Shown: positions 1 to 64,000 of the stretch, piece by piece
How positions within the stretch are numbered: position 1 is the first letter of the stretch
How the letters are laid out: the number at the start of each line of letters is the position of its first letter
The notes under the pieces: model-generated
Seen by the model: only the letters and a program-made list of their open reading frames with translations
What the model was told of the DNA's origin: nothing
Databases searched by the model: none
From: an uncultured Oscillospiraceae bacterium
Lineage (GTDB): Bacteria; Bacillota; Clostridia; UBA1381; UBA9506
NCBI GenBank assembly: GCA_964447945.1
Contig: CAYUUO010000001.1
Coordinates: 35,687-99,686 of the forward strand
Reading direction: 5' to 3'
DNA length: 64,000 nt
Made by a program: the position numbers and the translations under genes

Positions 1-2
1 AC

Positions 3-2354
3 GCCGTTTACGGCGGCTTGGCTCTGGGCTTTATCGCTGCTGCGGACAGCTTTTACCCGGAAGCGGATATAACCGGTGCGGCGGCTTGTAAGCTGGCGGT
101 TTGTTATGCAGGCTATCAGCCGGTTGCGGAGGCGCGGGGCGGCTATCCCTCCGGTTATGTGATGGTGGCGCGGCAGGAGAATTTTCTAAAAGGTACAGAC
201 ATTTCGGCCGATACGGCGGTGAGCTGCCGGGATGCAGTTGTTTTAGTGTTTAATTTGCTGATGGCGGACGCCATTTCGCCGTCAGTTGTCGGTGCGGAAA
301 CATCCTATTATAAAACAGGGGAAACAAATCTGGCCGCCTGGCATGGCATTTATTCGGCAGAAGGTGTTGTGAATGCAACGCCTTACAGTTCTTTAACGTC
401 CGGCAAACGGGTTTGGGAACGTCCGCAGATTGAGGTGGAGGGCGTTGCTTACGAAGCGGATTCTGTCGATGAAGCCCTCCTTGGCTTTCATTGCACCGCG
501 TATTATCGCCTGACAGAGCAACGTAATCGTCAATTGGTTCTGCTTTGGCCGAAAAATAATACGGAAACTGCCTTTGCGTTGAAAAACTATAGGGATTTGC
601 AGGGCAGAAAACTGGAATATTATGATGAAGAAAAAGATAAAAACAGTCAGCTCACGCTGGCAGACAGCCCTGTCATGCTTTTTAACGGACGCTATCTTCC
701 CTTTGATGCGTCCTATTTCTCGTTGACGGAGGGCAGCGCCCGGCTGGTGGACAATAACAATGACGGACGGGCTGAGATTGTATTTATCAGCAGCTATCGT
801 TATCTGGAGATAGACCACATCAGTCCCGTAGGTGGCACCATTGGTGACGCATATGACAGCAGTCAATCCCTGAATTTAAATGCCCGGGATACGATTTATC
901 GGCTGTTGGATATGGACGGTAATCCTTTAACGCTCTATGATCTGCAGGTGGGCGATATTCTGGCGGTTCAGGCCTCGGCCGACAATCTGTTCATCACGCT
1001 TTGGCTCTGCGAAAATTCCGTCAGCGGCACTGTAACGCAGGTAGACCTGCAGGATAACATGTTGTGGCTGGATAATGAAGCGTATGATGTATCGGATTAT
1101 TTAAAGGCTCATGACAGCAATGCCTTAAAGCCCGGCGTAACCGGAAATTTCCGTTTGGGTCTTGATAACCGGCTGGTTTCCTATACCGAGGCAGAGGGCA
1201 CCATGCAATATGCATACCTGATGGATTACACAAAAAGAACCGGCAGCTTTGCTTGCGGCCAGCTGAAGGCCTTCACACGCAGCGGTGAGATTAAAATTTT
1301 GAATCTGCCGGACAAGCTGACAGTTGACGGCGGCAGTGAAAAGCTGAAGCAGTCAGATTTCATCGAACGCTTGCGTAGCGGCAGCTATCCCTGCCCCTCG
1401 TTGGTGAAACTGGCCTATACAGCCGATGATGTGTTGCTGAAAATAGATTTTCCGGCACTGTTTGCTGAGGGGACAGACCCCAAAACGTTACCGGAGGATA
1501 ATTCACTCCTGCAATATCGGTTCTTTAATGATGAAGGACAGCAGCAAAAGGTTTTCCGGTACCGTTCCGCACCAAAATCCTGTATGCCCTATTTTAATCT
1601 GCTGGATACGGTAGTTTTCAAGATCCCGGCGGATTTGTCGGATGAAGAAAGCTTCTATGTCGGCGACAACAGCGGACTGCTGGATAATTCAGATTACGCC
1701 CTGTCTGTTTACGATTTGAACGAGGGCGGCTCTGCCGGCGCTGTTCTGTGGCGACGCAGCGGCAAAAGCGAAAGCTTTACCTATCACGACCCGACCTACA
1801 TTGTCGAGGCCGTTACGCAGGGCGTGGATGATGAAGGCAATCAGGTGCAGCTGGTAAAGACCTGGTCTTTGGGCACATATAAAACTCTGTATCTGGATTA
1901 TGGCTTTGACGTTTCTAAGCCTTCCGGCGCGGCACTGTGCGGCGGTGATATAATCCGGGTTAAGCTTGATAATCATAATAAAATAACGGCTATCTCAGTG
2001 GATTTTGACGCCTCCGGCGGCATACCGGTTCCCGGCAGTACAGACAGCAGCTTATACGGCGGCGCCAATATCAACCTTACGTATCAGTTCGGCAAGCTGT
2101 ATCGGGTCTATAACGGCTATGCATATTTATCCGATGCAAAGGATGTATTCGGCGATTATGATTATTCGTTTGCCAATCAGAAAAACTTTTATGTGCAAAC
2201 GCAGAACATTATTAAATACGATTCGCAGACTAAAAAGCTCAGACCAATCAAGCTGGAGGAGCTAAAGTCCTATGTTTCTGCCGGCCGTGATAACCATTAT
2301 GTTGTGCTGCGGCAAAGTATCTTTAACATTAACAGCATATACGTATATGAATAA
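3..2354 (+). CDS. Surface protein of unknown function, 5'-truncated by the window edge; paralog of 31065..33770
   Basis: The frame is open from position 3 with no stop upstream of the TTG at 18, so the N-terminus lies outside the window. It aligns by eye with the 31065..33770 product (GGYPSGYVMVARQENFLKG vs GGYPGGWLRAANQNKLLRG). The C-termini are similar (SIYVYE vs MIVLYE). The first residues resemble the tail of an SLH repeat. Confidence 0.75.
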   Translation, partial: AVYGGLALGFIAAADSFYPEADITGAAACKLAVCYAGYQPVAEARGGYPSGYVMVARQENFLKGTDISADTAVSCRDAVVLVFNLLMADAISPSVVGAETSYYKTGETNLAAWHGIYSAEGVVNATPYSSLTSGKRVWERPQIEVEGVAYEADSVDEALLGFHCTAYYRLTEQRNRQLVLLWPKNNTETAFALKNYRDLQGRKLEYYDEEKDKNSQLTLADSPVMLFNGRYLPFDASYFSLTEGSARLVDNNNDGRAEIVFISSYRYLEIDHISPVGGTIGDAYDSSQSLNLNARDTIYRLLDMDGNPLTLYDLQVGDILAVQASADNLFITLWLCENSVSGTVTQVDLQDNMLWLDNEAYDVSDYLKAHDSNALKPGVTGNFRLGLDNRLVSYTEAEGTMQYAYLMDYTKRTGSFACGQLKAFTRSGEIKILNLPDKLTVDGGSEKLKQSDFIERLRSGSYPCPSLVKLAYTADDVLLKIDFPALFAEGTDPKTLPEDNSLLQYRFFNDEGQQQKVFRYRSAPKSCMPYFNLLDTVVFKIPADLSDEESFYVGDNSGLLDNSDYALSVYDLNEGGSAGAVLWRRSGKSESFTYHDPTYIVEAVTQGVDDEGNQVQLVKTWSLGTYKTLYLDYGFDVSKPSGAALCGGDIIRVKLDNHNKITAISVDFDASGGIPVPGSTDSSLYGGANINLTYQFGKLYRVYNGYAYLSDAKDVFGDYDYSFANQKNFYVQTQNIIKYDSQTKKLRPIKLEELKSYVSAGRDNHYVVLRQSIFNINSIYVYE

Positions 2355-2368
2355 AAGGAGGGAACAGC

Positions 2369-5300
2369 ATGAAAAGATGTTTTTTCGGCATTCTGCTGGC
2401 CGGCATTCTGCTGCTGCAGCTGCTGCCTGTTTCGGCGGCGCCTGTGGGCGATGCGGTGATTGTCAGTGAGGGCTTTAACAGTCTGGTGACCAACCAGCGT
2501 ACGTCCTTAGGCGCTGTTACTGTGCAGGGCACAAGCGGCCGGGTCGTTGAATGGAAAAAAGGCGATAAGGCCCTTTATGTTGCGGAAAGCGATTCCTCCA
2601 CCAAAACGGCGTCCGTTTCCTTTACAAGCGGAGCCTTAGCGTCGGAGTTTGTCTATTCCATGGACATTAAAAAAAGCCGTGAATCCCAGTCGCTGACGGC
2701 TACCATCGGTCTGGCCGGCAGCACCACCAAGTATCCGGCTGTTATCATTGAGGATAATGTTCTCCGTCTGGCAGACGGCAAGGAGCTGGGCGGCATTACG
2801 GCCAGCGGTTTTACAAACCTTACCTTATTATATAATACGTCTGCTAAGGTGTTAACGGTTTATGTGAATCAGAAAAAGGTTGTGGAGGGCTGGATATTCA
2901 ATAATATTGGTACGGTGTATTCCACAGCCTATATCACCTCACCGGCCTCCGGCGGCAGCTTTTATCTTGACAATATTCAGCTGTATCAGGGCCGTGAGCC
3001 GCGGCAGGTTGCCGTCAAGCCCTATACGCCGGAAACAGTAGACGATGTGTATATTGATGAGGATCCTTCTGATTTTACATATTTCCGCAGTAACTCGGTG
3101 CTGACGGCGGCAAAAAATTACTATAACTATACCGCCACACCGAAGGACGGCAATAAGATAACAGCGGAACGGTTTGATTATAAAAATCCTGAACGCGGCT
3201 CCGACATTGTTTTCAGCAAGGGTTCCCTTTCTAACGACTGCTATATTGATATCACCACAGTGAAGCCCAGCCAGTGGGAGAGCGAGAGAACCTATCAGTA
3301 TTTCTATCTGGCGGCGGATGTCTGGATGGAAAACGAGGACATGGATGCCAACTTCTTTGTCATTCGGGATAAGGAGGCAACCGGACAGCCGCTTTCCTAT
3401 CTGCTTCGCTCAAACGGCAGCACGCTGATTACAAACAGCAGCAAGCGGTATGCCGGTAAGCTGAAGAAACAGGAATGGACCACGATAGAAATCTATCTGG
3501 ATTTAAATGCAAGAGGCGCCGATATTTATATTGACGGTGTGCCGCTGGAGGCAGGCGTGTCCTTTAACAACCTGACCAAAAAGCTGGGCATGACCCGTAT
3601 CGGTCTGATGAGCAGCTCCGGCCTGGGAACTATGCGCCTGCGCAATGTTGAAGTGACGGGTCTTGTGAAAAAGCCCAAGGACGCGGTGATTGAACGCACC
3701 AGCGTTTACGGCGACACGTCATCCATCACGGAATATTTAAGCAACAAGATCAGCTTTCATCATTATGCCGAGATTTTGTATAAAAACAGTGTCAAAACAC
3801 CGCTGACAGACGCGACAGTTTATGAAAATGATGAATTATATGTTTCAGAGGCGGATTTAAAACAGGCTTTTTCTGTCGATTTTACCTATGATTCCGCAAA
3901 AGACGCCGTCACGCTGAACGGTCAGGAAATTGCGCTGGGAAAAGCGGCGGTCAAGAATGAGGCAGGCATTTTGCTGATTCCGGCCAAGGCCTTTGGTGAG
4001 AAAGTCTTGTCTAAGCATGTTTTGGACGATGGCTACGGCATGGTTATCTTTTCCGACGAGGCCATGTACTGGGATTTGGACAGTGAAGTGCCGCATTATA
4101 TGCAGGAATATGTTGTCGGGCATTTCACCCGTCCTTCCGTGCTGCAGCAGATCAACGCCTATCTGACCTTTGAGCGTCCCCCTGCCGCAACGATTCGGGC
4201 TGCCTTTAATGAGAAAACAAACGGCGGCACGGTTCATCCCCGGTTAATGGGCACCCGGGAAGATTTTGAAAATATTCTAAAGCAGGCGGAAACAGATGAG
4301 GTGCTGAGTCGGCTGATTCAGCAGGTGGTTAAGCAGGCGGATGCCATTATTCCGAAAACTCCGGTTTATTACTATTATAATGATACCTACAGAACCTGGA
4401 ATATGGCGTTTCAGTTTATGCGCCAGATGGAACAGCTGGGGCTGGCGTATCAGCTGACCGGCGACCAGAAATATGCAGACCGCGCCTGGCTGGATATTCA
4501 AAGCGTGTGCAGCTTCCCGGATCTTAACGAAGCCCACGCCATTGACTGCGGCATGTATATGACAGGCCTGGCCTTAGGCTATGACTGGCTGTATCACGCC
4601 CTGACCGAGGAACAGCGCAGCATTATGTCTGAGGCGACGTTCCGCATGGGTATTAACGTTATGGACAGAGCCTTTTACATGGGTCTGCCCGGCGGTGCGA
4701 TTTATTCAACAACACAGGAATCCATGCAGGCCACCTCTTATTTCACTAAATGGCGCAGTAACTATGTGCCCTATATTACGGTTGGCTTAATCGGCGCCGG
4801 CCTGGCTTTTGCCGAGGAATCGCCCGATGTTTGCTTTGATTTAATTGAAAAAGCATTGCGCGCCACTGAATACGCCATGTTCGGCCTTGTGCCGGACGGC
4901 GCGTGGATTGAGGGCGTTGATTACTGGGAGGTTACCGTTGCCAATACCTGCCGGATTATGTCCTTCCTGCAAACCTCGGTGGGCACGGACTATAACATCT
5001 GGAAATGCCAAGGCTTCCGGGAATCTGCCCGGGCGAAGGCCTCTGAGGAATCCTTCCACGGCAGTATTGCCCACTCCGATGCCACGCAAAACGGCGGCGC
5101 CGTTACCTCCTATTGCTATCCCTGGTATGCCAAGGTGCTGGGACAGAACGATCTGGCGGCGCTGCGGCAGCTGTATCTGCTGGAGGACTATGCGGCGCAG
5201 TATGGACTCAGCACCCCGACGGTGCTGGGACTGGATATTTTATATTACACCCAGGCGGATTTGGAGGATGCAAAGCATTTCCCGGTTGTGCAGACCTTCC

Positions 5301-6721
5301 GGGGCCTGGAGTCCTTCAGCGTGCGGGAAAATTATGCGGACCCCACCTCATTTTTCTTCTTCTCTCAGGCAGGGCAGGCCTTCCACTATCACGGTCACAA
5401 CGACTGCGGCAGCTTTGCTTTTGAGATGGATGACGTCCGCTGGGCCATTGATTTGGGTAAGGATGATTACGGCCTCAACCAGACCGGTAAATATTATCTG
5501 GTGTACAGAAAGCGTACAGAGGGCCATAACACGCTTACCATCAACAATAACGATGGCTGGAACCAGAAGGAGGATGAATATTCGGCGCTGATTCGCTGTG
5601 AGGAAGGCGTCGGCGGCGCCTATGCCGTTTATGACATGTCTGACCTGTATCAGGATGCCACAAAGGTACAGCGCGGATTTTATATTGATGAGGATTACTC
5701 GGTCGTGACGGTTCGCGATGAAATTGAGCTGACGAAAAACAGCGAGGTTTGGTGGTTTATGCACACCCAGGCCGATATTGAAATTCTGGATAAAACCACG
5801 GCGCTGCTGACCAAGGACGGGAAAAGCCTGATTATGCAGTTTGCCACAGACTGCCCGGATTTTGAGCTTTCCGTCATGGATGCCGCGCCCCTGCCCGGGC
5901 CGTCGGCAGCGGAAGGACAAAACGCGAACAAGGGCATCCGCAAGGTGGCTCTGCGGTTAAACGGCAGCGGCACTATGAACATTACCGTTCGCATGAGCAC
6001 ACAGGGCAGCGGCGTTATTAAGGATGAGCCCATCAGCCAGTGGCAGGCACCGTCAAGCCACGCCGGCTCCCAATACGATTTTGGCTATCAGCTCTATGTT
6101 GACGATAAGCTAATGACCGATCCTTCCGTGATTCCTGTTTTGGATCCGGGGACAATACCCTCGTGGCGCATCGTTCCCAACGACCCGTCCATGCAGGTAA
6201 CCGTGGAAAGAGATCCGAAAAAGGCCGGTGAAACCGTGGCGCTGACCCTCACCAGTGCCGACGGCTCTGCCGCGTCCTATAAGCGTTTGACCTATGCAAC
6301 GGCTTCGGCGGCCATGCTGGAATTTTTCACGGTTCATAAGCCTGTGACAGCCAACGCCAGCGAGGAGCCTGAGCCGGCCAACAACGCGGCGAATCTGACA
6401 GATGGTAGTACCAACACCAAATGGTGCGGCAAATCGGAGGGTGCCAACGTGGTATTGGATTACGGTGAGGTTATTACCTTTGATACCATGTCCATTGCGT
6501 ACTGGAAGGGCGACGAGCGGCAATATACCGCAACGATTTACGCATCTAATGACGGCGTGAATTACACGCTGGTGGATACCCTTGTTTCCGGCGGTAAGAG
6601 CGACAGCTATGAGCTGTACCGTCTGGGTAAAACCGTCACGGCCCGCTATATTAAGCTGGTCAGCGGCGGCAGCACAGCCAACAAATATACCAATCCGACA
6701 GAGATTTTGATTTTACAGTAG
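2369..6721 (+). CDS. Secreted multidomain polysaccharide lyase, heparinase II/III-like, with an N-terminal ConA/LamG-like domain and a C-terminal F5/8 type C (discoidin/CBM32-like) domain
   Basis: The RBS aaaaggaggg precedes the ATG, and there is a signal peptide (LLLLQLLPVSAAP). Heparinase II/III-type motifs are HPRLMGTREDFENI and HYHGHNDCGSFAFEMDDVRWAIDLG...EGHNTLTINN. A stretch around residues 470-560 resembles the copper amine oxidase N-terminal-like stalk domain (tentative). The C-terminus NLTDGSTNTKWCG...YASNDGVNYTLV is typical of discoidin domains. Confidence 0.85.
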   Translation: MKRCFFGILLAGILLLQLLPVSAAPVGDAVIVSEGFNSLVTNQRTSLGAVTVQGTSGRVVEWKKGDKALYVAESDSSTKTASVSFTSGALASEFVYSMDIKKSRESQSLTATIGLAGSTTKYPAVIIEDNVLRLADGKELGGITASGFTNLTLLYNTSAKVLTVYVNQKKVVEGWIFNNIGTVYSTAYITSPASGGSFYLDNIQLYQGREPRQVAVKPYTPETVDDVYIDEDPSDFTYFRSNSVLTAAKNYYNYTATPKDGNKITAERFDYKNPERGSDIVFSKGSLSNDCYIDITTVKPSQWESERTYQYFYLAADVWMENEDMDANFFVIRDKEATGQPLSYLLRSNGSTLITNSSKRYAGKLKKQEWTTIEIYLDLNARGADIYIDGVPLEAGVSFNNLTKKLGMTRIGLMSSSGLGTMRLRNVEVTGLVKKPKDAVIERTSVYGDTSSITEYLSNKISFHHYAEILYKNSVKTPLTDATVYENDELYVSEADLKQAFSVDFTYDSAKDAVTLNGQEIALGKAAVKNEAGILLIPAKAFGEKVLSKHVLDDGYGMVIFSDEAMYWDLDSEVPHYMQEYVVGHFTRPSVLQQINAYLTFERPPAATIRAAFNEKTNGGTVHPRLMGTREDFENILKQAETDEVLSRLIQQVVKQADAIIPKTPVYYYYNDTYRTWNMAFQFMRQMEQLGLAYQLTGDQKYADRAWLDIQSVCSFPDLNEAHAIDCGMYMTGLALGYDWLYHALTEEQRSIMSEATFRMGINVMDRAFYMGLPGGAIYSTTQESMQATSYFTKWRSNYVPYITVGLIGAGLAFAEESPDVCFDLIEKALRATEYAMFGLVPDGAWIEGVDYWEVTVANTCRIMSFLQTSVGTDYNIWKCQGFRESARAKASEESFHGSIAHSDATQNGGAVTSYCYPWYAKVLGQNDLAALRQLYLLEDYAAQYGLSTPTVLGLDILYYTQADLEDAKHFPVVQTFRGLESFSVRENYADPTSFFFFSQAGQAFHYHGHNDCGSFAFEMDDVRWAIDLGKDDYGLNQTGKYYLVYRKRTEGHNTLTINNNDGWNQKEDEYSALIRCEEGVGGAYAVYDMSDLYQDATKVQRGFYIDEDYSVVTVRDEIELTKNSEVWWFMHTQADIEILDKTTALLTKDGKSLIMQFATDCPDFELSVMDAAPLPGPSAAEGQNANKGIRKVALRLNGSGTMNITVRMSTQGSGVIKDEPISQWQAPSSHAGSQYDFGYQLYVDDKLMTDPSVIPVLDPGTIPSWRIVPNDPSMQVTVERDPKKAGETVALTLTSADGSAASYKRLTYATASAAMLEFFTVHKPVTANASEEPEPANNAANLTDGSTNTKWCGKSEGANVVLDYGEVITFDTMSIAYWKGDERQYTATIYASNDGVNYTLVDTLVSGGKSDSYELYRLGKTVTARYIKLVSGGSTANKYTNPTEILILQ

Positions 6722-6730
6722 CCGCACATG

Positions 6731-6757
6731 GCCGTGCAGACGTCAGGCCTGCACGGC
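6731..6757 (+). other. Intercistronic stem-loop with a 9-bp GC-rich stem and no U-tract
   Basis: gccgtgcag (6731-6739) pairs with ctgcacggc (6749-6757), directly after the lyase stop codon. Confidence 0.4.
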
Positions 6758-6797
6758 TGCGGCGGGGCTTTGAATGTTTTATGGAAGGAGAGGAGTT

Positions 6798-9203
6798 ATG
6801 AAGAAGCTATTTTGTTTTCTCCTGTGCGCGTTAATGGCACTGTCATTGTGTCCGTTGAGCCTGGCGGCAGAAACACCAACGATCCCGAAGATTGTGTTGT
6901 CGGATACGGATTTTTCTCATACGATCAGCACAAACAGCTCAAACCAGAGAACCTTTAACTTTAATTCCGGGCTCATCGCTCCGGAATATGGCGGTGTTAT
7001 TGAAACGGTGACTCTGCCCGGCGAGGAGGATCGACGCGGAACCAGCCTGAAAATTGGTCTGGTGCAGCAAAGCGCGTCACTGCCCAGCCTGAATGTCCCC
7101 ATCACTTCTCTGTATGGCAGCAGTGACGATGGAGAGCTGACCTTAGATTATGATTTATACATTAATGAAATTAAAGAGATGGTTACGGGCGAAATGAAAG
7201 CCTCCACCGTCCGTTTCGGATTCTACGGCGCAAACAGCGATGTGCTGCTGTATTGGTCCAAGCGAACCGACGGTCGCAACTTGCGCGCCTATGCCAACGG
7301 TGCATCGGGGTATGGGCAGTTTTACGAGTTTGCCGAGAAGCAATGGTATAAGCTTCGCTTAGAGCTTGCCTGGACGAAAGCAAATGGAACCTATAGCTAT
7401 ACCTACAATATGTATTATGCGCCCTATGAGGATGGTTCGGATGTTTGCGAAGAGGATGCTTTCACGCAGATTCTGGCGAATGCTTCTGTTTCAACAGCCA
7501 AGCAAATCACGCAGCTTCGTATCTATTGTCCGCGCCTTGCGGCAGCAGCAACATGGTTTGCCATTGATAACGTTACGGTGAAACAGCCTGTGCCGCCGCC
7601 GGATATTGCCGGCCTGGGCTATGAGACAGAAGACGGCATCACATGCGCGGTGGAAACCGGCGGCAACATCCCCCACACGGCGCAAAAGCTGGCGGTGCGG
7701 CTGACAGACTCTGTTTACCGCGTGAATAACGGTGATGTGCTGGTTAAGGTGAACGGCCGGGAGCTTGCCGTTAGTGAAACAACGTATGACGAGGAGAGCA
7801 AATCTGTTTGGCTGACGCTGGCAGAACCGCTGGAGGAACCGGCTGCCGGTCAAGTTGTTCTGACAGAGGCTGTAGAGGTCAGCGAGGGCGTTTATCTACC
7901 GGTTGTACGCACAGCGGGATTTACGGTTCCGGAGGCCAAGCTGCAGCTGTCACTGCTGGTAGATGGCGACTTTGCCGTTGCCGAGGAAACCAGCACCGAC
8001 AGCGCCGGTCATTATCTGGTCTTAGAAAACGGTATGACGGCATATGACGGCGCTGGCTATGCGAGCGTCAGCACCACTGTGCCGCAAAGCGACGGCCCCT
8101 GTCTTGTGGTGGGCCTGGATGCAGTCGATCCGGATCGGCCGACCAGTCTGCCCCGTGCCATTATTGACCTTCCCGATCTGTCATCCTACGGGGCAGAGAA
8201 CCTGACGCTGGATTTTAAAATTTATATTTCGCAGAAAACACATAACGGTGACGGCAATAATTTCAGGCTGATGTTATACGGCAACAGTGCAACGCCTGCC
8301 CTGACGCTGGGCAGCACAGTTAAAGCGGGCACGGCGAATCAGGGCTATACAGCGGCAAGCTGGCACAGCGTTCGCCTGAAGGTGCGCTGGACGGCAACCG
8401 GTCAGGACACTTACCAATATACCTATGATGTGTATTGGGACGGTCAGCTGCTGGCAGAGCAGGCGGCGGCGCCGGCTGCGCTTACAAAGCTGACAGCTTT
8501 GCGGTTCTATGCACCGTATTATGAACCATATACGGCCTATATGGCGCTGGATGATATATCCCTGCAGACGGAGAAAAAACGCCCGGACATTCTGGGCTTT
8601 GGTTTCGGAGGCAACCTGTGCGAAGACGGTTTCATTGACTACCGCACCAATATCGCAGAGGTTTATCTGACCAATTCCGTAGAAAGCGTTTCGGCCGATC
8701 AGGTGCAGCTCAGCCGGAGCGGCATTCCGGTGACGCTCACCGGCGTCGGATTGGATATGTCAGGGCGACGGCTGCTGCTGCGTACGGCTGAGTCATTTTT
8801 GCCCAATACAACCTATGAGGTGGTTCTGGGCGAAGATATTGCGGTTATGCAGGGTACGCCGCTGGGACGGGCGAGAACCGGCAGCTTTATCACCACAACA
8901 GAAGCCGTTAATATCACGGATGTGACAATAACGGAAGCAGCTGACAGCATTCAGATAACAGCGAAGGCAAAAAACACCCAGACGGAAGAACAGACGGCTT
9001 GTCTGTTGGGCGGCCTGTGGCGCGGCAAACAGTTTTTAGGCGTCCGTGCCGTTACCTGCCGGTTGGCGGCCGGAGAGGAAAAGCCCTTATCTCTGGAAAT
9101 CGCAGATTTAGCGGCAGGCGACCGGGTGGAGCTATCCGGTTGGGACAGCCTGGCAGGGGTTAAGCTGTTCACCCGGGGCGTAACCGTTTACGCAAAGCCT
9201 TAA
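6798..9203 (+). CDS. Secreted protein with two tandem ConA/LamG-like modules, each followed by an Ig-like beta-sandwich region; putative glycan-binding protein
   Basis: The RBS ggaaggagagg precedes the ATG at 6798, and the signal peptide is MKKLFCFLLCALMALSLCPLSLAAE. The protein has an internal duplication (FGFYGANSD...YSYTYNMYY...WFAIDNVTV vs FRLMLYGNS...YQYTYDVYW...YMALDDISL). The ..lDnv.v ending is typical of ConA-like lectin/LamG domains. Confidence 0.7.
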   Translation: MKKLFCFLLCALMALSLCPLSLAAETPTIPKIVLSDTDFSHTISTNSSNQRTFNFNSGLIAPEYGGVIETVTLPGEEDRRGTSLKIGLVQQSASLPSLNVPITSLYGSSDDGELTLDYDLYINEIKEMVTGEMKASTVRFGFYGANSDVLLYWSKRTDGRNLRAYANGASGYGQFYEFAEKQWYKLRLELAWTKANGTYSYTYNMYYAPYEDGSDVCEEDAFTQILANASVSTAKQITQLRIYCPRLAAAATWFAIDNVTVKQPVPPPDIAGLGYETEDGITCAVETGGNIPHTAQKLAVRLTDSVYRVNNGDVLVKVNGRELAVSETTYDEESKSVWLTLAEPLEEPAAGQVVLTEAVEVSEGVYLPVVRTAGFTVPEAKLQLSLLVDGDFAVAEETSTDSAGHYLVLENGMTAYDGAGYASVSTTVPQSDGPCLVVGLDAVDPDRPTSLPRAIIDLPDLSSYGAENLTLDFKIYISQKTHNGDGNNFRLMLYGNSATPALTLGSTVKAGTANQGYTAASWHSVRLKVRWTATGQDTYQYTYDVYWDGQLLAEQAAAPAALTKLTALRFYAPYYEPYTAYMALDDISLQTEKKRPDILGFGFGGNLCEDGFIDYRTNIAEVYLTNSVESVSADQVQLSRSGIPVTLTGVGLDMSGRRLLLRTAESFLPNTTYEVVLGEDIAVMQGTPLGRARTGSFITTTEAVNITDVTITEAADSIQITAKAKNTQTEEQTACLLGGLWRGKQFLGVRAVTCRLAAGEEKPLSLEIADLAAGDRVELSGWDSLAGVKLFTRGVTVYAKP

Positions 9204-9415
9204 GACTTTACGTTATCTTTTCAGCTTGTCGGAAATTCACCCTGACCGCGGCTTAAGCTCTTTCCTGCAAGGGGCGCATACCCTTCCGCTAGAGGGACAC
9301 CAAGCCTGTCAGCCCGTGTTCTGATAGGGCATGGCAGACAAAGGGGCGGTAAGCATATGGCAGGGTTGATCGACACGCTTCATATACATTTAAAACTTTA
9401 GAAAGGATGACTCCC

Positions 9416-12400
9416 ATGAAAAAACTTTTATCTCTTGCACTGGCGTGCATCTTTGTGATGGCCATGGCGGTTATGCCCATGACCGGTGTGGCGGCGGAAA
9501 CACAGGTTATTGACTTTAACGACGGAAGTATCAGCGGCTTTACGGGCGGTACAATTGTGTCGGATCCGAAAACGGACAACCCGTGTTTATCAATTGAAGA
9601 AAGTGGGGTCGCGTCTGTTTCCCTATCCAACGCTCTTACCGTTGATTTTAAGCTGAAAGCGGCGGATAAGGAAAAAAGCGTAAGCATTGCCCTTAACGGG
9701 GCGAACGCGTTGACCGTTTCGGGCAACAAAATACAATTTACAACAGCTGCAGGAGAGCAGAACAAAAATTTTGTAGCGGGGCTGTGGTACAGCTTGCGCC
9801 TGACTGCGACGAATGACGGTGTGCAATTGTATGTCGATGGACTGGACATGGGTCTTTTGACCATAACGGCGTCCCCCTTTACGGCATTTTCCGTTGCAGG
9901 TGCGGCCTGTTTGGATGATGTGAAATCCTATGCGGAGGCGCAGGAGGGCAGCACAAACATGGAAGCGACGCTGCTGGACTTTAGCTTCGATGGGTTCTCA
10001 ACCACTACCAATACAACAACGGGTACTTCCTCCGGCAAGGAGTATCCGATCCAAAACATTACGGTTAATAGCTGTGAGGCGACCAAAAATGTTGGAAACG
10101 AAAAGCCGGTGTTTGCTAATTTTCAACGTTCTTTAGACTTTAAATCCAATGTGAGCGGCGTGTACGGAAAGGCTACGGAGGATCAGAGCGGATATTTTTA
10201 TCATACAAAGAATGAGAGTTCGGCCGGCAGCTTTGATTCCAGTGTGGATTTTAAGTTGGGAACCAATGCAGTTTTGAATAATCCCGGCGATACACAGGTC
10301 ATTTCCTTTAATCTGGCATTTCCTGAGGACGCATCCAATCGTGCCATGACGGTAAGAGGCCACGGCCTGTTCCGAAGTTCTACCAACGCAGGATACCCTT
10401 CCAGCGGTACGGTTTATGCTCATGATAAGATCGGTGTAGGCGGCGATACCAACAATCAAACGACAGGCAATAAGGGATGGATCATCCAAATAAAAGGCGA
10501 CCGTGTGTACTTTTTCGGTGATACCACTTTTTATGCCATTATACCGGCTCTGATGCCCGAACAATGGAACAACTTCCGTCTGGAAATCAGCATGGGCGAC
10601 GGCACGGTAAATGCCTTGACGTATAAGGCTTATATCAACGATATTGAAATCGTTTCCGACGGAGCTGTAGCAGCAGGTAATTATTATATTCGCAAAGTCG
10701 ATACGCAAGGTAAAAGCACATACAATCCTAGACAATATTTCTGGGGCATCCACCGGCTCTCCTTTAACTATTACTGGGGCACATCATCGGACTACAACAC
10801 AAGCGGTGGATTTTATCTTGACGATGTCAATGTAACCAATTATTATGGGGGAACTGTGCCCCAGCGGCCCGCATCGCCCCTGCTGACGGATGCAAACTTT
10901 ACAGATGCCGCCAGCACGTCTGCCAATCCGGCCTCACAGGAAGGCTGGAATCATGATAAATGGGTTACCGGCAATGTGGTTTATGTTGACAGCGCTATGA
11001 CGCTTGCCGCCTATCTGGATCAACTGGCAGCGGACAAGCGTGTGGGCGATGTTATCTTCCGGGATGCAACCGGCGCAGTGGTGTCGGATCTGAACACACC
11101 GATTGGCGACATCACCTATATGGAGCTTGTTAACAACAACTATGAGCGCCGTTGGGTCGGCCTGGTGGGTAAGGTCACCACCATATCCGATTTTGATGAA
11201 AGCGCCGGTGATTCGGTGCCAACCTCGGCCGCAGTCGGGACGTGGTATAATTCCGGCGGCAACGCAACGATAGCCGCCACAGAAGCCGGCGGCGGCTGCA
11301 GCGGCACGGCTGTGAGCTTAACATCAAACGGGACGTCGGCCCAGCCTACGCTTCGATACGCCCTGTCAGCGCGCAACACTAGTACCAGCTATATTTATAC
11401 ATCGGCAGACCGCTATCGCCCGGTGACCTTTGAATTTTCGGCCCTGATGCCGGCAGCAGAGGACGGCTATCTGCGTTTTTGCGGCCGGTATTTAAACGGC
11501 CCATCCGGTGCGGCAAACAATAATATGACCAGCCCCATTGAAAGGAACTTTATTATTTTGGAAAAGGGTGAAATTAGAGCGCAGCAGCGGTCTACCGACA
11601 AGGACAATACTACGCTGCTGGGCACCTATACACCCGGGGAATGGAATCATTTTGCGGTCACCTACTATCCGGGTATGCAAACAAACCGTGTTGACATCCG
11701 GGTTAACGGCGAATTTGTTAAGACCACCGGCAACATTACAAGGTCGTGGTCCGGCGCGCTGATGCTGGCGGGCAGCAATGTCAAGCTGCAGAGCATGGAG
11801 GAATTTGTCATTTATTATTATAATGCGGCTAGTTCCAGTCAGCCTGTTACAAGTCAGGTGCTGCTGAACAACTTAAAGGTCAGCGCCGGCTATTATCAGG
11901 CGCCGGAACAGCCCGCCCTCTCCTATGAAGGGAAGGCGCTGAGCGTTTCTGACAAAACGGTTACCATGTTCAGCAAGCCCACGGCCGCATCTTTGACCGA
12001 ACAGCTGCAAGGCAGCACAAACGGAACCGTTGCCGTTTATGCAGACAATACCTGCACAGCACCGGCAACAGGTTATGTGGCAAGCGGCAACAAAATTGTC
12101 GTGCAAAAGGGGAATCTTCTGCAATATTACAATCTGACCATGCCGGTTTTGACCATTAAACAGAGAGAAACCGTGGCAGCAGATTCTGCACAGGTTCCGG
12201 TTACAGGCACCGTGGTTGAGCCGGGACGCGAGGTCATTGTGACAGCGCCGGGCGTTGAAAAGGGTCAGCTGTTTATGGCGGTGTATGAAGACGCGAGCTG
12301 TCAAAAGCTTGTGTGGGCCAGAACGGATTACAGTGTGTCACAGGGACAGCCCCGTGTAGGGATGGCGGCCAGCGGCAGCGATCCGGGTGTTGTTTTACAA

Positions 12401-12499
12401 GAGGGTCAGGTCATTAAAATTTTCTATGTAGCACCCGACAACGTCTTACAGCCGGTGCTGCCGGTGACCACACTGACAGTTGAGTCACAAGGCGATTGA
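9416..12499 (+). CDS. Secreted large protein with several ConA/LamG-like modules; function unknown
   Basis: The RBS gaaagga sits 7 nt upstream of the ATG at 9416. The signal peptide is MKKLLSLALACIFVMAMAVMPMTGVAAE. LamG-type module ends are present (ACLDDVKSY, FYLDDVNVTNY). Confidence 0.7.
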   Translation: MKKLLSLALACIFVMAMAVMPMTGVAAETQVIDFNDGSISGFTGGTIVSDPKTDNPCLSIEESGVASVSLSNALTVDFKLKAADKEKSVSIALNGANALTVSGNKIQFTTAAGEQNKNFVAGLWYSLRLTATNDGVQLYVDGLDMGLLTITASPFTAFSVAGAACLDDVKSYAEAQEGSTNMEATLLDFSFDGFSTTTNTTTGTSSGKEYPIQNITVNSCEATKNVGNEKPVFANFQRSLDFKSNVSGVYGKATEDQSGYFYHTKNESSAGSFDSSVDFKLGTNAVLNNPGDTQVISFNLAFPEDASNRAMTVRGHGLFRSSTNAGYPSSGTVYAHDKIGVGGDTNNQTTGNKGWIIQIKGDRVYFFGDTTFYAIIPALMPEQWNNFRLEISMGDGTVNALTYKAYINDIEIVSDGAVAAGNYYIRKVDTQGKSTYNPRQYFWGIHRLSFNYYWGTSSDYNTSGGFYLDDVNVTNYYGGTVPQRPASPLLTDANFTDAASTSANPASQEGWNHDKWVTGNVVYVDSAMTLAAYLDQLAADKRVGDVIFRDATGAVVSDLNTPIGDITYMELVNNNYERRWVGLVGKVTTISDFDESAGDSVPTSAAVGTWYNSGGNATIAATEAGGGCSGTAVSLTSNGTSAQPTLRYALSARNTSTSYIYTSADRYRPVTFEFSALMPAAEDGYLRFCGRYLNGPSGAANNNMTSPIERNFIILEKGEIRAQQRSTDKDNTTLLGTYTPGEWNHFAVTYYPGMQTNRVDIRVNGEFVKTTGNITRSWSGALMLAGSNVKLQSMEEFVIYYYNAASSSQPVTSQVLLNNLKVSAGYYQAPEQPALSYEGKALSVSDKTVTMFSKPTAASLTEQLQGSTNGTVAVYADNTCTAPATGYVASGNKIVVQKGNLLQYYNLTMPVLTIKQRETVAADSAQVPVTGTVVEPGREVIVTAPGVEKGQLFMAVYEDASCQKLVWARTDYSVSQGQPRVGMAASGSDPGVVLQEGQVIKIFYVAPDNVLQPVLPVTTLTVESQGD

Positions 12500-12505
12500 G
12501 ATAAC

Positions 12506-12534
12506 TTGAATTGTGCGGAGCATTATGCTACAAT
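12506..12534 (+). promoter_or_regulatory. Sigma-70-type promoter (TTGAAT-17-TACAAT, with TGc extended -10)
   Basis: The -35 hexamer is at 12506-12511, the spacer is 17 nt, and the -10 hexamer is at 12529-12534. It starts 7 nt after the stop of the upstream gene and about 250 nt before the regulator coding region. Confidence 0.55.
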
Positions 12535-12694
12535 ATTCTTGTCGGAACGGCTGAACAATTTCGTGAGTTGTCCGCTTTTCTGACAGGATTGATTTGCTCC
12601 GGCCGTTGTTTTCGGCTCTCCTGCAAAGTCCAGCTTTGGGGGAGAGCCAAAATGCGGCGAGCGGGCCCGTCAACGCTTTTGATGCCACGGCGGG

Positions 12695-15111
12695 ATGGTC
12701 ACGAGATCATCATATAAAAAATCAATCAAGCAATTTGGCCTGCGGGGCCTTTTTGAGGGCTTCCGAAGGCAGCAAGGATGTGTTTTTTTGTTTTTTAGAA
12801 ATATATTTAACCGAAAAAGCGTTGCCTTATCTTGGTTTATTTCTTATATGATTATCTTAGCAGCGGCTATTCTAATGAATCTGTATAGCTATCAAGCCAG
12901 CTATAAGAGTTTGACAAAACAGCTGGAGCGAGTGAATACAGAGCTTTTGGATAACCGCCGGCAACAGCTGGACAGCATGCAAAACAGCTTTAATGCGCTG
13001 GTGGTGGAGCTTTCTAAGGATCAGACCGTTTTAGATACAATGAATAAATCCGTTGTCGATGGCAGCTATTTGTATGACATGCTGCATATCAAGCAACGGA
13101 TTGATACATGGGCGAATTTGGAAAAAAGCATCCAAGATCTGTATATCTATTTTCATAAAACAAACTATATTGTGTCCTCCAACTCGGCTCAGCCTGCAGA
13201 TCGGTTTTATAAGCAGCACTATCAAAACAAAAAATCAGCTATGACGATTATCAGAAGCTTTTGCAGGAAAAAAGCGTGGGGCGCTATATCCAGATGCCGG
13301 ATCGGGAACAGAATGTGCTGGAAAGCGATGTGCTTTACACGGTTTCCGTTTTCAGCGCGGATTTGTTTCTGCCATATGCCACCATTGTGATTGAAATTGC
13401 CAACGACTCGTTGGTATCGGCGGCACCGGAGCAACAGACAGGTCGGTATTTTTGCATTTTAAATAAGGATCAAACGCCGTTTCTGGTTGAGGAGGCAAAC
13501 AGCCCCCTGGTGCAGACGGCCTTGCAGGCTATGCAGGAAAACGCAGGCTCTGCCAAGCTGATGACCAAGGAAGCGGCGGTTTTTAGCTGCCCCTCGGAGC
13601 AGAATCAGTGGCAATATGTTTATATTGTGGATAAAAAGGAGTTTTTTAAGGAGCTCAGACTGGTGGTTTACGTCTTTGCCGCCACCATTGCGGTTTGTCT
13701 GGTGCTGGGAATTTGCTTTGCTTATTATATGACAATCAAGAACCACAGGCCGATTTTGCGGCTGATGGCGCAGCTGGACAAGACAAACACAACAGATAGC
13801 AGGCCGCATGAAAATGAGCTTCAGTATATTGATAAACGGATGACGCAGCTGTTAGAAGACAGCGAAGAGCAGAACCGGAAGCTGGTGATTCACAACCTGG
13901 TGCTGCGGGACGCGGTGTTTTCCCGGTTCCTGCAAAACGAGCCGCTTTCAGACATATCCATGGAGGAGCTTTTGGAAAGTATCGGCATATCCTTTACAGA
14001 GCCCTATTTTGCTGTTGTGATGTTTTATATCGATGATGTGAAGGATTTGTTTTTTGAAGAAGCCACAGAGGAAATGCTGGCAGATAATTATCAGCTGGCC
14101 CGACTGATTATTTCCAATATTTTAAGTGATGTTCTGCCTTCTGAGCTGCATTGCGCCTTCTGCAATTTAAACGGTATGTTTTGTTGTATTATTAATACGG
14201 CGCAGAAGGAAAACGGCGGGGACAAAATTAAACAGTCGCTGCTGCAAACGCAGGATTTCACGCGGGATAATTTCGGCCTTAGCTTTATGGCGGGCGTTTC
14301 CCGGTTCTATGAGGGCTACGAGGGCTTGTCCGGCTGCTACAAGGAAGCGCTGGAGTGTATGGAATATAAGCTGTTGGTCGATAACGGGGTTGTGGAATAC
14401 AGCAACATCAGCGAATCGCAGACCAATCTTTATTATTTCCCCATCGAGAAGAAAATTCAGCTGATTAACACGTTAAAGGCCGGCGATTATGAGAAGAGTC
14501 AGCAGCTTTTGCAGCATATTTTTGAGGTGAACCTGCATCAGGCCAGACCGCAGATTCAAACGGCCAAATGTCTTGTGTATGATGTTATGGGTTGTGTTAT
14601 GAAGGTGCTGAATGATCTCGGTGACTTAGACAGCAACAACGTTTTTGAGCAGTTTAAGGTTTTTGAGAGGATTGACAGATGTAAAACGGTTCTTTCCATT
14701 CAGGAAGAGCTGACGGATATTTTTAAGCAAATTTGTGAGAGCAGCATGAATGAAAGCGTTGAAAAGACGCACCGGCTGATTGAGGGGATTAAAACCTTTG
14801 TCGGCAGCTATTATGATGATCCGAATTTGTCCTGTGAGGTTATTTCCGATCACTTCAAAATTAATCAGAGCTATTTATCCACCATGTTCCGAAAATATAC
14901 CAATCAGGGTTTGCTGGAATATATTGTGAAAATGCGGGTTGAAAAGGCAAAGCAGCTCCTTGAGGAGCAGGAAATGACTGTGGATCAGGCGGCAAAACGT
15001 GTTGGCTATATCAATACGCGTACCTTTACGCGCGCCTTTAAAAAGTATATGGGTACAACGCCGGGTAAATATCATGAAATGGCCCTTCACCAGTCGCAAC
15101 AGAAGGCATAA
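12695..15111 (+). pseudogene. Transmembrane AraC-family one-component regulator, interrupted by a 1-nt frameshift (or a homopolymer sequencing error)
   Basis: The N-terminal part is in frame 2 (12695..13390; TM helix WFISYMIILAAAILMNLY; the likelier start is the TTG at 12788). The remainder is in frame 1, which is open from 13213. It has a second TM helix (VVYVFAATIAVCLVLGICFAYYM) and a C-terminal AraC HTH (SYLSTMFRKYTNQGLLEYIVKMRVEKAKQLL...TFTRAFKKYMGTTPGKY). The architecture matches the intact 741-aa paralog at 19378..21603. Confidence 0.75.
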
Positions 15112-15152
15112 GGGCTTCATGTTATTTATATTAATATTAAGGAGTGTTTTTT

Positions 15153-16457
15153 ATGAAAAAGAAAATGTCTTTTTCAGCGGCCGGTGACGCCTTGAGCGTC
15201 CGTCGGATTACGCAGGGACAGGAACGTTTCCGGCCTTTGGCGGAATTTATTCAGCAGGCTGACGCCCGCATGGTCAACTTAGAAGCGGTGATTTCAGATT
15301 TTACCTGCTTTCCCTCTGCTTTTTCCGGTCAGCCTTGGGTGACTGCGGAGCCGGAGGTGTTAGACGATCTTTTAAAGTATGGCTTTAACCTCATCGGCTG
15401 TGCCAATAATCATTCTATGGATTATGCCTATGAGGGTTTATATCAGACTATGGATGCCTGCAAGCGTGCCGGCGTAGCCTATGCGGGCATTGGACGGAAT
15501 TTGCATGAGGCAGAAAGCCCGGCTGTTCTGGAGCTGCCGCAGGGACGGGTGGGGATGATTTCCGTCACCTCCAGCTTTAACATGGCGATGCGTGCCGGTA
15601 CGCAGGGACCCATGCTGCCCGGACGCCCCGGCGTGAACCCGCTGCGGGTGGCCACGGAGTATACCGTGACCGAGGAACAAATGGCCGTTCTTAAGGACAT
15701 TGCGGAACAAACGGGCATGAACGGACAGCATAATAATGCCATTGAGGCCGGCTTTGTTTTGCCGGAGCCGGAGGGTGTTTTGTCCTTTTCCCTTAGCAAC
15801 TTCCGTGTCGGCGAAAAGACGGAAAAGCATACAAAATGCCATAAAGGTGACTTAGAGAGAATCACCAAAATGATTCGGGAGTCAGTCGATTATCTGGATT
15901 ATATCGTTGTGATGATCCATAGCCATCAGATTAAGCACGTTTCTTATAACGAGCCGGCTGAGTTTTTAGAGGCCTTTGGCCGGGCTTGTATTGATGCCGG
16001 TGCGGCGGCTGTTATCGGCGGCGGTACTCACCAGTTTAAACCCATTGAAATCTATAAAGGGCGGCCGATTTTTTATTCGCTGGGCGATTTTATTTTCCAA
16101 AATCATCTGGTTAAGGTGCAGCCGCCGGATTATATGGAATTTTATCAGGTGTCTTCCTATGCTTCAACTGTGGAAGCAGTCCGGGCCAACCGCTCCTACG
16201 GCACGCTGCCGCTGCAGTCGGATCGGGGTAATTATTTGTCGGTTATCCCATACTTTGAATTTGAAGAGGATCGCATGACTAAGCTGTTGCTCAAGCCCAT
16301 AGAGCTCGGCTTTGAGCTCTCTGAAACCTTAAAGGGTGTTCCCGGCGAGGCCGATGAGGAAACCGGTCGGTATATTGCAGACTTTTTAACAAAGCTCAGC
16401 GCGCCCTATGGTACCCAAATGACCTATCAGGACGGCCTGATTACGGTACAGCTGTAA
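15153..16457 (+). CDS. CapA-family (PGA_cap, metallophosphatase-fold) protein
   Basis: The RBS aaggag sits 8 nt upstream of the ATG at 15153. The motif MVNLEAVISD...GFNLIGCANNHSMDYAYEGL...AGVAYAGIG is characteristic of the CapA/PgsA family. I see no signal peptide. Confidence 0.75.
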   Translation: MKKKMSFSAAGDALSVRRITQGQERFRPLAEFIQQADARMVNLEAVISDFTCFPSAFSGQPWVTAEPEVLDDLLKYGFNLIGCANNHSMDYAYEGLYQTMDACKRAGVAYAGIGRNLHEAESPAVLELPQGRVGMISVTSSFNMAMRAGTQGPMLPGRPGVNPLRVATEYTVTEEQMAVLKDIAEQTGMNGQHNNAIEAGFVLPEPEGVLSFSLSNFRVGEKTEKHTKCHKGDLERITKMIRESVDYLDYIVVMIHSHQIKHVSYNEPAEFLEAFGRACIDAGAAAVIGGGTHQFKPIEIYKGRPIFYSLGDFIFQNHLVKVQPPDYMEFYQVSSYASTVEAVRANRSYGTLPLQSDRGNYLSVIPYFEFEEDRMTKLLLKPIELGFELSETLKGVPGEADEETGRYIADFLTKLSAPYGTQMTYQDGLITVQL

Positions 16458-16556
16458 AAATAAGCCGGGTTTTCGGGGCGGACTGCCCCGCTGACCGGAA
16501 CAGAACATTGGTTTTTGGCAGACGGAACGGATAAAATGAAAGGAAGTTTTAACAAA

Positions 16557-17495
16557 ATGAGTGAAATCTATCAGGCAGAAATTTGTGAATCGGCTGTTGC
16601 AGACAGCTATACGGGGCTGTATGCTTTGTATGATGAGCTGGTTGCAGCTCATCCTGAGTATGTTACCATGCATGTACTGGGTACGGACAGCTGGGGCAAC
16701 GAGGTCAGGGAATATGTGTTTACCACGCCCAACTACAATTCACGAAAGGATGCGCCGCGGAAGCTGGATAAGGAGATACAGAAGCCGGTGCTTCTGGTGA
16801 CCTCCGGGATTCACGGCGATGAAAAAACCTCAGTCGCCGGTGGATACATCTTTTTGAAGGCGCTTTGTGAGAATAAAGGGCCGGACAGCATGGCCACCCT
16901 GCGGGAAGCCATTTGTATCAAAATGATTCCCTGCGCTGTGCCGACAGGCTATTCCAACTGCAAACGCTTTAATCAGGACGGCGTGAATCTGAACCGCAAT
17001 TTCTATATTGGCTGGATGCCTTTGGGAGCACCGGGTGAGGCCAATTATGGTGGGCCAAGGCCGGCATCTGAATGTGAAACCAGATTGATTCAGAACTGGA
17101 TGGAAGCGAATGTGGATCATGCGTTTGCCTTTTTGGATTTACATAATACCCGCGGTTGCGAAACCGACGTCACATGGATTGCTCTTGTGGATCACGGCGT
17201 GCAGAAGCCGGAGCTGATTCAGGCCTATAACGGTTGCATTAATTCTCTGGCCCGGCACTGGCGGCAGGATTACGGCTTGCCCTACGATCGCAATTTAGGC
17301 TACGGCGGTCGGATTATTGCCATTGCCTGCGCCGCCCGATATGCCAATTATCTGGGCATTCCCTCTGCCATTTTGGAAAGTTCCTGGCAGCAGAAATTTA
17401 CAACGGATACCCAGCAGTACGGCCCGGTTACCAACGCCATCAGCGCGGAGTATTTCGGCAACCTGGTGCTGCGGCTGGCAAAGGAATATTTGTAA
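16557..17495 (+). CDS. M14-family zinc carboxypeptidase-like protein
   Basis: The RBS aaaggaag sits 10 nt upstream of the ATG at 16557. The HxxE zinc motif occurs in VLLVTSGIHGDEKTS, and a distal His candidate occurs in FAFLDLHNTRG. I see no signal peptide. Confidence 0.7.
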   Translation: MSEIYQAEICESAVADSYTGLYALYDELVAAHPEYVTMHVLGTDSWGNEVREYVFTTPNYNSRKDAPRKLDKEIQKPVLLVTSGIHGDEKTSVAGGYIFLKALCENKGPDSMATLREAICIKMIPCAVPTGYSNCKRFNQDGVNLNRNFYIGWMPLGAPGEANYGGPRPASECETRLIQNWMEANVDHAFAFLDLHNTRGCETDVTWIALVDHGVQKPELIQAYNGCINSLARHWRQDYGLPYDRNLGYGGRIIAIACAARYANYLGIPSAILESSWQQKFTTDTQQYGPVTNAISAEYFGNLVLRLAKEYL

Positions 17496-17501
17496 AACAA
17501 C

Positions 17502-17535
17502 AAAGGGGCTGTCGCATCAAGTCGGCAGCCCCTTT
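17502..17535 (+). terminator. Hairpin terminator after the M14 gene
   Basis: aaaggggctg (17502-17511) pairs with cagccccttt (17526-17535), followed by only a short T3 run. It begins 7 nt after the stop codon. Confidence 0.55.
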
Positions 17536-17786
17536 AGTGTGTCGATAAACCTTATATTATGTGTCAATATTCACATTTTCGTGACGAACCGCCGGCACCG
17601 GCCGGGTTACGGGGTTTCAAAGGGGCAGAGCCCCTTTGTCTGAGTTCCCCGAAGGGGAACGAAGAACCGCCCGGGCTCGGCGGGCGGAACGGGGCCCGGC
17701 TAAAAAAATTAACAGCATTTTGCAGTGAAAAAACTTTTTCGACAGTTTGAACGGGGCTGTCGCATCAAGTCGACAGCCCCGTTTTA
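17502..17786 (+). repeat. Copy A of a ~280-bp GC-rich, hairpin-dense noncoding element (inverted partner at 43962..44238)
   Basis: It lies in the 335-bp gap between convergent genes and is bounded by two near-identical 28-nt hairpins (17505-17532 and 17753-17780). The core has three GC hairpins (17618-17638, 17644-17660, 17667-17687). Its reverse complement matches 43962..44238 along the whole length. Confidence 0.85.
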
Positions 17787-17830
17787 TGATGGGTTGCTAC
17801 AGGGAACAAGACAGCCGTTTTAACCGGCAA

Positions 17831-18931
17831 TTATGAACAATCAGACAAAAGCTGATACTCATTACACATCAGCAAAAAGGCGCCGACACCAATGAGCATA
17901 TTCGTTTCAACGGGACGGTTTACATAGAATTTATAATCTCCCAAACAGGTACCGATACAGATGCGGGGCACAGATAAATAGGTTTCGCCGTCTGTTTCAA
18001 CCATTTGAATCAGGCCCTCAAACCCCTTGTCTGCGGCAGCCTTATAGCTGCTGTCCAGCCAGCCGAGGCGAACCGCCTTAGAAAGAGCGTAGGTATAAAG
18101 CGCAGAACAGGAGGATTCCAGCCAATTATCCGGGCGTGCTCCCTGATCGACAACCTGATACCACAGGCCGGTTTGCGGTTCCTGATATGTGGCCAGTGCC
18201 TTCAGCAGGCTGACGGCAACATCGATAAATTTCTTGCGTGACGGATGCTCTGTAGGCAGATATTCGGCAATATCCACGGCGGCCACGGCGTACCAGCCCA
18301 TGGCGCGTCCCCAGAAAACAGCGGAAAGTCCGGTTTCCGGATGGCTCCACGGTGCCGTTTTAGACTGATCCCATGCATGATATAAAAGACCGGTTTTATC
18401 ATCACGCATGTGCTCCCACATCAGCGTCATTTGTCTGCAAGCAATATCAATCAGCTCTTCGTCATGAAAGCGGAGCGCATAGCGGACAAGCATAGGGGAG
18501 GCCATATAAAAGCCGTCCAGCCACATTTGATTTGTGTGATGGAGCATATGCCAAAAACCGCCGTCCGGAGTCAGCTTCCAGTTTTTAAGATTGCGGATAA
18601 AAACATCCAGGGGCTTTTTATAGCGTTCGTCTCCGGTTGTTTCATATAAGTCAAACAACAGAACACCGGCCATCATGCCGTCCAGCTCGTAGTCGCGGTA
18701 GTTAACAACGGTGCCGTCGGGCGTTATCAGGCTGTCAACCCAATCCCTGATATATTGGGCATAAGCTTGCTTCCGGGTAGAATGGAAGGTTCGCTCAAAG
18801 CCGGATAAAAGAACCCCCTGGTGGTAGTGAAAGCGACCCCGCGGCGGAAGATCAGGCGCAGGGATTTTTTTCATAATGCTGTCGCAGCACAGCGCTGCGT
18901 AATCAACAGGTTTTTTATTGGTTATTTGCAC
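17831..18931 (-). CDS. GH105-type unsaturated uronyl hydrolase (YteR/YesR-like, Glyco_hydro_88 superfamily)
   Basis: It has a GTG start with the RBS aggagga 8 nt upstream. The motifs RFHYHQGVLLSG, NQMWLDGFYMASP and WGRAMGWYAVA match the YteR-type family. I see no signal peptide, so it is probably cytoplasmic. Confidence 0.8.
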   Translation of the reverse strand: MQITNKKPVDYAALCCDSIMKKIPAPDLPPRGRFHYHQGVLLSGFERTFHSTRKQAYAQYIRDWVDSLITPDGTVVNYRDYELDGMMAGVLLFDLYETTGDERYKKPLDVFIRNLKNWKLTPDGGFWHMLHHTNQMWLDGFYMASPMLVRYALRFHDEELIDIACRQMTLMWEHMRDDKTGLLYHAWDQSKTAPWSHPETGLSAVFWGRAMGWYAVAAVDIAEYLPTEHPSRKKFIDVAVSLLKALATYQEPQTGLWYQVVDQGARPDNWLESSCSALYTYALSKAVRLGWLDSSYKAAADKGFEGLIQMVETDGETYLSVPRICIGTCLGDYKFYVNRPVETNMLIGVGAFLLMCNEYQLLSDCS

Positions 18932-18966
18932 TTCAATTTCCTCCTGATGCTCTTTATGCTGATTTT

Positions 18967-18995
18967 ATTATACACAAGGGTGGGGATGCGGACAA
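18967..18995 (-). promoter_or_regulatory. Sigma-70-type promoter for the GH105 gene (TTGTCC-17-TATAAT)
   Basis: On the minus strand the -35 hexamer is at 18995-18990 and the -10 hexamer at 18972-18967. It lies about 35 nt upstream of the GTG start. Confidence 0.55.
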
Positions 18996-19043
18996 GAGTC
19001 ATTTTTTTATCCTACAGTCTTTTTATTATTAAAATACTGACCG

Positions 19044-19072
19044 TTGACGTGTCAGAACCATTGTGGTATGAT
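19044..19072 (+). promoter_or_regulatory. Orphan sigma-70-type promoter on the plus strand (TTGACG-17-TGgTATGAT)
   Basis: The -35 hexamer is at 19044-19049, the spacer is 17 nt, and the extended -10 is at 19064-19072. It diverges from the GH105 promoter. There is no plus-strand gene downstream for more than 2.7 kb. Confidence 0.5.
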
Positions 19073-19096
19073 TTGCCGCACTAAATTAATGTCGTG

Positions 19097-19176
19097 CACC
19101 TAAAAATAGCATTTTAATGCTGTTTTTAGGTGTGAAATTGTAAATTTCACACAAATGGTTTCGCAAAACCATTTGT
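19097..19176. other. Three abutting AT-rich perfect or near-perfect hairpins/palindromes
   Basis: Hairpin 1 is 19097-19132 (16-bp arms, one mismatch, loop ttta). Hairpin 2 is 19131-19151 (9-bp arms). Hairpin 3 is 19151-19176 (11-bp arms). The region is markedly more AT-rich than its surroundings. Confidence 0.7.
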
Positions 19177-19270
19177 TCAGTAGACATTCAATTAGGTAGT
19201 ATACATAGATCAAAAAGGGTTATTCTGCGACCTTTTGTGTGGCTTTAGTCCTGCAGCATGCGTCTGCGGC

Positions 19271-19309
19271 AAAAAAACAAGCGGGGCTGCAGCAAAACGG
19301 CAGCCCCGC
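19271..19309 (-). terminator. Rho-independent terminator of the AraC-type regulator gene
   Basis: The 10-bp GC stem gcggggctgc/gcagccccgc (19281-19290 / 19300-19309) is followed on the minus strand by ttgttttttt. Confidence 0.75.
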
Positions 19310-19377
19310 AAAACATATAATCAAGAATAAAATATTCTCCAATAACCGAAGGGGCTGTAGCATTGTCGACAGCCTCT

Positions 19378-21603
19378 TTATTTATTTGCACTCTTAAACT
19401 GCCCCGGCGTTACGCCCTCTAAGCCTTTGAAGGCGGCGATAAAGCCGTTGCTGTTGGTAAAGCCCACATTGGTGGCGATTTCCTTCACACTCAGATTGGT
19501 TTGCAGCAAGAGTTCCTTGGCAACGGCCACCCGGTACTTTTGAATATAGGTCGACAGCGTTTCGCCGGTTTCCTGCTTGAAAACTCTGGAAATATACTGA
19601 GGCGTCTTATTCATTTTATATCCGATTTCCGCCACGGATAGGTTCACGTTCTGATAGCTGTCCTTGATAATCTCCATAATCCGGCCGCTGATTTTAAAGC
19701 TGGCGGCCTTGTCGGAAAAATAGGTACACAGCAGCACGGCAGATTCCTTGATGTTTTCCCTGGAGGCATCCAGCGTTTGCGCGTCGGACAAATTGTCCAT
19801 CAGCTGATTCCGCAGTTCCGGCAGCGTGATGCCCTCTGAGAGGCGGAGGAGAGCCGTCACCAAATCGTAAATCAGCATGGTAGCGGCGTCGGCGGAAATG
19901 CAGCGCGCCAGATTTTTATCAAAAATTGCATCAATATATTGCTTGGCCTGCTCCGGATCACCGCTTGTGATGGCGTTGGTGATTTTGGTTTCATCCGTTG
20001 CAGAATAGCTGTACCGCGGATCAAGGGCGTCGATATCGTCAAAGGACAGAATATCCGTTTTTCCGAACATGAGCTGGTGCCGCAGCACGGTCATACATTC
20101 GTCATGGGCGTGGCTCAGCTCATAAGCACTGCTATGACTTCGGCTCAGGGATACAACGGTTTCAATATAGGCATATTCCGCCAGCTTGTCCCGGGTGTCC
20201 TTTAAAATATGTTTCAGATTTTCGTCTGTTGACTCGTCAGTTTTAATAATAAAGTAAACATCCTTATCCACAGAGCAGTCATAGGCCTCGTAAGCACACA
20301 ACAGCGTGTCCTGGGCCACGTTGCGGATGACAAACAGAACGCTTTCAATCGGCGGCTGATCACCCACGTAGTCGTTATCGGGAAACAGGCCGCTGTAATC
20401 GGATACGGTAAACATCGCCACACGGATATACGGCTTGTCGAACAGAATGTGATTTCGGGTCAGCAGTGACTCAGAACAGGCATTTTGGGGAATGTGGCCT
20501 GTCAGCAACCGCTTGAGCACCATGTTCTGCGTCAGGTTTTCGTTTTTAGTCTCCAGCTGATCCCGCTCCCGTATCAGGCTCTGGATGCTGCTGGTGATAT
20601 AGGCAAAATCGTTTTGCTCCCGCCCCTTCTTTTTATCAAACAGTGAGAGAATTGCCTGCATGGGTGTGTAGTTCTTTCGAGCCAGATAATAGGCCAGCAG
20701 GAAGCACAGCACAATACCGACGATGTTGGTCGTCAAAATGATGTTGCTCAAAGCGTTCATTTGGCTCCAATAGTTGCTGTAGGGGACAAAAAATACATAT
20801 TTCCAGCTGGTATAGCGCGAATCGGCAATCAGGACAATATACCGCTCGCCGGTTTTGCGGTCGGTGTAGGCGGCGGGATCGCCGGTAAGCGAAAAGCCCT
20901 CCACGGGGAAACCTTGATTTTTAAACAAAATATCCTCATTGCTTTGATAAATTGTCAGATTGTTTTTGGTGATATAATCGTGCTTTTCGGCCCAGGAGGC
21001 AGACAGCCGGGACATCAGCACCACGGTGTAGGCTTCACCGGCAGCCGTCCGAGCGCTCCGAACGCAAAATATAAAGGGCTGATAGATGGAATCGCGATAC
21101 ATCGCATAGTCTGCGTAAAAGGAAAAGGCGTCCTGCCGGGAAATCATATATTTCCATTCTTCGGCAGACAGATTGCCCTGGGCATGGTAGGTGTTATAGG
21201 CCAGCTCCGGTGACATGAGACTGTCAGCCGAGAGCAGGCGGCTTCGTTCCGGAAAATAAATATAAAACCGATCCACAATACCGGAAATGGCAGCCAGCCG
21301 GTTAATCTCCTGCACCTGCGGCCGGAAGTGATACAAGTGGATATCCTCCGGCGCAGCGTCCGGCATGCTGTCAAACAAAGACGCAGATACGATGGTCTGG
21401 GCGCATTGATTCAGAATGTTCAGATTCGCGTCGATGGCCCGGGCAGTCTGAACGGCGGAATCGCTCTGCATATCTGTCAGCATTTTTTTAAAGGTATTTT
21501 TATAGACAATAAAGGAAAGATTGCAAAGAAAAATGGCGACAAGGGAGATGAGGCAATAGGACAAAAGCCATTTGTATTTAACGGTCAGGGTGTTTTTGAT
21601 CAT
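19378..21603 (-). CDS. Transmembrane AraC-family one-component regulator (two TM helices flanking a ~260-aa extracytoplasmic domain, with a C-terminal AraC HTH)
   Basis: The RBS aaagga precedes the ATG. TM1 is LLSYCLISLVAIFLCNLSFIV and TM2 is IILTTNIVGIVLCFLLAYYLA. The C-terminus has YISRVFKQETGETLSTYIQKYRVAVAKELL...GFIAAFKGLEGVTPGQF. I see no receiver or kinase motifs. Confidence 0.8.
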   Translation of the reverse strand: MIKNTLTVKYKWLLSYCLISLVAIFLCNLSFIVYKNTFKKMLTDMQSDSAVQTARAIDANLNILNQCAQTIVSASLFDSMPDAAPEDIHLYHFRPQVQEINRLAAISGIVDRFYIYFPERSRLLSADSLMSPELAYNTYHAQGNLSAEEWKYMISRQDAFSFYADYAMYRDSIYQPFIFCVRSARTAAGEAYTVVLMSRLSASWAEKHDYITKNNLTIYQSNEDILFKNQGFPVEGFSLTGDPAAYTDRKTGERYIVLIADSRYTSWKYVFFVPYSNYWSQMNALSNIILTTNIVGIVLCFLLAYYLARKNYTPMQAILSLFDKKKGREQNDFAYITSSIQSLIRERDQLETKNENLTQNMVLKRLLTGHIPQNACSESLLTRNHILFDKPYIRVAMFTVSDYSGLFPDNDYVGDQPPIESVLFVIRNVAQDTLLCAYEAYDCSVDKDVYFIIKTDESTDENLKHILKDTRDKLAEYAYIETVVSLSRSHSSAYELSHAHDECMTVLRHQLMFGKTDILSFDDIDALDPRYSYSATDETKITNAITSGDPEQAKQYIDAIFDKNLARCISADAATMLIYDLVTALLRLSEGITLPELRNQLMDNLSDAQTLDASRENIKESAVLLCTYFSDKAASFKISGRIMEIIKDSYQNVNLSVAEIGYKMNKTPQYISRVFKQETGETLSTYIQKYRVAVAKELLLQTNLSVKEIATNVGFTNSNGFIAAFKGLEGVTPGQFKSANK

Positions 21604-21663
21604 ATGTAATCCTTTCTGCGTGCGGCCTTCCGCTGTGCCGTGCGCCCGTATGTGTACCTTTTT

Positions 21664-21692
21664 ATCATACGCTTATTTTTGCTTCCTGTCAA
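21664..21692 (-). promoter_or_regulatory. Sigma-70-type promoter for the regulator gene (TTGACA-17-TATGAT)
   Basis: On the minus strand the -35 hexamer is at 21692-21687 and the -10 hexamer at 21669-21664. A second TTGACAGGAA copy lies 17 bp further upstream (plus-strand 21700-21709). Confidence 0.6.
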
Positions 21693-21857
21693 CAGGATTT
21701 TCCTGTCAAGCGCCTGTGCTATACTTCACTAAGGCGCATTGTGCTGTCATTGGGCGTTTTCAGCGGTGGCATCTTAATTTAGTTATATTGTACCAATAAA
21801 AGGCCATATTTTCAATGTGTTGTTTTCAAATCCGATATAAATGCCAAATATTCGATA

Positions 21858-21886
21858 TTGAATTTTTTGCCGTTGTTTCTTACAAT
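21858..21886 (+). promoter_or_regulatory. Sigma-70-type promoter for the ABC transporter / surface-protein operon (TTGAAT-17-TACAAT)
   Basis: The -35 hexamer is at 21858-21863 and the -10 hexamer at 21881-21886. The hexamers are the same as in the promoter at 12506. Confidence 0.55.
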
Positions 21887-21964
21887 AATATTATAGATGG
21901 TACGACTTATCGTCTGTCAGATGAAAAACAGACAACCAATTTTTCACAGAAAGGAAAGTGTATT

Positions 21965-23539
21965 ATGAACAGAGTATGGAGACATATCGCCCTGGCTGCT
22001 GCATTGACGCTGTGTCTGTCCGGCTGCGGCGGCAAAACGTCAAACAAGGCTACAGGCGGAGAGCTGACAGCACCACAGTTGGGCGATACCTACCCGGTCA
22101 AGACGGAGGAAACTCTGACCATGTGGGCCGATGCACCGGTACACGCGTCCTACGCCAGCTATAAAGACCAGCCCTTTTATCAGGATCTGATGAAAAACAC
22201 CGGCATCAATGTGGACTTCCGGTTCCCGCCCCAGGGACAGGGTCAGGAGGCCTTTAACCTGCTGATTGCCTCCGGCAACCTGCCAGACGTGATTTTGTAT
22301 CACTGGATTCATGCTTCCGGCGGGCCGCAGAAGTTTTTAGACGAAAAATATATCATCCCGCTGAATGATGTGTTTAAAGCCTACAGTCCCAATATTACAA
22401 AGTATCTGGCCGAACATCCCGACGCCGACCGCATGATTAAAACAGACAACGGACAGTATTACTGCTATCCCTTCCTGCGCGGCGATGACTGGCTAACCGT
22501 TTACTCAGGCCCCGTTGTGCGGCAGGATCTTCTGGAAAAATTCAATATTCAGGAGCCTGTTACCTTAGACGGCTGGCACGCCATGCTGACAACCTTTAAG
22601 GATAACGGCGTGAAAATTCCGCTGACGCTTGCCAACAGCAGTTATACGCTGGCTAGCGGTGTGAACGGCTATTTTAACTTTTACATAGACGGCAGTAACG
22701 TGAAATACGGCCCGATTGAGGAGAGCTGGAAGGATTATATCAACGTTATGAATCGGTGGTATAACGAGGGACTGATTGATAAAGACTACGGCAGTCTGGA
22801 CAGCACCGTACTGAACCAGAAAATGGCCTCCGGTGACGTGGGCGCTACCTTGGGAAGCGGCAGTCAAATCGGCACATGGATGTCCTCCGGTACTAAAAAT
22901 GATCCGGCTTACAATTTAAAGGGTATTAAGTATCCGGTTCCCCAGGCGGGAATGCAGCCGGAATTTGGTCAGAAGGATAATATTTATCCCGGCTACGGCT
23001 GTGCCGCCATCACTACCAGCTGCAAAAATCTTGAACTGGCGGCCAAATTCCTGGATTATTTCTATACGGAGGAAGGGCAGCTGTTTTCCAACTTCGGTAC
23101 AGAAGGCGTCAGCTATGAAATGAAGGACGGCCAGCCCGTCTTTACCCAGGCGGTCTTTGATGATAACGGCACGGCGGCCAACATCGGCAAATACGCCTGG
23201 AGCTATTCCACAACCCTGTCCATTCAGGACAGAAGAATGTATGAGCAGCGTCTGTCCTGGGATCAGCAGAAAAAGGCCATTGATGTTTGGAATCAGACTA
23301 ACATGGCAAGCCATCTCATCCCGCCGGTGCTGCCGAACAGCGAGGAGGTTTCCGTTATGGCGGACATTACCTCGCAGCTGAGTACTTACATGGAGGAGTT
23401 TTTCTACTCATCCGTCTGCGCCAAGGAGCCGCTGAGCGACGAGGCCTTCCAGGCTTATGTGGAGAAGGTTAAGGCCCTGGGCGTCGATCAAGTTATTTCG
23501 ATTTATGAAACGGCCATAGGACGGTATAATCAACGGTAA
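21965..23539 (+). CDS. ABC transporter extracellular solute-binding lipoprotein (LplA/YtcQ-like, family 1)
   Basis: The RBS aaaggaaag precedes the ATG at 21965, and the lipoprotein signal has the lipobox LCLSGC. The ~525-aa size and the position upstream of two sugar permeases are typical of LplA-type oligosaccharide binders. Confidence 0.85.
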   Translation: MNRVWRHIALAAALTLCLSGCGGKTSNKATGGELTAPQLGDTYPVKTEETLTMWADAPVHASYASYKDQPFYQDLMKNTGINVDFRFPPQGQGQEAFNLLIASGNLPDVILYHWIHASGGPQKFLDEKYIIPLNDVFKAYSPNITKYLAEHPDADRMIKTDNGQYYCYPFLRGDDWLTVYSGPVVRQDLLEKFNIQEPVTLDGWHAMLTTFKDNGVKIPLTLANSSYTLASGVNGYFNFYIDGSNVKYGPIEESWKDYINVMNRWYNEGLIDKDYGSLDSTVLNQKMASGDVGATLGSGSQIGTWMSSGTKNDPAYNLKGIKYPVPQAGMQPEFGQKDNIYPGYGCAAITTSCKNLELAAKFLDYFYTEEGQLFSNFGTEGVSYEMKDGQPVFTQAVFDDNGTAANIGKYAWSYSTTLSIQDRRMYEQRLSWDQQKKAIDVWNQTNMASHLIPPVLPNSEEVSVMADITSQLSTYMEEFFYSSVCAKEPLSDEAFQAYVEKVKALGVDQVISIYETAIGRYNQR

Positions 23540-23553
23540 ATAACCTGTAAGGC

Positions 23554-23593
23554 TGCCTGTCGGCGGGAGCCATTCCCGCCCGCCTGCAGGCAG
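23554..23593 (+). other. Compound GC-rich stem-loop between the binding-protein and permease genes
   Basis: The outer stem is 23554-23560 / 23587-23593 and the inner stem is 23562-23568 / 23574-23580. There is no U-tract. It may act as an mRNA-stability or attenuation element. Confidence 0.45.
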
Positions 23594-23639
23594 GCAATTG
23601 TCAGACTTTCGGAAATCAGGCGAAGAAAGGATTCTTTTT

Positions 23640-24587
23640 ATGAAACTTGCGGCAACGGCGCCCGGTACACATAAGGAAAGCTACCTTCGTGCACTGGGTA
23701 AAAACATTGTTAAACATAAATATGCATATCTGATGATGCTGCCTGTTATGGCTTTTTACATCATCTTTCATTACGCTCCCATGTACGGCGCGATAATCGC
23801 CTTTAAGGATTATTCGCCGACTATGGGTATTCTGGGCAGCCCTTGGGTGGGGTTTAAGCACTTCATCAGCTTTTTCACGGGGATGTATTTTACGCGTCTG
23901 CTGCGCAACACGCTGCTGATCAGCTTTTATGGTCTGCTGTTCGGGTTCACAGCACCGATTTTGTTTGCTCTGCTCTTAAACGAGCTCCGCAGCAATCGGT
24001 ATAAGCGGGTATTGCAAACAGTTTCCTACTTTCCCCACTTTATATCCATGGTTGTTATCTGCGGCTTGATTAAAACCTTTACCCTGTCAGACGGCATTAT
24101 TAATGACCTGATTGTTCTGCTGGGCGGCGAGCGCAGCTCTCTTCTGCAAAAGCCGGAGCTGTTCCGTCCCATATTCATTATCAGCGGCATCTGGCAGAAT
24201 TTAGGCTGGGACTCGGTGATTTATCTGGCGGCGCTGGCCGGCATCGACACCCAGCTATATGAGGCCTGTGAGGTGGACGGCGGCCGAAAATTCGCCAAAA
24301 TGTGGCATATCACGCTGCCGGGTATTATGCCGACAATTGTGATTATGTTCATTATGCGAATCGGCCAGCTTTTAAATGTAGGCTATGAAAAAATTATCCT
24401 GCTGTATAATCCGTTTACCTATGAAACCGCGGATGTTATCACAAGTTTTGTATATCGAAAGGGCCTTTTGGAGCTGAACTGGAGCTACTCCACAGCCGTG
24501 GGGCTGTTTAACTCGGTGGTTAACTTTATTTTTCTGATTGCAGTGAACGGCATCAGCCGGAAACTAAACGATGTAAGTCTTTGGTAG
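23640..24587 (+). CDS. ABC sugar transporter permease (LplB/YteP-like)
   Basis: The RBS aaagga precedes the ATG at 23640. The protein has multiple TM segments and an EAA loop (EACEVDGGRKFAKMWHITLPGIMP). Confidence 0.85.
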   Translation: MKLAATAPGTHKESYLRALGKNIVKHKYAYLMMLPVMAFYIIFHYAPMYGAIIAFKDYSPTMGILGSPWVGFKHFISFFTGMYFTRLLRNTLLISFYGLLFGFTAPILFALLLNELRSNRYKRVLQTVSYFPHFISMVVICGLIKTFTLSDGIINDLIVLLGGERSSLLQKPELFRPIFIISGIWQNLGWDSVIYLAALAGIDTQLYEACEVDGGRKFAKMWHITLPGIMPTIVIMFIMRIGQLLNVGYEKIILLYNPFTYETADVITSFVYRKGLLELNWSYSTAVGLFNSVVNFIFLIAVNGISRKLNDVSLW

Positions 24588-24600
24588 GGGAGGGAAACGA

Positions 24601-25473
24601 ATGAAAGACAACAGAACTTTTGGCGAGAAACTTTTTGACTGGGGCAACGTACTGCTCATGACAATCATTCTGATCCTGACCTTTTATCCCCTGTATCATG
24701 TGGTCATGGCCTCCTTCAGCGACCCGGATCTGGTGGTGGGACATTCCGGCCTGCTGCTCTATCCGCTGTCACCCAATATTAAGGCCTATAAGGCAGTGTT
24801 TACCTACCGGATGATTACCCGCAGCTTTCAGAACACCCTGTTTATTATTGTGGTGGCGCTGTCGCTCAACATGCTTCTGACCTGCTTCGGTGCCTATTTT
24901 TTGTCCAGAAAGGATATTATGCTCCGCGGGCCGCTGATGAAGCTGATTGTTGTGACGATGTACCTTTCCGGCGGTATGATTCCTTTTTATCTGACTGTTA
25001 CCGGGTTGGGACTGGACAACACGCTGTTTTCGGTGATTCTGCCCTTTGCAGTCAACACCTTTAACCTGATTATTATGCGGACCAATTTTGCGGAGATTCC
25101 CGACAGCCTGCTGGAGGCGGCGGAGTTGGAGGGAGCCAACGACTTTACCATTCTGTTTAAAATCGTCATTCCCGTTTCCAAGGCCACTATGGCCGTTGTG
25201 GCGCTCTACTATTTGGTGCAGCACTGGAATGCTTGGTTCTACGCTTCTATCTTCATCGACAAGCGCGAACTGATGCCCTTCCAGGTGATTCTGCGGGAAA
25301 TTCTGATTCAGAATTCCACCGACACCATGAAAAGCGCCGGGGATACGGAAAACATGTATGAGGTGATTAAATACGCGGTCATTGTCGTGGGAACCATTCC
25401 GATTTTAATTGTTTATCCCTTCCTTCAGAAATATTTTGTCAAGGGTGTTATGATTGGTTCGGTGAAGGGATAA
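24601..25473 (+). CDS. ABC sugar transporter permease (LplC/YtcP-like)
   Basis: The RBS ggggaggg precedes the ATG. The EAA loop is EAAELEGANDFTILFKIVIPVS. Confidence 0.85.
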   Translation: MKDNRTFGEKLFDWGNVLLMTIILILTFYPLYHVVMASFSDPDLVVGHSGLLLYPLSPNIKAYKAVFTYRMITRSFQNTLFIIVVALSLNMLLTCFGAYFLSRKDIMLRGPLMKLIVVTMYLSGGMIPFYLTVTGLGLDNTLFSVILPFAVNTFNLIIMRTNFAEIPDSLLEAAELEGANDFTILFKIVIPVSKATMAVVALYYLVQHWNAWFYASIFIDKRELMPFQVILREILIQNSTDTMKSAGDTENMYEVIKYAVIVVGTIPILIVYPFLQKYFVKGVMIGSVKG

Positions 25474-25575
25474 GACGCGTCAAAATGAGTATTACAGTGC
25501 TTTCCTGTGGCACGGCGCCGCAGACAAAATTCCCCGCGGCACAAGGGCTGCGGATAACGTTAAAAAAGGAGCGAT

Positions 25576-27879
25576 ATGATGATGAAAAAACTTTTTTCGG
25601 TTATGCTCAGCGTTTTTCTGGTAACGGCTATGGCGGTGGCGCCCATAACGGCCGGAGCGGCTTATGTTTCAGGCGATGCCATATTTGACATGTTTAAAAC
25701 GGATTTTGCTTCGTTTGTGCAATCGGCAACCGCCACCTATCAAAAAAGCGAGACCGCAACCGCAACGGGCAATCACGGCGGCTTAATCGGCGACGGGACT
25801 ACATGGGTTTTTGCGGAGGGGAACAATATTAACCCGGTGGAAAAAATAGATTCCTTTAACGGCCGCCAAAACGTCCTGCATTTAGGGCCGAATTTGTATG
25901 GTGGCTCATACCAGAAGGGCGATTTGAATTTTGTCAGAGAGGGGTTAAAATCTTCTCTGGCTGTCGGCAATATGGCACGCTGGGCAACGGGACTCTATAT
26001 TCCGTCGCCGGAGGGAGGCGCAGCCTTATCAAAGGGTATTCACAGCATTGGCCTTTTCCTGGCGGTTATGACCGTTGAAACGTTACAAGACAACTATCCG
26101 GCGGCAACCTGGAGCAGCATGTATGAAGGGCTGAACGCTTCGGATCTGATTCTTTGCGTCTATCATGGAAATGCAAGCACCGGTTTCTGCAAGCCTGTCT
26201 GCAAGTTTACGATGGACGAATGGCACGACATAGAGCTTTCCTTTGCCCTCACGGCCACTAATGCGATAACCCCCCTATCATTTCGGTATGACGGTGAGCT
26301 GATTTCTAACTTTATGACAGGCGCAAGCATCCAAACAAAGGTTGGCGGCGGCTATTGGACCGATACGAACTTTGGATATGCGGCCTATGGCACTTCAGGG
26401 AATGTTATTGCCATAGCTGCCGGTTCAACAACGCCGAATTATTACTTTTCCAATATGCTGTTTGAAAAAATTGTGGAACAGCCCCTTACGCTGGATTCCA
26501 TTACCTTAAACGGCACGGAGCCGGCCGACTATGACAGCACGGCCAATGCCCTGCCCTCTGCCAGCGGCGTCATTGCGGCTCATTTCTCCGAAGCGCCGAA
26601 CACCGTAGAGGTCACCATGACGGAAACAGTCGGCGACACAACCTACACGGGAAGAGTTGCGCCGGAGGGAACGCTTTCGGGAACGGATTACACGATTAAT
26701 CTTCAGGATGCGCCCCTGCATCCGGGCTCGGTTTACACCCTAACCTTCACAAGCGGCACGGCAACAGAATCGGTGACCTTTACGGCGGCCTATGACGGCT
26801 ATTACATTAATGAAAATTTTGAAAGCTACGCAAATGTCAACGTTGCCGGCACGACTGCAGTTGATAAATATCCCTATGTGAACGGTTCCGGCCATAACGG
26901 CATGACTAACCAAATTTTCAATGTGGCCGGTGACCGAAACTATCTGCAAATGAAGCTTTTAAACGGCAGCGCGTATTATGGAACGAGCCAGCAGCGCGCG
27001 GTTAGCATTCAGGGCACCTCGCTCCCGGCTGTTCCGGAGGGCTATGCCGATATCCGTTGCGCGGAGGTGACCTTTACCTTTGAGCCCATGAGCGCCAATA
27101 CCCGCGTTAACCTTTGGATGCAGGCGTTTTATGTGCAAAAGGCTTCAGCGGAAGACACAAACTACACGCTGTACGCGATGATGGGCGATGATGTAGGCCA
27201 TCCGATTTGTACACTTTCCGCAGGCACGGAATATACGGCCCGGTTCGTTTTTTCCGGCAGCGGCAGTGCCCGGTATGTACACAGCATCGAGCTCCGGCCT
27301 GCAGGCGGCGCGACAACGGCCTATAAGCAAACTCAGGACGGCATAAGCTTTTCCGTTTCCGGCGGCGCGGCTCAGACCGCCGGCGGCCGGATGACAACGG
27401 ATAACGGCTATTTGCTGGAGTTAGATAACACGGTGAGCCTGTCACCGCAGCTGATGGGTATTTATGCAACCTCCGTAGGCCCCACGGGTAAATATGTAAA
27501 CGCAAGCGCCTCCTGTCCGACAACAAGTGAACAGGCAACCAGCCTGACCGTTTACAGCATGAAATATTATCCCTACAGTGCCGGCACTGCCGGTACCTTT
27601 GCGGCCGCAGCACAGCCGGGCGCAGAGCCGGGCACGCTGGCGGTTACGGTTACCGCCCGGGACAGCCTGGGACAGGGTGAAACCGTTTTGGTTGCGGCCT
27701 ATAACGGTGACAGGCTTGTGGACGTGCAAAGCCTGACTTTATTAAAGCTGTATGATATTAATGAAACGGTTACCCTGCAGGCCGACAGCAGCTGCACCGT
27801 TACGGTGTTCCGCTGGAATGGGCTTTCCTCCCTGCAGCCTGTTGCGTCGGCGGTTCCTGTGATTATAACAGGGGCGTGA
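25576..27879 (+). CDS. Secreted protein with ConA/LamG-like and Ig-like modules; function unknown
   Basis: The RBS aaaggag precedes the ATG, and the signal peptide is MMMKKLFSVMLSVFLVTAMAVAPITAGAA. I recognise no anchor motif. Confidence 0.7.
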   Translation: MMMKKLFSVMLSVFLVTAMAVAPITAGAAYVSGDAIFDMFKTDFASFVQSATATYQKSETATATGNHGGLIGDGTTWVFAEGNNINPVEKIDSFNGRQNVLHLGPNLYGGSYQKGDLNFVREGLKSSLAVGNMARWATGLYIPSPEGGAALSKGIHSIGLFLAVMTVETLQDNYPAATWSSMYEGLNASDLILCVYHGNASTGFCKPVCKFTMDEWHDIELSFALTATNAITPLSFRYDGELISNFMTGASIQTKVGGGYWTDTNFGYAAYGTSGNVIAIAAGSTTPNYYFSNMLFEKIVEQPLTLDSITLNGTEPADYDSTANALPSASGVIAAHFSEAPNTVEVTMTETVGDTTYTGRVAPEGTLSGTDYTINLQDAPLHPGSVYTLTFTSGTATESVTFTAAYDGYYINENFESYANVNVAGTTAVDKYPYVNGSGHNGMTNQIFNVAGDRNYLQMKLLNGSAYYGTSQQRAVSIQGTSLPAVPEGYADIRCAEVTFTFEPMSANTRVNLWMQAFYVQKASAEDTNYTLYAMMGDDVGHPICTLSAGTEYTARFVFSGSGSARYVHSIELRPAGGATTAYKQTQDGISFSVSGGAAQTAGGRMTTDNGYLLELDNTVSLSPQLMGIYATSVGPTGKYVNASASCPTTSEQATSLTVYSMKYYPYSAGTAGTFAAAAQPGAEPGTLAVTVTARDSLGQGETVLVAAYNGDRLVDVQSLTLLKLYDINETVTLQADSSCTVTVFRWNGLSSLQPVASAVPVIITGA

Positions 27880-27887
27880 CGATCTAT

Positions 27888-27917
27888 CCGGAAGGCGCCG
27901 TTTGCGGCGCCTTCCGG
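27888..27917 (+). other. Perfect 12-bp GC-rich stem-loop between operon genes, without a U-tract
   Basis: ccggaaggcgcc (27888-27899) pairs with ggcgccttccgg (27906-27917), followed by aaaattt. Confidence 0.5.
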
Positions 27918-28011
27918 AAAATTTATAAAAGAGGACGCCGCCCGCTCCGGCGGCTTTGACGGCGCCTTGTTTCACACAAGTTTTGTCATGCCCCGGCAAA
28001 AGGAGAATGAT

Positions 28012-31000
28012 ATGAAAAAACTTTTAACAATTCTTTTATCTGTTTTTATGCTGTTGCAAATGGCGGTGTTCCCGGTCATAGCGGCAGACACGGCAAAAAG
28101 CTATGTCTATTATGATTTTGAGTCCGTACCGGCGTCGGAGCATGCCGTCGGTACGCGGACGCACACGGCGCAGAACGGCAAAACGGTGCAAATGACCAAT
28201 GTGGCGGCACGGCTTTACAGGGAATATGCCACGGTGAAAACAATTGACGGCGCACCGGCCTTTTCGCTGGAAAGCAGCGCTGCCATGAAGGTGCAAACCG
28301 TTTCATTTTTGCTGAATTCGGATCAGGAGGCGGATTATTCGCCGACAAACCGCATGGTCTCCCTGCGCTTTCGCTTTACAGCCCAGGCACCTGACCTTGT
28401 TAAGCAGATCTGGCAATCTTTGGCCATTACCTCCAAGGCAACGCTGGAGGGGTATGGCCACACGCTGCCGGCAGAGCTTGCGGCGGATGCGCAGATTTTA
28501 TATTTCTACAGAAATTTCAGCGGTCTGAATTATTCCGTGCCGATTTGCGTCATCACGGCGGATGACTGGCATGAGGTGACCTATTTGTACGATGAGGAGA
28601 ACTGGCAGGCCGTGGATTTATATCTGGACGGCGTTCGCGTTTCCGAACTGCTGGATGGCTCGGCTCTTGCGGGTACCGATCTGATTTACCGGAACAGCTA
28701 CAAATTTCTCCCGATTCAGTTTATTGACGATGCGGCCACCCGTGTTCCGATTATGTCTATCGGGAAGTCATCGGCAGCTACAGACTCTCTGCAGTTCAGC
28801 CGCATACGGTATGAGGGCTACACTGCGGAGCTTGACGGCCTGACAACGAACGTTGACAGCGGTGATAATGCCACGTCCTTCCCTGCAGACGGCACGCTGT
28901 CGGTGCAGTTTACCCACCCCATGAATGCGGACACGCTGGACAATGGCACAGTGCAGCTGCTGGATGCAGAAGGCATGCCGGTTTCCTATGCCGGCGGCGC
29001 CTACGATGCGGCATCCCGGTGCTACACCATTGATTTATCATCAGCTCCCTTGGCCGGGAACAGCGCCTACACCCTGTCCGTTACAACGGCGGTGAAAACA
29101 GTATTCGGTGACGCCCCCACCCAGAGCGCAGAACGCCGCTTTTTCACGGCAGACGGCATTTATGCACAGATTACGGATGTGCAGGCGGCTGCCGGGACCG
29201 TAACGGTTACGGTGGAAAACGTGAGTAATACGGCTCAGAATGTGACGATGTACGGCTCTGCGTATGCAGAGAGAAGCGGCGGACGACTGGCCTCTTTTCT
29301 GGGCAGCCAGGCCAAAACCATCGCCCCAGCCGGCATAGAGCGCTTTACATTTGCGGGCTTTGATCCGGCGCAGGGCTTTGCCAAGTTCTTTATCTGGGAC
29401 GGTATGCAGGTGTTAGGCCGCTGCGTGCGGTTTGACGGCGAGGCCTTCTCCGAGGCGGATGAAACCGCGGAAACCGAGAGAGCGCCGGAAACGGATGACG
29501 GCATCACCCTCGAAACGCCTGTGGTTAATGTTAACACCGGGTTGGTCACGGTGACGGGGTATTACCATGACTTGCCCAAGCGTTCCGTATCGGTGCTGCT
29601 AAAAAATATGGCAGAGGATCAGGTTTTATATACTGAGCAGTGCATGACGGACAAAAACGGTGCGTTTATCCTTACGATGGTCATGCCGCAGGGAACAACG
29701 GCGGGGGCCTATCCGATTTATTTGCAGGCCGGCGCTATGACAGAGCCTGTGAGAAAAACGCTGGAGCTTGACTTCACAGCGGCTGAGCCTGCCGTAACGG
29801 ATCTTTCTGTGAGCGGAACAGTCTTTGTCGGCGAGCCGGTTGCGGCGCAGTATGTCTATACTCATATGGCGGCGGTTGACGAGGGCGATTCCGAAATCAT
29901 TTGGTATGCCGCCGACACAGCCGACGCCCCCTTTACGGAGGTGATTCCCGGTGCAACCGGCAAAACGCTGAGTCTGCCGGAGGCCTATGCTTACCGGTAT
30001 ATTGGCTATCAGGTCACGCCAAAGACAATCGGCGGCGTAACAGGCGAGACAGTGACCTCCGGCGCCTTTCGGGTTTATGCCAGACCAACTGTCACCGGGG
30101 TGACCCTGCAGACGGAAAACGGCGCACTGGTGGTTAATTATTCCTACAGCCATATTAGGGGCTACGGAGAAAAGAATCATCGGTTCCAATGGTTTAAATC
30201 CGCTGCGGCAGACGGCGATTATACGGAAATCAGCGGTGTTGACTCGGCGCGGTATCAGCCGGCGGCGAGTGACAGCGGTTCCTATTTTAAAGTGATTATG
30301 ACGCCGGGAGCGGATGTTCCGGCGGATGAAGCCGCTGCGGCTTACGGTAACCCTACGGAAAGCACTGCCTGTCTTTGGAAGGGCGGGAGCAGCACAGGCG
30401 GCACAACCGGCAACAAGAACACCGGCGCCACCGGACGGGGCGGCGGAAGCAGTACACCGGTGAGCGGCAAGCCGTCCGATCCTGTTACGCCACCGTCTGA
30501 CGGGAACAAGACATTTTCCGACGTGCCGGCGGATCATTGGGCAAAGGCCGCTATCGACCGACTGCAGGCCATGGGCATTGTCAGCGGTGTTTCCGATAGA
30601 AGCTTCGAGCCGAACCGGCCGGTAACCCGCGCCGAGTTCATTAAAATGCTGCTGTTGGCCATGGGGCTTGCGCCTAAGGCTTATGACGGCTCATTTTCCG
30701 ACGTGACCGCCGACGCCTGGTATGCAGGTTTTGTACAAGCGGCCTACGAAAACGGCCTGGCAGACGGCAGCGACGGCGCCTTTATGCCGGATCAGCGAAT
30801 CAGCCGGGAGGCCATGGCTAAAATGCTGGTAACGGCTTATGAAAATCTCAGGGGCACGGTGGCGGCAGAGACCGCCGGCTTTACAGATCGTGAGGCCTTT
30901 TCCGACTGGGCAGCGCCCTACATTCACAAGGCTGTGGCCGCGGGACTGATGCAGGGCATGGATGACGGCAGCTTTAACGGCCGGGGCGCGGCTGACCGGG

Positions 31001-31065
31001 CTCAGGTTGCGGCTGTGATTGCCAGATTTTACGATGGCGCTGTGAAAGGAGGAAACAGCCAATAA
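28012..31065 (+). CDS. Surface protein anchored by three C-terminal SLH repeats, with ConA/LamG-like and Ig-like modules
   Basis: The RBS aaaggaga precedes the ATG at 28012, and there is a signal peptide. The three SLH repeats are FSDVPADHWAKAAIDRLQAMGIVSG..., FSDVTADAWYAGFVQAAYENGLADG... and FTDREAFSDWAAPYIHKAVAAGLMQG.... Confidence 0.8.
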   Translation: MKKLLTILLSVFMLLQMAVFPVIAADTAKSYVYYDFESVPASEHAVGTRTHTAQNGKTVQMTNVAARLYREYATVKTIDGAPAFSLESSAAMKVQTVSFLLNSDQEADYSPTNRMVSLRFRFTAQAPDLVKQIWQSLAITSKATLEGYGHTLPAELAADAQILYFYRNFSGLNYSVPICVITADDWHEVTYLYDEENWQAVDLYLDGVRVSELLDGSALAGTDLIYRNSYKFLPIQFIDDAATRVPIMSIGKSSAATDSLQFSRIRYEGYTAELDGLTTNVDSGDNATSFPADGTLSVQFTHPMNADTLDNGTVQLLDAEGMPVSYAGGAYDAASRCYTIDLSSAPLAGNSAYTLSVTTAVKTVFGDAPTQSAERRFFTADGIYAQITDVQAAAGTVTVTVENVSNTAQNVTMYGSAYAERSGGRLASFLGSQAKTIAPAGIERFTFAGFDPAQGFAKFFIWDGMQVLGRCVRFDGEAFSEADETAETERAPETDDGITLETPVVNVNTGLVTVTGYYHDLPKRSVSVLLKNMAEDQVLYTEQCMTDKNGAFILTMVMPQGTTAGAYPIYLQAGAMTEPVRKTLELDFTAAEPAVTDLSVSGTVFVGEPVAAQYVYTHMAAVDEGDSEIIWYAADTADAPFTEVIPGATGKTLSLPEAYAYRYIGYQVTPKTIGGVTGETVTSGAFRVYARPTVTGVTLQTENGALVVNYSYSHIRGYGEKNHRFQWFKSAAADGDYTEISGVDSARYQPAASDSGSYFKVIMTPGADVPADEAAAAYGNPTESTACLWKGGSSTGGTTGNKNTGATGRGGGSSTPVSGKPSDPVTPPSDGNKTFSDVPADHWAKAAIDRLQAMGIVSGVSDRSFEPNRPVTRAEFIKMLLLAMGLAPKAYDGSFSDVTADAWYAGFVQAAYENGLADGSDGAFMPDQRISREAMAKMLVTAYENLRGTVAAETAGFTDREAFSDWAAPYIHKAVAAGLMQGMDDGSFNGRGAADRAQVAAVIARFYDGAVKGGNSQ

Positions 31066-33770
31066 TGAAAACAAATATCGGAACAAGAAAAAGAATTTTT
31101 ACATGGCTCCTTACCGCTATTCTCGTGCTGGTCACAGTAGCCTTTCCGGGGGTGCTGGCCGCCGGGGAGGCGGACAGCGCCCCAACAGAACAGCTGATGC
31201 TGTTAGAGGCGCTGGGCATTGCGTCCGCGGATAGCTATAGCCCGGCGGCCGGCCTGACTAAAGGCGAAATGGCAGGCTATCTGTACCGTCTGGCCGGAGC
31301 GCCGGAACCGCCGGCAGACGCGGAAACCGTTGTGTTTTCCGATGTGCCGGCAGGCAGCGACAACGCCGGTGCCATCAGCTATTTAAAAATTATGGGCGTT
31401 TTAAGCGGCGATGACACCGGCGCCTATCATCCGGAGCAGCCGGTTACCGGCGTGCAGGCCGTTAAGGCTACAGCTGCCCTTTTAGGCTACGGGCCGCTGG
31501 CGGAAAACTATGGCGGTTACCCCGGCGGCTGGCTGCGGGCGGCTAATCAGAACAAGCTGCTCCGCGGGCTGACGGCAACCGATCAGGTGATTACGCAAGC
31601 GGACTTTTTCCGCCTGATGTATAACGCATTATTTGCAAAAAGCCTGACGGCAACGGTGATTTCTGCAAAGACAGAATATGAATACAGCGATGATATGTTT
31701 ATGTATGAGGCTCATGATGTTTATGAATACACCGGTCGGGTAGAGGCAACGGAATATACCGGTCTTTACAGTGTGGCATCCAAGGCGCCGGCCGGCCGGG
31801 TTGTTATTGGCGGTACGAACTTTACGGCAGGGCAGGATATGTTCCATTATATCGGCATGACGGTTACCTGCTATGCCCGGGAAAATCAGGCGGGCGGCCC
31901 GGACAGCATTTTGTATGTTCTGCAAAACGCGGATTACGAGCCGCTGGTGGTGCAGGCGGCCGATATTCTGTCCGATACCGATAAGAGCACACTGCACTAC
32001 TACGACACGGAGCGGGATAAAACAGACACCATGGCCATATCCCGCGGCGCCGCTGTCTTTTATAACAATGTATTTTATTGTGAAATCAACCGGCTCTCCC
32101 TGTCGGAAATCCTGCTGCGGGACGAAAACGGGCTGCCGCTGGATGCGCAGCTCACCTTAGCGGATGCCGACAATGACGGCACGGCGGATATTGTCAAAAT
32201 CCTGCAATATGAAATTGTCACGGTGGACAACGTCAATGCCGATGAGGGGCTGGTCAGTGATAAATATACCGGCAGCGTTTATCGGCTGGATACAGAAAAC
32301 AGCAGCAAAATCTGCCGTTTGTACCGGGACGGCGAGCTGATCCCGGTGTCGGATTTAAAAACCTGGGACACAGTTTCGCTGGCGCGCAGCAAGGATGAAA
32401 CCGTTATCTTCGGCTATGCTTCGGTGGCGCTTGCCAAGGGCGTCATTGAAAGCGTTTCGGAGGCGGACTGTCAGGTGACGATTGACGGCCGGGTCTATGA
32501 CTATAGCCACTATTTCAAGAAGCTGCTGGACAACGGTAAGCTGCAAAAGCCGGCGGCCGGCCAAACGGTTAGCCTTCTGCTGGATATTTTCGGCAATGTT
32601 GCCTGCTATCAGCAGGGTAGCACCGCCCAAAACCAGTATGGCTATCTGGTGGCGGCGAAGGATGGGCAGGGCTTGTCCACGGAACTGCAGTTCAGGCTTT
32701 TTACCACAGCGGATACCTTTGAAGTGTTTGACGTTGCCAGCCGGATTAAAATCAACAATGTTACTTACAAGGAGACTGACTGGAAACAGTGCAGCGCCAT
32801 TTATCACACGGCGCTGATTCCCCAGATGGTTCGCTATACGCTGAACGAAAAGGGTGAGCTGCACAAAATGGAAACGGCAGACGACACCTATGTGAACACC
32901 AATAAGGGCTCTAATTCCCAGCGTTTTTCTCTGGACTTTGATGTGTCGCGGATGACCACGGGCCGCACCTATCGCTGGAAGTCAACCGGAAGCGTCAGCG
33001 GTGAATACCTGCTGCCCGGTTCTGCAATTTTGTTCGGGATTCCCGACAATGTCGCCAATGAGGATGATTTTTATTGTTCCACGCCGGCGCAGCGGCTCAG
33101 CAATGATGCCACGGTGCCCGGACTTAAGCTGTATGACTGCACAGAGTATAAAACCGCCGCGGTAGCTGTTCTGCCCGCATCCAGCGGCAGTGAAAATTTC
33201 AATGGTATGCCGGCGGTGATTACAAAAGTCGTGCAGGCGGCTAACGATGCAGGCGATACCGTTCGGCGGGCTTACATTTTGCAGGAGGGGAAGGAATCTG
33301 CGCTGGATGCGGCTGATGCGGAGCTGCTCCGTGGCTTTGGCACGGGAGATGCCTTTAAATTTAACACAAACAGCCGCGGTGAAATTAAATCGATTGCAAG
33401 CAGCGACACAGCCCGATTCCATTACGAGGGCGCGGCCAGCCGCCTGTTCGGCAGTGACTTTTCAGATAACTACGGCGCGGGTTCAGCGAATTTTATGGCA
33501 TTTGTCATTCCCTACCGTGTTTCCAATGATACGCTGGAGGTTACCATTAACCCCGCGCTGACGGCAACGGGCGCCGCGGAAACCCGGGTGTATCAAGGCA
33601 GCAAGGCGCTGGAGAGCGGCATTTATGTGCTGAATACAAACACCGGTGCGGTCCGTAAGGGTACAAGAGCCGATATTAAGCCGATGGCCAGCTATGGCGC
33701 GGAGAATGCGTCCCGCATGCTGATCACGGGTACCTATTACGGTTTGAGCATGATCGTATTGTATGAATAA
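31065..33770 (+). CDS. Surface protein with N-terminal SLH-like repeats; paralog of the truncated gene at 3..2354
   Basis: The start overlaps the upstream stop (TAATG), which suggests translational coupling. It has a signal peptide, an SLH-like repeat (VFSDVPAGSDNAGAISYLKIMGVLSGDDTGAYHP) and the paralogy blocks noted for feature 3..2354. Confidence 0.75.
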   Translation: MKTNIGTRKRIFTWLLTAILVLVTVAFPGVLAAGEADSAPTEQLMLLEALGIASADSYSPAAGLTKGEMAGYLYRLAGAPEPPADAETVVFSDVPAGSDNAGAISYLKIMGVLSGDDTGAYHPEQPVTGVQAVKATAALLGYGPLAENYGGYPGGWLRAANQNKLLRGLTATDQVITQADFFRLMYNALFAKSLTATVISAKTEYEYSDDMFMYEAHDVYEYTGRVEATEYTGLYSVASKAPAGRVVIGGTNFTAGQDMFHYIGMTVTCYARENQAGGPDSILYVLQNADYEPLVVQAADILSDTDKSTLHYYDTERDKTDTMAISRGAAVFYNNVFYCEINRLSLSEILLRDENGLPLDAQLTLADADNDGTADIVKILQYEIVTVDNVNADEGLVSDKYTGSVYRLDTENSSKICRLYRDGELIPVSDLKTWDTVSLARSKDETVIFGYASVALAKGVIESVSEADCQVTIDGRVYDYSHYFKKLLDNGKLQKPAAGQTVSLLLDIFGNVACYQQGSTAQNQYGYLVAAKDGQGLSTELQFRLFTTADTFEVFDVASRIKINNVTYKETDWKQCSAIYHTALIPQMVRYTLNEKGELHKMETADDTYVNTNKGSNSQRFSLDFDVSRMTTGRTYRWKSTGSVSGEYLLPGSAILFGIPDNVANEDDFYCSTPAQRLSNDATVPGLKLYDCTEYKTAAVAVLPASSGSENFNGMPAVITKVVQAANDAGDTVRRAYILQEGKESALDAADAELLRGFGTGDAFKFNTNSRGEIKSIASSDTARFHYEGAASRLFGSDFSDNYGAGSANFMAFVIPYRVSNDTLEVTINPALTATGAAETRVYQGSKALESGIYVLNTNTGAVRKGTRADIKPMASYGAENASRMLITGTYYGLSMIVLYE

Positions 33771-33782
33771 GGTGGGAACGCT

Positions 33783-36700
33783 ATGAAAAAGCTAGCTATG
33801 AATCAAATACTGTCTGTTTTGCTTGCCTTGCTCCTGTCCCTCGTCCCGGTTGCCCCGGCAACAGCGACGGATACCTATAGCGACATTGCGGGGCATTGGG
33901 CCGAGGCAGATATTCTTTCCCTGTCGGCACGGGGGATTATTGAGGGTGTGGGGGATGGTCTGTTTCTGCCGGCGGGGACGGTGACCCGGGCAGAGTTTCT
34001 GGCTCTGGTCGTCCGTGCCTTTCAGCTGAAGGAAAATTCGGAAACGCCGGACTTTTCCGATGTAACACAGGCCGACTGGTTTTACAGCACGGTGGCTGCC
34101 GGGGGCAGTCTGATTCCGGAAGCCATGACGCCGGGAGGAAGGCTTTTGCCCGATCAGCCCATAACTCGTGAGGAAATGGCGGTAATTTTGTCCGGCGCTG
34201 CCGGCGGGACGGATAGTGCAGACCTGACCTATACAGACAGGGCAGATATTTCAGACTGGGCGCTGGCCGCTGTGCAAAATGTCACAGCCCAAAGCCTTAT
34301 GAAGGGCAGCGAAGGGCAGTTCATGCCCCGGGGTCTGTCCACCAGAGCGCAGGCAGCGGCGGTTTTAAACCGCGCCGTGCCGGCGCCGGCAGCAGAACCG
34401 GACGTGAAGGCAATTTTGGCGGGACATGATTTTTCTAATCTGCCGGTTTCCACCCCGGAGGGCCGTGCGGCCTATCCGGCGGCAGATATTGATGTGGATA
34501 TCCGCAGCGTGGAAACGGAATTTGGCACGTTGCCCGCAACAGAGGAGGAGTTTGCCCGGCGCTTTCCCATCAGTCAGCAGATGCGGCCGATAGCAGATAT
34601 GAAATATATCAGCGGCGTGGGCATGCTGGCCTATTTTGAAGAAGGCGGCCCGCGGGAGGTCTATATCCGGCGGGAAGCTGCGGCGCAGCATAACCCGGCA
34701 ACCACCCGGTTTAAGCAATTCTGTACCGCCCGGGTCATCGATCCGGACGGCGAGGTGGTTTGCTATTACGATTTTTCCGAAAAGGATCTTTTGGATGACG
34801 CCGTTGTTTTCCGGGTGCCGGAGGGCAAGGCAGGCATTTACCAAATTTCCTATAAAAACGGGCAGAACAATGTGGACGATATCACCATCGGTCTGCCGGA
34901 AAGCCGTGCCTGGGCTATCCGCGGCGAGCCGTCCCTGTGCTTCACGGAAAAAACAGCGAAGGAATGGTATTTGTATGTTCCCAGAACCTCCAAGCACGTG
35001 GTGGTGTTTACCCGGGGCAGCCAGAAGGCGCAAATCGACCTTTATGATGAAGCTGGTACGCCTTTTTCCAAGGATACGCAGGCGCCTTTAAAGAACTTTG
35101 ACATTACGGTGAACAAAACCGATGTTGTTTGGAAGCTGGTGTTTTCCGGTACAGAGAATGCGGCTGTTACCTTTGAACGGGGCGTGCCACAGATTTTGTG
35201 CCCCACGGAGGAAATGGCCCGGTTTTTAAAGGGCAACACCCGGGAGGCGGAGGGGCTTTTGGTATCCGGTGATTTACAGGCGCAGGTCCGGGAAATTGCC
35301 TATAGCATGAAGGATCATAATTTTGATGTGGATTTAACCTTTTTAGAGGATATTCCCGAGGACGTTACGGAATACGACATTGAAAATCTTATGTTCGGCG
35401 TCTACAGCGGTTTAGGCTGCCTCAGTGAAGAAACGCTGAAAAACCAATGCCTGGATCCGACGCATCCCTATTACGGCGGTACGAACACCGACGGCATAAA
35501 AATCACAGAATATGACACCTGGGAGGATTTTGAGCCGCCTCGCCGCTGGTCGTTAACCACGGCGGCCTCCTTAGCGGCTATGAGCAGCATTCCCACCAAG
35601 CTGAATGCGGCCTATGGCAACAGGGCGCTGATCGATCGGGCGGTACTGAATGCCTTTTGCCATTTCGCCTCAATGGACAATCAGTTCCTGATTCGGGAAA
35701 GTAACGGATCCCCCAACCAGTTTTGGCCCAGTGAGCATTCCTTCTTTATTTATCCTTCGCTGGCTACCTGCTATAATTTGCTGAAGGATAAAATTGACCC
35801 GGAAACACAAAAGGTATTCCGCCGGGCACTGATTTTGGTAGGGGACAACCTGGCGAACAACATAAACTCTCAGACGAATCAGTGGAGCGAGTCGATTATG
35901 GGGCATTTGGAAACCTACCTTGCCACCGGCGAGAAACGGTTTTTAGAGTATTATGAGCGGCATGTCGCCGCCATAACGAGTGATAATGTAGACCGGGCGA
36001 CAGGCTCCTACGGTCAGCATCCCGCCGGCTATTTCATGGAGAATCACGGGCCGGAGGGAAGCTATCAGGAGCTTTCCATGCATAAGGTGGTGGGCAGCTT
36101 TCTGTATTATAAAAATCTGCCGGAGGCAAAGCCCGAGCTTGTGGAAAAGCTTACGGACGCTATTGACCGGGCGGTGACCTTTGAAAGCCTGTTCTGGCTG
36201 CCCCAGCCAAACGGTGCGCTGGTGTCGCCAAACGCCTTAAACACCCGTAGCACTATGATGCTGAGCAATCAGGGATATCCCGGCTTTACCATGGCGGCGA
36301 CGGTTAACCCGCTGGCAGCCAAAGTGCTGGAGCTCTTGCCGGTCACACCGGAAAACGTCGGATCGGTTGCCACCATGCCCCAGGGCGGTTTGAATAAGCC
36401 GGATGTATCGAAATCCAACATTTTGCAGGGACTGGCCGGCAAAAACAACAGGTGGCCCTCAAGAGTCGGCTTTAACGGGTTTTTTATTCCCATGGTGTAC
36501 AACGCCTACCGCCAGCCGGAACGCGTGGCGGCCGCCGGCACCGCGCCGGTTCATGAAACCGATAAAATATGGGATCTGCAGGGATTGATGGCCTTTAAGC
36601 GGGGCAAGCTCTACGGCATGACCTACTATGACAGCTACTGCACAAGTCCCTATGCAGCCTATCCGGCGGCCAGAAGTCCGCTACCCTTTGTGCTGTGGAC

Positions 36701-37223
36701 GGAAAAGCTGGGCGCTGTGGTGCTGGCCATGAACAACAAAAATATTGCTGAGTCGGAGCGGCCCCAGATGGGCTATTCCGGCGTGATGCTGCAGCGTGCG
36801 GACGGCAGCTGGGTTAAAACGCAAAAGGAAAACAGTACCTTTCGATGGATTAAGGAAGGCTATGAATATGTGGCCGAGTGCGCGCTCCCAGAGGTAAACG
36901 GCAGCATGAAGGTGCGCGGAAAAATCACAGCTGCCGGGTTGTCTTTGTCGGTCACGGTGTCTGCCGCGGATCCGCTGCAGAGTGCCTGGCTCAGTCTGCC
37001 GATTAATATGATGCTGGAGGACGCGGTGGTTACTGGGCCGGAAAACGGCAGTTTTACCTTTGCGGCAAACGGTGAAACCCTCCATATTGACTACCCGGAG
37101 ACAGCCAACGCCTATTTTGACGATTTTGTGATTGATTCGGGGACAACACCAAAGATCAGGGCGCTGAAAATTGAACTCCCCCTGTATAATCGGCCCCTTA
37201 ATCTAAACTTCCATGTGGAGTAA
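33783..37223 (+). CDS. SLH-anchored (three N-terminal repeats) large protein of an unrecognised family; candidate glycan-active enzyme
   Basis: The RBS aaggtggg precedes the ATG, and there is a signal peptide. The SLH repeats are YSDIAGHWAEADILSLSARGIIEG, FSDVTQADWFYSTVAAGG and YTDRADISDWALAAVQNVTAQSLMKG. The remaining ~900 aa match no motif I can name, but they are clearly paralogous to 37235..40459. Confidence 0.7.
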   Translation: MKKLAMNQILSVLLALLLSLVPVAPATATDTYSDIAGHWAEADILSLSARGIIEGVGDGLFLPAGTVTRAEFLALVVRAFQLKENSETPDFSDVTQADWFYSTVAAGGSLIPEAMTPGGRLLPDQPITREEMAVILSGAAGGTDSADLTYTDRADISDWALAAVQNVTAQSLMKGSEGQFMPRGLSTRAQAAAVLNRAVPAPAAEPDVKAILAGHDFSNLPVSTPEGRAAYPAADIDVDIRSVETEFGTLPATEEEFARRFPISQQMRPIADMKYISGVGMLAYFEEGGPREVYIRREAAAQHNPATTRFKQFCTARVIDPDGEVVCYYDFSEKDLLDDAVVFRVPEGKAGIYQISYKNGQNNVDDITIGLPESRAWAIRGEPSLCFTEKTAKEWYLYVPRTSKHVVVFTRGSQKAQIDLYDEAGTPFSKDTQAPLKNFDITVNKTDVVWKLVFSGTENAAVTFERGVPQILCPTEEMARFLKGNTREAEGLLVSGDLQAQVREIAYSMKDHNFDVDLTFLEDIPEDVTEYDIENLMFGVYSGLGCLSEETLKNQCLDPTHPYYGGTNTDGIKITEYDTWEDFEPPRRWSLTTAASLAAMSSIPTKLNAAYGNRALIDRAVLNAFCHFASMDNQFLIRESNGSPNQFWPSEHSFFIYPSLATCYNLLKDKIDPETQKVFRRALILVGDNLANNINSQTNQWSESIMGHLETYLATGEKRFLEYYERHVAAITSDNVDRATGSYGQHPAGYFMENHGPEGSYQELSMHKVVGSFLYYKNLPEAKPELVEKLTDAIDRAVTFESLFWLPQPNGALVSPNALNTRSTMMLSNQGYPGFTMAATVNPLAAKVLELLPVTPENVGSVATMPQGGLNKPDVSKSNILQGLAGKNNRWPSRVGFNGFFIPMVYNAYRQPERVAAAGTAPVHETDKIWDLQGLMAFKRGKLYGMTYYDSYCTSPYAAYPAARSPLPFVLWTEKLGAVVLAMNNKNIAESERPQMGYSGVMLQRADGSWVKTQKENSTFRWIKEGYEYVAECALPEVNGSMKVRGKITAAGLSLSVTVSAADPLQSAWLSLPINMMLEDAVVTGPENGSFTFAANGETLHIDYPETANAYFDDFVIDSGTTPKIRALKIELPLYNRPLNLNFHVE

Positions 37224-37234
37224 AGGAGAAGGCA

Positions 37235-40200
37235 ATGAAAAAATATCTTTCCCTGTTCTTTCTTGCACTATGGCTTTGCGTACAAGTACCGGTGAGCGCC
37301 CAGAGCGGGGCGCTCACTGCAAAAGGCGGCTTTACCAGCCGCCTTTTATCCCGTTCGGGCTGTACTTTTCAAGCCGATATCAGCAATCCTGCCGGCGGCG
37401 AAGCAACGCTGCTGCTGATTTTTGCCAGCTACGCGGGCAGCCGTTTGCAGCAGGCGGAGGTGCGCACAATAACGGTGAACGGAACGGCAACGGCGGTTTC
37501 GGAAACGGGTGTGCCGGCTGACGCGGATACTACGCGGCTTAGTGCCTTTTTGCTGGATGATCTCACCGCGGTATCGCCCTTGTGCCGGGATGATGGCGTT
37601 TTTACGGACTATGAGCCGATTACAAATGACTACGGCAAAAGCAATTTGGTCACCGAAACAGCTGCGGCAACAGAAGCCGACCGGGCGGCCTTTACTTTGT
37701 TGCCGACACTGTCCTCCGGTGCCGATCAGGCAGTTGTCAACGGTCTGGGTGTTTTGGGCCTATTTCCCGAGGGCGGCCCCGGCCGGATTTACTGTAAGAT
37801 GGAAAAGCGTCTTGGCGCCACGGCAGTGCGCTATGAGCAATTCCGCACCCTTCGCGTGATTGCGCCGGACGGCGAGATTGTTTGCTATTATGATTTTTCA
37901 GAGTCGGCCGACAGCTTAGAAGAGCTGATTTTCACAGTGCCGTCAGGCCCGGCCGGTATCTGGACGGTGTCCTACACCGGCGGACAGAGCACCGGGGATC
38001 TGCTCACGGTGGGTCTGCCGCCGACTTGTGAGGCCTGGGGTGTCCGTGGCGAAATGAAGCTGGTATTCCCCACGGGACGGGCGGCCTCCACCTGGTATAC
38101 CTATGTGCCCCCAACCTCAACGTCCTGCGAAATTGAGACCGGCGGCTACAGCGGTGGCATTCAGCTGTATTTGCCTGCGCAGGATGCGGGGCAGGTGAGC
38201 CACGTACCAACAGCCGCCGAGGAGGAAGCGGCTGCGGCGGCAGGAGAGCCTCTGACTGAGGTGGCGCTGAAGGCCCAGCTTGTATGGGGCGAGGCAGCGG
38301 CAGATGGCCGATGCCGTTTGGATAAGCAGGATTCAACACAATATGGGCGATACTTTGATTATCGCCTTTCCGGATATACGCCGGACAGCGTTTGGAGAAT
38401 TGAAGTATCCGGCGGTGCATCGGTGGGCATGAGCAGCCTGTTGTTTGCAACGGGCATCCCTGGCCTTTTATGTCCAAGCGAGGCATCGGCACGGCTCCTT
38501 GCCGGCGGTACGGCCAGAAGCCGGGACGGCCGGCTGTTGGGCGGCGCTTATCAGGCGCAGGTGCGGGACGCCATGCTGCAGCACAAGGATGACGATTTAT
38601 CCGTACAGTTGTCGTTTCCCACATCCATTCCGGCAGAAATCAGTCCGGAGGACTACGACACAGAGGCGCTGCTTTATGGCCGGTACGGTGGATTGACGAC
38701 GCTGCTGCCCGGCCTTGAGAAGCAAAAGCTGGATTCTGAAAGCCTGTATTACGGCGCTTTTCCCGACGCCAACGATTTAAGCAATGAACAGGAAATTGAG
38801 AATTTTTGCTACGGAGGCCGATATGCCATGCATGCCACGGCGGCTTTGGCCGCGGTGGCCGGGGTGCCTGCAAAGCTGAACCCGGGCTATCATAACGAGG
38901 CGCTGGTCACCCGCAGTATGTTGGCATCCTTCTGTCATCTGGCGGCATTGGCGCCGGATTATCTGCTGCGGGAGAAAATGACGCCCCGGGGGAATTTCTA
39001 CCCCATGACCCATGTATTTTTTGTCTATCCCTCGCTGGCTGAGGCCTACGGCTTGCTCAAGGATCAGATCAGCCCGTCAGAGTCTGTTTTGTGGCGGCGC
39101 GGCCTGCTTCTGCTGGGGGATAAGCTGGCTAACTATATATCATCAGAGACCAACCAGTGGAGTGAAATCATTTACGGACATCTGCTGGTTTACCGGGCAA
39201 CCGGCGAGGAGCGGTTTCTCCGATATTTCGAGCGGGCGGCAGAGGCCATCACCCATGATAACCTGCATTGCAATGGCTCCATGGGTCAGCACAGCGCCGG
39301 ATATTATCTGGAGGAGCGGGCGCCCAGTGGCTCTTATCAGGAGCTGTCACTGCACAATATTGCGGCGGCCTATTTGATATATCGGGCAATGCCGGAGGCA
39401 AACAGCTCTCTTACAGCCGCTCTTTATGACTCCATCCGGCGAGCAGCTGTTTACGAAAGCCTGTATTGGATTCCGAACGCGGCGGGGCAGCCGGTTTCGC
39501 CCACCTCCATGAATCTGCGGGCGCCTACAGGGATGATGTCCAACTGTGGCTATCCCGGTATGTTTCTGGTGGCATTGGCAGTTCCGGAGGCCAATGGACT
39601 TTTATCCCTGTTGCCCTACAGTGCAGAAAATTACGGCTATGCCACCACAATGTCCCATGTCGCCCTGCATAATCCGGCAGTAGCGGAGCAGGTGATTCTC
39701 TGGGGTCTCGGTCAGCAGGGTACGGTTCCCTACGGTCTCAGCGGACAATGGACGCCACGTCTCTATGAGGGTTATGCCCTGACAGAGGGGATTACAGAAA
39801 CCGTAACGCCGCCGGTTCGCACCCATGCCGGTGTGTGGGATTTAGACGGTATGCTGGCGATTAAGAAGGACGGCTGGTATCTCCTGACCCATTATGCTGC
39901 GCCGGCAACCGGGGGCTCTCTGCGCAGCGGCCTCCCTGCTGCCGTTTGGCGGGAAAGCTTTGGTGCGGCTGTTTTGTCCATGCATATTTCAACGGACGCG
40001 CCGGATTACGGTCAGGCGGCATATAGCTGCTTTACGGCGGAAAAGGCAGACGGTACTGTCTGTCGCACAGCGCTGGAAAACGGTACTCTGACAGCCCGGA
40101 CGGACAGCGGCTATCAGATTACCCAGCCGCTGGAGGGGATTGGTACGGTGTGCTATACGGTAGAGATTGTTGACGAAACCCGGATGACAGTGACTGTTAC

Positions 40201-40459
40201 GGCAGATATAACAGCGGAGGATGTAACCGGCGCCTACGTGCGTCTGCCGGTCTATGAAAGCGGCGCCACCGTTTCCGGCAGTGCCGGTGTTCTGCATTAC
40301 GCCGCCGGTTCCGGCAGCCTGGAGATTCAGGCAGAGGGCGCGGCCATGGGCGATACTTTATATATGGCCAGCAGCGGCGGTCATGCCGTCAGACCCTTGG
40401 ACGTCCCGGTGACAGACGGTGTTCCCACGGTCATATCCTTTGTAGTGCCGGGGGCGTAA
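37235..40459 (+). CDS. Secreted paralog of 33783..37223 lacking SLH repeats; unrecognised family
   Basis: The RBS aaaggaga precedes the ATG, and the signal peptide is MKKYLSLFFLALWLCVQVPVSAQS. Shared blocks include VCYYDFSE, TNQWSE.I.GHL..Y.ATGE.RFL.Y.ER, GSYQELS.H and FF.YPSLA..Y.LLKD.I.P. Confidence 0.7.
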   Translation: MKKYLSLFFLALWLCVQVPVSAQSGALTAKGGFTSRLLSRSGCTFQADISNPAGGEATLLLIFASYAGSRLQQAEVRTITVNGTATAVSETGVPADADTTRLSAFLLDDLTAVSPLCRDDGVFTDYEPITNDYGKSNLVTETAAATEADRAAFTLLPTLSSGADQAVVNGLGVLGLFPEGGPGRIYCKMEKRLGATAVRYEQFRTLRVIAPDGEIVCYYDFSESADSLEELIFTVPSGPAGIWTVSYTGGQSTGDLLTVGLPPTCEAWGVRGEMKLVFPTGRAASTWYTYVPPTSTSCEIETGGYSGGIQLYLPAQDAGQVSHVPTAAEEEAAAAAGEPLTEVALKAQLVWGEAAADGRCRLDKQDSTQYGRYFDYRLSGYTPDSVWRIEVSGGASVGMSSLLFATGIPGLLCPSEASARLLAGGTARSRDGRLLGGAYQAQVRDAMLQHKDDDLSVQLSFPTSIPAEISPEDYDTEALLYGRYGGLTTLLPGLEKQKLDSESLYYGAFPDANDLSNEQEIENFCYGGRYAMHATAALAAVAGVPAKLNPGYHNEALVTRSMLASFCHLAALAPDYLLREKMTPRGNFYPMTHVFFVYPSLAEAYGLLKDQISPSESVLWRRGLLLLGDKLANYISSETNQWSEIIYGHLLVYRATGEERFLRYFERAAEAITHDNLHCNGSMGQHSAGYYLEERAPSGSYQELSLHNIAAAYLIYRAMPEANSSLTAALYDSIRRAAVYESLYWIPNAAGQPVSPTSMNLRAPTGMMSNCGYPGMFLVALAVPEANGLLSLLPYSAENYGYATTMSHVALHNPAVAEQVILWGLGQQGTVPYGLSGQWTPRLYEGYALTEGITETVTPPVRTHAGVWDLDGMLAIKKDGWYLLTHYAAPATGGSLRSGLPAAVWRESFGAAVLSMHISTDAPDYGQAAYSCFTAEKADGTVCRTALENGTLTARTDSGYQITQPLEGIGTVCYTVEIVDETRMTVTVTADITAEDVTGAYVRLPVYESGATVSGSAGVLHYAAGSGSLEIQAEGAAMGDTLYMASSGGHAVRPLDVPVTDGVPTVISFVVPGA

Positions 40460-40522
40460 GACAATAATAAAACAAAAAAGGCAATAATAAAACAAAAAAA
40501 GGCAATAATAAAACAAAATAAT
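40460..40522 (+). repeat. Three tandem 21-bp AT-rich direct repeats
   Basis: The units are GACAATAATAAAACAAAAAAG (40460-40480), GCAATAATAAAACAAAAAAAG (40481-40501) and GCAATAATAAAACAAAATAAT (40502-40522). They end 4 bp before a -35 hexamer. Confidence 0.9.
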
Positions 40523-40526
40523 GGAC

Positions 40527-40555
40527 TTGCCAAATCGATGAAAATGTGGTACAGT
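40527..40555 (+). promoter_or_regulatory. Sigma-70-type promoter for the GH88 gene (TTGCCA-17-TGgTACAGT)
   Basis: The -35 hexamer is at 40527-40532, the spacer is 17 nt, and the -10 hexamer is at 40550-40555. It lies about 55 nt upstream of the ATG at 40612. Confidence 0.5.
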
Positions 40556-40611
40556 ATAGGAGTTATCAGTATTCTTATGATTTAATGAAACTGTTTGAGG
40601 AGGACATTACC

Positions 40612-41829
40612 ATGACCTATGAGGAAGCATACAAGCTGTGCGGTGAAAAGGCACGGCTGCATATGAAAAGCATGAACGGGATTCCGTTTGAACTGGGGGA
40701 ATGCCGCGACGGCGATTATTACAAGCATGTTAAGGACAAAGAAAAGTCGGCTCTTTCGGGACGCTGGAGCTGGGTGACCTCCTTTGTAACCGGCATGGCG
40801 CCTCTTTTGTTCCAGACGGACGGGGACAGCCGTGCACTCCGCTGGGCCAACCAGTTTGCTGATGATTATCATGACAAGGTGTTCCGGCCCTACACCCAGA
40901 CTATGCATGATCTTGGCTTTTTATATCTGCCCTACAGCGTACATATGTATCAGCTGACCGGTGACAGGGGTCACCGCGACACGGCACTCCAGGCGGCCAA
41001 TGAGCTGGCTAAGCGCTTTGATTTAAACGGGCGGTATATTGAGGCTTGGTCTGAAATGAATACCTTTGAAAAGGACGGGCGCATGATTATTGATTCCTGC
41101 ATGAATCTGCCGCTGCTGTTCTGGGCCTGGAAGGAAACAGGCCATACCTTTTATCATGATGTGGCGGCGGCTCATCTGGAAACGGCCATGCGCGTTCTGG
41201 TGCGCGAGGATGCTTCCGTTTGTCACGCCTGGCGTCTTGATCCGGCCACCGGCAAGCCAACGGAGGAAGTCAACTCCTGCGGTTTTGCCAACGGCTCCCA
41301 CTGGGCGCGGGGCACGGGCTGGATGGTTTTTGGACTGGCAATCGCTTATGAATATACGAAAAATGAAACCTATCTGGATACGGCTGTTAAAGTTGCAGAA
41401 AAATATCTGGATTCTCTGGAGGACAGCCCGGTTCCTGTTTGGGATTTCCGCCTGCCCGCCGACCAGCCGGCCAAAATCTGCGGCAATGTGCCGGGGCTGG
41501 GCGCCGATTGGGATGAAAGTTTGCTCGAAAATAAAAAATATAATGTGGATACCTCCGCGGCTGCCATTATGGCCTGCGGTCTGCAGACAATTGAGCGGTA
41601 TCGGCCGTGCGACCGCTTCCATCAGCATGTAGAGGCGGCGCTGTCTGTCCTCAGCAATGAATATCTGAATACCGATCCGACGGTACCCGGTATGCTCAAA
41701 CGCTGCAACGGCCGCAACGCCTTTAGCGTTTACGGCGATTATTATTACATGCTGGCGCTGGCTATGCGCTTATATGACGTCAGAACCTGCTGGGGTTGTT
41801 CCGAGGACGCCCCGGCAGTCAACCAATAA
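40612..41829 (+). CDS. GH88 unsaturated glucuronyl hydrolase
   Basis: The RBS gaggagg sits 8 nt upstream of the ATG at 40612. The family motifs are MHDLGFLYLPYS, IIDSCMNLPLLFWAWKETG and GSHWARGTGWMVFGLAIAY. I see no signal peptide. Confidence 0.85.
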   Translation: MTYEEAYKLCGEKARLHMKSMNGIPFELGECRDGDYYKHVKDKEKSALSGRWSWVTSFVTGMAPLLFQTDGDSRALRWANQFADDYHDKVFRPYTQTMHDLGFLYLPYSVHMYQLTGDRGHRDTALQAANELAKRFDLNGRYIEAWSEMNTFEKDGRMIIDSCMNLPLLFWAWKETGHTFYHDVAAAHLETAMRVLVREDASVCHAWRLDPATGKPTEEVNSCGFANGSHWARGTGWMVFGLAIAYEYTKNETYLDTAVKVAEKYLDSLEDSPVPVWDFRLPADQPAKICGNVPGLGADWDESLLENKKYNVDTSAAAIMACGLQTIERYRPCDRFHQHVEAALSVLSNEYLNTDPTVPGMLKRCNGRNAFSVYGDYYYMLALAMRLYDVRTCWGCSEDAPAVNQ

Positions 41830-41846
41830 CAACAGGGAGGCTTTCC

Positions 41847-43952
41847 ATGTTACAAAAGGAACAAAATTACGAGTTTAGAAAGCGGATGCTGGCTATACAT
41901 GAAAAGGATGTCCGGGATCCTGCGCTTTTGCCCCAGGCAGATGAATTTGTCATCGAGGACGGACTGTATGTGGTTGTGCCGGAAACAGCCAGCGACGTTA
42001 TCCTGACGGCAGGCCGGGATTTTATTGACTACCTTTTCACCTCCATGGGGATTTCCGCCATGCTGAAAAAGGGCAGTGCGCCTGCGGAAGCGAAAAAAAT
42101 CACGGTGGATCTGGCTGCCGATACCGGCGTCGATCTGTTAGATGCAGCTTCCTATAAGGGCTTTCGTATTGACGTTTTACAGTCGATTGCCATAAACGCC
42201 TTTGACGACCGGGGTGCGGCACAGGCTCTTTACTATCTTGAGGAGTGTATGACCCTGCGCCGTGCGCCCTTTATTCCGCAAAAAACGGTGACGCAAAAAC
42301 CCATGTTCTCACCGATGATGGTTCACTCCGGCTACGGTCTGGACGAATACCCCGACGAGCATCTGGCAGCCATTGCCCACGAGGGGCGTGACGCTATCCT
42401 GATTTTTGTCGAGGATGTGGACACAACGCCCTATGGCTATCTGGATTTTAACGAGCTGATTTACCGGGCGGCTAAATACGGCATCGACGTATATGCCTAC
42501 AGCTATTTGGAAAGTGACATGAGCCCGGAGGCTGAGGGCGCCGAGGCGTATTATGAAAAGCGCTACGGCCGGCTGTTTGAAAAGTGCCCAGGTCTTGCGG
42601 GCATCAGCCTGGTGGGAGAATCTGTGGGCTTTCCCAGTAAGGATCCGCATGTTACCCCCAGCCATAAAAGTGATCTCGACGCCGACGGTCTGCCCGTGGG
42701 TAAGCCCCGGGCCGGGTGGTGGCCCTGTGAGGACTATCCCCGCTGGCTGAATCTGGTTAAGGGCATTATTCGGAAGCATAAGCCAGATGCAGACATCATT
42801 TTCTGGACCTATAACTGGGGTCGCCAGCCTGCCGAGGCACGGCTCCGGCTGATTGAATCGCTGCCTACGGATATTAGCCTGATGGCGACCTTTGAGATGT
42901 TTGAAGGCTATTCCGTTGAGGACTGCCGCGAATTTATTGCGGACTATTCTCTGAAATTTGAAGGCCCCGGCTTTTACTTCCGGTCAGAGGCGGAGGCCGC
43001 GGCCAAACGGGGCATACGCCTATATGCTATGACCAATACCGGCGGCCTGACCTGGGATATCGGCGTTATTCCCTATGAGCCCATGCCCTATCAGTGGATG
43101 CGGCGCTACGCGGCCATGGCTGAGGCTCACGATCAATGGGGTCTTTGCGGCATTATGGAATCCCATCACTATGGCTTCTATCCGTCCTTTATCAGCAAGC
43201 TGTCCAAGTGGATTTTCAACGATTCGAAAACGCCTATGGAAACGCAGCTGCAAAGAGTGCTCGTCAGCGAATACGGCGAAACGCACGCGCCGGCGGTAGA
43301 TGAGGCGCTCAAGCTCTGGAGCGAGGCCATCCGGCACTATACCCCCACGGATAACGACCAGTACGGCGCTTTCCGCATCGGGCCGGGCTTTCCCTTTTCC
43401 TTTTTAATACCCGTGAAGAACCAGGAAGCGCCCTATGCCATGTTTGGGAATCGTATTTATCATTCTTATTACACCCACTGGTATTCTCATGAGGTTATGT
43501 TTGATAAGGGTACGCCTGTGGCTGTCCGCCTGGCGGCGGAGATCCGCTCCTTAGAGGTTATGCTGGATTATATGCAGCGCGGTGTGGATATTTTAGAAAA
43601 GCTGGATGGGAAAAACGACAGACTGCTGTATCTTGAAAATTTGGGACGGTATATCGTTTGCTGCATACAAACCGGTATTCACGCAAAAGAGTGGTTCAAG
43701 CTGCTCAGCCGCTTTAACAATGCGGAGACGAACAGTGAGGCGCTGGAGATTTTGGACAGTATGGAGGCGCTGCTGCAGCGGGAAATCAGCAATGCAGAGG
43801 CCGCCATTCCGCTGGCGGAACAGGATTCCCGATTGGGTTGGGAGCCCAGCATGGAATATATGGCGGACGCGGAGCATATCCGCTGGAAGATTCGGCAGCT
43901 TCATTATGTCATTAATACGGAAATTGCCGCGCAACGGCGGGCGGCGCATTAA
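41847..43952 (+). CDS. Cytoplasmic 701-aa protein of unknown function; possibly a glycoside hydrolase-like TIM-barrel enzyme
   Basis: The RBS agggagg precedes the ATG at 41847, and I see no signal peptide. The N-terminal stretch SYKGFRIDV...INAFDDRGAAQALYYLEE resembles the small N-domains of GH20/GH67/GH115-type enzymes, which is weak by-eye evidence only. Confidence 0.6.
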   Translation: MLQKEQNYEFRKRMLAIHEKDVRDPALLPQADEFVIEDGLYVVVPETASDVILTAGRDFIDYLFTSMGISAMLKKGSAPAEAKKITVDLAADTGVDLLDAASYKGFRIDVLQSIAINAFDDRGAAQALYYLEECMTLRRAPFIPQKTVTQKPMFSPMMVHSGYGLDEYPDEHLAAIAHEGRDAILIFVEDVDTTPYGYLDFNELIYRAAKYGIDVYAYSYLESDMSPEAEGAEAYYEKRYGRLFEKCPGLAGISLVGESVGFPSKDPHVTPSHKSDLDADGLPVGKPRAGWWPCEDYPRWLNLVKGIIRKHKPDADIIFWTYNWGRQPAEARLRLIESLPTDISLMATFEMFEGYSVEDCREFIADYSLKFEGPGFYFRSEAEAAAKRGIRLYAMTNTGGLTWDIGVIPYEPMPYQWMRRYAAMAEAHDQWGLCGIMESHHYGFYPSFISKLSKWIFNDSKTPMETQLQRVLVSEYGETHAPAVDEALKLWSEAIRHYTPTDNDQYGAFRIGPGFPFSFLIPVKNQEAPYAMFGNRIYHSYYTHWYSHEVMFDKGTPVAVRLAAEIRSLEVMLDYMQRGVDILEKLDGKNDRLLYLENLGRYIVCCIQTGIHAKEWFKLLSRFNNAETNSEALEILDSMEALLQREISNAEAAIPLAEQDSRLGWEPSMEYMADAEHIRWKIRQLHYVINTEIAAQRRAAH

Positions 43953-43961
43953 GTGCCCGCC

Positions 43962-44238
43962 GAGGCTGTCGCATTTAGTCGACAGCCTCTCAGACTGTCG
44001 AAAAAGTTTTTTTCTGCAAAATAGTGTTAATTTTTTTAGCCAGGCCCCGTTCCGCCCGCCGAGCCCGGGCGGTTCTTCGTTCCCCGTCGGGGAACGAAGG
44101 CAAAGGGGCTCTGCCCCTTTGAAACCCCGTAATCAGGCCGTGTGGGCAGGGCTCGGCAAGAAAATGTAAATATTTACGCATCATAAAAGGTTTATCGATA
44201 CGCTGAGGGACTGTAGCTTTGCTACGGTCCCCTTTTTC
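43962..44238 (-). repeat. Copy B of the ~280-bp GC-rich hairpin-dense element, inverted relative to copy A
   Basis: The reverse complement aligns with 17502..17786 from the AT-rich arm (tcgataaacctt...acattttc), through the three GC hairpins (44101-44121, 44075-44099, 44052-44072), to the cgacag/hairpin end (43962-43989). It also lies between convergent genes. Confidence 0.85.
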
Positions 44239-44275
44239 TAGGCTTCGTTTCCGATGAATCTCAGAAAACAGCAGG

Positions 44276-45565
44276 TTATTTTTGACTGCAAAAGGTTTTC
44301 ACCATGTTCCGGTATGCAGCATCGGCAATTTGCAGATAGCCTTCCGTTTTAGGATGCACGCCGTTTGTATCAACGATTTCCGTCTGCGCATTGCGAACGT
44401 TGACCGGTTTTTCGGCGCTGGGCATGTTGTAATCCGTGTCAAACTGCCCGGAAATATTGATAAATTCCATAAAATCACGGTATGCCGGCTCTTGCGTCCA
44501 GGCCTCATAGGCCATGTTCAGCTCCATAACGTAGCGGGTCAGACCGTAATCATCGCAGTAGGGGAGGGATGCGCCGTAGCTTGCAGCTGTACCGCCCTTC
44601 ACAGAGGGCACCTGCAGACCCATAATCCGCACAGGCGCCTTTGGATAGGCTGCATGAAGCGCATCCACCAGCCTTTTGCCTTCTGCCACCAGATGCTGGC
44701 AATGTTCGGGAATGGGACAGGTTACGCCAATCAGGCCGTTCCAGCCCAACAGAATATAGGCGGCATCAATTCCCGGAAACCGGTTCTTTGCACAATAACC
44801 GGCAAAGTCGATGGCATTAGTCTGACTGTTATAAAAGGGATTCAACGGCTCGGTTGCCGTGCTGTCAATCCGGATGGGTGCCTTGTGGGCGGCGTTAGCG
44901 GCATGGGTCAGCGTGCCGCTGACGGGAATGGGGCCGGTATGCTGCTGATAGCGGGTCAATTTAAGACGGGTATTTTCCAGTGTTTCCAGCTGCCACAGAC
45001 TGCCGGCCTCATCCTGCCAGAGGGAATGTTGATCTATGGTGGTTTTATCGTGGGTGCAGGTTACCCAAATGGCGCCTGATGCATCGGACAGGTAATTTTC
45101 CCATCGCCAGCCGCCGTAGCCTTCGAACAAAACGCCGTCTTTTTCACAGGTGCCGATGAAATGCAGGTCGTTAAAGCCCAAACCGGCCGGCTGGCCGCCT
45201 GTCTCCGTCAGCCGCCGATAAGCCTCATGAGGCCATTGACCACCGGCTGTCAGCGAATCACCGATACAGAGAATGTGGGCAGGTTTTTCAGGGGCGGCGG
45301 GTGCCACGATGTTTAAAAGGGTTTCCGCCTGTCCCAGCAGGGTTTTATCCTGTGCATACACCGAAAGCGTCAGGGCGTACTGTCCCGGCTCCTCCGGGCA
45401 GTATTCAAAATACCGCGGATAATTCTTGCCCTTTTTGCAAACGGCAACAATATCATAATGAAACGGATCCGGCGCTTCAACAACGCCGCGGAAAAATAGC
45501 TGGAAGGTATCGCCGACAACCAAATCATACTGCTTTGGCAAAATGACTCTAATGGTTTCTGTCAT
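44276..45565 (-). CDS. SGNH/GDSL-family hydrolase (putative carbohydrate esterase) with an N-terminal beta-sandwich-like extension
   Basis: Block I is ILCIGDSLTAGG and block V is DTNGVHPKTEGY. The start is assigned to MTETIRV at 45565; the ORF is open up to 45628. Confidence 0.75.
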   Translation of the reverse strand: MTETIRVILPKQYDLVVGDTFQLFFRGVVEAPDPFHYDIVAVCKKGKNYPRYFEYCPEEPGQYALTLSVYAQDKTLLGQAETLLNIVAPAAPEKPAHILCIGDSLTAGGQWPHEAYRRLTETGGQPAGLGFNDLHFIGTCEKDGVLFEGYGGWRWENYLSDASGAIWVTCTHDKTTIDQHSLWQDEAGSLWQLETLENTRLKLTRYQQHTGPIPVSGTLTHAANAAHKAPIRIDSTATEPLNPFYNSQTNAIDFAGYCAKNRFPGIDAAYILLGWNGLIGVTCPIPEHCQHLVAEGKRLVDALHAAYPKAPVRIMGLQVPSVKGGTAASYGASLPYCDDYGLTRYVMELNMAYEAWTQEPAYRDFMEFINISGQFDTDYNMPSAEKPVNVRNAQTEIVDTNGVHPKTEGYLQIADAAYRNMVKTFCSQK

Positions 45566-45600
45566 ACTCGTCACGTCCTTATTCTGTGTACATAAACACA

Positions 45601-45623
45601 CGCGCCGGACTTTGTCCGGCGCG
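45601..45623 (-). terminator. Hairpin terminator downstream of hydA
   Basis: The 10-bp stem is cgcgccggac/gtccggcgcg, followed on the minus strand by tgtgtttatg. Confidence 0.55.
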
Positions 45624-45651
45624 GGCATCGTTATGATTTTGTGCTTGTTGA

Positions 45652-47394
45652 TTAATATTTAGGTCTTTCATGATAATGGGTGTGCAGAAGCTGATGGGCC
45701 TTATGACCGCAGGGCTCACCCAAATATTCCTCATACAGCTTTTTGATATAAGGATTATCATGAGATTTTCTGAAGGAAAGAGCCTTATCCTCAGCGTAAA
45801 GCGCCTTGGCACGCTCAGCCTTCAGGTCAATTTCCGCCAGAACCTTGGCAGACTGAATGGGCTGTCCGCCGCCGGTTACGCAGCCGCCGGGGCAAGCCAT
45901 AATCTCAATAAACTGATAGTCCGCCTTGCCTTCCCGCACGGCCGTCAGCAGCTTTCTGGCATTGCCCAGACCGTGGGCTACGGCTACCTTAATATCCATG
46001 CCGGCGATGTTAACGGTGGCTTCCTTAATGCCCTCCGTACCTCTCACGGCGTGATATTCAATGTCCTCTAAGGAGCTGCCGGTCAGAACGTCAGCCACGG
46101 TCCGCAGAGCGGCCTCCATAACACCGCCGGTTGCACCGAAGATAACACCGGCGCCGGTGGCCTCGTCGCCGAAGGGTGAATCAAACACCGCGTCGGGCAG
46201 CTTCGCAAACTCAATGCCGGCTTCCTTAATCATTTTGGCCAATTCGCGGGTCGTGATAACTGCGTCAACATCCGGATATCCGGTGCCGGACAGTTCCTCA
46301 CGCTGTGCCTCAAACTTTTTGGCAGTACAGGGCATGACGGATACAACGTAAATATCCTTAGGATCGATACCGGCTTTTTCCGCATAATAGGATTTTAGAA
46401 TCGCACCGTACATTTCATGAGGTGATTTGGCGGTGGAGAGATTATCCAGAAAGTCCGGGAAATCGTGCTCACAGAACTTAACCCAACCGGGGCTGCAGGA
46501 GGTAATCATGGGCAGCTTGCCGCCCTCCTTAATTCTGTTAATCAGCTCGGAGCCCTCCTCCATAATGGTCAGGTCGGCACCAAAGTCTGTATCAAACACC
46601 TTGTCAAAGCCCAGAAGCTTCAAGGCAGCAGCCATTTTGCCGGTTACCGGCGTGCCGATGGGCATACCGAATTCCTCGCCCAGAGCGGCTCTGACGGCAG
46701 GTGCAGTCTGCACCACAACGTGTTTGCTTTCATCAGCCAGCGCATTCCAGACAGGTGTTAAGCCGTCCTTTTCGCGCAGAGCACCCACAGGGCAGTGAAC
46801 AATACACTGACCGCACATAGCGCAGTCTGTGTCTGCCAAGGACTTGTTAAAGGAGCAGCTGATCCGGGTGTTAAAACCTCTCTCTGTTGCATCAATAACG
46901 CCGACGGTCTGCAGCTTTTTGCATACCGATACACAACGGCGGCACAAAATACATTTGTTATTGTCACGGACAATGGAGGGAGAGAAATCATCCACGGTGT
47001 TTTGGGACATATCGCCCTCATAGGGGATATCCGTAACGTTCAGCTCGTCTGCCAGCTTCTGCAGCTCGCAGTTGCGGTTCCGCACGCAGGTCAGACACTT
47101 TCTTTCGTGGTTGGAAAGCATCAATTCCAAAACGGCCTTTCTGGCCTTTCTGACGCGCGGTGTTGCAGTGAACACCTCCATGCCCTCGCTGACGGGGTAA
47201 ACACAGGCGGTCACCAGTGACTTGGCGCCCTTGACCTCAACAAGACACATTCTGCATGCGCCAATTTCATTAATATCCTTTAAATAGCAAAGCGTGGGGA
47301 TGTCAATCCCGGCCTGACGGGCTGCCTGCAGAACGGTGTAGTCCTGCGGTACCGAAACGCTTTGGCCATTAATTGTAAGTGTAACCATTTCCAT
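45652..47394 (-). CDS. hydA: [FeFe] hydrogenase catalytic subunit HydA (group A, multimeric/bifurcating-type context)
   Basis: The N-terminus has a 2Fe-2S ferredoxin fold (CYLKDINEIGACRMCLVEV) and 4Fe-4S motifs (CILCRRCVSVC, CAMCGQCIVHCP). The H-cluster motifs are TSCSPGW, MPCTAKKFE and EIMACPGGCVTGGGQP. Confidence 0.9.
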   Translation of the reverse strand: MEMVTLTINGQSVSVPQDYTVLQAARQAGIDIPTLCYLKDINEIGACRMCLVEVKGAKSLVTACVYPVSEGMEVFTATPRVRKARKAVLELMLSNHERKCLTCVRNRNCELQKLADELNVTDIPYEGDMSQNTVDDFSPSIVRDNNKCILCRRCVSVCKKLQTVGVIDATERGFNTRISCSFNKSLADTDCAMCGQCIVHCPVGALREKDGLTPVWNALADESKHVVVQTAPAVRAALGEEFGMPIGTPVTGKMAAALKLLGFDKVFDTDFGADLTIMEEGSELINRIKEGGKLPMITSCSPGWVKFCEHDFPDFLDNLSTAKSPHEMYGAILKSYYAEKAGIDPKDIYVVSVMPCTAKKFEAQREELSGTGYPDVDAVITTRELAKMIKEAGIEFAKLPDAVFDSPFGDEATGAGVIFGATGGVMEAALRTVADVLTGSSLEDIEYHAVRGTEGIKEATVNIAGMDIKVAVAHGLGNARKLLTAVREGKADYQFIEIMACPGGCVTGGGQPIQSAKVLAEIDLKAERAKALYAEDKALSFRKSHDNPYIKKLYEEYLGEPCGHKAHQLLHTHYHERPKY

Positions 47395-47415
47395 TGTACA
47401 AGCTTCCTCCTTTCG

Positions 47416-49212
47416 TTATTTCACCATGATGGCGCCAAACCGGCATTTTTCAATACAAGCGCCGCATTTAATACATTTTTCGGGATCGATACGGAAGGGA
47501 CTCTTTACCTCGCCGTAGATCGCGCCGGCAGGACACTGTCTGGCGCAGAGACTGCAGCCCTTACATTTATCCGCCTCAATCACATAGCTGAGCAGTGCCT
47601 TACAAACGCCGGCAGGACATTTTTTATCCACAACGTGAGCCTCATATTCATCCCGGAAATAACGCAGGGTGGAAAGAACCGGGTTGGGAGCCGTCTGTCC
47701 CAGACCGCAGAGCGCAGATTCCTTAATGTTATAGGCCAGCGCCTCCAGCTTGTCCAGATCCTCCAGGGTGCCCTTGCCGTGGGTGATTTTGTCCAGAATC
47801 TCCAGCATACGCTTGGTGCCGATACGGCAGGGCGTACATTTACCGCAGGATTCATCAACCGTAAATTCCAAGAAGAACTTAGCAATGTCAACCATGCAGT
47901 TGTCCTCGTCCATAACAATCAGACCGCCGGAGCCCATCATGGAGCCGATCTGAATCAGGGAGTCATAGTCAATGGGAACATCCATCAAGGAAGCGGGGAT
48001 ACAGCCGCCGGAGGGGCCGCCGGTCTGAGCAGCCTTAAACTTTTTGCCACCCGGGATGCCGCCGCCGATTTCCTCAACAATCTCACGGAGCGTTGTGCCC
48101 ATCGGCACCTCCACAAGACCGGTGTTATTGATTTTGCCGCCCAGCGCAAAGACCTTGGTACCCTTGCTCTTTTCTGTACCGATGGAGGAGAACCAGTCTG
48201 CGCCGTTTAAAATAATCTGGGGGATGTTCGCATAGGTTTCCACGTTATTCAAAAGCGTCGGCTTTTCCCACAAGCCCTTAACGGCCGGGAAGGGCGGACG
48301 GGGTCTCGGCTCGCCGCGCTTGCCTTCAATCGAGGTCATCAGAGCGGTTTCCTCACCGCAGACAAAGGCGCCGGCGCCCAGACGAATTTCCAGATCAAAG
48401 CAGAAATCCGTGCCGAAAATGTTTTTGCCCAGCAGTCCGTACTCGCGGGCCTGATCAATGGCAATCTGCAAACGCTTAACAGCGATGGGGTACTCAGCAC
48501 GAATATAGATGTAACCCTGCTCAGCGTTAATGGCGTAGGCCGCGATGGCCATGGCCTCAATAACCGCGTGGGGATCACCCTCTAAAACGCTTCTGTCCAT
48601 GAACGCGCCCGGGTCGCCCTCGTCGGCGTTACAGCAGACATATTTGCCGATGACGTTGGGGGACTTAGCCGCCAGCATCCATTTGATGCCGGTGGGGAAG
48701 CCGCCGCCGCCGCGGCCGCGCAGTCCGGATTTTTTAATTTCTTCAATAACGCCCTCGGGGGTCATTTCCGTCAGAACCTTACCTAAGGCCTTGTAGCCGT
48801 CCAGCGCAATATATTCGTCGATGTTCTCCGGGTTGATTACGCCGCAGTTGCGCAGGGCAATTCTCTGCTGCTTTTTGTAAAAGTCAACCTCATTCAGTGA
48901 TTTAATCTCATCCTCATGTACGGTTTCATCATATAAAAGACGGGTTACAATACGGCCCTTTAACAGATGCTCGGAAACGATTTCCTCCACGTCCTCAGGC
49001 TTTACCATGCTGTAAAAGGAGCCCTCGGGGTAAACAATGACAACAGGGCCCAGCGCACACAGACCGAAGCAGCCTGTTTGTACCACCTTGACCTCTTTTT
49101 CAAGGCCCTTTGCCGCCAGCTGGGCTTCAAATTCTTCCCTAATCTTCTGGCTGCCGGACGAGGTACAGCCTGTACCGCCGCAGACCAGAACGGTTGATCT
49201 TGCAAAATCCAT
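47416..49212 (-). CDS. hydB: NuoF-like NAD(P)H-binding flavoprotein subunit HydB
   Basis: The RBS aaaggagg precedes the ATG. It has an N-terminal thioredoxin-like 2Fe-2S region, the FMN/NADH motif GLRGRGGGGFPTGIKW and C-terminal 2x[4Fe-4S] motifs (CKGCSLCARQCP, CIKCGACIEKC). Confidence 0.9.
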   Translation of the reverse strand: MDFARSTVLVCGGTGCTSSGSQKIREEFEAQLAAKGLEKEVKVVQTGCFGLCALGPVVIVYPEGSFYSMVKPEDVEEIVSEHLLKGRIVTRLLYDETVHEDEIKSLNEVDFYKKQQRIALRNCGVINPENIDEYIALDGYKALGKVLTEMTPEGVIEEIKKSGLRGRGGGGFPTGIKWMLAAKSPNVIGKYVCCNADEGDPGAFMDRSVLEGDPHAVIEAMAIAAYAINAEQGYIYIRAEYPIAVKRLQIAIDQAREYGLLGKNIFGTDFCFDLEIRLGAGAFVCGEETALMTSIEGKRGEPRPRPPFPAVKGLWEKPTLLNNVETYANIPQIILNGADWFSSIGTEKSKGTKVFALGGKINNTGLVEVPMGTTLREIVEEIGGGIPGGKKFKAAQTGGPSGGCIPASLMDVPIDYDSLIQIGSMMGSGGLIVMDEDNCMVDIAKFFLEFTVDESCGKCTPCRIGTKRMLEILDKITHGKGTLEDLDKLEALAYNIKESALCGLGQTAPNPVLSTLRYFRDEYEAHVVDKKCPAGVCKALLSYVIEADKCKGCSLCARQCPAGAIYGEVKSPFRIDPEKCIKCGACIEKCRFGAIMVK

Positions 49213-49228
49213 GTTCCGTTATCCTCCT

Positions 49229-49609
49229 TTATTCTTGTGCTGCGCCAATGGTGTATTCTGTGCAGACGCGGCCGTTTACGATATGCTCGCTGACAACCTT
49301 CAGAGCCTTCTCGGGGGTCATCTTAATATAGGTTACCTTTTCCTTGCCGGGCATCATCACTTCAACGATCGGCTCAAATTTGCACATGCCGATGCAGCCG
49401 GTCTGTGCCACGGTTACGTGTGCCAGGCCGCGCTTGCCGATTTCCTCTACCAGTGCGCTCAGCACGGGGCGGGCACCGGCGGCGATACCGCAGGTTGCCA
49501 TGCCGACAACAACGCGGGTTGCATGGGCGTCGTCATCCTTGCGCATGCCCACCTGATTTTTCATTCTGTTCTTTATTGCCTCAAGCTCTGCTAAACTTTT
49601 CATCATCAA
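49229..49609 (-). CDS. Small thioredoxin-like [2Fe-2S] ferredoxin-domain protein
   Basis: The motifs are VVVGMATCGIAAGA and QTGCIGMCKFEPIV. Its position between the ATPase-like gene and hydB matches Thermoanaerobacter-type hyd operons. Confidence 0.8.
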   Translation of the reverse strand: MMMKSLAELEAIKNRMKNQVGMRKDDDAHATRVVVGMATCGIAAGARPVLSALVEEIGKRGLAHVTVAQTGCIGMCKFEPIVEVMMPGKEKVTYIKMTPEKALKVVSEHIVNGRVCTEYTIGAAQE

Positions 49610-49685
49610 GCTCCATTCCCACAGCGGCCGGGCCGCCGTGTATTTAATTTGCCGTGCGCCCCGCGCACGAAAAAAATTCTAATCC

Positions 49686-50234
49686 TTATGTAGGCTGTGA
49701 AATTTCCCGCAGGCCCTCCGTGATATAATCTGTCAGCCACAGGATAATTTCAGGCTGTGACAGTTCCACATCACCCAGCACCTGCCTGACCTCCCGGGTG
49801 TCCAGCAGAAATTCTCTGCCGTCAACGGTGTGACGGTATTGAAAATCGATGGCCGGATTACCGGACAGCACGGTGGTAATGGTTTGTGCCATATCCCCCA
49901 GCGGCTGGCGGTCAATGTGATTATAGACAAAATCGGCGCGAACCGCAGTCCCCTTGCCTTTTTCCGATTCAATGGCAAAGCTGCCGCCGGCAGCTTCGGC
50001 CGCCGCCTTAAAAAGGGACAGCCCCAGTCCCACCTTCCGGGTGGTGCGGGTGGTTTTAAAGGGGTCGGTCACGGAGCGCAGAAACGCTTCATCCATGCCG
50101 CAGCCGTTGTCAGTGATTTCGACCGACAGCCGGTTGCCCTGCCTGTCCTCGCAGACGGTCACGCCAATCAGGCTGGCGCCTGCCTTAACGGAATTATTGA
50201 TTATGTCCAGAATATGGAGTGAAATTTCAAGCAT
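49686..50234 (-). CDS. Histidine-kinase-like ATPase (HATPase_c-only) protein of the hyd operon
   Basis: The N-box/G-box-like motifs are ILDIINNSVKAG, ITDNGCGMD and GLGLSLFK. Confidence 0.75.
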   Translation of the reverse strand: MLEISLHILDIINNSVKAGASLIGVTVCEDRQGNRLSVEITDNGCGMDEAFLRSVTDPFKTTRTTRKVGLGLSLFKAAAEAAGGSFAIESEKGKGTAVRADFVYNHIDRQPLGDMAQTITTVLSGNPAIDFQYRHTVDGREFLLDTREVRQVLGDVELSQPEIILWLTDYITEGLREISQPT

Positions 50235-50242
50235 AGGCCGGA

Positions 50243-50740
50243 TTATTCGCTGTATTTCGCCAGGATTCTCTCCACATCATCTACCGTCAGCTTGCCATAT
50301 ACATCATCGTTCACAGTCATGACAGGCGCCAGACCGCAGGCACCGATGCAGCGGGTTGCGTCGATAGAATACTTACCGTCGGGCGTACATTCGCCCTCGG
50401 AGATGCCCAGCTTTTCCTTAATCTTGTTCAGAATATCGCCGGAACCCTTAACATAGCAGGCGGTACCCAGACAAACACCAATTTTGTACTTACCCTTGGG
50501 CTGGGTGGTAAACTGGGTGTAAAAGGTGACAACACCGTAAATTTCGGCCATGGTAACATCCAGATTCTGTGAAATGATGGCCTGCACTTCAGCGGGCAGA
50601 TAGCCGTAGATTTCCTGTGCCTCGTGGAGGACGGGAATCAGCGCGCCGTCTGTGCCCTTGTAGCGGTTGATGACTTCCATCAGCTTTGCTTCCTGTTCCT
50701 TGGTGCCCTTAAAGGCGACCGTTTGTTGTTGATTCAACAA
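50243..50740 (-). CDS. hydC: NuoE-like [2Fe-2S] subunit HydC
   Basis: It has a TTG start with the RBS aaggggg. The motifs are CLGTACYVKG and CIGACGLAPVMTVN. Confidence 0.85.
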   Translation of the reverse strand: MLNQQQTVAFKGTKEQEAKLMEVINRYKGTDGALIPVLHEAQEIYGYLPAEVQAIISQNLDVTMAEIYGVVTFYTQFTTQPKGKYKIGVCLGTACYVKGSGDILNKIKEKLGISEGECTPDGKYSIDATRCIGACGLAPVMTVNDDVYGKLTVDDVERILAKYSE

Positions 50741-50818
50741 AAATTACCCCCTTGTCTTATTTGTGCGGCATGGAAAAGTGCCGCCGTATTTATGTTTTTG
50801 ACAGGTTTTGGAGCCAAT

Positions 50819-50836
50819 TTGTTAATCTCTTAACAA
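50819..50836. promoter_or_regulatory. Rex-type operator (perfect palindrome TTGTTAA-TCTC-TTAACAA)
   Basis: This 18-bp site matches the clostridial Rex consensus TTGTTAAnnnnTTAACAA exactly. It lies about 80 nt upstream of the hydC start and just downstream of the predicted hyd promoter. Confidence 0.6.
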
Positions 50837-50858
50837 GAAATAGTCCAAAACCTTATTA

Positions 50859-50887
50859 ATTATACCATTTGTTCCGCTAAAAGTCTA
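50859..50887 (-). promoter_or_regulatory. Sigma-70-type promoter of the hyd operon (TAGACT-17-TGgTATAAT)
   Basis: On the minus strand the -35 hexamer is at 50887-50882 and the extended -10 ends at 50859. Confidence 0.5.
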
Positions 50888-51088
50888 TAGGAATTATCAT
50901 AATTTTATTAATTTTCTTGATTTTTGGCGGTTTTCCATAAAAAAACGCAGTTTATCTGTTTGATTATAAATAAATTTTTAAACTTCTGTAAATAAGGCTT
51001 TTTTTTATGGAAAAATTGTGATATACTTATTATATAGATAAATCGGTAAGTTGTCCTGATTTTATATCTATGCATCGGTTTTGTAATT

Positions 51089-52003
51089 ATGATTGGCGGG
51101 AGTGGTGTTTTGCTCGGCATTATTAATTTGAATAAACCGACGGGCAAAACCTCTCATGACATGGTATCCTTTGTCAGGCGGACGCTGGGCATCCGGCGTG
51201 TTGGCCACGCGGGAACCCTGGATCCGGAGGCGTCCGGTGTTTTGCCGGTTTTAGTGGGCAAGGCCACAGCCCTGTCGGATTTATTGACGGAAAAAACCAA
51301 AACCTACACGGCCATTGTCCGTCTGGGTCTTGAAACGGATACTTATGATCTGGCAGGAACGGTATTGGATTGCAGCGACGTCCGGCCGTCGCCGGAGGCA
51401 ATTGAACGGGCAGCCGCCGGCTTTACCGGGGAAATCAGTCAGCTGCCGCCCATGTATTCCGCCGTTAAAATGAACGGCAAAAAGCTGTATGAGCTGGCGC
51501 GGCAGGGGATAACGGTGGAGCGGCAGCCCCGCCGGGTGCAGATTTACAGTCTGCGCTGCTTTGATTTCACGGCGGAGGGCTTTTCCATGGAGGTGGAATG
51601 CTCCAAGGGGACCTACATCCGCTCTCTGTGTCACGATTTGGGCAAAGCATTGGGCACCTGCGCCTGTATGGCGTCTCTGGTGCGCACCCGGAGCGGTCCC
51701 TTTACTCTTGAAAACGCGGTTACGCCGGAGGCGCTTAAGCTGGCGGCGGAACGTGGACAAACGGAAACGGTGCTGCTGCCGCCGGAAACGGTGTTGTCTG
51801 CTTATCCGGCTGTAGAGGTGCCGCCTGGGGCGGCTGCAAAAATTCGGAACGGTCTGCGGCTGCGTACCGGTCAACTGGGAATCAGCGGCGCGGCGGCGGA
51901 TGACCGGTTTCGGCTCTACGAGGGCGCGACGCTTTTGTGCCTTTCAAGAGCAGTGCCCGGGGAGGGCGGGCTGGTTCTTGCCATTGAAAAAAGCTTTTAC
52001 TGA
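51089..52003 (+). CDS. truB: tRNA pseudouridine(55) synthase
   Basis: The motifs are GIINLNKPTGKTSHD and the catalytic HAGTLDPEASGVL. The start codon is uncertain by a few codons. Confidence 0.9.
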   Translation: MIGGSGVLLGIINLNKPTGKTSHDMVSFVRRTLGIRRVGHAGTLDPEASGVLPVLVGKATALSDLLTEKTKTYTAIVRLGLETDTYDLAGTVLDCSDVRPSPEAIERAAAGFTGEISQLPPMYSAVKMNGKKLYELARQGITVERQPRRVQIYSLRCFDFTAEGFSMEVECSKGTYIRSLCHDLGKALGTCACMASLVRTRSGPFTLENAVTPEALKLAAERGQTETVLLPPETVLSAYPAVEVPPGAAAKIRNGLRLRTGQLGISGAAADDRFRLYEGATLLCLSRAVPGEGGLVLAIEKSFY

Positions 52004-52101
52004 TTTGGCGGTCTTTCTCCGGCAGTTCAGCTGGCAGCAATTTCATGAACTGCGGGGGTGTCTATATCAATAACACAACAAAATCAAGGGAGGTAATTCA
52101 A

Positions 52102-53013
52102 ATGAACACGGTTTGGTATGATTACAGCAGAATCGCAGCCCGGAACGGAACGGCGGTGGCCCTGGGCAACTTCGACGGATTGCACAGGGGTCATATGAAG
52201 CTTCTCTCCATGCTGATGGACTTGTCCCAGGACAACGGACTGCACTCTGTGGTCTACACCTTTGACAAGCATCCGATTAATGTGATTAAGGGCGAGAATA
52301 CTTTAAAGCTGATTGCGGATAATGAATATAAGCAGGAGCTGTTATCCACCTGCCATCTGGATACGTTGTTTTTTGAAAGCTTTGAAGCAGTGCGTAACCT
52401 TTCTCCCGAGGAATTTGTGCGGGATATTCTGGTGGAAAAACTGAATATGAAAATTGCTGTGGTGGGACTCCATAATCACTACGGCAAGGATTCTGAAGGC
52501 GATGTGAAGATGCTCAGAGAGTTTGGTCAGAAATACGGCTTTCTGGTGTATATGATCAAGCCTTTATATTTTGGCGATTTTCTGTGCTCCAGCACCAAAA
52601 TCCGGGCACTAATTGAAAACGGCGAGGTGGAAAAGGCTGCCGAGCTGCTGGGACGCCCCTTTAAAATCAGAAATACCGTGGTGCAGGATAAAATGCTGGG
52701 CAGAACACTGGGCTATCCCACGGCCAACATGATTCCGGGCGCGGGACAGCTGATTCCGAAATTCGGTGTTTACGGCACCACAACCTGTGTGGACGGCGTG
52801 GCCTATAAGTCCATTACGAATGTGGGGGACAGTCCCACGGTGGGCGACGGCGCCGTTCGGATTGAAACCTATATCATCGGCTTCGACAAGGACGTTTACA
52901 ACGAAAAGCTGGAAGTGGAATTTCTGTTTAAAATCCGCGACCAGCGGGCGTTTACCAATTTAGATGAATTAAAGGCGCAGCTGGAGGAGGATGAAAAGAC
53001 TCGGCTGGCTTAG
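52102..53013 (+). CDS. ribF: Bifunctional riboflavin kinase / FMN adenylyltransferase
   Basis: The RBS aagggagg precedes the ATG at 52102. The motifs are GNFDGLHRGH and LGYPTANM. Confidence 0.9.
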   Translation: MNTVWYDYSRIAARNGTAVALGNFDGLHRGHMKLLSMLMDLSQDNGLHSVVYTFDKHPINVIKGENTLKLIADNEYKQELLSTCHLDTLFFESFEAVRNLSPEEFVRDILVEKLNMKIAVVGLHNHYGKDSEGDVKMLREFGQKYGFLVYMIKPLYFGDFLCSSTKIRALIENGEVEKAAELLGRPFKIRNTVVQDKMLGRTLGYPTANMIPGAGQLIPKFGVYGTTTCVDGVAYKSITNVGDSPTVGDGAVRIETYIIGFDKDVYNEKLEVEFLFKIRDQRAFTNLDELKAQLEEDEKTRLA

Positions 53014-53223
53014 CCTTGGGCAATAGGGTTCGATATTTTCCTTTGCCTAAAGTTTACGGGGGCTTGTCGCAAAATGATTTTTCAATCAGAGGGCGACAGG
53101 CCTCTTTTTGCTTGCTTTTTGCGGCGGCCGGGTTTTGATACACAAAAGCCGGTTTCAGATTTGGTCTGTCAGCCGGCAGCAACCTTCCTGCCGGGCAAAC
53201 CGGAAACGTCTTTTTGAAAAATA

Positions 53224-53252
53224 TTGACAAACAGCCAAAAAAATGATACAAT
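53224..53252 (+). promoter_or_regulatory. Sigma-70-type promoter (TTGACA-17-TGaTACAAT)
   Basis: The -35 hexamer is at 53224-53229 and the -10 hexamer at 53247-53252. It lies upstream of the LCP-rsmA pair. Confidence 0.65.
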
Positions 53253-53390
53253 GTTTTTGATTTTTTCCAAATATATTCTGGTTTTTTCAGTATGGGAGGA
53301 AAATTCAGAGTTTATTAACAATATATTCACACTTATATTATAGAATAAATATGAACAATTGTTTTGTACGAAAGCGAAAGGATTTTGGAG

Positions 53391-54335
53391 ATGAATAAGA
53401 AAAAGTTCTTTTTATCAATGCTGATAACGATTTTGGTCGTTGCCATGGTAGGCGGCGGCTTAGCGACGGCTAATTTTTTCTTTGGGACCAATCTTTCGGA
53501 GGAAATCGCCAAATATCTGGATAAAACAACAACGGATAAGGTCAATGTTCTCTTAATGGGTCTGGATAAGGATAAAACCCGGGCAGACGTGATTATGGTG
53601 GTGTCTGTGGATCCTGCGGAAAATACGGTGAATGTTTTATCCATCCCTCGGGACACGCGGGTACAATACTCCGAATCGAAGTATGATAAAATTAATCATG
53701 CCATGGGATATAAAAACCCGGAGGAGAGGATTATCACGCTGGTCAAGCAGGTGACGGGCATGCCCATTCACTACTACTGCGAGGTGGATTTTGAGGGCTT
53801 CCGCAATGTTATCGATATTCTGGGCGGCGTGGAATATGATGTGCCGATTAACATGAATTATGACGATCCGGCGCAGGATCTGCACATTCATGTGAACAAG
53901 GGTTTGCAGGTGCTGAACGGTAAGGATGCGGAGGGCGTTGTCCGGTACCGCGCCACCTATGTCAACGGCGATAATGACCGGATTGCTCTGCAGCAGGACT
54001 TTTTAAAGGAAATGTTTGCGCAAAAGCTGCAGCCGGAATATATTACCAAGGCGCCGGCTATCATCAAGGAAATCTATGCCCATGTCAAAACAAACTTTTC
54101 CGTGGCGGACGCTACGAAATATCTGGGGATGCTGAAAAAGATGACGCCGGAATCTCTGTCCACTCATATGTTGCCCGGTGAGGGGAAATATATTAGTAAT
54201 GTTTCTTATTTTGTCTATGATCCTGAGGAAACCTATCAGCTGATTTTAACGCAATTCGGCTATCCTGAGGAGGAGGCTGCTAAGCTGAAGGCCAGCGCCT
54301 CTGCATCTCCTGCTACTTCGGCGGCGGCTCGATGA
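53391..54335 (+). CDS. LytR-CpsA-Psr (LCP) family cell-wall polymer transferase
   Basis: It has an N-terminal TM anchor (FFLSMLITILVVAMVGGGLA). The LCP core is VNVLLMGLDKDKTRADVIMVVSVDP...SIPRDTRV. Confidence 0.85.
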   Translation: MNKKKFFLSMLITILVVAMVGGGLATANFFFGTNLSEEIAKYLDKTTTDKVNVLLMGLDKDKTRADVIMVVSVDPAENTVNVLSIPRDTRVQYSESKYDKINHAMGYKNPEERIITLVKQVTGMPIHYYCEVDFEGFRNVIDILGGVEYDVPINMNYDDPAQDLHIHVNKGLQVLNGKDAEGVVRYRATYVNGDNDRIALQQDFLKEMFAQKLQPEYITKAPAIIKEIYAHVKTNFSVADATKYLGMLKKMTPESLSTHMLPGEGKYISNVSYFVYDPEETYQLILTQFGYPEEEAAKLKASASASPATSAAAR

Positions 54336-55204
54336 GCGGGCGTGATTTTTCCAGGCAGTCCGTTCGGCGGCAGTTATCCGGCGAGGGACTCCGGCCGAAA
54401 AAAGGGCTGGGACAAAATTTTTTAACCGATGAAACCGTGCTGGCAGATATTGTGGCCGCTGCGGCCCTGGATGCGGACACCTGCGTGCTGGAAATCGGCC
54501 CCGGTATGGGCGTGTTGACCCGGGAACTGGCCAAGACTGCTGCCTGCGTTACGGCGGTGGAAATTGACAGGACAATTTTGCCGGTTTTGGAAAAAAATTT
54601 ACAGGCTTTTCATAATGTAACAATCGTGAATCAGGATATACTAAAGCTGGATATGCAAGAACTGTTTCGCACCCGCTTTGACGGTCGGCGCGTTAAGGTT
54701 GTTGCCAATCTTCCTTATTATATTACAACACCGATTCTGATGAAGCTGCTGGAGGCACAGGTGCCCATTGACGCCATTGTGGTGATGATTCAGCGCGAGG
54801 TGGCCCAGCGCCTGGCGGCTCATGCCGGCACGAAGGATTTCGGCGCGGTAACGCTGGCTGTGCAGTATCGAGCGCGGGTTGAACATGTCCGGGATGTATC
54901 GCCTGAAGCCTTTGAGCCCATGCCTAAGGTCTGGTCATCGGTTATCCGGCTGGTGCCTCATGAAAAACCGCCGGTTGATCTTTTGGACGAGGCTCATTTC
55001 TTTCAGCTGATTAAATGCGCTTTCGGCCAGCGCCGGAAAACCTTTGTGAACGCGGTGGGTAACGGATCGATTCCGGGCATCGGCAAGGAGGCGGTTAAAG
55101 GAATCCTCACACAGCTGGGTTTTAGTGAAAATGTACGAGGGGAAACCCTGAATCTTGAACAATTTGCACAAATTTCAAATGCGATGGTTCGGCAAAGATT
55201 GTAA
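54332..55204 (+). CDS. rsmA: 16S rRNA (adenine1518/1519-N6)-dimethyltransferase
   Basis: The start overlaps the LCP stop (ATGA). The motifs are GLGQNFL and LEIGPGMGVLT. Confidence 0.9.
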   Translation: MSGRDFSRQSVRRQLSGEGLRPKKGLGQNFLTDETVLADIVAAAALDADTCVLEIGPGMGVLTRELAKTAACVTAVEIDRTILPVLEKNLQAFHNVTIVNQDILKLDMQELFRTRFDGRRVKVVANLPYYITTPILMKLLEAQVPIDAIVVMIQREVAQRLAAHAGTKDFGAVTLAVQYRARVEHVRDVSPEAFEPMPKVWSSVIRLVPHEKPPVDLLDEAHFFQLIKCAFGQRRKTFVNAVGNGSIPGIGKEAVKGILTQLGFSENVRGETLNLEQFAQISNAMVRQRL

Positions 55205-55534
55205 AAATAGACGGAATTTTTTTGTAGTAAAAGACTTTGCTTTTTCATAATTATGGAGTATAATAAATAACATCGGTTTGGATATACGGTTTATTATATT
55301 GTTCGGAGCAGTGGGATTGTATCGGAAAGCAGTGATAATTCCCCCTCGACAGACATATACTATCCATGATACTGAATATGAGCGAAGACACAGCGTCTTC
55401 GTCTGCCTTGGGAATCGCCGTTTTCCCGCAGAACGCGGTATTTTTAGAGAAAACATCGCGGAAAAGGCGCAGGGCGATTGACTTTGTTTAATACATTCTA
55501 AAGATAAGTGTTATGATGAAAGGAGTTTAAGAAA

Positions 55535-57289
55535 ATGACTAAGAATCAAGCGGTACTGTCCTGGCTGGATGAAATGATTCAGCTGACAACGCCGGATCAG
55601 GTGATTTGGATTGACGGCAGCGAAGAGCAAAAGCAGAAGCTGTATGATGAAGCCTGTGCAGAAGGTGAGCTGATCAAGCTGAATCAGGAAAAGCTGCCCG
55701 GCTGTTATCTGCACAGAACAGCTGAAAATGATGTGGCACGTGTGGAGGACAGAACCTTTATTTGTACAAAAAAGCAGGAGGATGCCGGCCCGACCAATAA
55801 CTGGGAGGATCCTCAGGTTATGTATAAAAAGCTGGAGGATTTGTTCCGCGGCAGCATGAAGGGCAGAACCATGTACGTCATTCCTTACATGATGGGTCCC
55901 TATGGCTCGCCCTTTTCCAAAATCGGTATTGAGCTGACGGACTCCCGTTATGTTGTTTTGAACATGATGATTATGACCCGTGTGGGCGCCCGCGTTATGG
56001 AAGAGCTGGGTGACAGTTCTGATTTTGTACGCTGCCTCCACGCGAAGAAGGATATTGATCCTGAGAACAGATATATTGTACATTTTCCCGAGGACAACAC
56101 CATCTGGACGATCAATTCCGGTTACGGTGGAAACGTTCTGCTGGGCAAAAAGTGCTTTGCACTGAGAATTGCCAGCAACATGGGACATAAGGAAGGCTGG
56201 ATGGCTGAGCATATGCTGATCTTAGGCCTTGAGAATCCGCAGGGCGAGATTAAATATATCTCCGCAGCATTCCCCAGCGCCTGTGGCAAGACCAATCTGG
56301 CCATGCTGATTCCGCCGGAAGCCTTAAAGGGCTATAAGGTGTGGACGGTGGGCGACGATATCGCCTGGCTGCGGATCGGTAAGGACGGCAGACTGTGGGC
56401 CGTTAACCCGGAGGCCGGATTCTTCGGCGTTGCACCCGGTACCTCTACCAAGACGAACCCCAATGCGTTGGCAACGACCAAGAAAAACACGATTTTCACA
56501 AATGTTTTGTTAAATACAGAGGATAACACTGTTTGGTGGGAAGGCCTGGACGGCGAGCCGCCGAAGCAGGGCATCGACTGGAGAGGCAATCCCTGGACGC
56601 CGGAAAGCGGCGTGAAGGGTGCTCATCCCAATTCCCGCTTTACCGCACCGGCTAATCAGTGCCCCTGCATTTCCAGCGAGTTTGAGGCTGCCGGCGGTGT
56701 TCCGATTTCCGCTATCGTGTTCGGCGGTCGCCGTGCGAAAACCGCGCCGCTGGTATATGAGGCCTTTGATTGGCAGCATGGCGTGTTTGTAGGCGCCACC
56801 ATGGCTTCTGAAACAACGGCTGCTGCTGCAGGCGCTGTCGGCGTTGTTCGCCGCGATCCCATGGCGATGATTCCCTTCTGCGGCTACAACATGGCTGATT
56901 ATTTTGCACACTGGCTGGAAATGGGTAAAAAGATTCCCAATCCGCCGAAAATTTTCCATGTAAACTGGTTCCGTCTGGATGAAAACGGCAAGTTTATGTG
57001 GCCGGGCTTTGGCGATAATCTCCGCGTTCTGAACTGGATTTTAGACCGCTGCGAGGGCAAGGCCAATGCTAAGGAAACCGCCATTGGCTATCTGCCTGAG
57101 GTGGAGGATATTAATATCGAGGGTCTGAAGCTGGATAAGGAAACGCTGGAGCAGCTTTTGAGCGTGGATACAGCGGTTTGGAAGGAAGAAGTTGCCAGCC
57201 AGAAGGAATTCTTCAAGAAGTTTGGTGACAGACTGCCTGCCGGCATTAAGGAAGAACTCGATAAGCTTGAGGCCAGATTAAACGGCTAA
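55535..57289 (+). CDS. pck: Phosphoenolpyruvate carboxykinase (GTP)
   Basis: The RBS aaaggag precedes the ATG. The motif [13 protein letters not shown] and overall GTP-PEPCK-like sequence ([15 protein letters not shown]) support the call. Confidence 0.9.
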
Positions 57290-57362
57290 GTAACCATTGT
57301 TAAATAGACGATTATCGTCTGTTGAATATTTTTGGATCATTTTTATGAGGAGGAAAATCAAA

Positions 57363-57608
57363 ATGAAAAGCAAACTTTTGTTAGGCGCCATTTCTTTAAT
57401 GGTAGTTGCCGGCGCTTTGGTTGGCTGCAACGGTAGCAAGAACCCTGCTTCTTCAGCGGCCCCCAGCGCTTCTGCAAGTGCATCTGCGAAGCCCTCTGCT
57501 TCTGCTGCTGCATCTGCTGATGCTTCTGCTTCTGCTGACGCTTCCGCTTCTGCATCTGCTGATGCTTCTGCGGCTCCCAGCGCTAGCGCTTCTGCAAAGG
57601 CTCAGTAA
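57363..57608 (+). CDS. Small (81-aa) lipoprotein with an Ala/Ser/Asp low-complexity tail
   Basis: The RBS gaggagga sits 8 nt upstream of the ATG at 57363. The signal has the lipobox ALVGC. The mature part is almost entirely SA/SASA/DASA repeats. Confidence 0.6.
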   Translation: MKSKLLLGAISLMVVAGALVGCNGSKNPASSAAPSASASASAKPSASAAASADASASADASASASADASAAPSASASAKAQ

Positions 57609-57619
57609 CATTACTTCAT

Positions 57620-57661
57620 AAAAAAATAGACAAAGCACTTTGTGCTTTGTCTATTTTTTTA
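57620..57661. terminator. Bidirectional rho-independent terminator
   Basis: aaaaaaatagacaaagcac pairs with gtgctttgtctattttttt, with an A-run on the 5' side and a T-run on the 3' side. It lies between convergent genes. Confidence 0.8.
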
Positions 57662-57792
57662 TGGCTCTTTGTCAATAGTTGGGGTCAAAAAAATCCAGAA
57701 AATGAATAGCCCGTGCAGCCGCCGATTAGGCGGCTGCTTGTTTATTAAGTTGTTTTAGGGAAAATATATGTAAAATACGGTTTCTGAATCTT

Positions 57793-60609
57793 TTAAAATT
57801 TATTTGCTTCAAGAAATCTTTGAAGTATGGCCGCAATCTCTGCTCTTGTCGCGTTATCCTGCGGATTGATTGTGGTATCAGTTTTGCCTTTCATCAGTCC
57901 TGCACCTACCGCGTACTGTACAGATGCAACTGCATACTCGGAAACACTTTCCACATCGTCATAGGATAGAATATTGGTATTTTCGCCTACAGACACATCA
58001 TATCCCTTGTACCTGGCATATCTGTGTATAATGGCCGCAATCTGTTCTCTTGTAATGTTATCCTCCGAACCAAACGCTGTTTCAGAATGTCCCTTAACAA
58101 TGCCTTCGCTGGCCGCCCAGCGTACCGCCTCTGCATAGTAGCTGCTTGCTTGAACATCATGAAATGGCATGATGTAATTTACCTGGGGTTTGCCCTCGGC
58201 TCTCCAGAGAACCGTGACAAGCATGGCGCGGGTCAACAGTCCGTCAGGCTCAAAGGTTGTGTCGCTCGTTCCGCTGAACAGCTTGTTGTTCACAGCGTAG
58301 GCCACATGCTGATAGAACCAGTCGCCTTCCGCAACATCCGTAAACGGATTTTTCCATCCCTCCGTCTGCGCAGTTCCCTCAATCCATTTTGCATACAGTG
58401 TCAGATTGCCGGTGACCTTCCGGCTGAAATCATAAGGCTGCGTACATGCTGCATCCGTAAACCAGCCGGCAAAGGTATAACCCTCTCTCGTGGGATCCTG
58501 CGGTTTTGAAAGCAACGCGTTTCCGTTCACGCTCACGTTATCTGCCGCGCTGCCGCCGCGGGTATCAAAGGAAACGGTATAAGATGTGTTGCTGCCGCCT
58601 CTGCTGCTGCCTGAGCTGCCGGAGACCGTCACGCTGATTTCCTGCGCTTTAAGCATGCTGTCCGGAATCATCTCCCGCATATCGCCCACCTGGGTTGAGC
58701 CATCCGACAGAACGGCAATCCATTCCGTTTTCGGAACAACGCAGGCTGTAATGACTGCCTTGCCGTTTCCGACAGCCGTAACGGTGCCGTCTGCGTTGAC
58801 GGCCGCGACCGACTCATCCGAGCTGGTGTAAACAACCCGATTGCGGTCGGAACCTACTTGTTCTGTCATCTCTGCCGTCAGCTGCGCGGTTTCACCCTTT
58901 TTCAGCCGCAGTGCGGTTTGCTCCACGCTGAAGGTTTCCACCGCCGCAACGTCCGCCATGGCTTCCGCATTATATGCAACACTGCCGCCGGCTTCGGTGC
59001 TGTAAAAAACTCGGTCATCTTCCAAAATCTCAATTTGTAACCGGAACGCGCCCTGACCTTCTGCAATGGTCTGATACTGTTCCGGAATTTCCAGCGGGAT
59101 GCTCTGCCGGGTGTTGGCCAGAGGTAAAATTTCCCCTGTCTCTGTGCGCGTCAGCTCCGTTTTGTTTCCGTCTGCGTCCAGCGCATAAATCACAACAGTG
59201 GGAGTGGCCGGGATGTTGCCGCTGTTGCTTAAGACAAAGTTAACAGCCGCGCGGTTTTTAGCCTGATTGACCACCTCCAGCTGTCCCAGATTCAGCTCCG
59301 TCTGCTTAACAACCGGTCTGGTTTCGCTGCAAATCTCATTGCCTGTTTCCGCATCTGTGACAGAAATGCGCAGATCCATATTGTCCGCCACTTCCTCCGG
59401 AAGCCAGGTGCAGCCGGCAGAAAGGGTGGTCCCCACATTCCACACGGTCTCCACCTCACAGGAAGCAATCTCCGTCGCCGTGCCGTCCGTCACGCTTTCA
59501 AAGGTAATGCGATATTTTCCGGGCAGTGCCTGCCAGGTATTGCCCGTCCCGGATTCAACCATCTGGGTTTTTTCCGCCATCAGCCCCACATTGACGATGT
59601 CGGCCGTCAGGTTAACCGGTTCGCCTTCATAAATATATTTGGTATCGTAAAGCTTCTCGCCGAAAACAAAGCCCGCATAAGGTGCGCGAAGAAGGAATAC
59701 CAGCTGCGGCGTTTCGTCAGCGGCTGTGCGTTTGGCAACGAATACGATGCCGTCGCCTGTGATGCTTTGCGCCGTAAAGGCGTTGTAGCTGCCGTAGATC
59801 GGCGAAGTCAGCAACACGGGATAACTCCACGTTCTGCCCATGGCGCTGATGTTTTCCTCCGCGCCTTGCGTCCATGCCGGCTTTCCGTTGTAAACGGAGG
59901 CATAAATTTGAATACCGCTTGTGCCGTCATCATTGACGGTGTTTTCATTCCACAGCACATAGATCCGTTCGCCACGGTCTGCAAATACCGTATAGTTCTG
60001 CACCATTCCCTCCAGCAGCACCGCGTCCTCCGGCGTGTAGGGAATCTCAACCGCTTCGCCGTTCTCCACGCCCGAAATCACCATCCGATAATAGCCATTT
60101 TCACCGTCAAATGAGGCGGTATAGATTGTTTTTTCAAATACCTCCGACAAATTAATGTAGGAAACGCCGCCCAGGTTTTTCTTCTCACCGTAAGCCACAC
60201 CCTTTGCCTTATCCGTCTTGAACATCAGCAGCAATTCCGCGCCGCTGTAGCAGAACTGCAAATCATCATAGGCGTCCTCTTCAGGCGTGACGCATACCGG
60301 GGCGTCATAGGCATCAAAGAGCAGGAATACCCGGCGGTCGCCGGTCGTCTCCAGACTGCCGTCCCGATCTGCAATAAAGGCAAAATAGGTCCAGCTGTCG
60401 CCGCAGATATCCGCTTCCAAATCGGTCACGAGCGGCCACGCTCCACTCATGCGCGTATCCGCAAAATGCTGTCCGTACCACTGCGCCGCAAACTGTTCGA
60501 CACTGCCGCCGATTCCGGCGATGTTGTCCTTTTCTTCCTGCGTCATTTCCTCGCTCCAGCTGCCGCCGATATAGTCACGATAGGCAATGACGGAATTGGC
60601 CGCAATCAA
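57793..60609 (-). CDS. C-terminal portion of a giant surface protein: Big_2-like domain, Listeria-Bacteroides-type repeat and three C-terminal SLH repeats
   Basis: The SLH repeats are FTDVAEGDWFYQHVAYAVNNKLFSG, FHDVQASSYYAEAVRWAASEGIVKG and YDDVESVSEYAVASVQYAVGAGLMKG. The repeat YTVSFDTRGGSA...EGYTFAGWFTD and the Big_2-like KKGETAQLTA...VTAVGNGKAVITA are also present. The same frame stays open upstream to 60768 and has no RBS, so this is probably not an independent gene. Confidence 0.7.
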   Translation of the reverse strand: MIAANSVIAYRDYIGGSWSEEMTQEEKDNIAGIGGSVEQFAAQWYGQHFADTRMSGAWPLVTDLEADICGDSWTYFAFIADRDGSLETTGDRRVFLLFDAYDAPVCVTPEEDAYDDLQFCYSGAELLLMFKTDKAKGVAYGEKKNLGGVSYINLSEVFEKTIYTASFDGENGYYRMVISGVENGEAVEIPYTPEDAVLLEGMVQNYTVFADRGERIYVLWNENTVNDDGTSGIQIYASVYNGKPAWTQGAEENISAMGRTWSYPVLLTSPIYGSYNAFTAQSITGDGIVFVAKRTAADETPQLVFLLRAPYAGFVFGEKLYDTKYIYEGEPVNLTADIVNVGLMAEKTQMVESGTGNTWQALPGKYRITFESVTDGTATEIASCEVETVWNVGTTLSAGCTWLPEEVADNMDLRISVTDAETGNEICSETRPVVKQTELNLGQLEVVNQAKNRAAVNFVLSNSGNIPATPTVVIYALDADGNKTELTRTETGEILPLANTRQSIPLEIPEQYQTIAEGQGAFRLQIEILEDDRVFYSTEAGGSVAYNAEAMADVAAVETFSVEQTALRLKKGETAQLTAEMTEQVGSDRNRVVYTSSDESVAAVNADGTVTAVGNGKAVITACVVPKTEWIAVLSDGSTQVGDMREMIPDSMLKAQEISVTVSGSSGSSRGGSNTSYTVSFDTRGGSAADNVSVNGNALLSKPQDPTREGYTFAGWFTDAACTQPYDFSRKVTGNLTLYAKWIEGTAQTEGWKNPFTDVAEGDWFYQHVAYAVNNKLFSGTSDTTFEPDGLLTRAMLVTVLWRAEGKPQVNYIMPFHDVQASSYYAEAVRWAASEGIVKGHSETAFGSEDNITREQIAAIIHRYARYKGYDVSVGENTNILSYDDVESVSEYAVASVQYAVGAGLMKGKTDTTINPQDNATRAEIAAILQRFLEANKF

Positions 60610-60734
60610 TTCATTAACACAACTCGGATTCTGCCTGTACTGCGTTTTTGTGTAGTAAATTCTTGCGTTGCCGTTTCCGAGAGAGGTGATGGCAATGTCG
60701 CCCTCCGCGCCCCAGTCATCCTCAGTGGTTCGCG

Positions 60735-63700
60735 TTACGTTGTAAATTTCGCTGAAGGTTTTGCCGCCTTATCAAAGAATACCGCATGAATATTCAGCGC
60801 ATTCAGCGACTGACGAACGGTTTCTAAAGAATCCTCCGCTCCGTCAAAGGTCTGATCGGCCGTCAGCCAGGCAATGAGCAGACGGTCGCCCATGTCATAG
60901 ATAACCGGTTCGCTGTCCGCAGTACCGTCATCCTCCAGGGCGGCAGGCTCTTGCCAGGTTCCGTCCTCGTTGGTGTAGGTATAATACGCGCAGCTTCTGT
61001 CGTTTGCGCCCCGGCTGCCGCCTGCGTCATCAATATAGACCACAAACATCGTATCTTCGTCAAGCATCGCTGAATCCATCTGCCCACCCGGCATTACACC
61101 GTTTTGCAGCAGTCTATCCAGCGGATGATCTTCATCCAGCGGCTCGTCTGCCCCAAACAGGCTGAACAGCTGAACATCATTTTTTGAATTGTTCTCATTC
61201 CATTCTCCGCGCTCTGCAAGATAGCTGCGGTCAGCCGCTTTCACCGCTGTGTTGCCATCGGACAACGCATTTTGCAGTGCCCGATTCATGGGGGCCGACA
61301 TCAGCGAAATGCCGCCGCTGATGGGTTCATCCTGCCCGAACAGATGCACCTTGTCGTTTACCAAACTCTTGTCGTACACCGAAAAATTCAGAATCAGAAT
61401 ATTAATTCCCGCATCATATGTCATGCTGCCATAGGTTGCCGTTCCATGATTGTCAAACCGAAAGTCCATGTCAATGTCAAAGGAAGCGTTCACATCCACC
61501 TCGGCAATGGCAACCTTCACGCCTGCAGCAATGGCAACCTTTGGATTTAAGAAAACATAGCCCGCACGGTGCATATTGTCGCCGAAATCCTTAAAGAGTC
61601 CAAAGCTGTCCGCTGAGTACTCAATGGCTCTCTCTGTCCAAAACTTATCGCTGCCGTAATCGGTTTTCATATAGTATGCAGCTTCCACAGAGCCGGAAAG
61701 TGACGGCTTAATCATAATGGAAATACCAATCGGGAAGGAGATCTCCGTTCTGGGGGCCGCTGCAAAGGTCAGTCCGACACCCAGTGACATCTCTTCAAAG
61801 TAGTGCTTGTAGTTCACGCTGCCATCCGCTGCCGTTACGGGGCGTACCGTGGTAATCAAGTCAAAGCGAATGGATGGAGAAAGCTCAAAATTATATTGTG
61901 AGGCAACGGTTGCCTTTTTGCTGTTGCTCAGTCCCGCTCCCTTTGGTTTCTGCTGATCTTTTGCCTGCTCTCTGCTGCCGGCGGTTTCCTCCTCAAGTTC
62001 AAATTTACTGGGTTCGCCGCTTTGCATCTTTCTGAGCAGTTCGCCATGCTGCGCATTAAACTGCGATGAATCAATGTCGGCTCCGGAATCGTCGGAGGAG
62101 CCGCCGGCAGAACCGCCCGCAGCAGCATCTCCCTGGTCGGGATTTTTTGCGCCGTCCGCGGTCGTACTCCAGTTTCCAAAACCATCCGATGCCCACCGAT
62201 AGCTATAGAGTGTAGCATCATACTGATACACCGGATTGCCGTTGTCATAAAGCTGTGCGTCCGGCTCAAGGACACCGGTAGTTGTGGTAAAGCCGCTGAT
62301 TTGTCCCATGTCAAAGTCGAACAGCGGAGCACCGAGCAAATCCACGACGGTTTCAGTCGTATCCGCTACAGAGGAAGAGCCGATGGCTCCTAGAATAAAG
62401 GTACCCAGATCCAGCTGCTCTAAAAATCGGTAACCCAGATTCATGGCACGGTGCACCGCACCGTTCTGATCCATAAATTGTACATAAATCTGATCGCCCG
62501 ATACCATATCCGCTTTGGGATTCATTTTTAAAGTCGCATAACCAAAAGTTCCGTCATTGGTATAGGTGATTTTATAGCTGCTGTCCGGCTCTTTCGATTT
62601 TTCATCGCAGTCCAGCACCTTTTTTCCGCTGCTGTCGGCAATATAGAACAGCGCATCCTTGATGTACGTTCCGTTTTCCTCGTGCTTTACCTTAACCGTA
62701 ACGGTCAGTTCCTTATCCGCCACCTTAAGTCCGCGCGCCGTAACAGGGGATTCATCTTTGTAAACCGCCGTTGCGCCGTAATGCTTAAAGGTGTCGCAAC
62801 ACGGAATGGAAATGTTGTTTTCCACATTGGACTGGATGTGCGTGATGAAACTGCCGTTTTCCGTACGAACTGCCGCGCTGACACGCACCGCATCCGGAAC
62901 ACCGTCCATTGCAATTTCATACCGTCCGTTTTCATCGGTTACAGCTGTGTTTTCACCAATCTGCACCACTGCACCCGCGCACGGTACCAAATCCTTGTAC
63001 CGCGCTTCACTGCCATCATAGTCTAAAATTGTGCGTTTATCCTGCTTGACATAGCCCACGTGCGTCTGACCGTTTAACAGTCGGGATGGGTCAAATTTTG
63101 TAAACCGATAATAGTATTTCGGATTGACCTGATTCACCTGATAGACAAACTGGTTGCCGTAAACAGGGATATACAGGCTGTCTACCTTCGACTGGCTCAT
63201 ACTGCCGGCATGCTCGTTGTCAATCACGCCGTCCTCGTTAAAATCCATGGTGCCGTTTACCCATTCGGTGATATATCCATTCGGAGCAAGGGAATTCAGG
63301 GTGAAAACAGCATTGCTGTTGACGGAATCAAAATAAATTTGTCCGGTTTCATCCGCCGCAATCTGCCCGGCGCCGTCCTCTCCCTCACTGAAGGCGCGGT
63401 TTAAGAAAATGCGTCCGCCATACGTGACCTCACGTTCCACAGCCGCGCCCGTTTCCGGGTCGGTCACTGTTTCATATATGGTTTCGTTTTTCGTGCTGGG
63501 ATGCGGCTTGATGGTCAGGCCCTGAAATTCCGTCAGCGGTACAATGTACACATTTGTAAACTCAGGCGGTACAAAGGGCACAAAGAACAGACTGCCTTCG
63601 CCGCCCAGCAAGGACGAATCCTCCGGGTGACGGTACACGCTGATAAGAGTCCGAGGCGATGCCATGCCGAGATGCTGGTTGTGGCCGTAAACAGCATAAC

Positions 63701-63998
63701 CCGTAATCACCTTGTTGGCACCGGCATAGCCCTTTCCCTCTATTACCGAACCGGTTTTGGTGTAAAAATAATCTCCTTTCTGCGAGTGAATTATCGTTTC
63801 TCCGTCGTCGGCGGATTCCAGCTTTACTCTCGTATATACCGTGCGGAAGTCCGGATAAAAGTAATAGGTTTTCGCGGCGTCTGTTACCTTTTTAATAAGG
63901 TCGGCACCGCTGATTTTAAACTCGTCCCGCGTTAAATATGCGGTATAAGAACGCTTGATGCCGCTTTTTATGGAGAAAAGCTCGCTGTCGCTCAATTC
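60735..63998 (-). CDS. N-terminal/central portion of the same giant surface protein (5' end outside the window)
   Basis: The frame is open to the window edge. It contains a CarboxypepD_reg-like stretch (CAGAVVQIGENTAVTDENGRYEI), a Ca-binding-like DFNEDGVID and a Gly/Ser/Asp-rich linker. It ends at the stop at 60735-60737, 33 nt into the region where the downstream frame is already open. Confidence 0.7.
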   Translation of the reverse strand, partial: ELSDSELFSIKSGIKRSYTAYLTRDEFKISGADLIKKVTDAAKTYYFYPDFRTVYTRVKLESADDGETIIHSQKGDYFYTKTGSVIEGKGYAGANKVITGYAVYGHNQHLGMASPRTLISVYRHPEDSSLLGGEGSLFFVPFVPPEFTNVYIVPLTEFQGLTIKPHPSTKNETIYETVTDPETGAAVEREVTYGGRIFLNRAFSEGEDGAGQIAADETGQIYFDSVNSNAVFTLNSLAPNGYITEWVNGTMDFNEDGVIDNEHAGSMSQSKVDSLYIPVYGNQFVYQVNQVNPKYYYRFTKFDPSRLLNGQTHVGYVKQDKRTILDYDGSEARYKDLVPCAGAVVQIGENTAVTDENGRYEIAMDGVPDAVRVSAAVRTENGSFITHIQSNVENNISIPCCDTFKHYGATAVYKDESPVTARGLKVADKELTVTVKVKHEENGTYIKDALFYIADSSGKKVLDCDEKSKEPDSSYKITYTNDGTFGYATLKMNPKADMVSGDQIYVQFMDQNGAVHRAMNLGYRFLEQLDLGTFILGAIGSSSVADTTETVVDLLGAPLFDFDMGQISGFTTTTGVLEPDAQLYDNGNPVYQYDATLYSYRWASDGFGNWSTTADGAKNPDQGDAAAGGSAGGSSDDSGADIDSSQFNAQHGELLRKMQSGEPSKFELEEETAGSREQAKDQQKPKGAGLSNSKKATVASQYNFELSPSIRFDLITTVRPVTAADGSVNYKHYFEEMSLGVGLTFAAAPRTEISFPIGISIMIKPSLSGSVEAAYYMKTDYGSDKFWTERAIEYSADSFGLFKDFGDNMHRAGYVFLNPKVAIAAGVKVAIAEVDVNASFDIDMDFRFDNHGTATYGSMTYDAGINILILNFSVYDKSLVNDKVHLFGQDEPISGGISLMSAPMNRALQNALSDGNTAVKAADRSYLAERGEWNENNSKNDVQLFSLFGADEPLDEDHPLDRLLQNGVMPGGQMDSAMLDEDTMFVVYIDDAGGSRGANDRSCAYYTYTNEDGTWQEPAALEDDGTADSEPVIYDMGDRLLIAWLTADQTFDGAEDSLETVRQSLNALNIHAVFFDKAAKPSAKFTT

Positions 63999-64000
63999 GC

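What the first reader, a model, noticed from the sequence alone, without database searches (positions are those of the whole stretch)
17502..17786. A ~280-bp GC-rich, hairpin-dense noncoding element present in two copies: candidate structured RNA or MITE/REP-like element
Copy A fills the gap between convergent genes. Its parts, in order, are:
- A hairpin (17505-17532).
- An AT-rich arm (tcgataaacctt...acattttc).
- A GC-rich core with three consecutive hairpins: caaagggg-cagag-cccctttg, gttcccc-gaa-ggggaac and ccgcccg-ggctcgg-cgggcgg.
- An A-rich linker.
- A second hairpin (17753-17780) followed by TTTT.

The two bounding hairpins are 27/28 identical, including their loops. That pattern is what an insertion into, or duplication of, a terminator hairpin would produce.

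Copy B (43962..44238, opposite strand) aligns over the entire length. About nine in ten positions are identical across the ~150-nt core by my manual alignment. The small ORFs it contains change frame between copies, so conservation is at the nucleotide or RNA level rather than the protein level.
Basis: seen in the sequence. Interest (0 to 1): 0.65.

Follow-up and report, generated by a model that had tools for sequence, protein, structure and literature searches.

The report
Mobile hairpin-rich repeat beside terminator hairpins
The two-copy, hairpin-dense element is real, matches no known RNA family, and is best read as a small non-coding mobile repeat that sits beside terminator hairpins between convergent genes, which is an ordinary kind of bacterial repeat rather than a proven new RNA gene.

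Summary
**Observation.** It is confirmed. Copy A (about 17502-17785, +) and copy B (about 43962-44231, -) align at 85% over about 258 nt. A 140-nt core is 91% identical. There are no further copies in the window and no Rfam match. The small ORFs shift frame between the copies.

**Key result.** A closely related MAG (GCA_051887475.1) has the same convergent gene pair as locus B, but with only one terminator hairpin between the genes. Copy B is therefore a 241-nt insertion at the foot of that hairpin. The same MAG holds a third, B-like copy.

**Anatomy.**
- The core is bounded by imperfect 18-nt inverted repeats.
- No transposase was found among 28 of the 34 large ORFs that were scanned.
- The bounding hairpins belong to a REP-like family. 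Members at independent loci are 24-27/28 identical, so the 27/28 match at copy A does not prove a target duplication.

**Conserved module.** The two-hairpin module (17639-17700) also occurs in Monoglobus pectinilyticus. Eight of its 19 stem pairs changed on both sides, while the loop GGCTCGG is invariant.

**Verdict.** This is a MITE/BIME-like, insertion-polymorphic mosaic repeat: a new member of a known kind. A roughly 205-nt transcript from an internal promoter-like site remains possible but untested.

The parts
17502..17535 (+). Copy A, left REP-like hairpin (X_A), directly after the peptidase stop codon (17493-17495)
   Evidence: It is 27/28 identical to the right hairpin.
17533..17550 (+). 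Copy A, left terminal inverted repeat TTTAGTGTGTCGATAAAC
   Evidence: It matches the reverse complement of 17734-17751 at 12/18 positions. Random 18-mer pairs reach 12/18 with frequency 3e-4.
17542..17571 (+). Promoter-like TCGATA, 18-nt spacer, AATATT. Both hexamers are invariant in four copies while the spacer varies.
   Evidence: It scores 8/12 against the consensus, below the scanner's threshold. This is an inference only.
17580..17608 (+). Most divergent segment between copies (CGTGACGAACCGCCGGCACCGGCCGGGTT in A, CTTGCCGAGCCCTGCCCACACGGCCTGATT in B)
17609..17638 (+). ACGGGGTTT followed by hairpin 1 (CAAAGGGGC-aga-GCCCCTTTG), identical in both copies
17639..17665 (+). Hairpin 2 (12 stem positions, 10 of them paired in copy A; loop GAA)
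   Evidence: Seven pairs changed on both sides relative to the Monoglobus copies.
17667..17687 (+). Hairpin 3 (CCGCCCG-GGCTCGG-CGGGCGG); the loop is invariant in all 8 copies
   Evidence: The closing pair is C-G in the window and T-A in Monoglobus.
17688..17733 (+). Conserved tail AACGGGGCCCGGC followed by an A-rich linker
17734..17751 (+). Copy A, right terminal inverted repeat CTTTTTCGACAGTTTGAA
17750..17785 (+). Copy A, right REP-like hairpin followed by TTTT. It is probably the resident terminator of this gene gap.
   Evidence: Contig L002 from another sample has this hairpin type directly after the peptidase stop codon.
43991..44231 (-). Copy B, the whole 241-nt insertion relative to the empty site (hairpin X_B plus core); boundaries uncertain by 2 nt
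   Evidence: alignment A2
44207..44231 (-). Copy B, carried hairpin X_B (GGGACCGTAGCAAAGCTACAGTCCC). Read on the + strand, it sits against the resident T tract CTTTTTCTAGG and scores as a terminator.
44190..44207 (-). Copy B, left terminal inverted repeat CTCAGCGTATCGATAAAC
   Evidence: 13/18 against the right repeat
44027..44130 (-). Copy B, ACGGGG followed by hairpins 1, 2 and 3 and the conserved tail
43989..44006 (-). Copy B, right terminal inverted repeat CTTTTTCGACAGTCTGAG
43962..43989 (.). Resident REP-like terminator hairpin of locus B. It is 27/29 identical to the single hairpin of the empty site. The 12 nt TTTTTCTAGGTG that follow it in the MAG are missing here.
19281..19377 (+). Two further members of the REP-like hairpin family (19281-19309 and 19350-19377), with no element between them

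Best explanation
**What it is.** It is a non-autonomous, non-coding mobile repeat of the MITE/BIME kind. It has two parts:
- a core of about 216 nt bounded by imperfect 18-nt inverted repeats;
- one GC-rich hairpin (X) carried at its left end.

**Where it sits.** The unit lies at the foot of a resident REP-like terminator hairpin in the gap between convergent genes. The core therefore ends up between two hairpins. The hairpin it carries sits against the resident A/T tract and can replace the terminator that the insertion displaced. This placement does little harm to the neighbouring genes.

**Why the hairpins persist.** Hairpins 1-3 in the core are kept by selection as folded single strands. 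They may be needed in DNA by whatever enzyme moves the element, or in RNA.

**Shown.** The two-copy repeat, the insertion at locus B, a third copy, the inverted repeats, the compensatory changes in hairpins 2 and 3, and the absence of coding capacity. No transposase was found among the window ORFs scanned.

**Inferred.** That the element moves as 'hairpin plus core', that it prefers hairpin feet, and the identity of the enzyme that moves it, which is unknown.
For: **Empty site.** MAG contig L021 has the same gene pair, with flanks about 98-100% identical. Between the genes is a single hairpin with a 20-bp stem. The window has 241 extra nt at the 5' foot of that hairpin.

**Third copy.** In the same MAG, a B-like 5' arm starts directly after a hairpin-1-type hairpin.

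**Terminal inverted repeats.** They match at 12/18 in A and 13/18 in B. Random 18-mer pairs reach these values with frequency 3e-4 and 9e-5.

**Assembly breaks.** Three of the four contigs of the same organism (sample SRR16327184) were read to their ends, and each ends inside the element. The other two flanking contigs stop within about 130-160 nt of the genes; their ends were not read.

**No coding capacity.** The ORFs shift frame between copies.

**No mobility gene nearby.** Pfam found no transposase or recombinase in 28 of the 34 large window ORFs.

**Hairpin family.** The bounding hairpins form a family. There are five to six members in the window, and members at independent loci are 24-27/28 identical.

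**Conserved module.** Hairpins 2 and 3 plus the tail also occur in M. pectinilyticus, as six copies in the stretches fetched. These copies are often in tandem and sit downstream of terminators of co-oriented genes. In the alignment, 93% of cells are paired and 8 of 19 pairs changed on both sides. Controls with slid partners give 34-62% paired.
Against: - There is no clear target-site duplication, only a 2-nt overlap (AG at B, AA at A).
- The inverted repeats are weak.
- No autonomous partner with the same ends was found.
- Copy number in the whole genome is unknown. Two copies sharing 32- and 42-nt exact strings are enough to break k=31 assemblies.
- At locus B the insertion is accompanied by an unexplained 12-nt deletion.
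- The origin of hairpin X is unresolved. X_A resembles the resident hairpin and X_B does not.
- The conserved hexamers, a terminator at copy A and the compensatory changes fit an RNA gene equally well.
Confidence: 0.6

Rival explanations
1. It is a family of small-RNA genes. An internal promoter (TCGATA, 18 nt, AATATT) would start transcription near CGTGAC (about 17580). The RNA of about 205 nt would have a variable 5' segment, a conserved three-hairpin scaffold, an A-rich linker, and the resident hairpin plus U tract as terminator. On this view mobility is secondary: the gene rides on a cassette.
For: - Both hexamers are invariant in four copies, while 6-7 spacer positions vary.
- A similar AT-rich stretch followed by CCGTGAC/CCGCGAC precedes module M1 in Monoglobus, which is followed by T runs.
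- Copy A ends in a 13-bp hairpin followed by TTTT.
- The folds have z-scores of -5.5 and -6.6.
- Hairpins 2 and 3 show compensatory changes with invariant loops and linkers.
- The most divergent stretch lies just downstream of the putative start, as a seed or guide region would.
Against: - The promoter match is only 8/12, and the scanner finds none.
- The 3' hairpin of copy B has no U tract on either strand.
- The locus is dispensable in a strain about 98% identical.
- There is no Rfam family.
- G-U versus A-C asymmetry gives two cases each way, so no strand is favoured.
- Almost all the covariation comes from one split, window lineage versus Monoglobus.
Confidence: 0.22
2. It is a BIME-like mosaic with a role in cis. 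The REP-like hairpins plus the hairpin-rich linker would act as a compound, bidirectional terminator or a 3'-end mRNA stabiliser for the convergent genes. It would spread by recombination between REP-like hairpins rather than by transposition.
For: - It always lies in convergent-gene gaps, just after a co-oriented gene.
- It is flanked by members of a near-identical hairpin family.
- X_B lies against the resident T tract and scores as a terminator on the + strand.
- The modules are arranged differently in Monoglobus: M2 with M1, U with M1, and tandem arrays.
Against: - The empty site already holds a perfect 20-bp bidirectional terminator, so the insertion adds nothing obvious.
- A 216-nt linker is far longer than the linker motifs of BIMEs.
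- The homology available for recombination is only about 28-34 nt.
Confidence: 0.12
3. It is a relic of a larger mobile element. The hairpins would be single-strand DNA signals, such as an origin of transfer or a single-strand origin, left behind after the coding part was lost.
For: The 20-mer at hairpin 1 recurs in metagenome contigs. In one it lies about 60 nt upstream of a Mob_Pre relaxase gene, beside primase and AAA_25 genes. In another it lies beside a VapE/DUF5906 primase-helicase gene.
Against: - Only hairpin 1 is shared with those contigs.
- About one chance hit is expected for a 20-mer in collections of this size.
- There are no mobility genes in the window.
- The element is a clean 241-nt insertion, not a decayed island.
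Confidence: 0.04
4. It encodes a small protein of 63-64 aa.
For: ORFs 17559-17750 (+) and 43990-44184 (-) have similar length.
Against: Two 1-nt indels put about 170 nt of the shared core in different frames. There is no ribosome-binding site upstream.
Confidence: 0.01

Closest known systems
BIMEs / RIP (RIB) elements of enterobacteria: mosaics of REP palindromes separated by defined linker motifs (from my own knowledge)
   Same: - The outer hairpins are members of a near-identical palindrome family found at gene ends.
- An inner non-coding motif lies between them.
- The element is intergenic, often between convergent genes.
- The modules are shuffled between loci and genera.
   Different: - The inner motif here is about 216 nt with three stable GC hairpins and its own inverted repeats. 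BIME linkers are about 10-100 nt.
- The host is a Clostridia lineage.
- No RAYT-type transposase has been seen.
- Genome-wide copy number is unknown.
Bacterial MITEs, such as Correia/NEMIS, RUP and bcr1 (from my own knowledge)
   Same: - It is small and non-coding.
- It has terminal inverted repeats.
- It occurs in several copies.
- It is present or absent between strains.
- It has strong secondary structure.
- It carries possible internal promoter and terminator signals.
   Different: - The inverted repeats are weak (12-13/18).
- There is no target-site duplication beyond a 2-nt overlap.
- It carries an extra hairpin at one end.
- No parent insertion sequence is known.
Elements that target hairpins or terminators: IS1397 in BIMEs, IS110/IS1111-family elements in REPs, class C group II introns after terminators (from my own knowledge)
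   Same: The insertion lies exactly at the foot of a palindromic terminator, a position that spares the neighbouring genes.
   Different: Those are autonomous elements or ribozymes of 0.7-2 kb. This one is 241-248 nt, encodes nothing, and matches no intron or other Rfam model.
Monoglobus pectinilyticus intergenic modules M2, M1 and U (found here, not annotated in the record)
   Same: The 69-nt module of hairpin 2, hairpin 3 and AAC.GGGCC.GGC is homologous at 81-83% with a gapless alignment. It also lies just downstream of terminators.
   Different: - In Monoglobus the module is joined to a different partner (M1) and is often in tandem arrays.
- Those copies lack hairpin 1, the window's inverted repeats and the flanking REP-like hairpins.

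Membership tests
MITE | Short (under about 600 bp) with no coding capacity | tested here: met
   The insert is 241-248 nt. The ORFs shift frame between copies.
MITE | Terminal inverted repeats | tested here: inconclusive
   The 18-nt repeats match at 12/18 (A) and 13/18 (B), with random-pair frequencies of 3e-4 and 9e-5. A and B are homologous copies, so these are not independent tests.
MITE | Target-site duplication flanking the element | tested here: not met
   At locus B, comparing filled and empty sites shows only a 2-nt overlap (AG) plus a 12-nt deletion. At locus A the flanking hairpins are alike, but they belong to a family that is near-identical genome-wide.
MITE | Insertion polymorphism and multiple copies | tested here: met
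   Locus B is empty in GCA_051887475.1. There are three distinct copies: A, B and a third in L019. Total copy number was not obtainable.
MITE | A related autonomous element with the same ends | not testable with these tools
   Pfam found no transposase in 28 of the 34 large window ORFs.
REP/BIME | A family of imperfect palindromes of about 20-40 nt, repeated at gene ends | tested here: met
   This applies to the bounding hairpins only: GGGGCTGTCGCAT.AAGTCGACAGCCCC at 17505, 17753, 43962 and 19350, with variants at 19281 and 44207, and also in L020, L021 and L002. Members are 24-27/28 identical across loci.
REP/BIME | Mosaic of palindromes separated by short conserved linkers; hundreds of copies; an associated RAYT transposase | tested here: inconclusive
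   The hairpin-core-hairpin layout fits. The linker is 216 nt, the copy number is unknown, and no RAYT was seen in the window.
IS200/IS605-derived PATE | Similar subterminal hairpins at both ends, and insertion 3' of a fixed 4-5-nt target | tested here: not met
   The right end of the insert has no stable hairpin. The left flanks differ (ACAA at A, AAAG at B). The ends of the Monoglobus IS200 copy are unrelated.
Any Rfam 15 family (including group II introns, ribozymes, riboswitches and known sRNAs) | Match to the covariance model | tested here: not met
   There were no gathering-threshold hits in the 64-kb window. In 17400-17900 at E up to 10, only two spurious hits on the terminator hairpin appeared. 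Nothing relevant was found in the Monoglobus region.
Integron attC site | R''(RYYYAAC)...R'(GTTRRRY) imperfect palindrome of 57-141 nt following a cassette ORF | tested here: not met
   There are no core sites in the window element. In Monoglobus the GTTAGG and CCTAAC motifs occur in the wrong order.
Independent sRNA gene | Own promoter, discrete transcript, intrinsic terminator, conservation across relatives | not testable with these tools
   Only sequence hints are available: invariant hexamers and a terminator at copy A. Copy B lacks a U tract. The locus is absent from a sister strain. No expression data are available.

The most novel reading that the evidence does not exclude
The conserved module of hairpins 1-3, hairpins 2-3 of which are shared with Monoglobus, would be the scaffold of a previously undescribed structured RNA. 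It would be carried on a mobile cassette that supplies its own promoter and borrows the resident terminator. The divergent segment of about 28 nt at the 5' end would act as a copy-specific seed or guide. That would make it a mobile family of regulatory or guide-like RNAs in gut Clostridia.
Probability: 0.12. Interest if true: 0.65.

Novelty: new member of a known kind. Interest (0 to 1): 0.3.

Why it matters
- **Terminator remodelling.** The finding documents, with a filled/empty site pair, how a small repeat in an uncultured gut Clostridia lineage lands at a bidirectional terminator. It brings a replacement hairpin with it, and so remodels transcription ends between convergent genes.
- **Assembly and strain typing.** The element fragments metagenome assemblies: contigs of this organism end inside it. 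It could also serve as a strain marker.
- **A lead for RNA work.** The 69-nt two-hairpin module has an invariant loop and compensatory stem changes across two Clostridia lineages. It is a reasonable candidate for covariance-model searches and RNA-seq follow-up.
- **Limit.** None of this overturns current understanding of bacterial repeats.

Tried and rejected
- **Rfam.** Scans of the window, the element and related loci found no family.
- **Genome-collection scan.** A core 20-mer gave one hit, in a Planctomycetota MAG (L006). That site is a terminator-like sequence matching 40/42 nt of the 3' half of the module, with a 6-nt gap. It does not fit the structural model. About one chance 20-mer hit is expected, but the extended match is unexplained.
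- **Choice of pattern.** The 20-mer was a poor choice.
- **Other collections.**
  - The metagenome scan found only hairpin-1 look-alikes.
  - The viral-contig scan found nothing.
  - The phage collection found nothing.
- **Orthologous loci in more distant relatives.** Peptidase homologues at 69-73% identity have different gene order downstream, so they say nothing about the element.
- **Site-specific integration with hybrid att hairpins.** Rejected, because at locus B both arms of the right hairpin are the resident ones.
- **attC, IS200/IS605 PATE and class C intron readings.** Rejected; see the membership table.
- **Strand test by G-U versus A-C mismatches.** Inconclusive.
- **Targets complementary to the variable 5' segments.** Only chance-level matches were found.
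- **Literature.** Searches by sequence string and by topic found nothing relevant.

Full report
**1.

MAFFT gives 85% mean column identity over the whole alignment. Local BLASTN gives 84.9% over 258 nt. The repeat finder reports an inverted pair of 140 nt at 91% (17599-17738 / 44001-44140) and a second of 60 nt at 80%.

Two core strings of 30 and 40 nt occur exactly twice in the window and never in 100 shuffles. No third copy of the core or of its ends exists in the 64 kb.

The three core hairpins and the two bounding hairpins are as described. The bounding pair at copy A is 27/28 identical. Both copies fold much better than shuffles, with z = -5.5 and -6.6.

The GC-rich part is the core, at 70% against 52% for the window. 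The whole element is 51% GC.

Both copies sit in gaps between convergent genes, and each has the same orientation as the gene upstream of it:
- Copy A lies between an M14 peptidase gene and a GH88 gene.
- Copy B lies between a GDSL-like gene and a 701-aa gene.

The 63- and 64-aa ORFs share their start and end, but two 1-nt indels put the core in different frames. The element is not coding.

**2. It is not a known RNA family**

cmscan of the whole window at gathering thresholds finds nothing. With E up to 10 on 17400-17900 it finds only two spurious hits on the terminator hairpin.

**3. The decisive evidence is an empty site**

Exact-protein look-ups show the same organism in Logan assemblies of SRR16327184. 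Three of its four contigs were read to their ends, and each ends inside the element. The contigs carrying the GH88 and GDSL-like genes stop about 130-160 nt past those genes; their ends were not read.

Cluster look-up then revealed a sister MAG, GCA_051887475.1, labelled 'Clostridia bacterium'. Its contig L021 carries the GDSL-like gene and the convergent 701-aa gene, with flanks about 98-100% identical to the window, but the gap between them is only 92 nt.

The alignment compares the two states:
- **MAG (empty):** CCTAGAAAAAG-AGGCTGTCGACTTAATGCGACAGCCCC-TTTTTCTAGGTG-GGCGGGCAC. This is one hairpin with a 20-bp stem, a textbook bidirectional terminator.
- **Window (filled):** CCTAGAAAAAG, then a different hairpin (X_B, GGGACCGTAGCAAAGCTACAGTCCC), then the core, then the resident hairpin (27/29 identical to the MAG's), then GGCGGGCAC.

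Copy B is therefore a 241-nt insertion (43991-44231) at the 5' foot of the resident hairpin. There is a 2-nt overlap (AG) and no target duplication. The 12 nt TTTTTCTAGGTG on the far side are lost.

Read on the window + strand, X_B now lies against the resident T tract and scores as a terminator. The insertion thus brings a replacement hairpin for the one it displaced.

**4. There are more copies**

In the same MAG, locus A is filled (L019). After the A-type 5' arm and hairpin 1, the sequence continues directly with CAGCGTGTCGATAAACCTTTTATTAAGCATAAATATTCACATTTTCTTGCCG. This is the start of a B-like copy that is identical to neither A nor B.

This could be a nested insertion, or the assembler may have joined two loci through the shared repeat. 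Either way it is a third copy, and its left neighbour is again a GC-rich hairpin ending in CCCCTTT.

A contig from another sample (L002, SRR16327210) has the right-type hairpin of locus A directly after the peptidase stop codon. This is what an empty site at A would look like. The contig ends inside the hairpin, so it is only suggestive.

**5. Anatomy of the mobile unit**

The core is bounded by imperfect 18-nt inverted repeats:
- A: TTTAGTGTGTCGATAAAC / CTTTTTCGACAGTTTGAA, 12/18.
- B: CTCAGCGTATCGATAAAC / CTTTTTCGACAGTCTGAG, 13/18.

Random 18-mer pairs from the window reach these values with frequency 3e-4 and 9e-5.

Pfam scans covered 28 of the 34 large window ORFs. They show a polysaccharide-utilisation cluster, HydABC-type hydrogenase genes, truB and ribF, and no transposase or recombinase. 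The element is therefore non-autonomous.

**6. The bounding hairpins are a REP-like family, not a duplicated target**

Hairpins of the type GGGGCTGTCGCAT.AAGTCGACAGCCCC occur in several places:
- at 17505, 17753, 43962 and 19350 in the window;
- in variant form at 19281 and 44207;
- in L020, L021 and L002.

Members at unrelated loci are 24-27/28 identical to the right hairpin of copy A. The resident hairpin of locus B in the MAG is among them.

The 27/28 identity of the two hairpins at copy A is therefore what two family members would show anyway. At locus B the two bounding hairpins are clearly different.

The layout of hairpin, long inner motif, hairpin is closest to the BIME/RIP mosaics of enterobacteria (my own knowledge). 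The inverted repeats and the presence/absence polymorphism are MITE-like.

**7. A conserved two-hairpin module reaches beyond this species**

BLASTN of copy A against PLSDB hits only Monoglobus pectinilyticus TSDC17.2-1.2. The records called 'plasmids' there carry spo0A, dnaK, rpoD and ATP synthase genes, so they are chromosome pieces.

The match is the 69-nt module of hairpin 2, hairpin 3 and AAC.GGGCC.GGC, at 81-83% identity with a gapless alignment.

On eight copies (two from the window, six from Monoglobus):
- 93% of cells are paired.
- 8 of 19 pairs changed on both sides, seven of them in hairpin 2. In hairpin 3 the closing pair went from C-G to T-A.
- The loop GGCTCGG and the linkers never vary.
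- Sliding the partners by 1-3 columns drops pairing to 34-62%.

The stems are therefore under selection to pair. Nearly all the changes fall on one split, window lineage versus Monoglobus, so this is not many independent events.

A covariance model of the module finds only these eight copies in the 311 kb held.

In Monoglobus the module is joined to another module, M1 (CCGYGACTGCGCGCCTTACGYGG, a covarying hairpin, then CCCTACCGATGCTTGC and a T run). M1 occurs at about 39 places, alone, with a third module U, or in tandem arrays of 244-393 nt. These units also lie just downstream of terminators of co-oriented genes, for example after spo0A. The family is modular and shuffled, as BIME and BOX repeats are.

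**8. DNA or RNA?**

Points for an RNA:
- The hexamers TCGATA and AATATT, 18 nt apart, are invariant in four copies while the spacer varies.
- Monoglobus has a similar AT-rich stretch about 8 nt before CCGTGAC.
- Copy A ends in a 13-bp hairpin followed by TTTT.
- The most divergent segment lies just after the putative start.

Points against:
- The promoter match is only 8/12, and the scanner reports none.
- The 3' hairpin of copy B has no U tract on either strand.
- The locus is dispensable in a sister strain.
- Mismatches that would be G-U on one strand occur twice in each sense.

No expression data are available. The tools cannot settle whether the hairpins matter in single-stranded DNA or in RNA.

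**9. Unexplained loose ends**

- The 20-mer at hairpin 1 recurs in unrelated metagenome contigs. In L007 it lies about 60 nt upstream of a Mob_Pre relaxase gene. In L009/L010 it lies beside a VapE/DUF5906 primase-helicase gene.
- A Planctomycetota MAG has a terminator-like site matching 40/42 nt of the 3' half of the module.
- About one chance hit per scan is expected for a 20-mer in collections of that size. The extended similarity is not explained by chance. It may reflect exchange of hairpin modules among mobile DNA.

**10. Verdict**

This is a real, non-coding, insertion-polymorphic mosaic repeat. It consists of an inverted-repeat-bounded core carrying one hairpin, lodged at the foot of REP-like terminator hairpins. 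It is a new member of a known kind (MITE/BIME-like).

The mechanism of movement is unresolved: there is no target duplication and no partner element. An RNA product is possible but untested.

Interest is modest. The most useful products are the filled/empty site pair and the 69-nt covarying module.

Noticed in passing
window 17505-17532, 17753-17780, 19281-19309, 19350-19377, 43962-43989, 44207-44231: A REP-like family of near-identical terminator hairpins (GGGGCTGTCGCAT.AAGTCGACAGCCCC) sits at gene ends. Members at independent loci and in sister strains are 24-27/28 identical. Two lie 40 nt apart at 19281-19377, like a REP doublet.
   Followed up: partly
L012 23258-24420 (M. pectinilyticus NZ_OY725742.1, about 153257-154419): About four tandem units of roughly 334 nt each encode a 22-aa hydrophobic peptide (MEYVYIIIFMIVFITLIESIKK). 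Each unit has a strong ribosome-binding site and its own terminator. They look like unannotated type I toxin genes. There is a weak antisense ohsC-like Rfam hit (E = 0.49) at one 3' end.
   Followed up: no
L012 24691-25570; L015 10750-11780; L016 20008-20400; L017 3423-20330; L018 13412-13990: Monoglobus module M1 (CCGYGACTGCGCGCCTTACGYGG, a covarying hairpin, then CCCTACCGATGCTTGC and a T run) occurs at about 39 places. It is often preceded by module U (a hairpin followed by CTCGTTAGGTGAGC). Several copies carry an insertion of about 110 nt inside the hairpin loop. Some converge on, or overlap, XRE-type HTH genes or their remnants. It is not in Rfam.
   Followed up: partly
L006 4879-4920 (Planctomycetota MAG JAPOLP010000009.1): A terminator-like site just after a gene matches 40/42 nt of the window's hairpin-2 3' arm, hairpin-3 5' half and tail, with a 6-nt gap. 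It lacks the hairpin-3 stem and does not fit model R1. Similarity across phyla is unexplained.
   Followed up: partly
L007 7428-7460; L009 2203-2235; L008 200-219: The string ACGGGGTTTCAAAGGGGCAG, with the rest of hairpin 1 in L007 and L009 only, recurs in unrelated metagenome contigs beside mobility genes (Mob_Pre relaxase with primase; VapE/DUF5906 primase-helicase; a Fic protein). In L008 the two stem halves are separated by an insert of about 110 nt.
   Followed up: partly
window 57617-57663 and 57468-57605: A perfect 22-bp-stem AT-rich palindrome (47 nt) lies immediately after a short ORF. That ORF ends in a 12/18-nt-periodic GCTTCTGCT repeat, which encodes a low-complexity Ala/Ser-rich tail.
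   Followed up: no
window 17831-43952: The two inverted copies bracket a gene cluster of about 26 kb that looks like a polysaccharide-utilisation locus (GH88, an AraC-type regulator, ABC sugar transporter genes, SLH-domain proteins, a second GH88-like gene). The sister MAG has the same gene junction at locus B without the element, so the bracketing is probably coincidental.
   Followed up: partly
PLSDB records NZ_OY725726-NZ_OY725743: Records labelled as circular 'plasmids' of M. pectinilyticus TSDC17.2-1.2 carry core chromosomal genes (spo0A, dnaK, rpoD, dnaG, the atp operon, a CRISPR-Cas I-C system). They are almost certainly chromosome fragments that were mislabelled.
   Followed up: no

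What the first reader, a model, noticed from the sequence alone, without database searches (positions are those of the whole stretch)
17502..44238. The two element copies form an inverted pair that exactly brackets the glycan-utilisation locus
Copy A lies immediately outside the first gene of the locus (GH105), and copy B lies immediately outside the last gene (the 701-aa unknown). They are mirror images: the AT-rich arm faces outward and the cgacag/hairpin end faces inward at both borders. About 26.2 kb lies between them.

I see three possible meanings:
- The pair marks the boundaries of an acquired or mobilisable island.
- The pair is a substrate for homologous-recombination inversion of the whole locus.
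- The pair is a set of insulators or terminators isolating the locus from flanking transcription.

No recombinase or transposase is present in the window, so any mobility would depend on factors encoded elsewhere.
Basis: partly seen in the sequence, partly recalled or inferred. Interest (0 to 1): 0.65.

Follow-up and report, generated by a model that had tools for sequence, protein, structure and literature searches.

The report
Structured intergenic repeat flanking glycan locus
Two inverted copies of a ~250-nt hairpin-rich element really do flank a 26-kb sugar-utilisation locus, but they belong to an undescribed family of structured intergenic repeats also scattered through Monoglobus pectinilyticus, so they are more likely small RNA/terminator modules in two convergent gene gaps than the ends of a mobile island.

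Summary
Copy A (17503-17785, +) and copy B (44236-43959, -) are an inverted pair. They are 84% identical over ~250 nt and 95% over the 108-nt three-hairpin core, and similarity drops to 42-50% just outside. The longest exact inverted match is 43 nt against 14-17 in shuffles. They lie 45 nt and 7 nt beyond the stop codons of the GH88/105 gene and the 701-aa gene.

The island reading is not supported. There is no GC step, no recombinase or transposase domain and no target duplication. The element's two-hairpin core also occurs at about six unrelated intergenic loci in ~300 kb of Monoglobus pectinilyticus, as singletons, tandem arrays and inverted doublets. Both hairpins covary, and no Rfam family matches.

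Both window sites are gaps between convergent genes. Each copy reads: outer terminator hairpin, AT-rich arm, three GC hairpins, A/T tail, inner hairpin.

My best reading is two paralogous members of a lineage-specific structured repeat or small-RNA family that also supply terminators. The bracketing comes from where they sit.

Inversion by homologous recombination is physically possible but untested. One caveat remains: the same inward-facing arrangement around gene blocks occurs twice in Monoglobus, so a cassette-bounding role is not excluded.

The parts
17503..17537 (+). Copy A, outer hairpin (Ho-A): AAAGGGGCTGTCG-CATCAAGT-CGGCAGCCCCTTT. It is a near-copy (28/30) of the inner hairpin of the same element. 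Read on the - strand it is followed by TTTGTTGTTTT. It lies 8 nt after the M14 stop codon.
   Evidence: In strain SRR16327210 (L008) the two differences vanish, making it identical to the inner hairpin.
17538..17606 (+). Copy A, AT-rich outer arm. It has weak promoter-like hexamers (TCGATA - 17 nt - TGT-CAATAT), and TCGATAAACCTT is conserved in both copies.
   Evidence: 76% identical to B. The promoter scan found no consensus site; the promoter reading is inference.
17607..17714 (+). Copy A core: hp1 17618-17638, hp2 17644-17660, hp3 17667-17687, then the conserved tail AACGGGGCCCGGCTAAAAAAATTAAC. The part shared with Monoglobus is 17637-17720.
   Evidence: folds; alignment and covariation; CM R1, 87 bits, E 8e-23.
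17715..17750 (+). Copy A, A/T-rich tail ending in CTTTTTCGACAGT. Its CGACAG repeats the 3' half of the inner stem, so it could form an alternative pairing with CTGTCG.
17751..17785 (+). Copy A, inner hairpin (Hi-A): CGGGGCTGTCG-CATCAAGT-CGACAGCCCCG + TTTTAT. It lies between the element and the GH88 stop at 17831 and is shaped like a bidirectional terminator.
43959..43991 (-). Copy B, inner hairpin (Hi-B): GAGGCTGTCG-N8-CGACAGCCTC, 7 nt after the stop of the 701-aa gene. Relative to Hi-A it carries a compensatory G-C to A-T change. Its loop matches Hi-A better in direct orientation (6/8) than in inverted orientation (3/8).
43992..44024 (-). Copy B, A/T-rich tail.
   Evidence: 81%.
44025..44132 (-). 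Copy B core (hp1, hp2, hp3 at 44052-44072, conserved tail). CM match at 44019-44102.
   Evidence: 90 bits, E 1e-23; 95% identical to A.
44133..44202 (-). Copy B, AT-rich outer arm.
44203..44236 (+). Copy B, outer hairpin (Ho-B): GGGACTGTAGC-TTT-GCTACGGTCCC + CTTTTTCTAG on the + strand. This is an intrinsic-terminator-like site for transcripts leaving the locus. It is only ~66% similar to Ho-A.
   Evidence: (flagged, 11 pairs).
17831..21603 (-). Left transcription unit of the bracketed locus: AraC-family regulator (19378-21603) and GH88/105 (17831-18931), both on the - strand and ending toward copy A.
21815..43952 (+). Right transcription unit(s): ABC solute-binding protein and two permeases, SLH-domain and unknown large proteins, a GH88-like protein and the 701-aa unknown, all on the + strand and ending toward copy B.

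Best explanation
A and B are two paralogous members of a lineage-specific, previously undescribed family of structured intergenic elements. The family is defined by a conserved two-hairpin core: hp2, then hp3 (CGCCCG-GGCYCGG-CGGGCG), then the tail RAAC-NGGG-YCYGGC.

Each copy sits in a gap between two convergent genes and is built as a self-contained module. The outer hairpin ends the outside gene and, in the opposite direction, carries the T-run for transcripts leaving the locus. The AT-rich arm is promoter-like. The body has three GC hairpins and an A/T tail. The inner hairpin is shared with the last gene of the locus.

I think the most likely working is at the RNA level. Either each copy gives a ~200-nt small RNA transcribed inward from the AT arm and stopped at the inner hairpin, or the same structure is carried on the 3' end of the outward mRNAs. 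Either way it also provides termination and insulation for all four converging genes.

The inverted arrangement follows from position. The locus consists of two divergent transcription units, so both of its ends are convergent gaps, the places where such insertions or duplications are tolerated. The 26-kb block is not a mobile unit defined by the pair.

Shown: the repeat, its anatomy, family membership, covariation of the hairpins, and dispersal in a related genome. Inferred: transcription, its direction, and any regulatory role.
For: The repeat is real and sharply bounded. Both sites are convergent gene pairs, and the locus is two divergent units.

The core is homologous to a multi-copy family in Monoglobus pectinilyticus. 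There are 9 places in one 176-kb chromosomal fragment and 8 records / 22 places with a Monoglobus unit as query. A covariance model finds ~6 loci in ~300 kb beside unrelated housekeeping genes.

Structure is conserved through compensatory change. hp3 is paired in 13/13 sequences with C-G in 7 and U-A in 6 at its base; hp2 has two-sided changes at 10 of 12 pairs; the covariation score is 0.334 against 0.160 in shuffles, with 0 of 500 shuffles reaching it. There is a further GCCCG/CGGGC to GCTCG/CGAGC swap in L023 and a G-C to A-T swap between the inner hairpins of A and B.

Some Monoglobus units have TATAAT ~20 nt upstream and a 3' hairpin that varies in sequence but keeps its pairing, as small RNA genes do. 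The folds are far more stable than shuffles (z -5.5 and -6.7). There are terminator-like signals at the outer hairpins.

There is no GC shift, no recombinase and no TSD. The window organism is a Clostridia relative of Monoglobus (PEPCK 70% aa, the best hit in the collection).
Against: No expression data exist. The promoter scan finds no consensus promoter in either arm, and the strand could not be decided from folding energies. Only the ~70-nt core is shared with Monoglobus; hp1, the AT arm, the tail and the flanking hairpins are known only from these two copies.

The source genome could not be scanned. Dispersal within it is inferred only from contig breaks that fall earlier than two copies predict.

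The near-identity of the two hairpins that flank copy A (31/31 in one strain) looks like a duplication made by an insertion event, which a plain 'RNA gene' does not explain.

The same inward-facing bracket recurs around two paralogous MBL-fold gene blocks in Monoglobus. That is more than pure positional coincidence would predict.
Confidence: 0.55

Rival explanations
1. The element is a small non-autonomous mobile element (MITE/REPIN-like) that inserts into or next to terminator hairpins. A and B are two independent insertions, or one copy seeded the other. The 26-kb block itself does not move.
For: Copy A is flanked by direct repeats of a 31-nt hairpin. They are perfect in strain SRR16327210, whose contig ends exactly where a k=31 graph breaks at a 31-nt repeat. 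There are TIR-like ends, TGTGTCGATAAA versus the reverse complement ACTGTCGAAAAA. The family is multi-copy in Monoglobus, and T-type units are inverted doublets that fold as one long hairpin, like REPINs. Same-strain contigs break 11-54 nt earlier than two copies predict, hinting at extra copies. Relatives lack the element at the M14 and GH88 3' ends.
Against: Copy B has no such direct repeat; its outer and inner hairpins differ. No empty site was actually seen. No transposase or RAYT is linked, and the one IS200 tnpA found in Monoglobus has unrelated hairpins. Monoglobus copies occur mostly as local tandem clusters rather than scattered identical copies. The core 21-mer was absent from two large collections, apart from chance hits, and the six-frame ORF search found nothing.
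Confidence: 0.2
2. The pair is a substrate for homologous-recombination inversion of the whole 26-kb locus. The two orientations may coexist or may have been exchanged in evolution.
For: The inverted arms have exact blocks of 43 and 32 nt and a core that is 95% identical. Both junctions are convergent gaps, so inversion would break no gene or operon. The core is more similar than the arms, as gene conversion between the copies would produce. Synteny with relatives ends at the M14 3' end.
Against: There is no site-specific invertase. The exact homology is short for efficient RecA exchange (my own knowledge: efficiency falls steeply below ~50-100 bp). No isomer was observed, since contigs break in the repeat and are uninformative. 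The high core identity is equally explained by selection, because hp2 and hp3 are conserved across genera. Inversion would have no obvious regulatory consequence.
Confidence: 0.1
3. The pair marks the ends of an acquired or mobilisable cassette. The family elements would act as long terminal inverted repeats, recognised by a factor encoded elsewhere, so that whole gene blocks between inward-facing copies are moved.
For: The same inward-facing arrangement (-> block <-) occurs three times: the window (26 kb), Monoglobus record 742 (2.4 kb) and record 745 (4 kb). The two Monoglobus blocks carry MBL-fold paralogs that are 52% identical. The two flanking copies are of the same subfamily in each case. 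M14 and GH88 are not neighbours in any relative.
Against: There is no GC or other compositional step, no TSD and no recombinase in the window or in the Monoglobus blocks. Solitary copies and tandem arrays are as common as pairs. In record 742 the right-hand copies are closer to a solitary copy elsewhere than to their left-hand partners. No presence/absence polymorphism was seen.
Confidence: 0.08
4. The elements are only compound transcription terminators or insulators that isolate the locus from its neighbours. Their similarity reflects duplication of a good terminator region.
For: There are strong hairpins at both ends of each copy, with T-runs after the outer hairpins in the outward direction in both copies. 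hp3 is also flagged as terminator-like in the outward direction. The position between convergent genes fits.
Against: In Monoglobus the conserved core lies at sites that are not operon ends (tandem arrays, upstream of genes) and is not followed by T-runs there. About 250 nt with three internal hairpins is far more than termination needs. Covariation across genera points to a specific structure.
Confidence: 0.07

Closest known systems
REP / BIME and REPIN elements (repetitive extragenic palindromes; REPIN = inverted REP doublet mobilised by RAYT transposases)
   Same: GC-rich palindromic units confined to intergenic space, often after operon ends. They are multi-copy, and occur as singletons, clusters and inverted doublets that fold into one long hairpin, as the T-type units do. 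They can stabilise or terminate upstream transcripts.
   Different: The window element is ~250 nt with three different hairpins plus AT-rich arms, not a 20-40-nt palindrome. No RAYT gene was found next to any copy, and the one IS200-family tnpA seen has unrelated hairpins. Copy number in the source genome is unknown. REP biology is from my own knowledge.
BOX elements of Streptococcus pneumoniae; ERIC/IRU; Correia elements of Neisseria (modular structured intergenic repeats)
   Same: Modular composition: the core module and a separate 3' module occur together or alone in Monoglobus. Sizes are 100-300 nt, secondary structure is stable, location is between genes, and the elements can carry promoter- or terminator-like signals.
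   Different: There is no sequence similarity. Correia elements have defined TIRs and a TA duplication, which are not seen here. Copies here cluster locally in tandem rather than being evenly scattered. The comparison rests on my own knowledge, not on a tool result.
Tandemly duplicated small regulatory RNA genes (e.g. LhrC1-5 of Listeria, Qrr, csRNAs)
   Same: Monoglobus units are 200-270 nt and repeated head to tail. Some have a TATAAT box ~20 nt upstream and a 3' hairpin that keeps its pairing through sequence change. The window copies have the layout terminator - AT-rich arm - structured body - terminator.
   Different: There is no expression evidence, no consensus promoter in the window copies, no match to any of 4227 Rfam families, and no identified target or seed region.
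Composite transposons / genomic islands bounded by inverted repeats
   Same: Two inverted copies of one sequence exactly flank a functionally coherent 26-kb gene block.
   Different: The repeats encode nothing. There is no transposase or integrase, no target-site duplication, no tRNA and no compositional difference.

Membership tests
Genomic island / composite transposon | A recombinase, integrase or transposase within or next to the unit | tested here: not met
   Pfam scans of 36 window ORFs found none. Several large ORFs have no Pfam hit, but they are SLH or glycan-enzyme-sized proteins.
Genomic island / composite transposon | Target-site duplication or att-type direct repeats just outside the two ends | tested here: not met
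   The sequences outside the two outer ends are not direct repeats. Identity beyond the ends is 42-50%.
Genomic island / composite transposon | Compositional difference from the flanks, or insertion at a tRNA | tested here: not met
   GC is 0.47-0.58 inside and 0.46-0.55 outside. There is no tRNA or tmRNA in the window.
Genomic island / composite transposon | Presence/absence of the whole block at the repeats in related strains | tested here: inconclusive
   Relatives at 69-84% aa have M14 or GH88 in other contexts without the element, but they are too distant to serve as empty sites. Same-species contigs break inside the repeat.
MITE (non-autonomous transposon) | Terminal inverted repeats | tested here: inconclusive
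   TGTGTCGATAAA versus the reverse complement ACTGTCGAAAAA match at 9-10 of 12 in A and 8 of 10 in B. That is short and could be chance. The CTGTCG motif is also the hairpin stem.
MITE (non-autonomous transposon) | A short target-site duplication at every copy | tested here: not met
   Copy A is flanked by a 28-31-nt duplicated hairpin, far longer than typical TSDs. Copy B has none.
MITE (non-autonomous transposon) | Many near-identical dispersed copies in one genome | not testable with these tools
   The source genome is absent from the searchable collections. The only evidence is indirect, from contig-end positions. In Monoglobus the copies are diverged and locally clustered.
REP / REPIN | Extragenic palindromic units, frequently as inverted doublets | tested here: met
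   All copies are intergenic. T-type units consist of a forward core plus a diverged reverse core and fold as one hairpin.
REP / REPIN | An associated RAYT (IS200/IS605-like Y1 transposase) flanked by the same palindromes | tested here: not met
   The only IS200-family tnpA seen (L027 18017-18496) is flanked by different hairpins. There is none in the window. Whole genomes were not searchable.
Site-specific invertible segment (invertase-driven switch) | Short inverted repeats plus a nearby serine or tyrosine invertase, usually flipping a promoter | tested here: not met
   There is no invertase domain. The segment is 26 kb with outward-pointing 3' ends at both borders, so no promoter is switched.
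Intrinsic (Rho-independent) terminator | A GC-rich hairpin directly followed by a T-run on the transcribed strand | tested here: met
   Ho-B is flagged on the + strand. Ho-A on the - strand is followed by TTTGTTGTTTT, and Hi-A on the + strand by TTTTAT (read; not flagged by the scan; Ho-A has one C.A mismatch on the - strand). Hi-B has no T-run in the inward direction.
Any Rfam RNA family | A score at or above the family's gathering threshold | tested here: not met
   There are zero matches in the window and none in the Monoglobus regions apart from tRNAs. Only chance-level hits appear at E up to 10.
Structured non-coding RNA (generic) | Base pairs kept through compensatory substitutions across homologues | tested here: met
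   In 13 sequences, hp3 is 100% paired with one fully compensatory pair (7 C-G, 6 U-A). hp2 has 10 of 12 pairs with two-sided changes. No shuffle of 500 reaches the observed score, and slid controls are lower. Caveat: DNA-level hairpins would give the same signal.
Structured non-coding RNA (generic) | Evidence of transcription with defined ends | not testable with these tools
   No transcriptome data are available. The promoter scan is negative in the window copies.

The most novel reading that the evidence does not exclude
The conserved two-hairpin core defines a new class of element in the Monoglobus lineage that works in inward-facing inverted pairs to delimit gene cassettes. Examples are a 26-kb glycan locus here and two paralogous MBL-fold gene blocks in M. 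pectinilyticus. The element would act either as long structured terminal repeats for an unidentified hairpin-recognising recombinase encoded elsewhere, or as paired convergent small-RNA genes that jointly control the enclosed block.
Probability: 0.1. Interest if true: 0.7.

Novelty: new member of a known kind. Interest (0 to 1): 0.38.

Why it matters
If the best reading holds, the main result is corrective. An eye-catching inverted bracket around a polysaccharide-utilisation locus is not evidence that the locus is a mobile island. The repeat is one more case of structured intergenic elements accumulating in convergent gene gaps.

The positive by-product is a candidate new RNA or repeat family. 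It has a two-hairpin core with compensatory changes, absent from Rfam, shared between an uncultured Clostridia bacterium and the human-gut pectin degrader Monoglobus pectinilyticus, where it forms tandem arrays and inverted doublets. Such families are poorly catalogued in Clostridia. They matter for assembly (every short-read contig broke in it), for genome rearrangement, and possibly for regulation of glycan-utilisation genes.

If the recurrent inward-facing bracketing is not coincidence, it would point to a new way of delimiting or moving gene cassettes in gut Firmicutes.

Tried and rejected
1. Exact-pattern scans with the core 21-mer GGGGAACGAAGAACCGCCCGG in genome contigs and metagenome contigs gave only an unrelated planctomycete terminator (four orthologous contigs) and two coding hits. 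In hindsight the pattern was too specific: it misses the Monoglobus variants.

2. I ran a six-frame pseudo-protein of the element through the 5.8-billion-protein search, hoping for spurious ORF calls over other copies. Nothing came back.

3. There were no hits in viral contigs, phage records or the literature for the motif string.

4. I first read contig L008 as an element-free 'empty site'. I rejected that. The contig ends exactly one base plus 30 bases into a 31-nt sequence that would be repeated if that strain carries the element with two identical hairpins, which is the expected k=31 break. It shows hairpin homogenisation, not absence.

5. The closing stem of the predicted multibranch fold (GCCGGG/CCCGGC) is not kept in copy B (G-C becomes U.U), so I dropped it.

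6. The small ORFs inside the element (63/64 aa on one strand, 33/32 aa on the other) are frame-shifted or lack an RBS, so I judged them non-coding.

7. A link to the ~108-aa hypothetical genes next to Monoglobus copies turned out to be a Monoglobus-internal segmental duplication with no counterpart in the window.

8. A link to the IS200/IS605 tnpA in Monoglobus was rejected because its flanking hairpins are unrelated.

9. No homologue of the 701-aa protein, and no Monoglobus record among the ten GH88 matches listed (31 more records were not shown), turned up in the collection that holds the Monoglobus pieces. So no orthologous locus was available for a boundary comparison.

10. Strand choice from folding energies or alifold was inconclusive.

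Full report
**1. The observation**

The repeat finder on the whole window returns exactly two inverted pairs, and they adjoin each other: 17599-17738 / 44001-44140 (140 nt, 91%) and 17531-17590 / 44150-44209 (60 nt, 80%). There are 26,262 nt between them. Reading and aligning both regions shows one element of about 250 nt, or about 283 nt with the outer hairpin.

Identity by segment:
- outer hairpin 66%
- AT-rich arm 76%
- three-hairpin core 95% (103/108)
- A/T tail 81%
- inner hairpin 63% (stems 9/10 identical, loop different)
- 40 nt beyond either end: 42-50%, which is background

The longest exact inverted match is 43 nt, against 14-17 nt in shuffled windows.

**2. What is bracketed**

Pfam annotation gives the following layout.

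Inside the pair:
- a GH88/105 hydrolase (17831-18931, -) and an AraC regulator (19378-21603, -)
- on the + strand, an ABC solute-binding protein, two permeases, several very large unknown or SLH-domain proteins, a second GH88-like protein, and a 701-aa unknown (41847-43952 after correcting the start by its RBS)

Outside on the left:
- another glycan-type cluster (heparinase II/III-like, lectin-like, AraC)
- a PGA_cap protein and an M14 peptidase ending at 17495 (+)

Outside on the right:
- a 429-aa GDSL-like protein (44276-45565, -)
- the HydABC hydrogenase genes, then truB, ribF and others

The bracketed block therefore consists of two divergent transcription units. Both of its ends, and both neighbours, point their 3' ends at the elements, so A and B each occupy a gap between convergent genes. 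No tested ORF has a recombinase or transposase domain, and there is no tRNA. GC content does not differ inside and outside.

**3. Anatomy**

In the orientation of copy A (+) the element reads as follows.
- Outer hairpin: GGGGCTGTCG-N8-CGGCAGCCCC.
- AT-rich arm: TCGATAAACCTT...CACATTTTC.
- hp1: CAAAGGGGC-AGA-GCCCCTTTG.
- hp2: GTTCCCC-GAA-GGGGAAC.
- hp3: CCGCCCG-GGCTCGG-CGGGCGG.
- Conserved tail: AACGGGGCCCGGCTAAAAAAATTAAC.
- A/T stretch ending in CTTTTTCGACAGT.
- Inner hairpin: GGGGCTGTCG-N8-CGACAGCCCC, followed by TTTTAT.

Both strands fold far better than shuffles (z = -5.5 and -6.7).

For transcription leaving the locus, the outer hairpin is followed by a T-run in both copies. B is flagged by the scan. 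A was read from the sequence; its stem has one C.A mismatch on that strand. hp3 is also flagged as terminator-like in the outward direction. No consensus sigma-70 promoter is found. The conserved TCGATA-17 nt-(C/A)AATAT in the arm is only a weak candidate.

The GGCTGTCG-N8-CGRCAGCC hairpin occurs three times in the window and nowhere else: outer A, inner A, inner B. The inner hairpins of A and B differ by a compensatory G-C to A-T change. Their loops match better in direct orientation (6/8) than in inverted orientation (3/8). I attribute that to loop flipping between the stem arms, but this is not shown.

No Rfam family matches. The short ORFs across the element are not conserved in frame.

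**4. Same species, other samples**

Exact-protein look-ups found short-read (Logan) contigs of the same strain in SRR16327184. Four contigs (L007, L011, L013, L014) have zero mismatches to the window. All four end inside the element, at 17635, 17703, 44114 and 44018. The assembler therefore treats the element as a repeat.

Within the window the only repeated 31-mers are 17607-17638 and 17654-17696, with their partners in B. With two copies only, the contigs should have reached 17636, 17667, 44103 and 44072. Three of the four stop 11-54 nt early. That suggests the sample holds further A-like and B-like sequences: extra copies elsewhere, or strain variants. Inversion isomers would add no new 31-mers and cannot explain it. 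This evidence is indirect.

A second sample (SRR16327210, L008) differs from the window at three positions in 1,962 nt. One is a silent change in M14. The other two make the outer hairpin of A identical to the inner one. I first took this for an element-free site. But the contig ends exactly where a k=31 graph must break if the 31-mer AACGGGGCTGTCGCATCAAGTCGACAGCCCC occurs twice. The simpler reading is that this strain carries the element flanked by perfect 31-nt direct repeats.

Why copy A is flanked by a duplicated hairpin while copy B is not remains unexplained. It is the best single argument for an insertion-type origin.

**5. Relatives**

The lineage is poorly sampled. M14 has only three homologues at E <= 1e-20 (69-77% aa), and GH88 has nearest relatives at 78% and 84%.

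In these relatives:
- M14 is followed 34 nt later by an amidohydrolase and a serine dehydratase subunit (L009, L010), or by an ordinary terminator and a convergent gene (L025).
- GH88 lies next to MatE and an SBP (L012), or next to an ordinary terminator and an unrelated convergent gene (L024).
- None has the element.
- The relatives' neighbour genes are absent from the window.

So the M14 | A | GH88 junction is specific to this lineage. The relatives are too distant to serve as empty sites.

**6. The family**

The two large DNA scans with a 21-mer from the core found only chance matches. A sensitive blastn against the plasmid collection, however, hit 'plasmid 18' of a Monoglobus pectinilyticus assembly at nine places. 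That record is plainly a chromosomal fragment (valS, spo0A, efp and so on; 37.5% GC).

With Monoglobus units as queries the family appears in 8 records at 22 places. Some places carry only a separate 3' module, so the family is modular.

The part shared by all sequences is hp3 plus the tail RAAC-NGGR-YCYGGC...CAAA.TRA. 'M-type' units also share hp2.

On 13 sequences:
- hp3 is paired in every one, with a fully compensatory base pair (7 C-G, 6 U-A).
- hp2 shows two-sided changes at 10 of 12 pairs.
- The covariation score is 0.334 against 0.160 in shuffles (0 of 500 reach it), and slid controls are lower.
- A further copy replaces GCCCG/CGGGC with GCTCG/CGAGC.

A covariance model of this 84-nt core finds only A (87 bits) and B (90 bits) in the window; the next hit scores 14 bits. 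In about 300 kb of Monoglobus it finds about six loci:
- a four-unit tandem array upstream of a gyrB-like gene
- three tandem units and, 2.4 kb away, two inverted units just downstream of spo0A
- a solitary unit after a mazF-type gene
- a small cluster after a gltB-like gene
- a lone reverse copy 4 kb from that cluster

T-type units are themselves inverted doublets (forward core plus diverged reverse core) that fold into one long hairpin. Some M-type units have TATAAT about 20 nt upstream and a 3' hairpin that changes sequence while keeping its pairing. None matches Rfam, IMG/VR or the literature string search.

PEPCK of the window organism is 70% identical to that of M. pectinilyticus, the best match in that collection. 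The window organism is thus a Clostridia relative, not a close one.

**7. Interpretation**

None of the usual island hallmarks is present. I therefore read A and B as two paralogous members of a lineage-specific structured intergenic family that sit in the two convergent gaps at the ends of the locus.

Their layout is terminator hairpin, AT-rich arm, structured body, terminator hairpin. That is the layout of a small stand-alone transcription unit squeezed between convergent genes, and it also supplies terminators for all four converging genes. Whether the functional molecule is an inward-transcribed small RNA, a 3'-UTR structure on the outward mRNAs, or DNA hairpins could not be decided.

Homologous-recombination inversion of the block is physically possible (43- and 32-nt exact blocks) and would be harmless, but nothing here shows that it happens.

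**8. What keeps the finding from being entirely ordinary**

The inward-facing arrangement (-> block <-) seen in the window recurs twice in Monoglobus. It occurs around a 2.4-kb block and a 4-kb block that both contain an MBL-fold hydrolase, and those two proteins are 52% identical paralogs. The T-type doublets have the same polarity on a small scale.

Three of three blocks in the same one of four possible arrangements is suggestive (about 1/64 if orientations were random). But the sample is tiny, solitary copies and arrays are equally common, and in one case the partners are not each other's closest relatives. I give a cassette-delimiting role about 10%.

**9. Verdict**

- Observation: confirmed.
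- Interpretation: partly supported. The terminator/insulator component is supported, the island reading is not, and inversion is untested.
- The element is a new member of a known kind (structured intergenic repeat or candidate small-RNA family), undescribed in Rfam.
- Interest: moderate to low.

Noticed in passing
L019 6200-7500 (M. pectinilyticus NZ_OY725742.1 ~153.2-154.5 kb): Four tandem repeats of a unit encoding a 22-aa hydrophobic peptide (MEYVYIIIFMIVFITLIESIKK) with a strong RBS and structured flanks. It looks like a tandem type I toxin cluster. It lies directly upstream of the three M-type units and is not annotated in the record.
   Followed up: no
L021 4560-5300; L022 5000-5260; L023 5680-5720 and 9540-9600: The 3' module of M-type units (GACTGCGCGCC...hairpin...CCCTACCGATGCTTGC) occurs on its own. 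It is paired with nearby units carrying the complementary motif (GAACATCGGTAGGGC + hairpin) in repeated arrays with small annotated ORFs on the opposite strand. This suggests RNA-RNA pairing partners (antisense or type I TA-like modules).
   Followed up: no
window 17504 and 17525 versus L008 (SRR16327210): Two of the only three differences between two strains over 1,962 nt fall in the outer hairpin of copy A and make it identical to the inner hairpin 248 nt away. This suggests gene conversion between the two hairpins, or very recent duplication.
   Followed up: partly
L001 4879-4920; L003, L004, L005 (Planctomycetota MAG and three metagenome contigs): An intrinsic terminator in a planctomycete shares 40/48 nt with the element core (GGGGAACGAAGAACCGCCCGG-TCTCGGC-AACGGGGCCGGGC). 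There the 5' arm of 'hp3' pairs with the tail instead. The same alternative pairing (CCGGGC with GCCYGG, using G.U in Monoglobus) is possible in all family members. The similarity is probably chance between GC-rich palindromes.
   Followed up: partly
window 57468-57605 (also 54291-54332 and 58585-58626): A degenerate 12/18-nt periodic GCT/TCT-rich repeat (direct-repeat family D1, 10 copies of 42 nt). Eight overlapping copies lie at 57468-57605, just downstream of the PEPCK gene and upstream of the SLH-protein gene. It is either a low-complexity Ala/Ser-rich ORF (57297-57608) or a non-coding repeat.
   Followed up: no
window 34707-34780 and 37829-37902: A 74-nt direct repeat at 77% identity inside the adjacent 1146-aa (SLH) and 1074-aa genes. 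This indicates they are tandem paralogs inside the locus.
   Followed up: no
window 40474-40518: Overlapping 21-mer repeats in the 86-nt gap between the 1074-aa gene and the GH88-like gene. This is probably a palindromic terminator or attenuator inside the long operon.
   Followed up: no
L025 (SRR20784064) versus window 14890-17496: In a relative with M14 at 76% nt identity, the AraC end is joined almost directly to M14. The PGA_cap gene present in the window, L009 and L010 is missing, and M14 appears split into 40-aa and 197-aa calls.
   Followed up: no
NZ_OY725726-745 in the plasmid collection: At least nine 'plasmids' of the M. pectinilyticus TSDC17.2-1.2 assembly were seen among accessions NZ_OY725726-745 (52-368 kb). 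The five whose gene tables I read (726, 728, 739, 742, 745) are chromosomal fragments carrying housekeeping genes (valS, dnaE, atp operon, spo0A). They are mislabelled as circular plasmids, which can mislead plasmid-based analyses.
   Followed up: partly
window 43930-43960: The stop codon of the 701-aa gene lies in the loop of an extra GC hairpin (GGCGGGC-N9-GCCCGCC) immediately before the inner hairpin of copy B. The 3' end of this gene therefore runs through two consecutive hairpins.
   Followed up: no

Follow-up and report, generated by a model that had tools for sequence, protein, structure and literature searches.

The window analysed here, 64,000 nucleotides of DNA from an uncultured Oscillospiraceae bacterium, contains a locus whose open reading frames, as named in a first-pass annotation, are all present at the coordinates then given. 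Two starts probably lie further downstream. The solute-binding protein (SBP) would begin at M51 (21965), where its sequence carries a lipobox, LSGC, and the 27967 reading frame at M16 (28012). The features of the locus and its upstream neighbour are:

18..12499, plus strand: upstream surface-enzyme cluster (PL35-like lyase, 31065-family paralog, Big_5 and LamG proteins), made up of the next four entries
18-2354, plus strand: paralog of the 31065 family, preceding the PL35 gene
2369-6721, plus strand: PL35-like lyase with a CBM32-like F5/8 type C domain (matches PL35 GAGases; 8khv, 149 bits)
6774-9203, plus strand: Big_5 protein
9407-12499, plus strand: LamG protein
17526..17783, unstranded: inverted repeat, left arm, 258 nt (hairpin, GC-hairpin-rich core, second hairpin)
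17831..18931, minus strand: cytoplasmic YteR-like GH105 unsaturated rhamnogalacturonyl/uronyl hydrolase (PF07470, 342 bits)
19378..21603, minus strand: membrane-spanning AraC-type regulator (HTH_18 and HTH_AraC)
21965..23539, plus strand: lipoprotein SBP of an LplABC-type oligosaccharide ABC importer (SBP_bac_1; listed ORF from 21815)
23598..24587, plus strand: LplB-like ABC permease (BPD_transp_1)
24601..25473, plus strand: LplC-like ABC permease (BPD_transp_1)
25576..27879, plus strand: secreted 767-aa accessory protein, β-rich with a weak Big_5 Ig-like domain; signal peptide, no SLH
28012..31065, plus strand: the 27967 product, a secreted accessory protein (about 1017 aa) with an unassigned N-terminal domain, then Big_5 and Ig-like repeats and, at the C-terminus, three SLH (108 bits)
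31065..33770, plus strand: secreted protein whose N-terminus bears a degenerate SLH triple (family profile against PDB), with about 700 β-rich aa besides
33783..37223, plus strand: X1, SLH-anchored candidate polysaccharide lyase (AF2 and Foldseek; family nameless in Pfam, NCBIfam and PDB searches)
37235..40459, plus strand: X2, secreted X1 paralog without SLH (no Pfam match)
40458..40518, unstranded: 21-nt A-rich unit in three tandem copies between X2 and GH88 (TRF: period 21, 3.0 copies, 95% matches)
40612..41829, plus strand: cytoplasmic GH88 unsaturated glucuronyl hydrolase, 405 aa (PF07470; PDB 1vd5)
41847..43952, plus strand: cytoplasmic 701-aa candidate exo-glycosidase of a large nameless family (AF2 and Foldseek)
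43961..44213, unstranded: inverted repeat, right arm

The trimming, regulatory and import genes are those that the first-pass annotation had described. Both unsaturated-uronate hydrolases are recovered by Pfam and PDB searches. The closest solved structure to the 17831-18931 product is YteR (1nc5), itself a GH105 (333 bits, E = 1.7e-98), and no signal peptide was found in this product. The 40612-41829 product matches PF07470 weakly (51 bits), yet is clearly a GH88, its closest solved relative being the UGL of Bacillus sp. GL1 (145 bits, E = 2e-41). The unsaturated substrates of GH88 and GH105 are known to arise only through lyase action. The regulator has an AraC HTH and is hydrophobic over residues of about 8-36 and again over 285-303, which makes it membrane-spanning, with an extracytoplasmic sensor region predicted to sit between the two segments. 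The importer is present as an SBP_bac_1 protein and two BPD_transp_1 permeases. In a related species the syntenic locus (L006-L008) reads AraC-SBP-permease-permease-758aa-1019aa-895aa-X1-X2-GH88, closing with GH88, and everything from AraC through GH88 is kept together as a unit at 29-91% identity. The SBP ortholog in L007/L008 (524 aa) is 78% identical, the 23598-24587 and 24601-25473 permeases are 89-91% and 87% identical to the relative's genes, and AraC orthologs are kept beside the importer in L007/L008/L010. The AraC-type regulator of a Paenibacillus locus (L011) is a remote match of about 20% identity that carries dCache_1 and GGDEF_2.

The five consecutive genes from 25576 to 40459 had been taken to encode secreted giants, three with SLH anchors. 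All five products have N-terminal signal-like hydrophobic segments, and the count of three is correct because SLH domains occur in the 27967 (C-terminal), 31065 (N-terminal) and 33783 (N-terminal) products. Pfam HMM searches of the giants, proposed as a check, yield SLH and Big_5 only, and neither Pfam nor NCBIfam finds a catalytic domain in any of them, nor in the 701-aa protein. When PDB is searched by sequence and by profile with X1/X2, with the 31065 family and with the 701-aa protein, only SLH domains come back. The 25576 product, a putative glycan-binding surface protein weakly similar to the 27967 product, has a Big_5 below cut-off as its sole Pfam match and is fast-evolving (29% identical to its ortholog, against 44-91% for neighbouring genes). 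The 27967 product is 52% identical to its ortholog, and Big_5 is present in 8 of 10 accessory proteins adjoining lyases. In the 31065 product Pfam finds one weak SLH match, and the family profile matches the SLH trimers 6bt4, 3pyw and 6cwc over residues 26-191 (E = 1e-18; 6bt4 E = 2e-18). This family is rare (10 homolog clusters found) and lies directly upstream of lyase genes, with the 18-2354 paralog before PL35 and homologs before PL8 in L017/L018/L022. No domains beyond Ig-like and SLH were recognised in these three giants, for which a role in binding or as scaffold is the more likely one. The proposal that the cleavage step is hidden among the unassigned giants narrows to X1 and X2, for which fold, residues and gene neighbourhood speak, while the other three carry no catalytic signature.

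X1 and X2 are 35% identical over 985 aa (blastp E = 9e-161). By sequence, X1 matches SLH alone in Pfam, NCBIfam and PDB, with no significant link to any lyase family. At that level the claim that the locus lacks a recognisable depolymerase stands, but it gives way at the level of fold. X1 begins with a signal peptide and SLH, and its AF2 model (pLDDT 80, pTM 0.85) shows a pair of β-sandwiches, then an (α/α) toroid and, at the C-terminus, another β-sandwich. The suggested Foldseek search of this model brings the uronate-lyase fold to the top of the PDB matches. The top 47 are all PL33, PL15, PL35, PL8, PL17, PL12, PL21, PL39 or DS-epi1 (E 1.6e-10 to about 1e-6, probability 1.00, target-normalised TM 0.32-0.56 and about 0.5 for the leading PL33 and PL35 matches), and the earliest non-lyase match is a GH38 at TM 0.17. 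Query-normalised TM is about 0.35 with an RMSD of about 10 Å, and the model is poor at the candidate catalytic motif (pLDDT <50 for residues 536-560 of the 947-aa query). The X family numbers 267 representatives at E <= 1e-3, in Clostridia, Paenibacillus/Cohnella, Planctomycetes, Verrucomicrobia and Victivallales, hosts that are specialist glycan degraders. Members bearing a name are labelled hypothetical, those examined carry signal peptides, and Planctomycetes and Victivallales likewise have X genes in tandem pairs. From the model, X1 and X2 represent a candidate new lyase family, its newness judged against Pfam, NCBIfam and PDB.

The pattern N-Q…G…E…Y…Y is near-invariant in the X family. 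Among 85 diverse members, G550, E554 and Y562 are kept in all 85, N500, Y745, R420 and N409 in 84 and Q501 in 83. The candidate active-site residues are N699, Q700, G749, E753, Y761 and Y944 in X1, and X2 keeps the equivalent N640, Q641, G689, E693, Y701 and Y882. In hhalign comparisons of the family with lyases the probability is only 0.6-9%. A weak profile-profile alignment with five PL35/PL15 sequences (525 columns, P = 0.0037) puts the lyase motifs N-[NH]-W and P-D-G-x-x-x-E-G-x-x-Y under these residues, with the N-Q-W of X on the N-N-W of PL35 at the position of PL15 H311, and P-A-G-Y-F-x-E on the P-D-G-x-W-x-E of the catalytic-Tyr motif. The roles of the aligned positions are those described for PL33/12/15/17/21/39 (PMC11848413). 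As in PL33 (N238/Y291/Y470) and PL17 (Y258/Y450; PMC11848413), X has an invariant toroid Tyr about 60 residues past the amide pair and a second invariant Tyr in the β-domain. The best Foldseek matches, PL33 lyases (BtPL33HA, PDB 8R6Z/8R70-75) and PL12/15/17/21/35/39/8, have the toroid and β-sheet fold in common with X, and PL33-type lyases are also secreted and found beside GH88. X differs from PL33-type families in its 9-12% identity without a Pfam or PDB profile match, in N-Q-W for N-[NH]-W (Gln where PL35 has Asn and PL15 has His), in a 4-residue insertion ahead of Tyr and in two additional N-terminal β-sandwiches, to which X1 adds the SLH anchor. The HxHxD His/metal motif of the PL15/PL35 β-domain is missing in X.

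X adjoins GH88 in three lineages: that of the window, another Clostridia MAG and Paenibacillus sp. cl123, where no further lyase lies within ±10 kb of X. In Paenibacillus locus L011 a two-component system, permeases and SBP are followed by GH88 directly upstream of X, the 10 scanned neighbours include no further lyase, and locus L010 contains X, AraC, an ABC importer and GH88. In three other lineages (L017/L018/L022) X adjoins PL8. For most X homologs (Planctomycetes, Verrucomicrobia, several Clostridia MAGs) there is no GH88 or GH105 within 10 kb. Fold, conserved residues and gene neighbourhood are three independent computational lines that support β-elimination by X1 and X2.

The most serious alternative, though an unlikely one, is that the true depolymerase is the lyase already noted in the neighbouring cluster, and that all five giants are non-catalytic binding, S-layer or scaffold proteins with the toroid as a binding module. 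The PL35-like enzyme lies about 11 kb upstream, is recognisable by sequence, has the N…Y motif intact (N798 and Y852) and could alone explain GH88. No transporter or GH88 was found within its cluster (18..12499), which therefore plausibly shares the focal locus and may feed its importer. The missing HxHxD motif, the Gln at the lyase Asn/His position and the three giants with Ig-like and SLH domains only also suit a non-catalytic role. Against this, X is the sole candidate depolymerase beside GH88 and importer in L011 and L010, and N, Q, E, Y, Y and R are conserved almost without exception across phyla, which favours an enzyme over a binding module. To our knowledge, inactive toroid lyase folds serving as CBMs are not an established class.

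It is also quite improbable that X1 and X2 perform another chemistry on the lyase fold, as a C5-epimerase or hydrolase, with unsaturated substrates coming from lyases elsewhere. Human dermatan-sulfate epimerase 1 (DS-epi1; 6HZN) is of the same fold class as X (Foldseek match no. 8, E = 1.2e-9) and has the Tyr-centred apparatus of PL33-type lyases, in keeping with the common fold and apparatus of epimerases and lyases (PMC11848413), and X, with Gln for Asn/His and no His dyad, departs from characterised lyases. However, PL17 likewise functions by a Tyr/Tyr pair without His (PMC11848413), the characterised secreted, wall-anchored bacterial enzymes with this toroid fold are lyases, and repeated GH88 and PL8 adjacency fits the making of unsaturated ends. 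DS-epi1 works in the eukaryotic Golgi as an epimerase and yields no β-elimination product, whereas X is secreted, bacterial and GH88-linked.

The 701-aa protein, previously listed as a cytoplasmic unknown, is indeed nameless in sequence libraries, but its fold resembles GH138/GH67 α-uronidases. The AF2 model (pLDDT 88.9, pTM 0.90) comprises an α/β domain at the N-terminus, then a (β/α)8 barrel and, at the C-terminus, a helical bundle, a three-part architecture common to the GH138 α-galacturonidase BP0997 (PDB 6HZE-G), the GH67/GH115 α-glucuronidases and GH84 (Foldseek E = 1e-17 to 1e-15, TM 0.43-0.56; GH138 6hzf E = 1.3e-17, GH67 1k9e E = 9e-17). The likeness is at fold level, without sequence or profile similarity or any PDB match by either, and the uronate-glycan link is in keeping with it. 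None of more than 2115 homologs has a Pfam domain or name. Homologs lie near X in L018/L022, while L006-L008, the syntenic locus, lacks the gene. The model suggests a candidate new hydrolase family, again as judged against Pfam, NCBIfam and PDB.

On balance we think it probable that the locus is a Gram-positive PUL of one uncultured gut bacterium of the Clostridia and would act on a non-sulfated uronic-acid polymer with X1 and X2 as its lyases. As first reported, no sulfatase, KduI or KduD is present among the scanned window ORFs of at least 150 aa. In the order of steps that we infer, the polymer would be captured at the cell wall by the secreted 25576, 27967 and 31065 products, some of them SLH-anchored, and cut by β-elimination by X1, SLH-anchored, and X2, released or loosely bound, through the (α/α)n-toroid and antiparallel β-sheet lyase fold. 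By analogy with PL33/PL12/PL17, Y761 of X1 may serve as acid/base, the N699-Q700 pair may neutralise the carboxylate and Y944 from the β-domain may complete the site. Unsaturated oligosaccharides would pass from the lipoprotein SBP through the two permeases, with expression under the control of the membrane AraC sensor. Cytoplasmic GH88 and GH105 would then strip the 4,5-unsaturated uronate off the non-reducing end, and the 701-aa enzyme may take off one more residue, which is probably a uronic acid in α-linkage or something similar. From the upstream PL35 cluster, this import and trimming machinery probably gains a lyase of a second specificity. The 'missing' cutting enzymes would then lie inside the locus, as two large surface proteins with a predicted lyase fold.

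Gram-positive surface-enzyme PULs reportedly include the Ruminococcaceae UCG-13 xanthan locus and the gellan/xanthan pathways of Bacillus/Paenibacillus sp. GL1 with UGL. The focal locus resembles these in its regulator, ABC importer with lipoprotein SBP, extracellular multi-domain depolymerases and cytoplasmic GH88, the last closest to the strain GL1 UGL. In those systems the depolymerases can be recognised by sequence as GH5, PL8 or PL33 and trimming is done by GH38/GH94/GH78 enzymes, whereas the focal locus has a nameless lyase-fold family, three nameless accessory proteins, a nameless GH138/GH67-like enzyme and both GH88 and GH105. The novelty lies in the candidate family. Gram-positive PULs with toroid lyases are already known, and the locus, put forward earlier as a candidate undescribed system, is no new kind of system.

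That the gene order is accidental, with GH105 and AraC, importer and giants, and GH88 and the 701-aa gene unrelated and the giants generic S-layer or adhesin proteins, is highly improbable: GH105 and AraC are read from the other strand, the 701-aa gene is missing from the relative's locus and further SLH giants occur in the window (57793-60609), but the AraC-to-GH88 block is conserved in a related species, L010 has a shorter form of it (X, AraC, importer, GH88), X and 701-aa homologs co-occur in L018/L022, and an inverted repeat brackets the whole unit. The arms of this repeat are 85% identical over 258 nt (blastn), occur as two copies only within the window, have no Rfam match and fold with an arm z-score of about -4.8. 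An independent Logan contig of the same organism stops 69 nt into the right arm (43961-44213).

The predicted structure of X1, the SLH-anchored product of 33783-37223, points to a lyase fold within the locus at 17831-43952 and provides a candidate partner lyase for its GH88 and GH105 enzymes. The ORF map agrees exactly with the coordinates of the first-pass annotation, and the gene content is that of a Gram-positive PUL, with an AraC regulator, SBP, two permeases, GH105, GH88 and candidate lyases within 26 kb. The hydrolase, regulator and importer genes are as follows.

17831-18931, minus strand: GH105 (PF07470, 342 bits; YteR 1nc5, E = 1.7e-98, full length)
19378-21603, minus strand: AraC HTH regulator (Pfam)
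21815-23539 as ORF, start moved to 21965, plus strand: SBP_bac_1 protein (Pfam)
23598-24587, plus strand: BPD_transp_1 permease (Pfam)
24601-25473, plus strand: BPD_transp_1 permease (Pfam)
40546/40612-41829, plus strand: GH88 (PF07470, 50.7 bits against a cut-off of 26.6)

Pfam and matches to solved structures bear out the two unsaturated-uronate hydrolases expected at first reading. The 17831-18931 product is assigned from its sequence as a YteR-like GH105, and the 40612-41829 product, whose best solved match in a PDB sequence search is Bacillus sp. GL1 UGL (1vd5, E = 2e-41; 2zzr, E = 2e-38), as a UGL-like GH88. The remaining conventional parts of the annotation are likewise upheld. The AraC regulator is membrane-spanning, as two hydrophobic segments flank a region of ~250 aa. 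The SBP, whose start is placed at 21965 because a lipoprotein signal follows an internal Met, forms with the two permeases the proposed LplABC-type importer. No sulfatase, KduI or KduD is present among the window ORFs scanned, as had been stated.

Searches of the five large secreted proteins encoded at 25576-40459 and of the 701-aa protein (41847-43952) in Pfam, NCBIfam and the PDB (phmmer) and with profiles returned SLH and Big_5 domains only. Pfam and NCBIfam gave no catalytic family for any of them, and PDB sequence and profile searches gave no catalytic relative of the X1/X2 pair (X2 being the product of 37235-40459), the 31065 family or the 701-aa protein. The earlier claim that the locus holds no recognisable depolymerase thus stands at the level of sequence, for Pfam, NCBIfam and the PDB, and fails at the level of fold, where the X1 model is lyase-like. 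That annotation had also called for a Pfam search and for structure prediction with Foldseek; the former matched no known catalytic family, and the latter gave a lyase fold for X1 and a GH138/GH67-like fold for the 701-aa protein.

The AF2 model of X1 minus its SLH region (pLDDT 80, pTM 0.85) comprises N-terminal β-sandwiches (~60-275), a helical toroid (~277-710) and a C-terminal β-sandwich (~728-946). This predicted succession of toroid and β-domain is that of the (α/α)n-toroid plus antiparallel β-sheet class (PL8/12/15/17/21/33/35/39). In a Foldseek search of the PDB the best 47 matches are all toroid-class lyases or an epimerase relative, at probability 1.00. PL33 BtPL33HA ranks first (E = 1.6e-10), and the others include DS-epimerase 1, PL15 Atu3025, PL35 GAGases, PL17, PL39, PL12, PL21 and PL8 chondroitin, hyaluronate and xanthan lyases; the first unrelated fold is a GH38 at TM 0.17. 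Identity to all of the matches is 9-12% and E-values are alike across PL families, so X is about equidistant from all of them. X2 is a paralogue of X1 (35% identity over 985 aa in an all-against-all blastp).

By sequence, family X falls within no toroid-class family known to Pfam, NCBIfam or the PDB. X1, X2 and 26 distant members have no Pfam or NCBIfam lyase match, with Hepar_II_III_C, DUF4962 and Lyase_8 among the Pfam models considered, and PDB searches for solved members with the X sequence and with 13-sequence and 85-sequence profiles found no lyase. An hhalign comparison of family X with the PL35 domain of the window was non-significant (probability 0.6-0.7%); a permissive local comparison of the X profile with a hand-assembled 5-sequence PL35/PL15 alignment covered 525 columns (probability 8.9%, P = 0.0037) and served motif correspondence only. 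Exhaustive profile searching recovered 267 representatives, 119 of them at E ≤ 1e-30, and a word-indexed search recovered only 12 homologue clusters, all from uncultured Clostridia. Species-representative genomes place relatives in gut MAGs of Clostridia/Oscillospiraceae, from ruminants and other hosts, and also in Paenibacillus, Phycisphaerales and other Planctomycetes, Verrucomicrobia and Victivallales. Named members in RefSeq and UniProt are all 'hypothetical protein', for example Cohnella nanjingensis WP_185671664.1, Paenibacillus sabuli WP_190915320.1 and P. agaridevorans WP_108995557.1. The core of the 26 distant members carries no Pfam domain; one of these proteins has a chondroitinase-ABC Lyase_N accessory domain and another a CBM_11. 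We found no characterised member or matching new PL family in the literature, PL44 being a β-helix alginate lyase. A kinship of X with the gellan lyase of Bacillus sp. GL1 (263 kDa) was weighed as well, and none of the best 150 of the 267 representatives is of that size.

The best explanation of these data, which we consider probable, is a surface-to-cytoplasm pathway. Accessory proteins would capture the polymer at the surface, and X1 and X2, on the strength of the model, would cleave it by β-elimination with the PL35 enzyme of the neighbouring cluster (18-12499) alongside. The products would be imported via the LplABC-type system, GH88 and GH105 would take off the unsaturated uronate, and the 701-aa enzyme would trim further. 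The neighbouring cluster holds the lyase recognised at first reading, encoded at 2369-6721. Its product matches the GAGases 8khv (149-153 bits), 8khw and 9o3q, carries a CBM32-like domain, and contains the motifs RSN798Y and PDGAWIEGVDY852W, which align with 8khv, 8khw, 9o3q and PL15 H311/Y365; homology and the N…Y motif together class it as PL35-like. This cluster contains neither transporter nor GH88, and it is most economical to suppose that the single importer and the GH88/GH105 trimming enzymes serve both clusters. It is unlikely that PL35 does all of the cutting and that the giants are non-catalytic. Such an arrangement would accord with the three giants that show only Ig-like and SLH domains, and accords poorly with the residue conservation in family X and with Paenibacillus sp. 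cl123 (L011), where a two-component system, two permeases, SBP and GH88 are followed by X and no lyase other than X occurs among ten scanned neighbours. The Paenibacillus X homologue (9965-13645, 1226 aa) is secreted and ends in a C-terminal dockerin-like repeat, DLNQDGRLDIADL, instead of SLH, which indicates that the surface-attachment modules of family X differ between lineages.

The AraC membrane regulator of the PL35 cluster appears split over two overlapping frames (12695-13390 and 13261-15111), one matching the N-terminal and the other the C-terminal portion of the 741-aa regulator; the gene is a frameshifted pseudogene, or else the assembly is in error. The stretch 15144-17495, which separates the two glycan clusters, encodes a PGA_cap (CapA-like) protein and an M14 carboxypeptidase. 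These two may have to do with poly-γ-glutamate metabolism and seem to have no connection with the locus.

The toroid lyases share a catalytic apparatus. In PL33, N238 is the carboxylate-stabilising Asn and Y291, 53 residues further on, the acid/base Tyr, with orthologues in PL12 (Y294), PL21 (Y257), PL15 (Y365), PL17 (Y258) and DS-epi1 (Y261); the β-domain of the fold class contributes a His and a Tyr, H444 and Y470 in PL33 and Y450 in PL17 (PMC11848413). HMMER alignment of the window PL35 to 8khv, 8khw, 9o3q and Atu3025 yielded the lyase motifs N-[NH]-W, P-D-G-x-x-x-E-G-x-x-Y-W and H-x-H-x-D-x-G-x-F. Across 85 diverse members of family X (query numbering), G550, E554 and Y562 are invariant (85/85 each), N500 and Y745 are retained in 84/85 and Q501 in 83/85, and N409 (84/85), R420 (84/85) and R623 (82/85) are also conserved. 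The weak hhalign alignment places the N-Q-W of X onto lyase N-N-W, with Q501 at the position of PL15 H311, and P-A-G-Y-F-x-E onto P-D-G-x-W-x-E, with G550 and E554 on the motif Gly and Glu. Y562 falls four residues beyond the lyase Tyr position, in a loop modelled at low pLDDT, and lies 61-62 residues from N500/Q501, compared with ~53-56 between Asn/His and the catalytic Tyr in the fold class. On this alignment family X differs from PL15 and PL35 in having Gln beside the Asn (N-Q-W), a Tyr shifted by four residues and no HxHxD. Neither this metal motif nor the β-domain His (PL33 H444, PL15 H531) has a counterpart in X, where the aligned region reads ...GGGP..LW, and Y745 may be the counterpart of PL17 Y450 / PL33 Y470. 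All motif residues are kept in X1 (N699, Q700, G749, E753, Y761, Y944) and in X2 (N640, Q641, G689, E693, Y701, Y882). From the weak alignment and the low-confidence loop model we read the site as diverged yet apparently intact and Tyr-centred. The presence of DS-epimerase 1 among the structural matches and the altered signature would also suit a lyase fold turned to other chemistry, e.g. epimerisation. With GH88 and PL8 encoded repeatedly beside X, we regard this as quite improbable.

Gene neighbourhoods are consistent with β-elimination by X1 and X2. In the syntenic locus of a related species (L006-L008) the AraC, SBP and two permease genes are followed, in this order, by genes for proteins of 758, 1019 (Big_5 and SLH), 895, 1144 (SLH; X1) and 1097 aa (X2), and GH88 closes the series. 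Identity to the window is 87-91% for the permeases, 78% for the SBP, 70% for X1, 66% for GH88, 54% for the 31065 product, 52% for the 27967 product and 44% for X2. The secreted 25576-27879 product, at 29% compared with 44-91% for its neighbours, seems to evolve fast, as a protein exposed at the surface might. Another Clostridia MAG (L010) has genes for ROK, AraC and a Big_5 protein alongside X, together with the same importer and a GH88-like gene. In three further MAGs (L017, L018, L022) a 31065-family gene precedes PL8, and a Big_5 gene stands between PL8 and X; L018 and L022 also encode a homologue of the 701-aa protein. In Planctomycetes and Victivallales (L012, 9845-15532; L014, L020, L024, L025) X is followed by a distant X paralogue, 21-22% identical to other X, so tandem pairs like X1/X2 recur across phyla. 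Planctomycete and Verrucomicrobia X loci contain LacI/AraC regulators, LamG, GH31 and a second X paralogue, with no GH88 or GH105, and no CAZyme neighbours were seen for the distant homologues P0007 and P0009. Since many other X loci also have no GH88/GH105 within 10 kb, the association of X with these hydrolases is recurrent and not universal. An accidental grouping of the genes is very hard to believe in the face of the synteny in L006-L008 and the reduced set of X, AraC, importer and GH88 in L010.

The first-pass annotation proposed that the giants hide a lyase. For X1, and for X2 as its paralogue, the predicted fold agrees; the 25576 and 27967 products show only Big_5/SLH, and the 31065 product an SLH triple followed by ~700 aa that match nothing. 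All five giants have signal-peptide-like N-termini. SLH anchoring normally involves a terminal set of three such domains on a secreted protein; three of the giants carry SLH domains, in agreement with the count in the annotation.

27967 product, C-terminus: three SLH, 108 bits
31065 product, N-terminus, residues 26-191: SLH, family profile against 6bt4 E = 2e-18, clear by family profile only
33783 product (X1), N-terminus: SLH, 79 bits, matching the SLH trimers 3pyw/6bt4

No SLH was found in the 25576 product or in X2. The 25576 and 27967 products have weak N-terminal similarity (blastp), and together with lyase-adjacent counterparts elsewhere they share Big_5 Ig-like domains only (8/10 scanned). 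The 31065 family is rare, with 10 clusters in a large database, and has a paralogue (blastp) in the PL35 cluster. In every case seen its gene lies directly upstream of a toroid-class lyase or X gene: 18-2354 before the PL35 gene at 2369, 31065 before X1 at 33783, and ~70-2440 before PL8 in L017/L018/L022. This placement suggests that the family may be a dedicated wall-anchored partner of surface lyases. Elsewhere in the window, two further ORFs on the minus strand encode large surface-type proteins, one at 57793-60609 with Big_2, Flg_new and three SLH domains and one of 1086 aa at 60735-63995 with no Pfam or NCBIfam match.

Clusters homologous to the 701-aa protein number >2115, the best 120 of them at 52-100% identity, and none has a Pfam domain or an informative name. 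Neither the sequence of the protein nor a 32-sequence profile found a PDB relative, Pfam and NCBIfam gave none, and its likeness to GH138, GH67 and GH115 is one of fold and not of sequence. In the model (pLDDT 88.9, pTM 0.90) a (β/α)8 barrel lies between an α/β domain at the N-terminus and a helical bundle at the C-terminus. Its best Foldseek match is GH138 α-galacturonidase (E = 1.3e-17, TM 0.54-0.56), followed by GH67 α-glucuronidase (E = 9e-17), GH84 and GH115. Invariant acidic residues (E258, E350, D404, E438) follow predicted barrel strands, and no signal peptide is present. We interpret the modelled protein as a cytoplasmic exo-glycosidase of a family without a name, which would most likely remove an α-linked uronic acid or similar residue and is a candidate for a new GH family. 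The gene is missing from the otherwise syntenic L006-L008 locus.

The lack of sulfatases argues for a non-sulfated polymer. A GL1-type GH88 would suit GlcA glycans, for instance GAG-like capsules without sulfate, gellan/sphingan or EPS of the xanthan type, and a YteR-type GH105 would suit RG-I-like ΔGalA-Rha ends. The locus had been put forward as an undescribed degradation system; its kind is known, being a Gram-positive PUL with wall-attached toroid lyases and cytoplasmic GH88/GH105, and what appears new lies in its protein families. One candidate family has a lyase fold with a changed catalytic signature, the other resembles GH138/GH67, and neither is named in any library searched (Pfam, NCBIfam, PDB). 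Tentatively, and as a possibility rather than an expectation, X1/X2 would constitute a PL family not yet in CAZy, the 701-aa protein a new GH family and the 31065 family a dedicated wall partner of lyases. Family X would then be a very divergent toroid plus β-sheet branch that relies on a Gln/Asn-Tyr-Tyr apparatus and lacks the His/metal motif. Its substrate would be a uronate polymer without an assigned lyase in these organisms, e.g. one of the acidic glycans from bacteria or plants, of gellan/sphingan type or other, that Planctomycetes and Paenibacillus break down with no lyase known, and the 701-aa family would be related by its modelled fold to α-uronidases.

GH88/GH105 without a recognisable partner lyase is a recurring gap in genome-based prediction of glycan diet in gut and soil bacteria. 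Family X, with ~270 clusters in five lineages, is a testable candidate for the missing lyase, and a second family, with >2000 members, resembles an α-uronidase-type glycosidase. If confirmed, both would enter CAZy as new families, make PULs in Firmicutes, Planctomycetes and Verrucomicrobia easier to predict, broaden the catalytic variation seen among toroid lyases and supply new tools for tailoring acidic polysaccharides; the general understanding of how such systems work would be unchanged.

A 258-nt inverted repeat exactly brackets the block from GH105 to the 701-aa gene, with arms at 17526-17783 and 43961-44213 that are 85% identical (91% over a 140-nt core). Each arm consists of a terminator-like hairpin, a GC-hairpin-rich core and a second hairpin (fold z = -4.8 to -6.6). 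There are two copies only within the window, no Rfam family matched, two core patterns had no exact match in JGI metagenomes, and the repeat is absent from the loci of relatives. The arms could encode a pair of sRNAs, represent a REP/MITE-like element or serve as a substrate for recombination. They do not mark an inverted locus; compared with the related species, inverted instead is the block at 44276-53013 (Fe-hydrogenase, NuoF-like, HATPase, NuoE-like, truB, ribF), which in L006 lies at 18597-23435 beside GH88. An independent assembly of the same organism (a Logan contig) breaks 69 nt into the right arm. Within the locus, a 21-nt A-rich unit (AAGGCAATAATAAAACAAAAA) is present in three tandem copies at 40458-40518, in the gap that separates the stop codon of X2 from the start of GH88, and a promoter-like site lies just downstream at 40527-40555.
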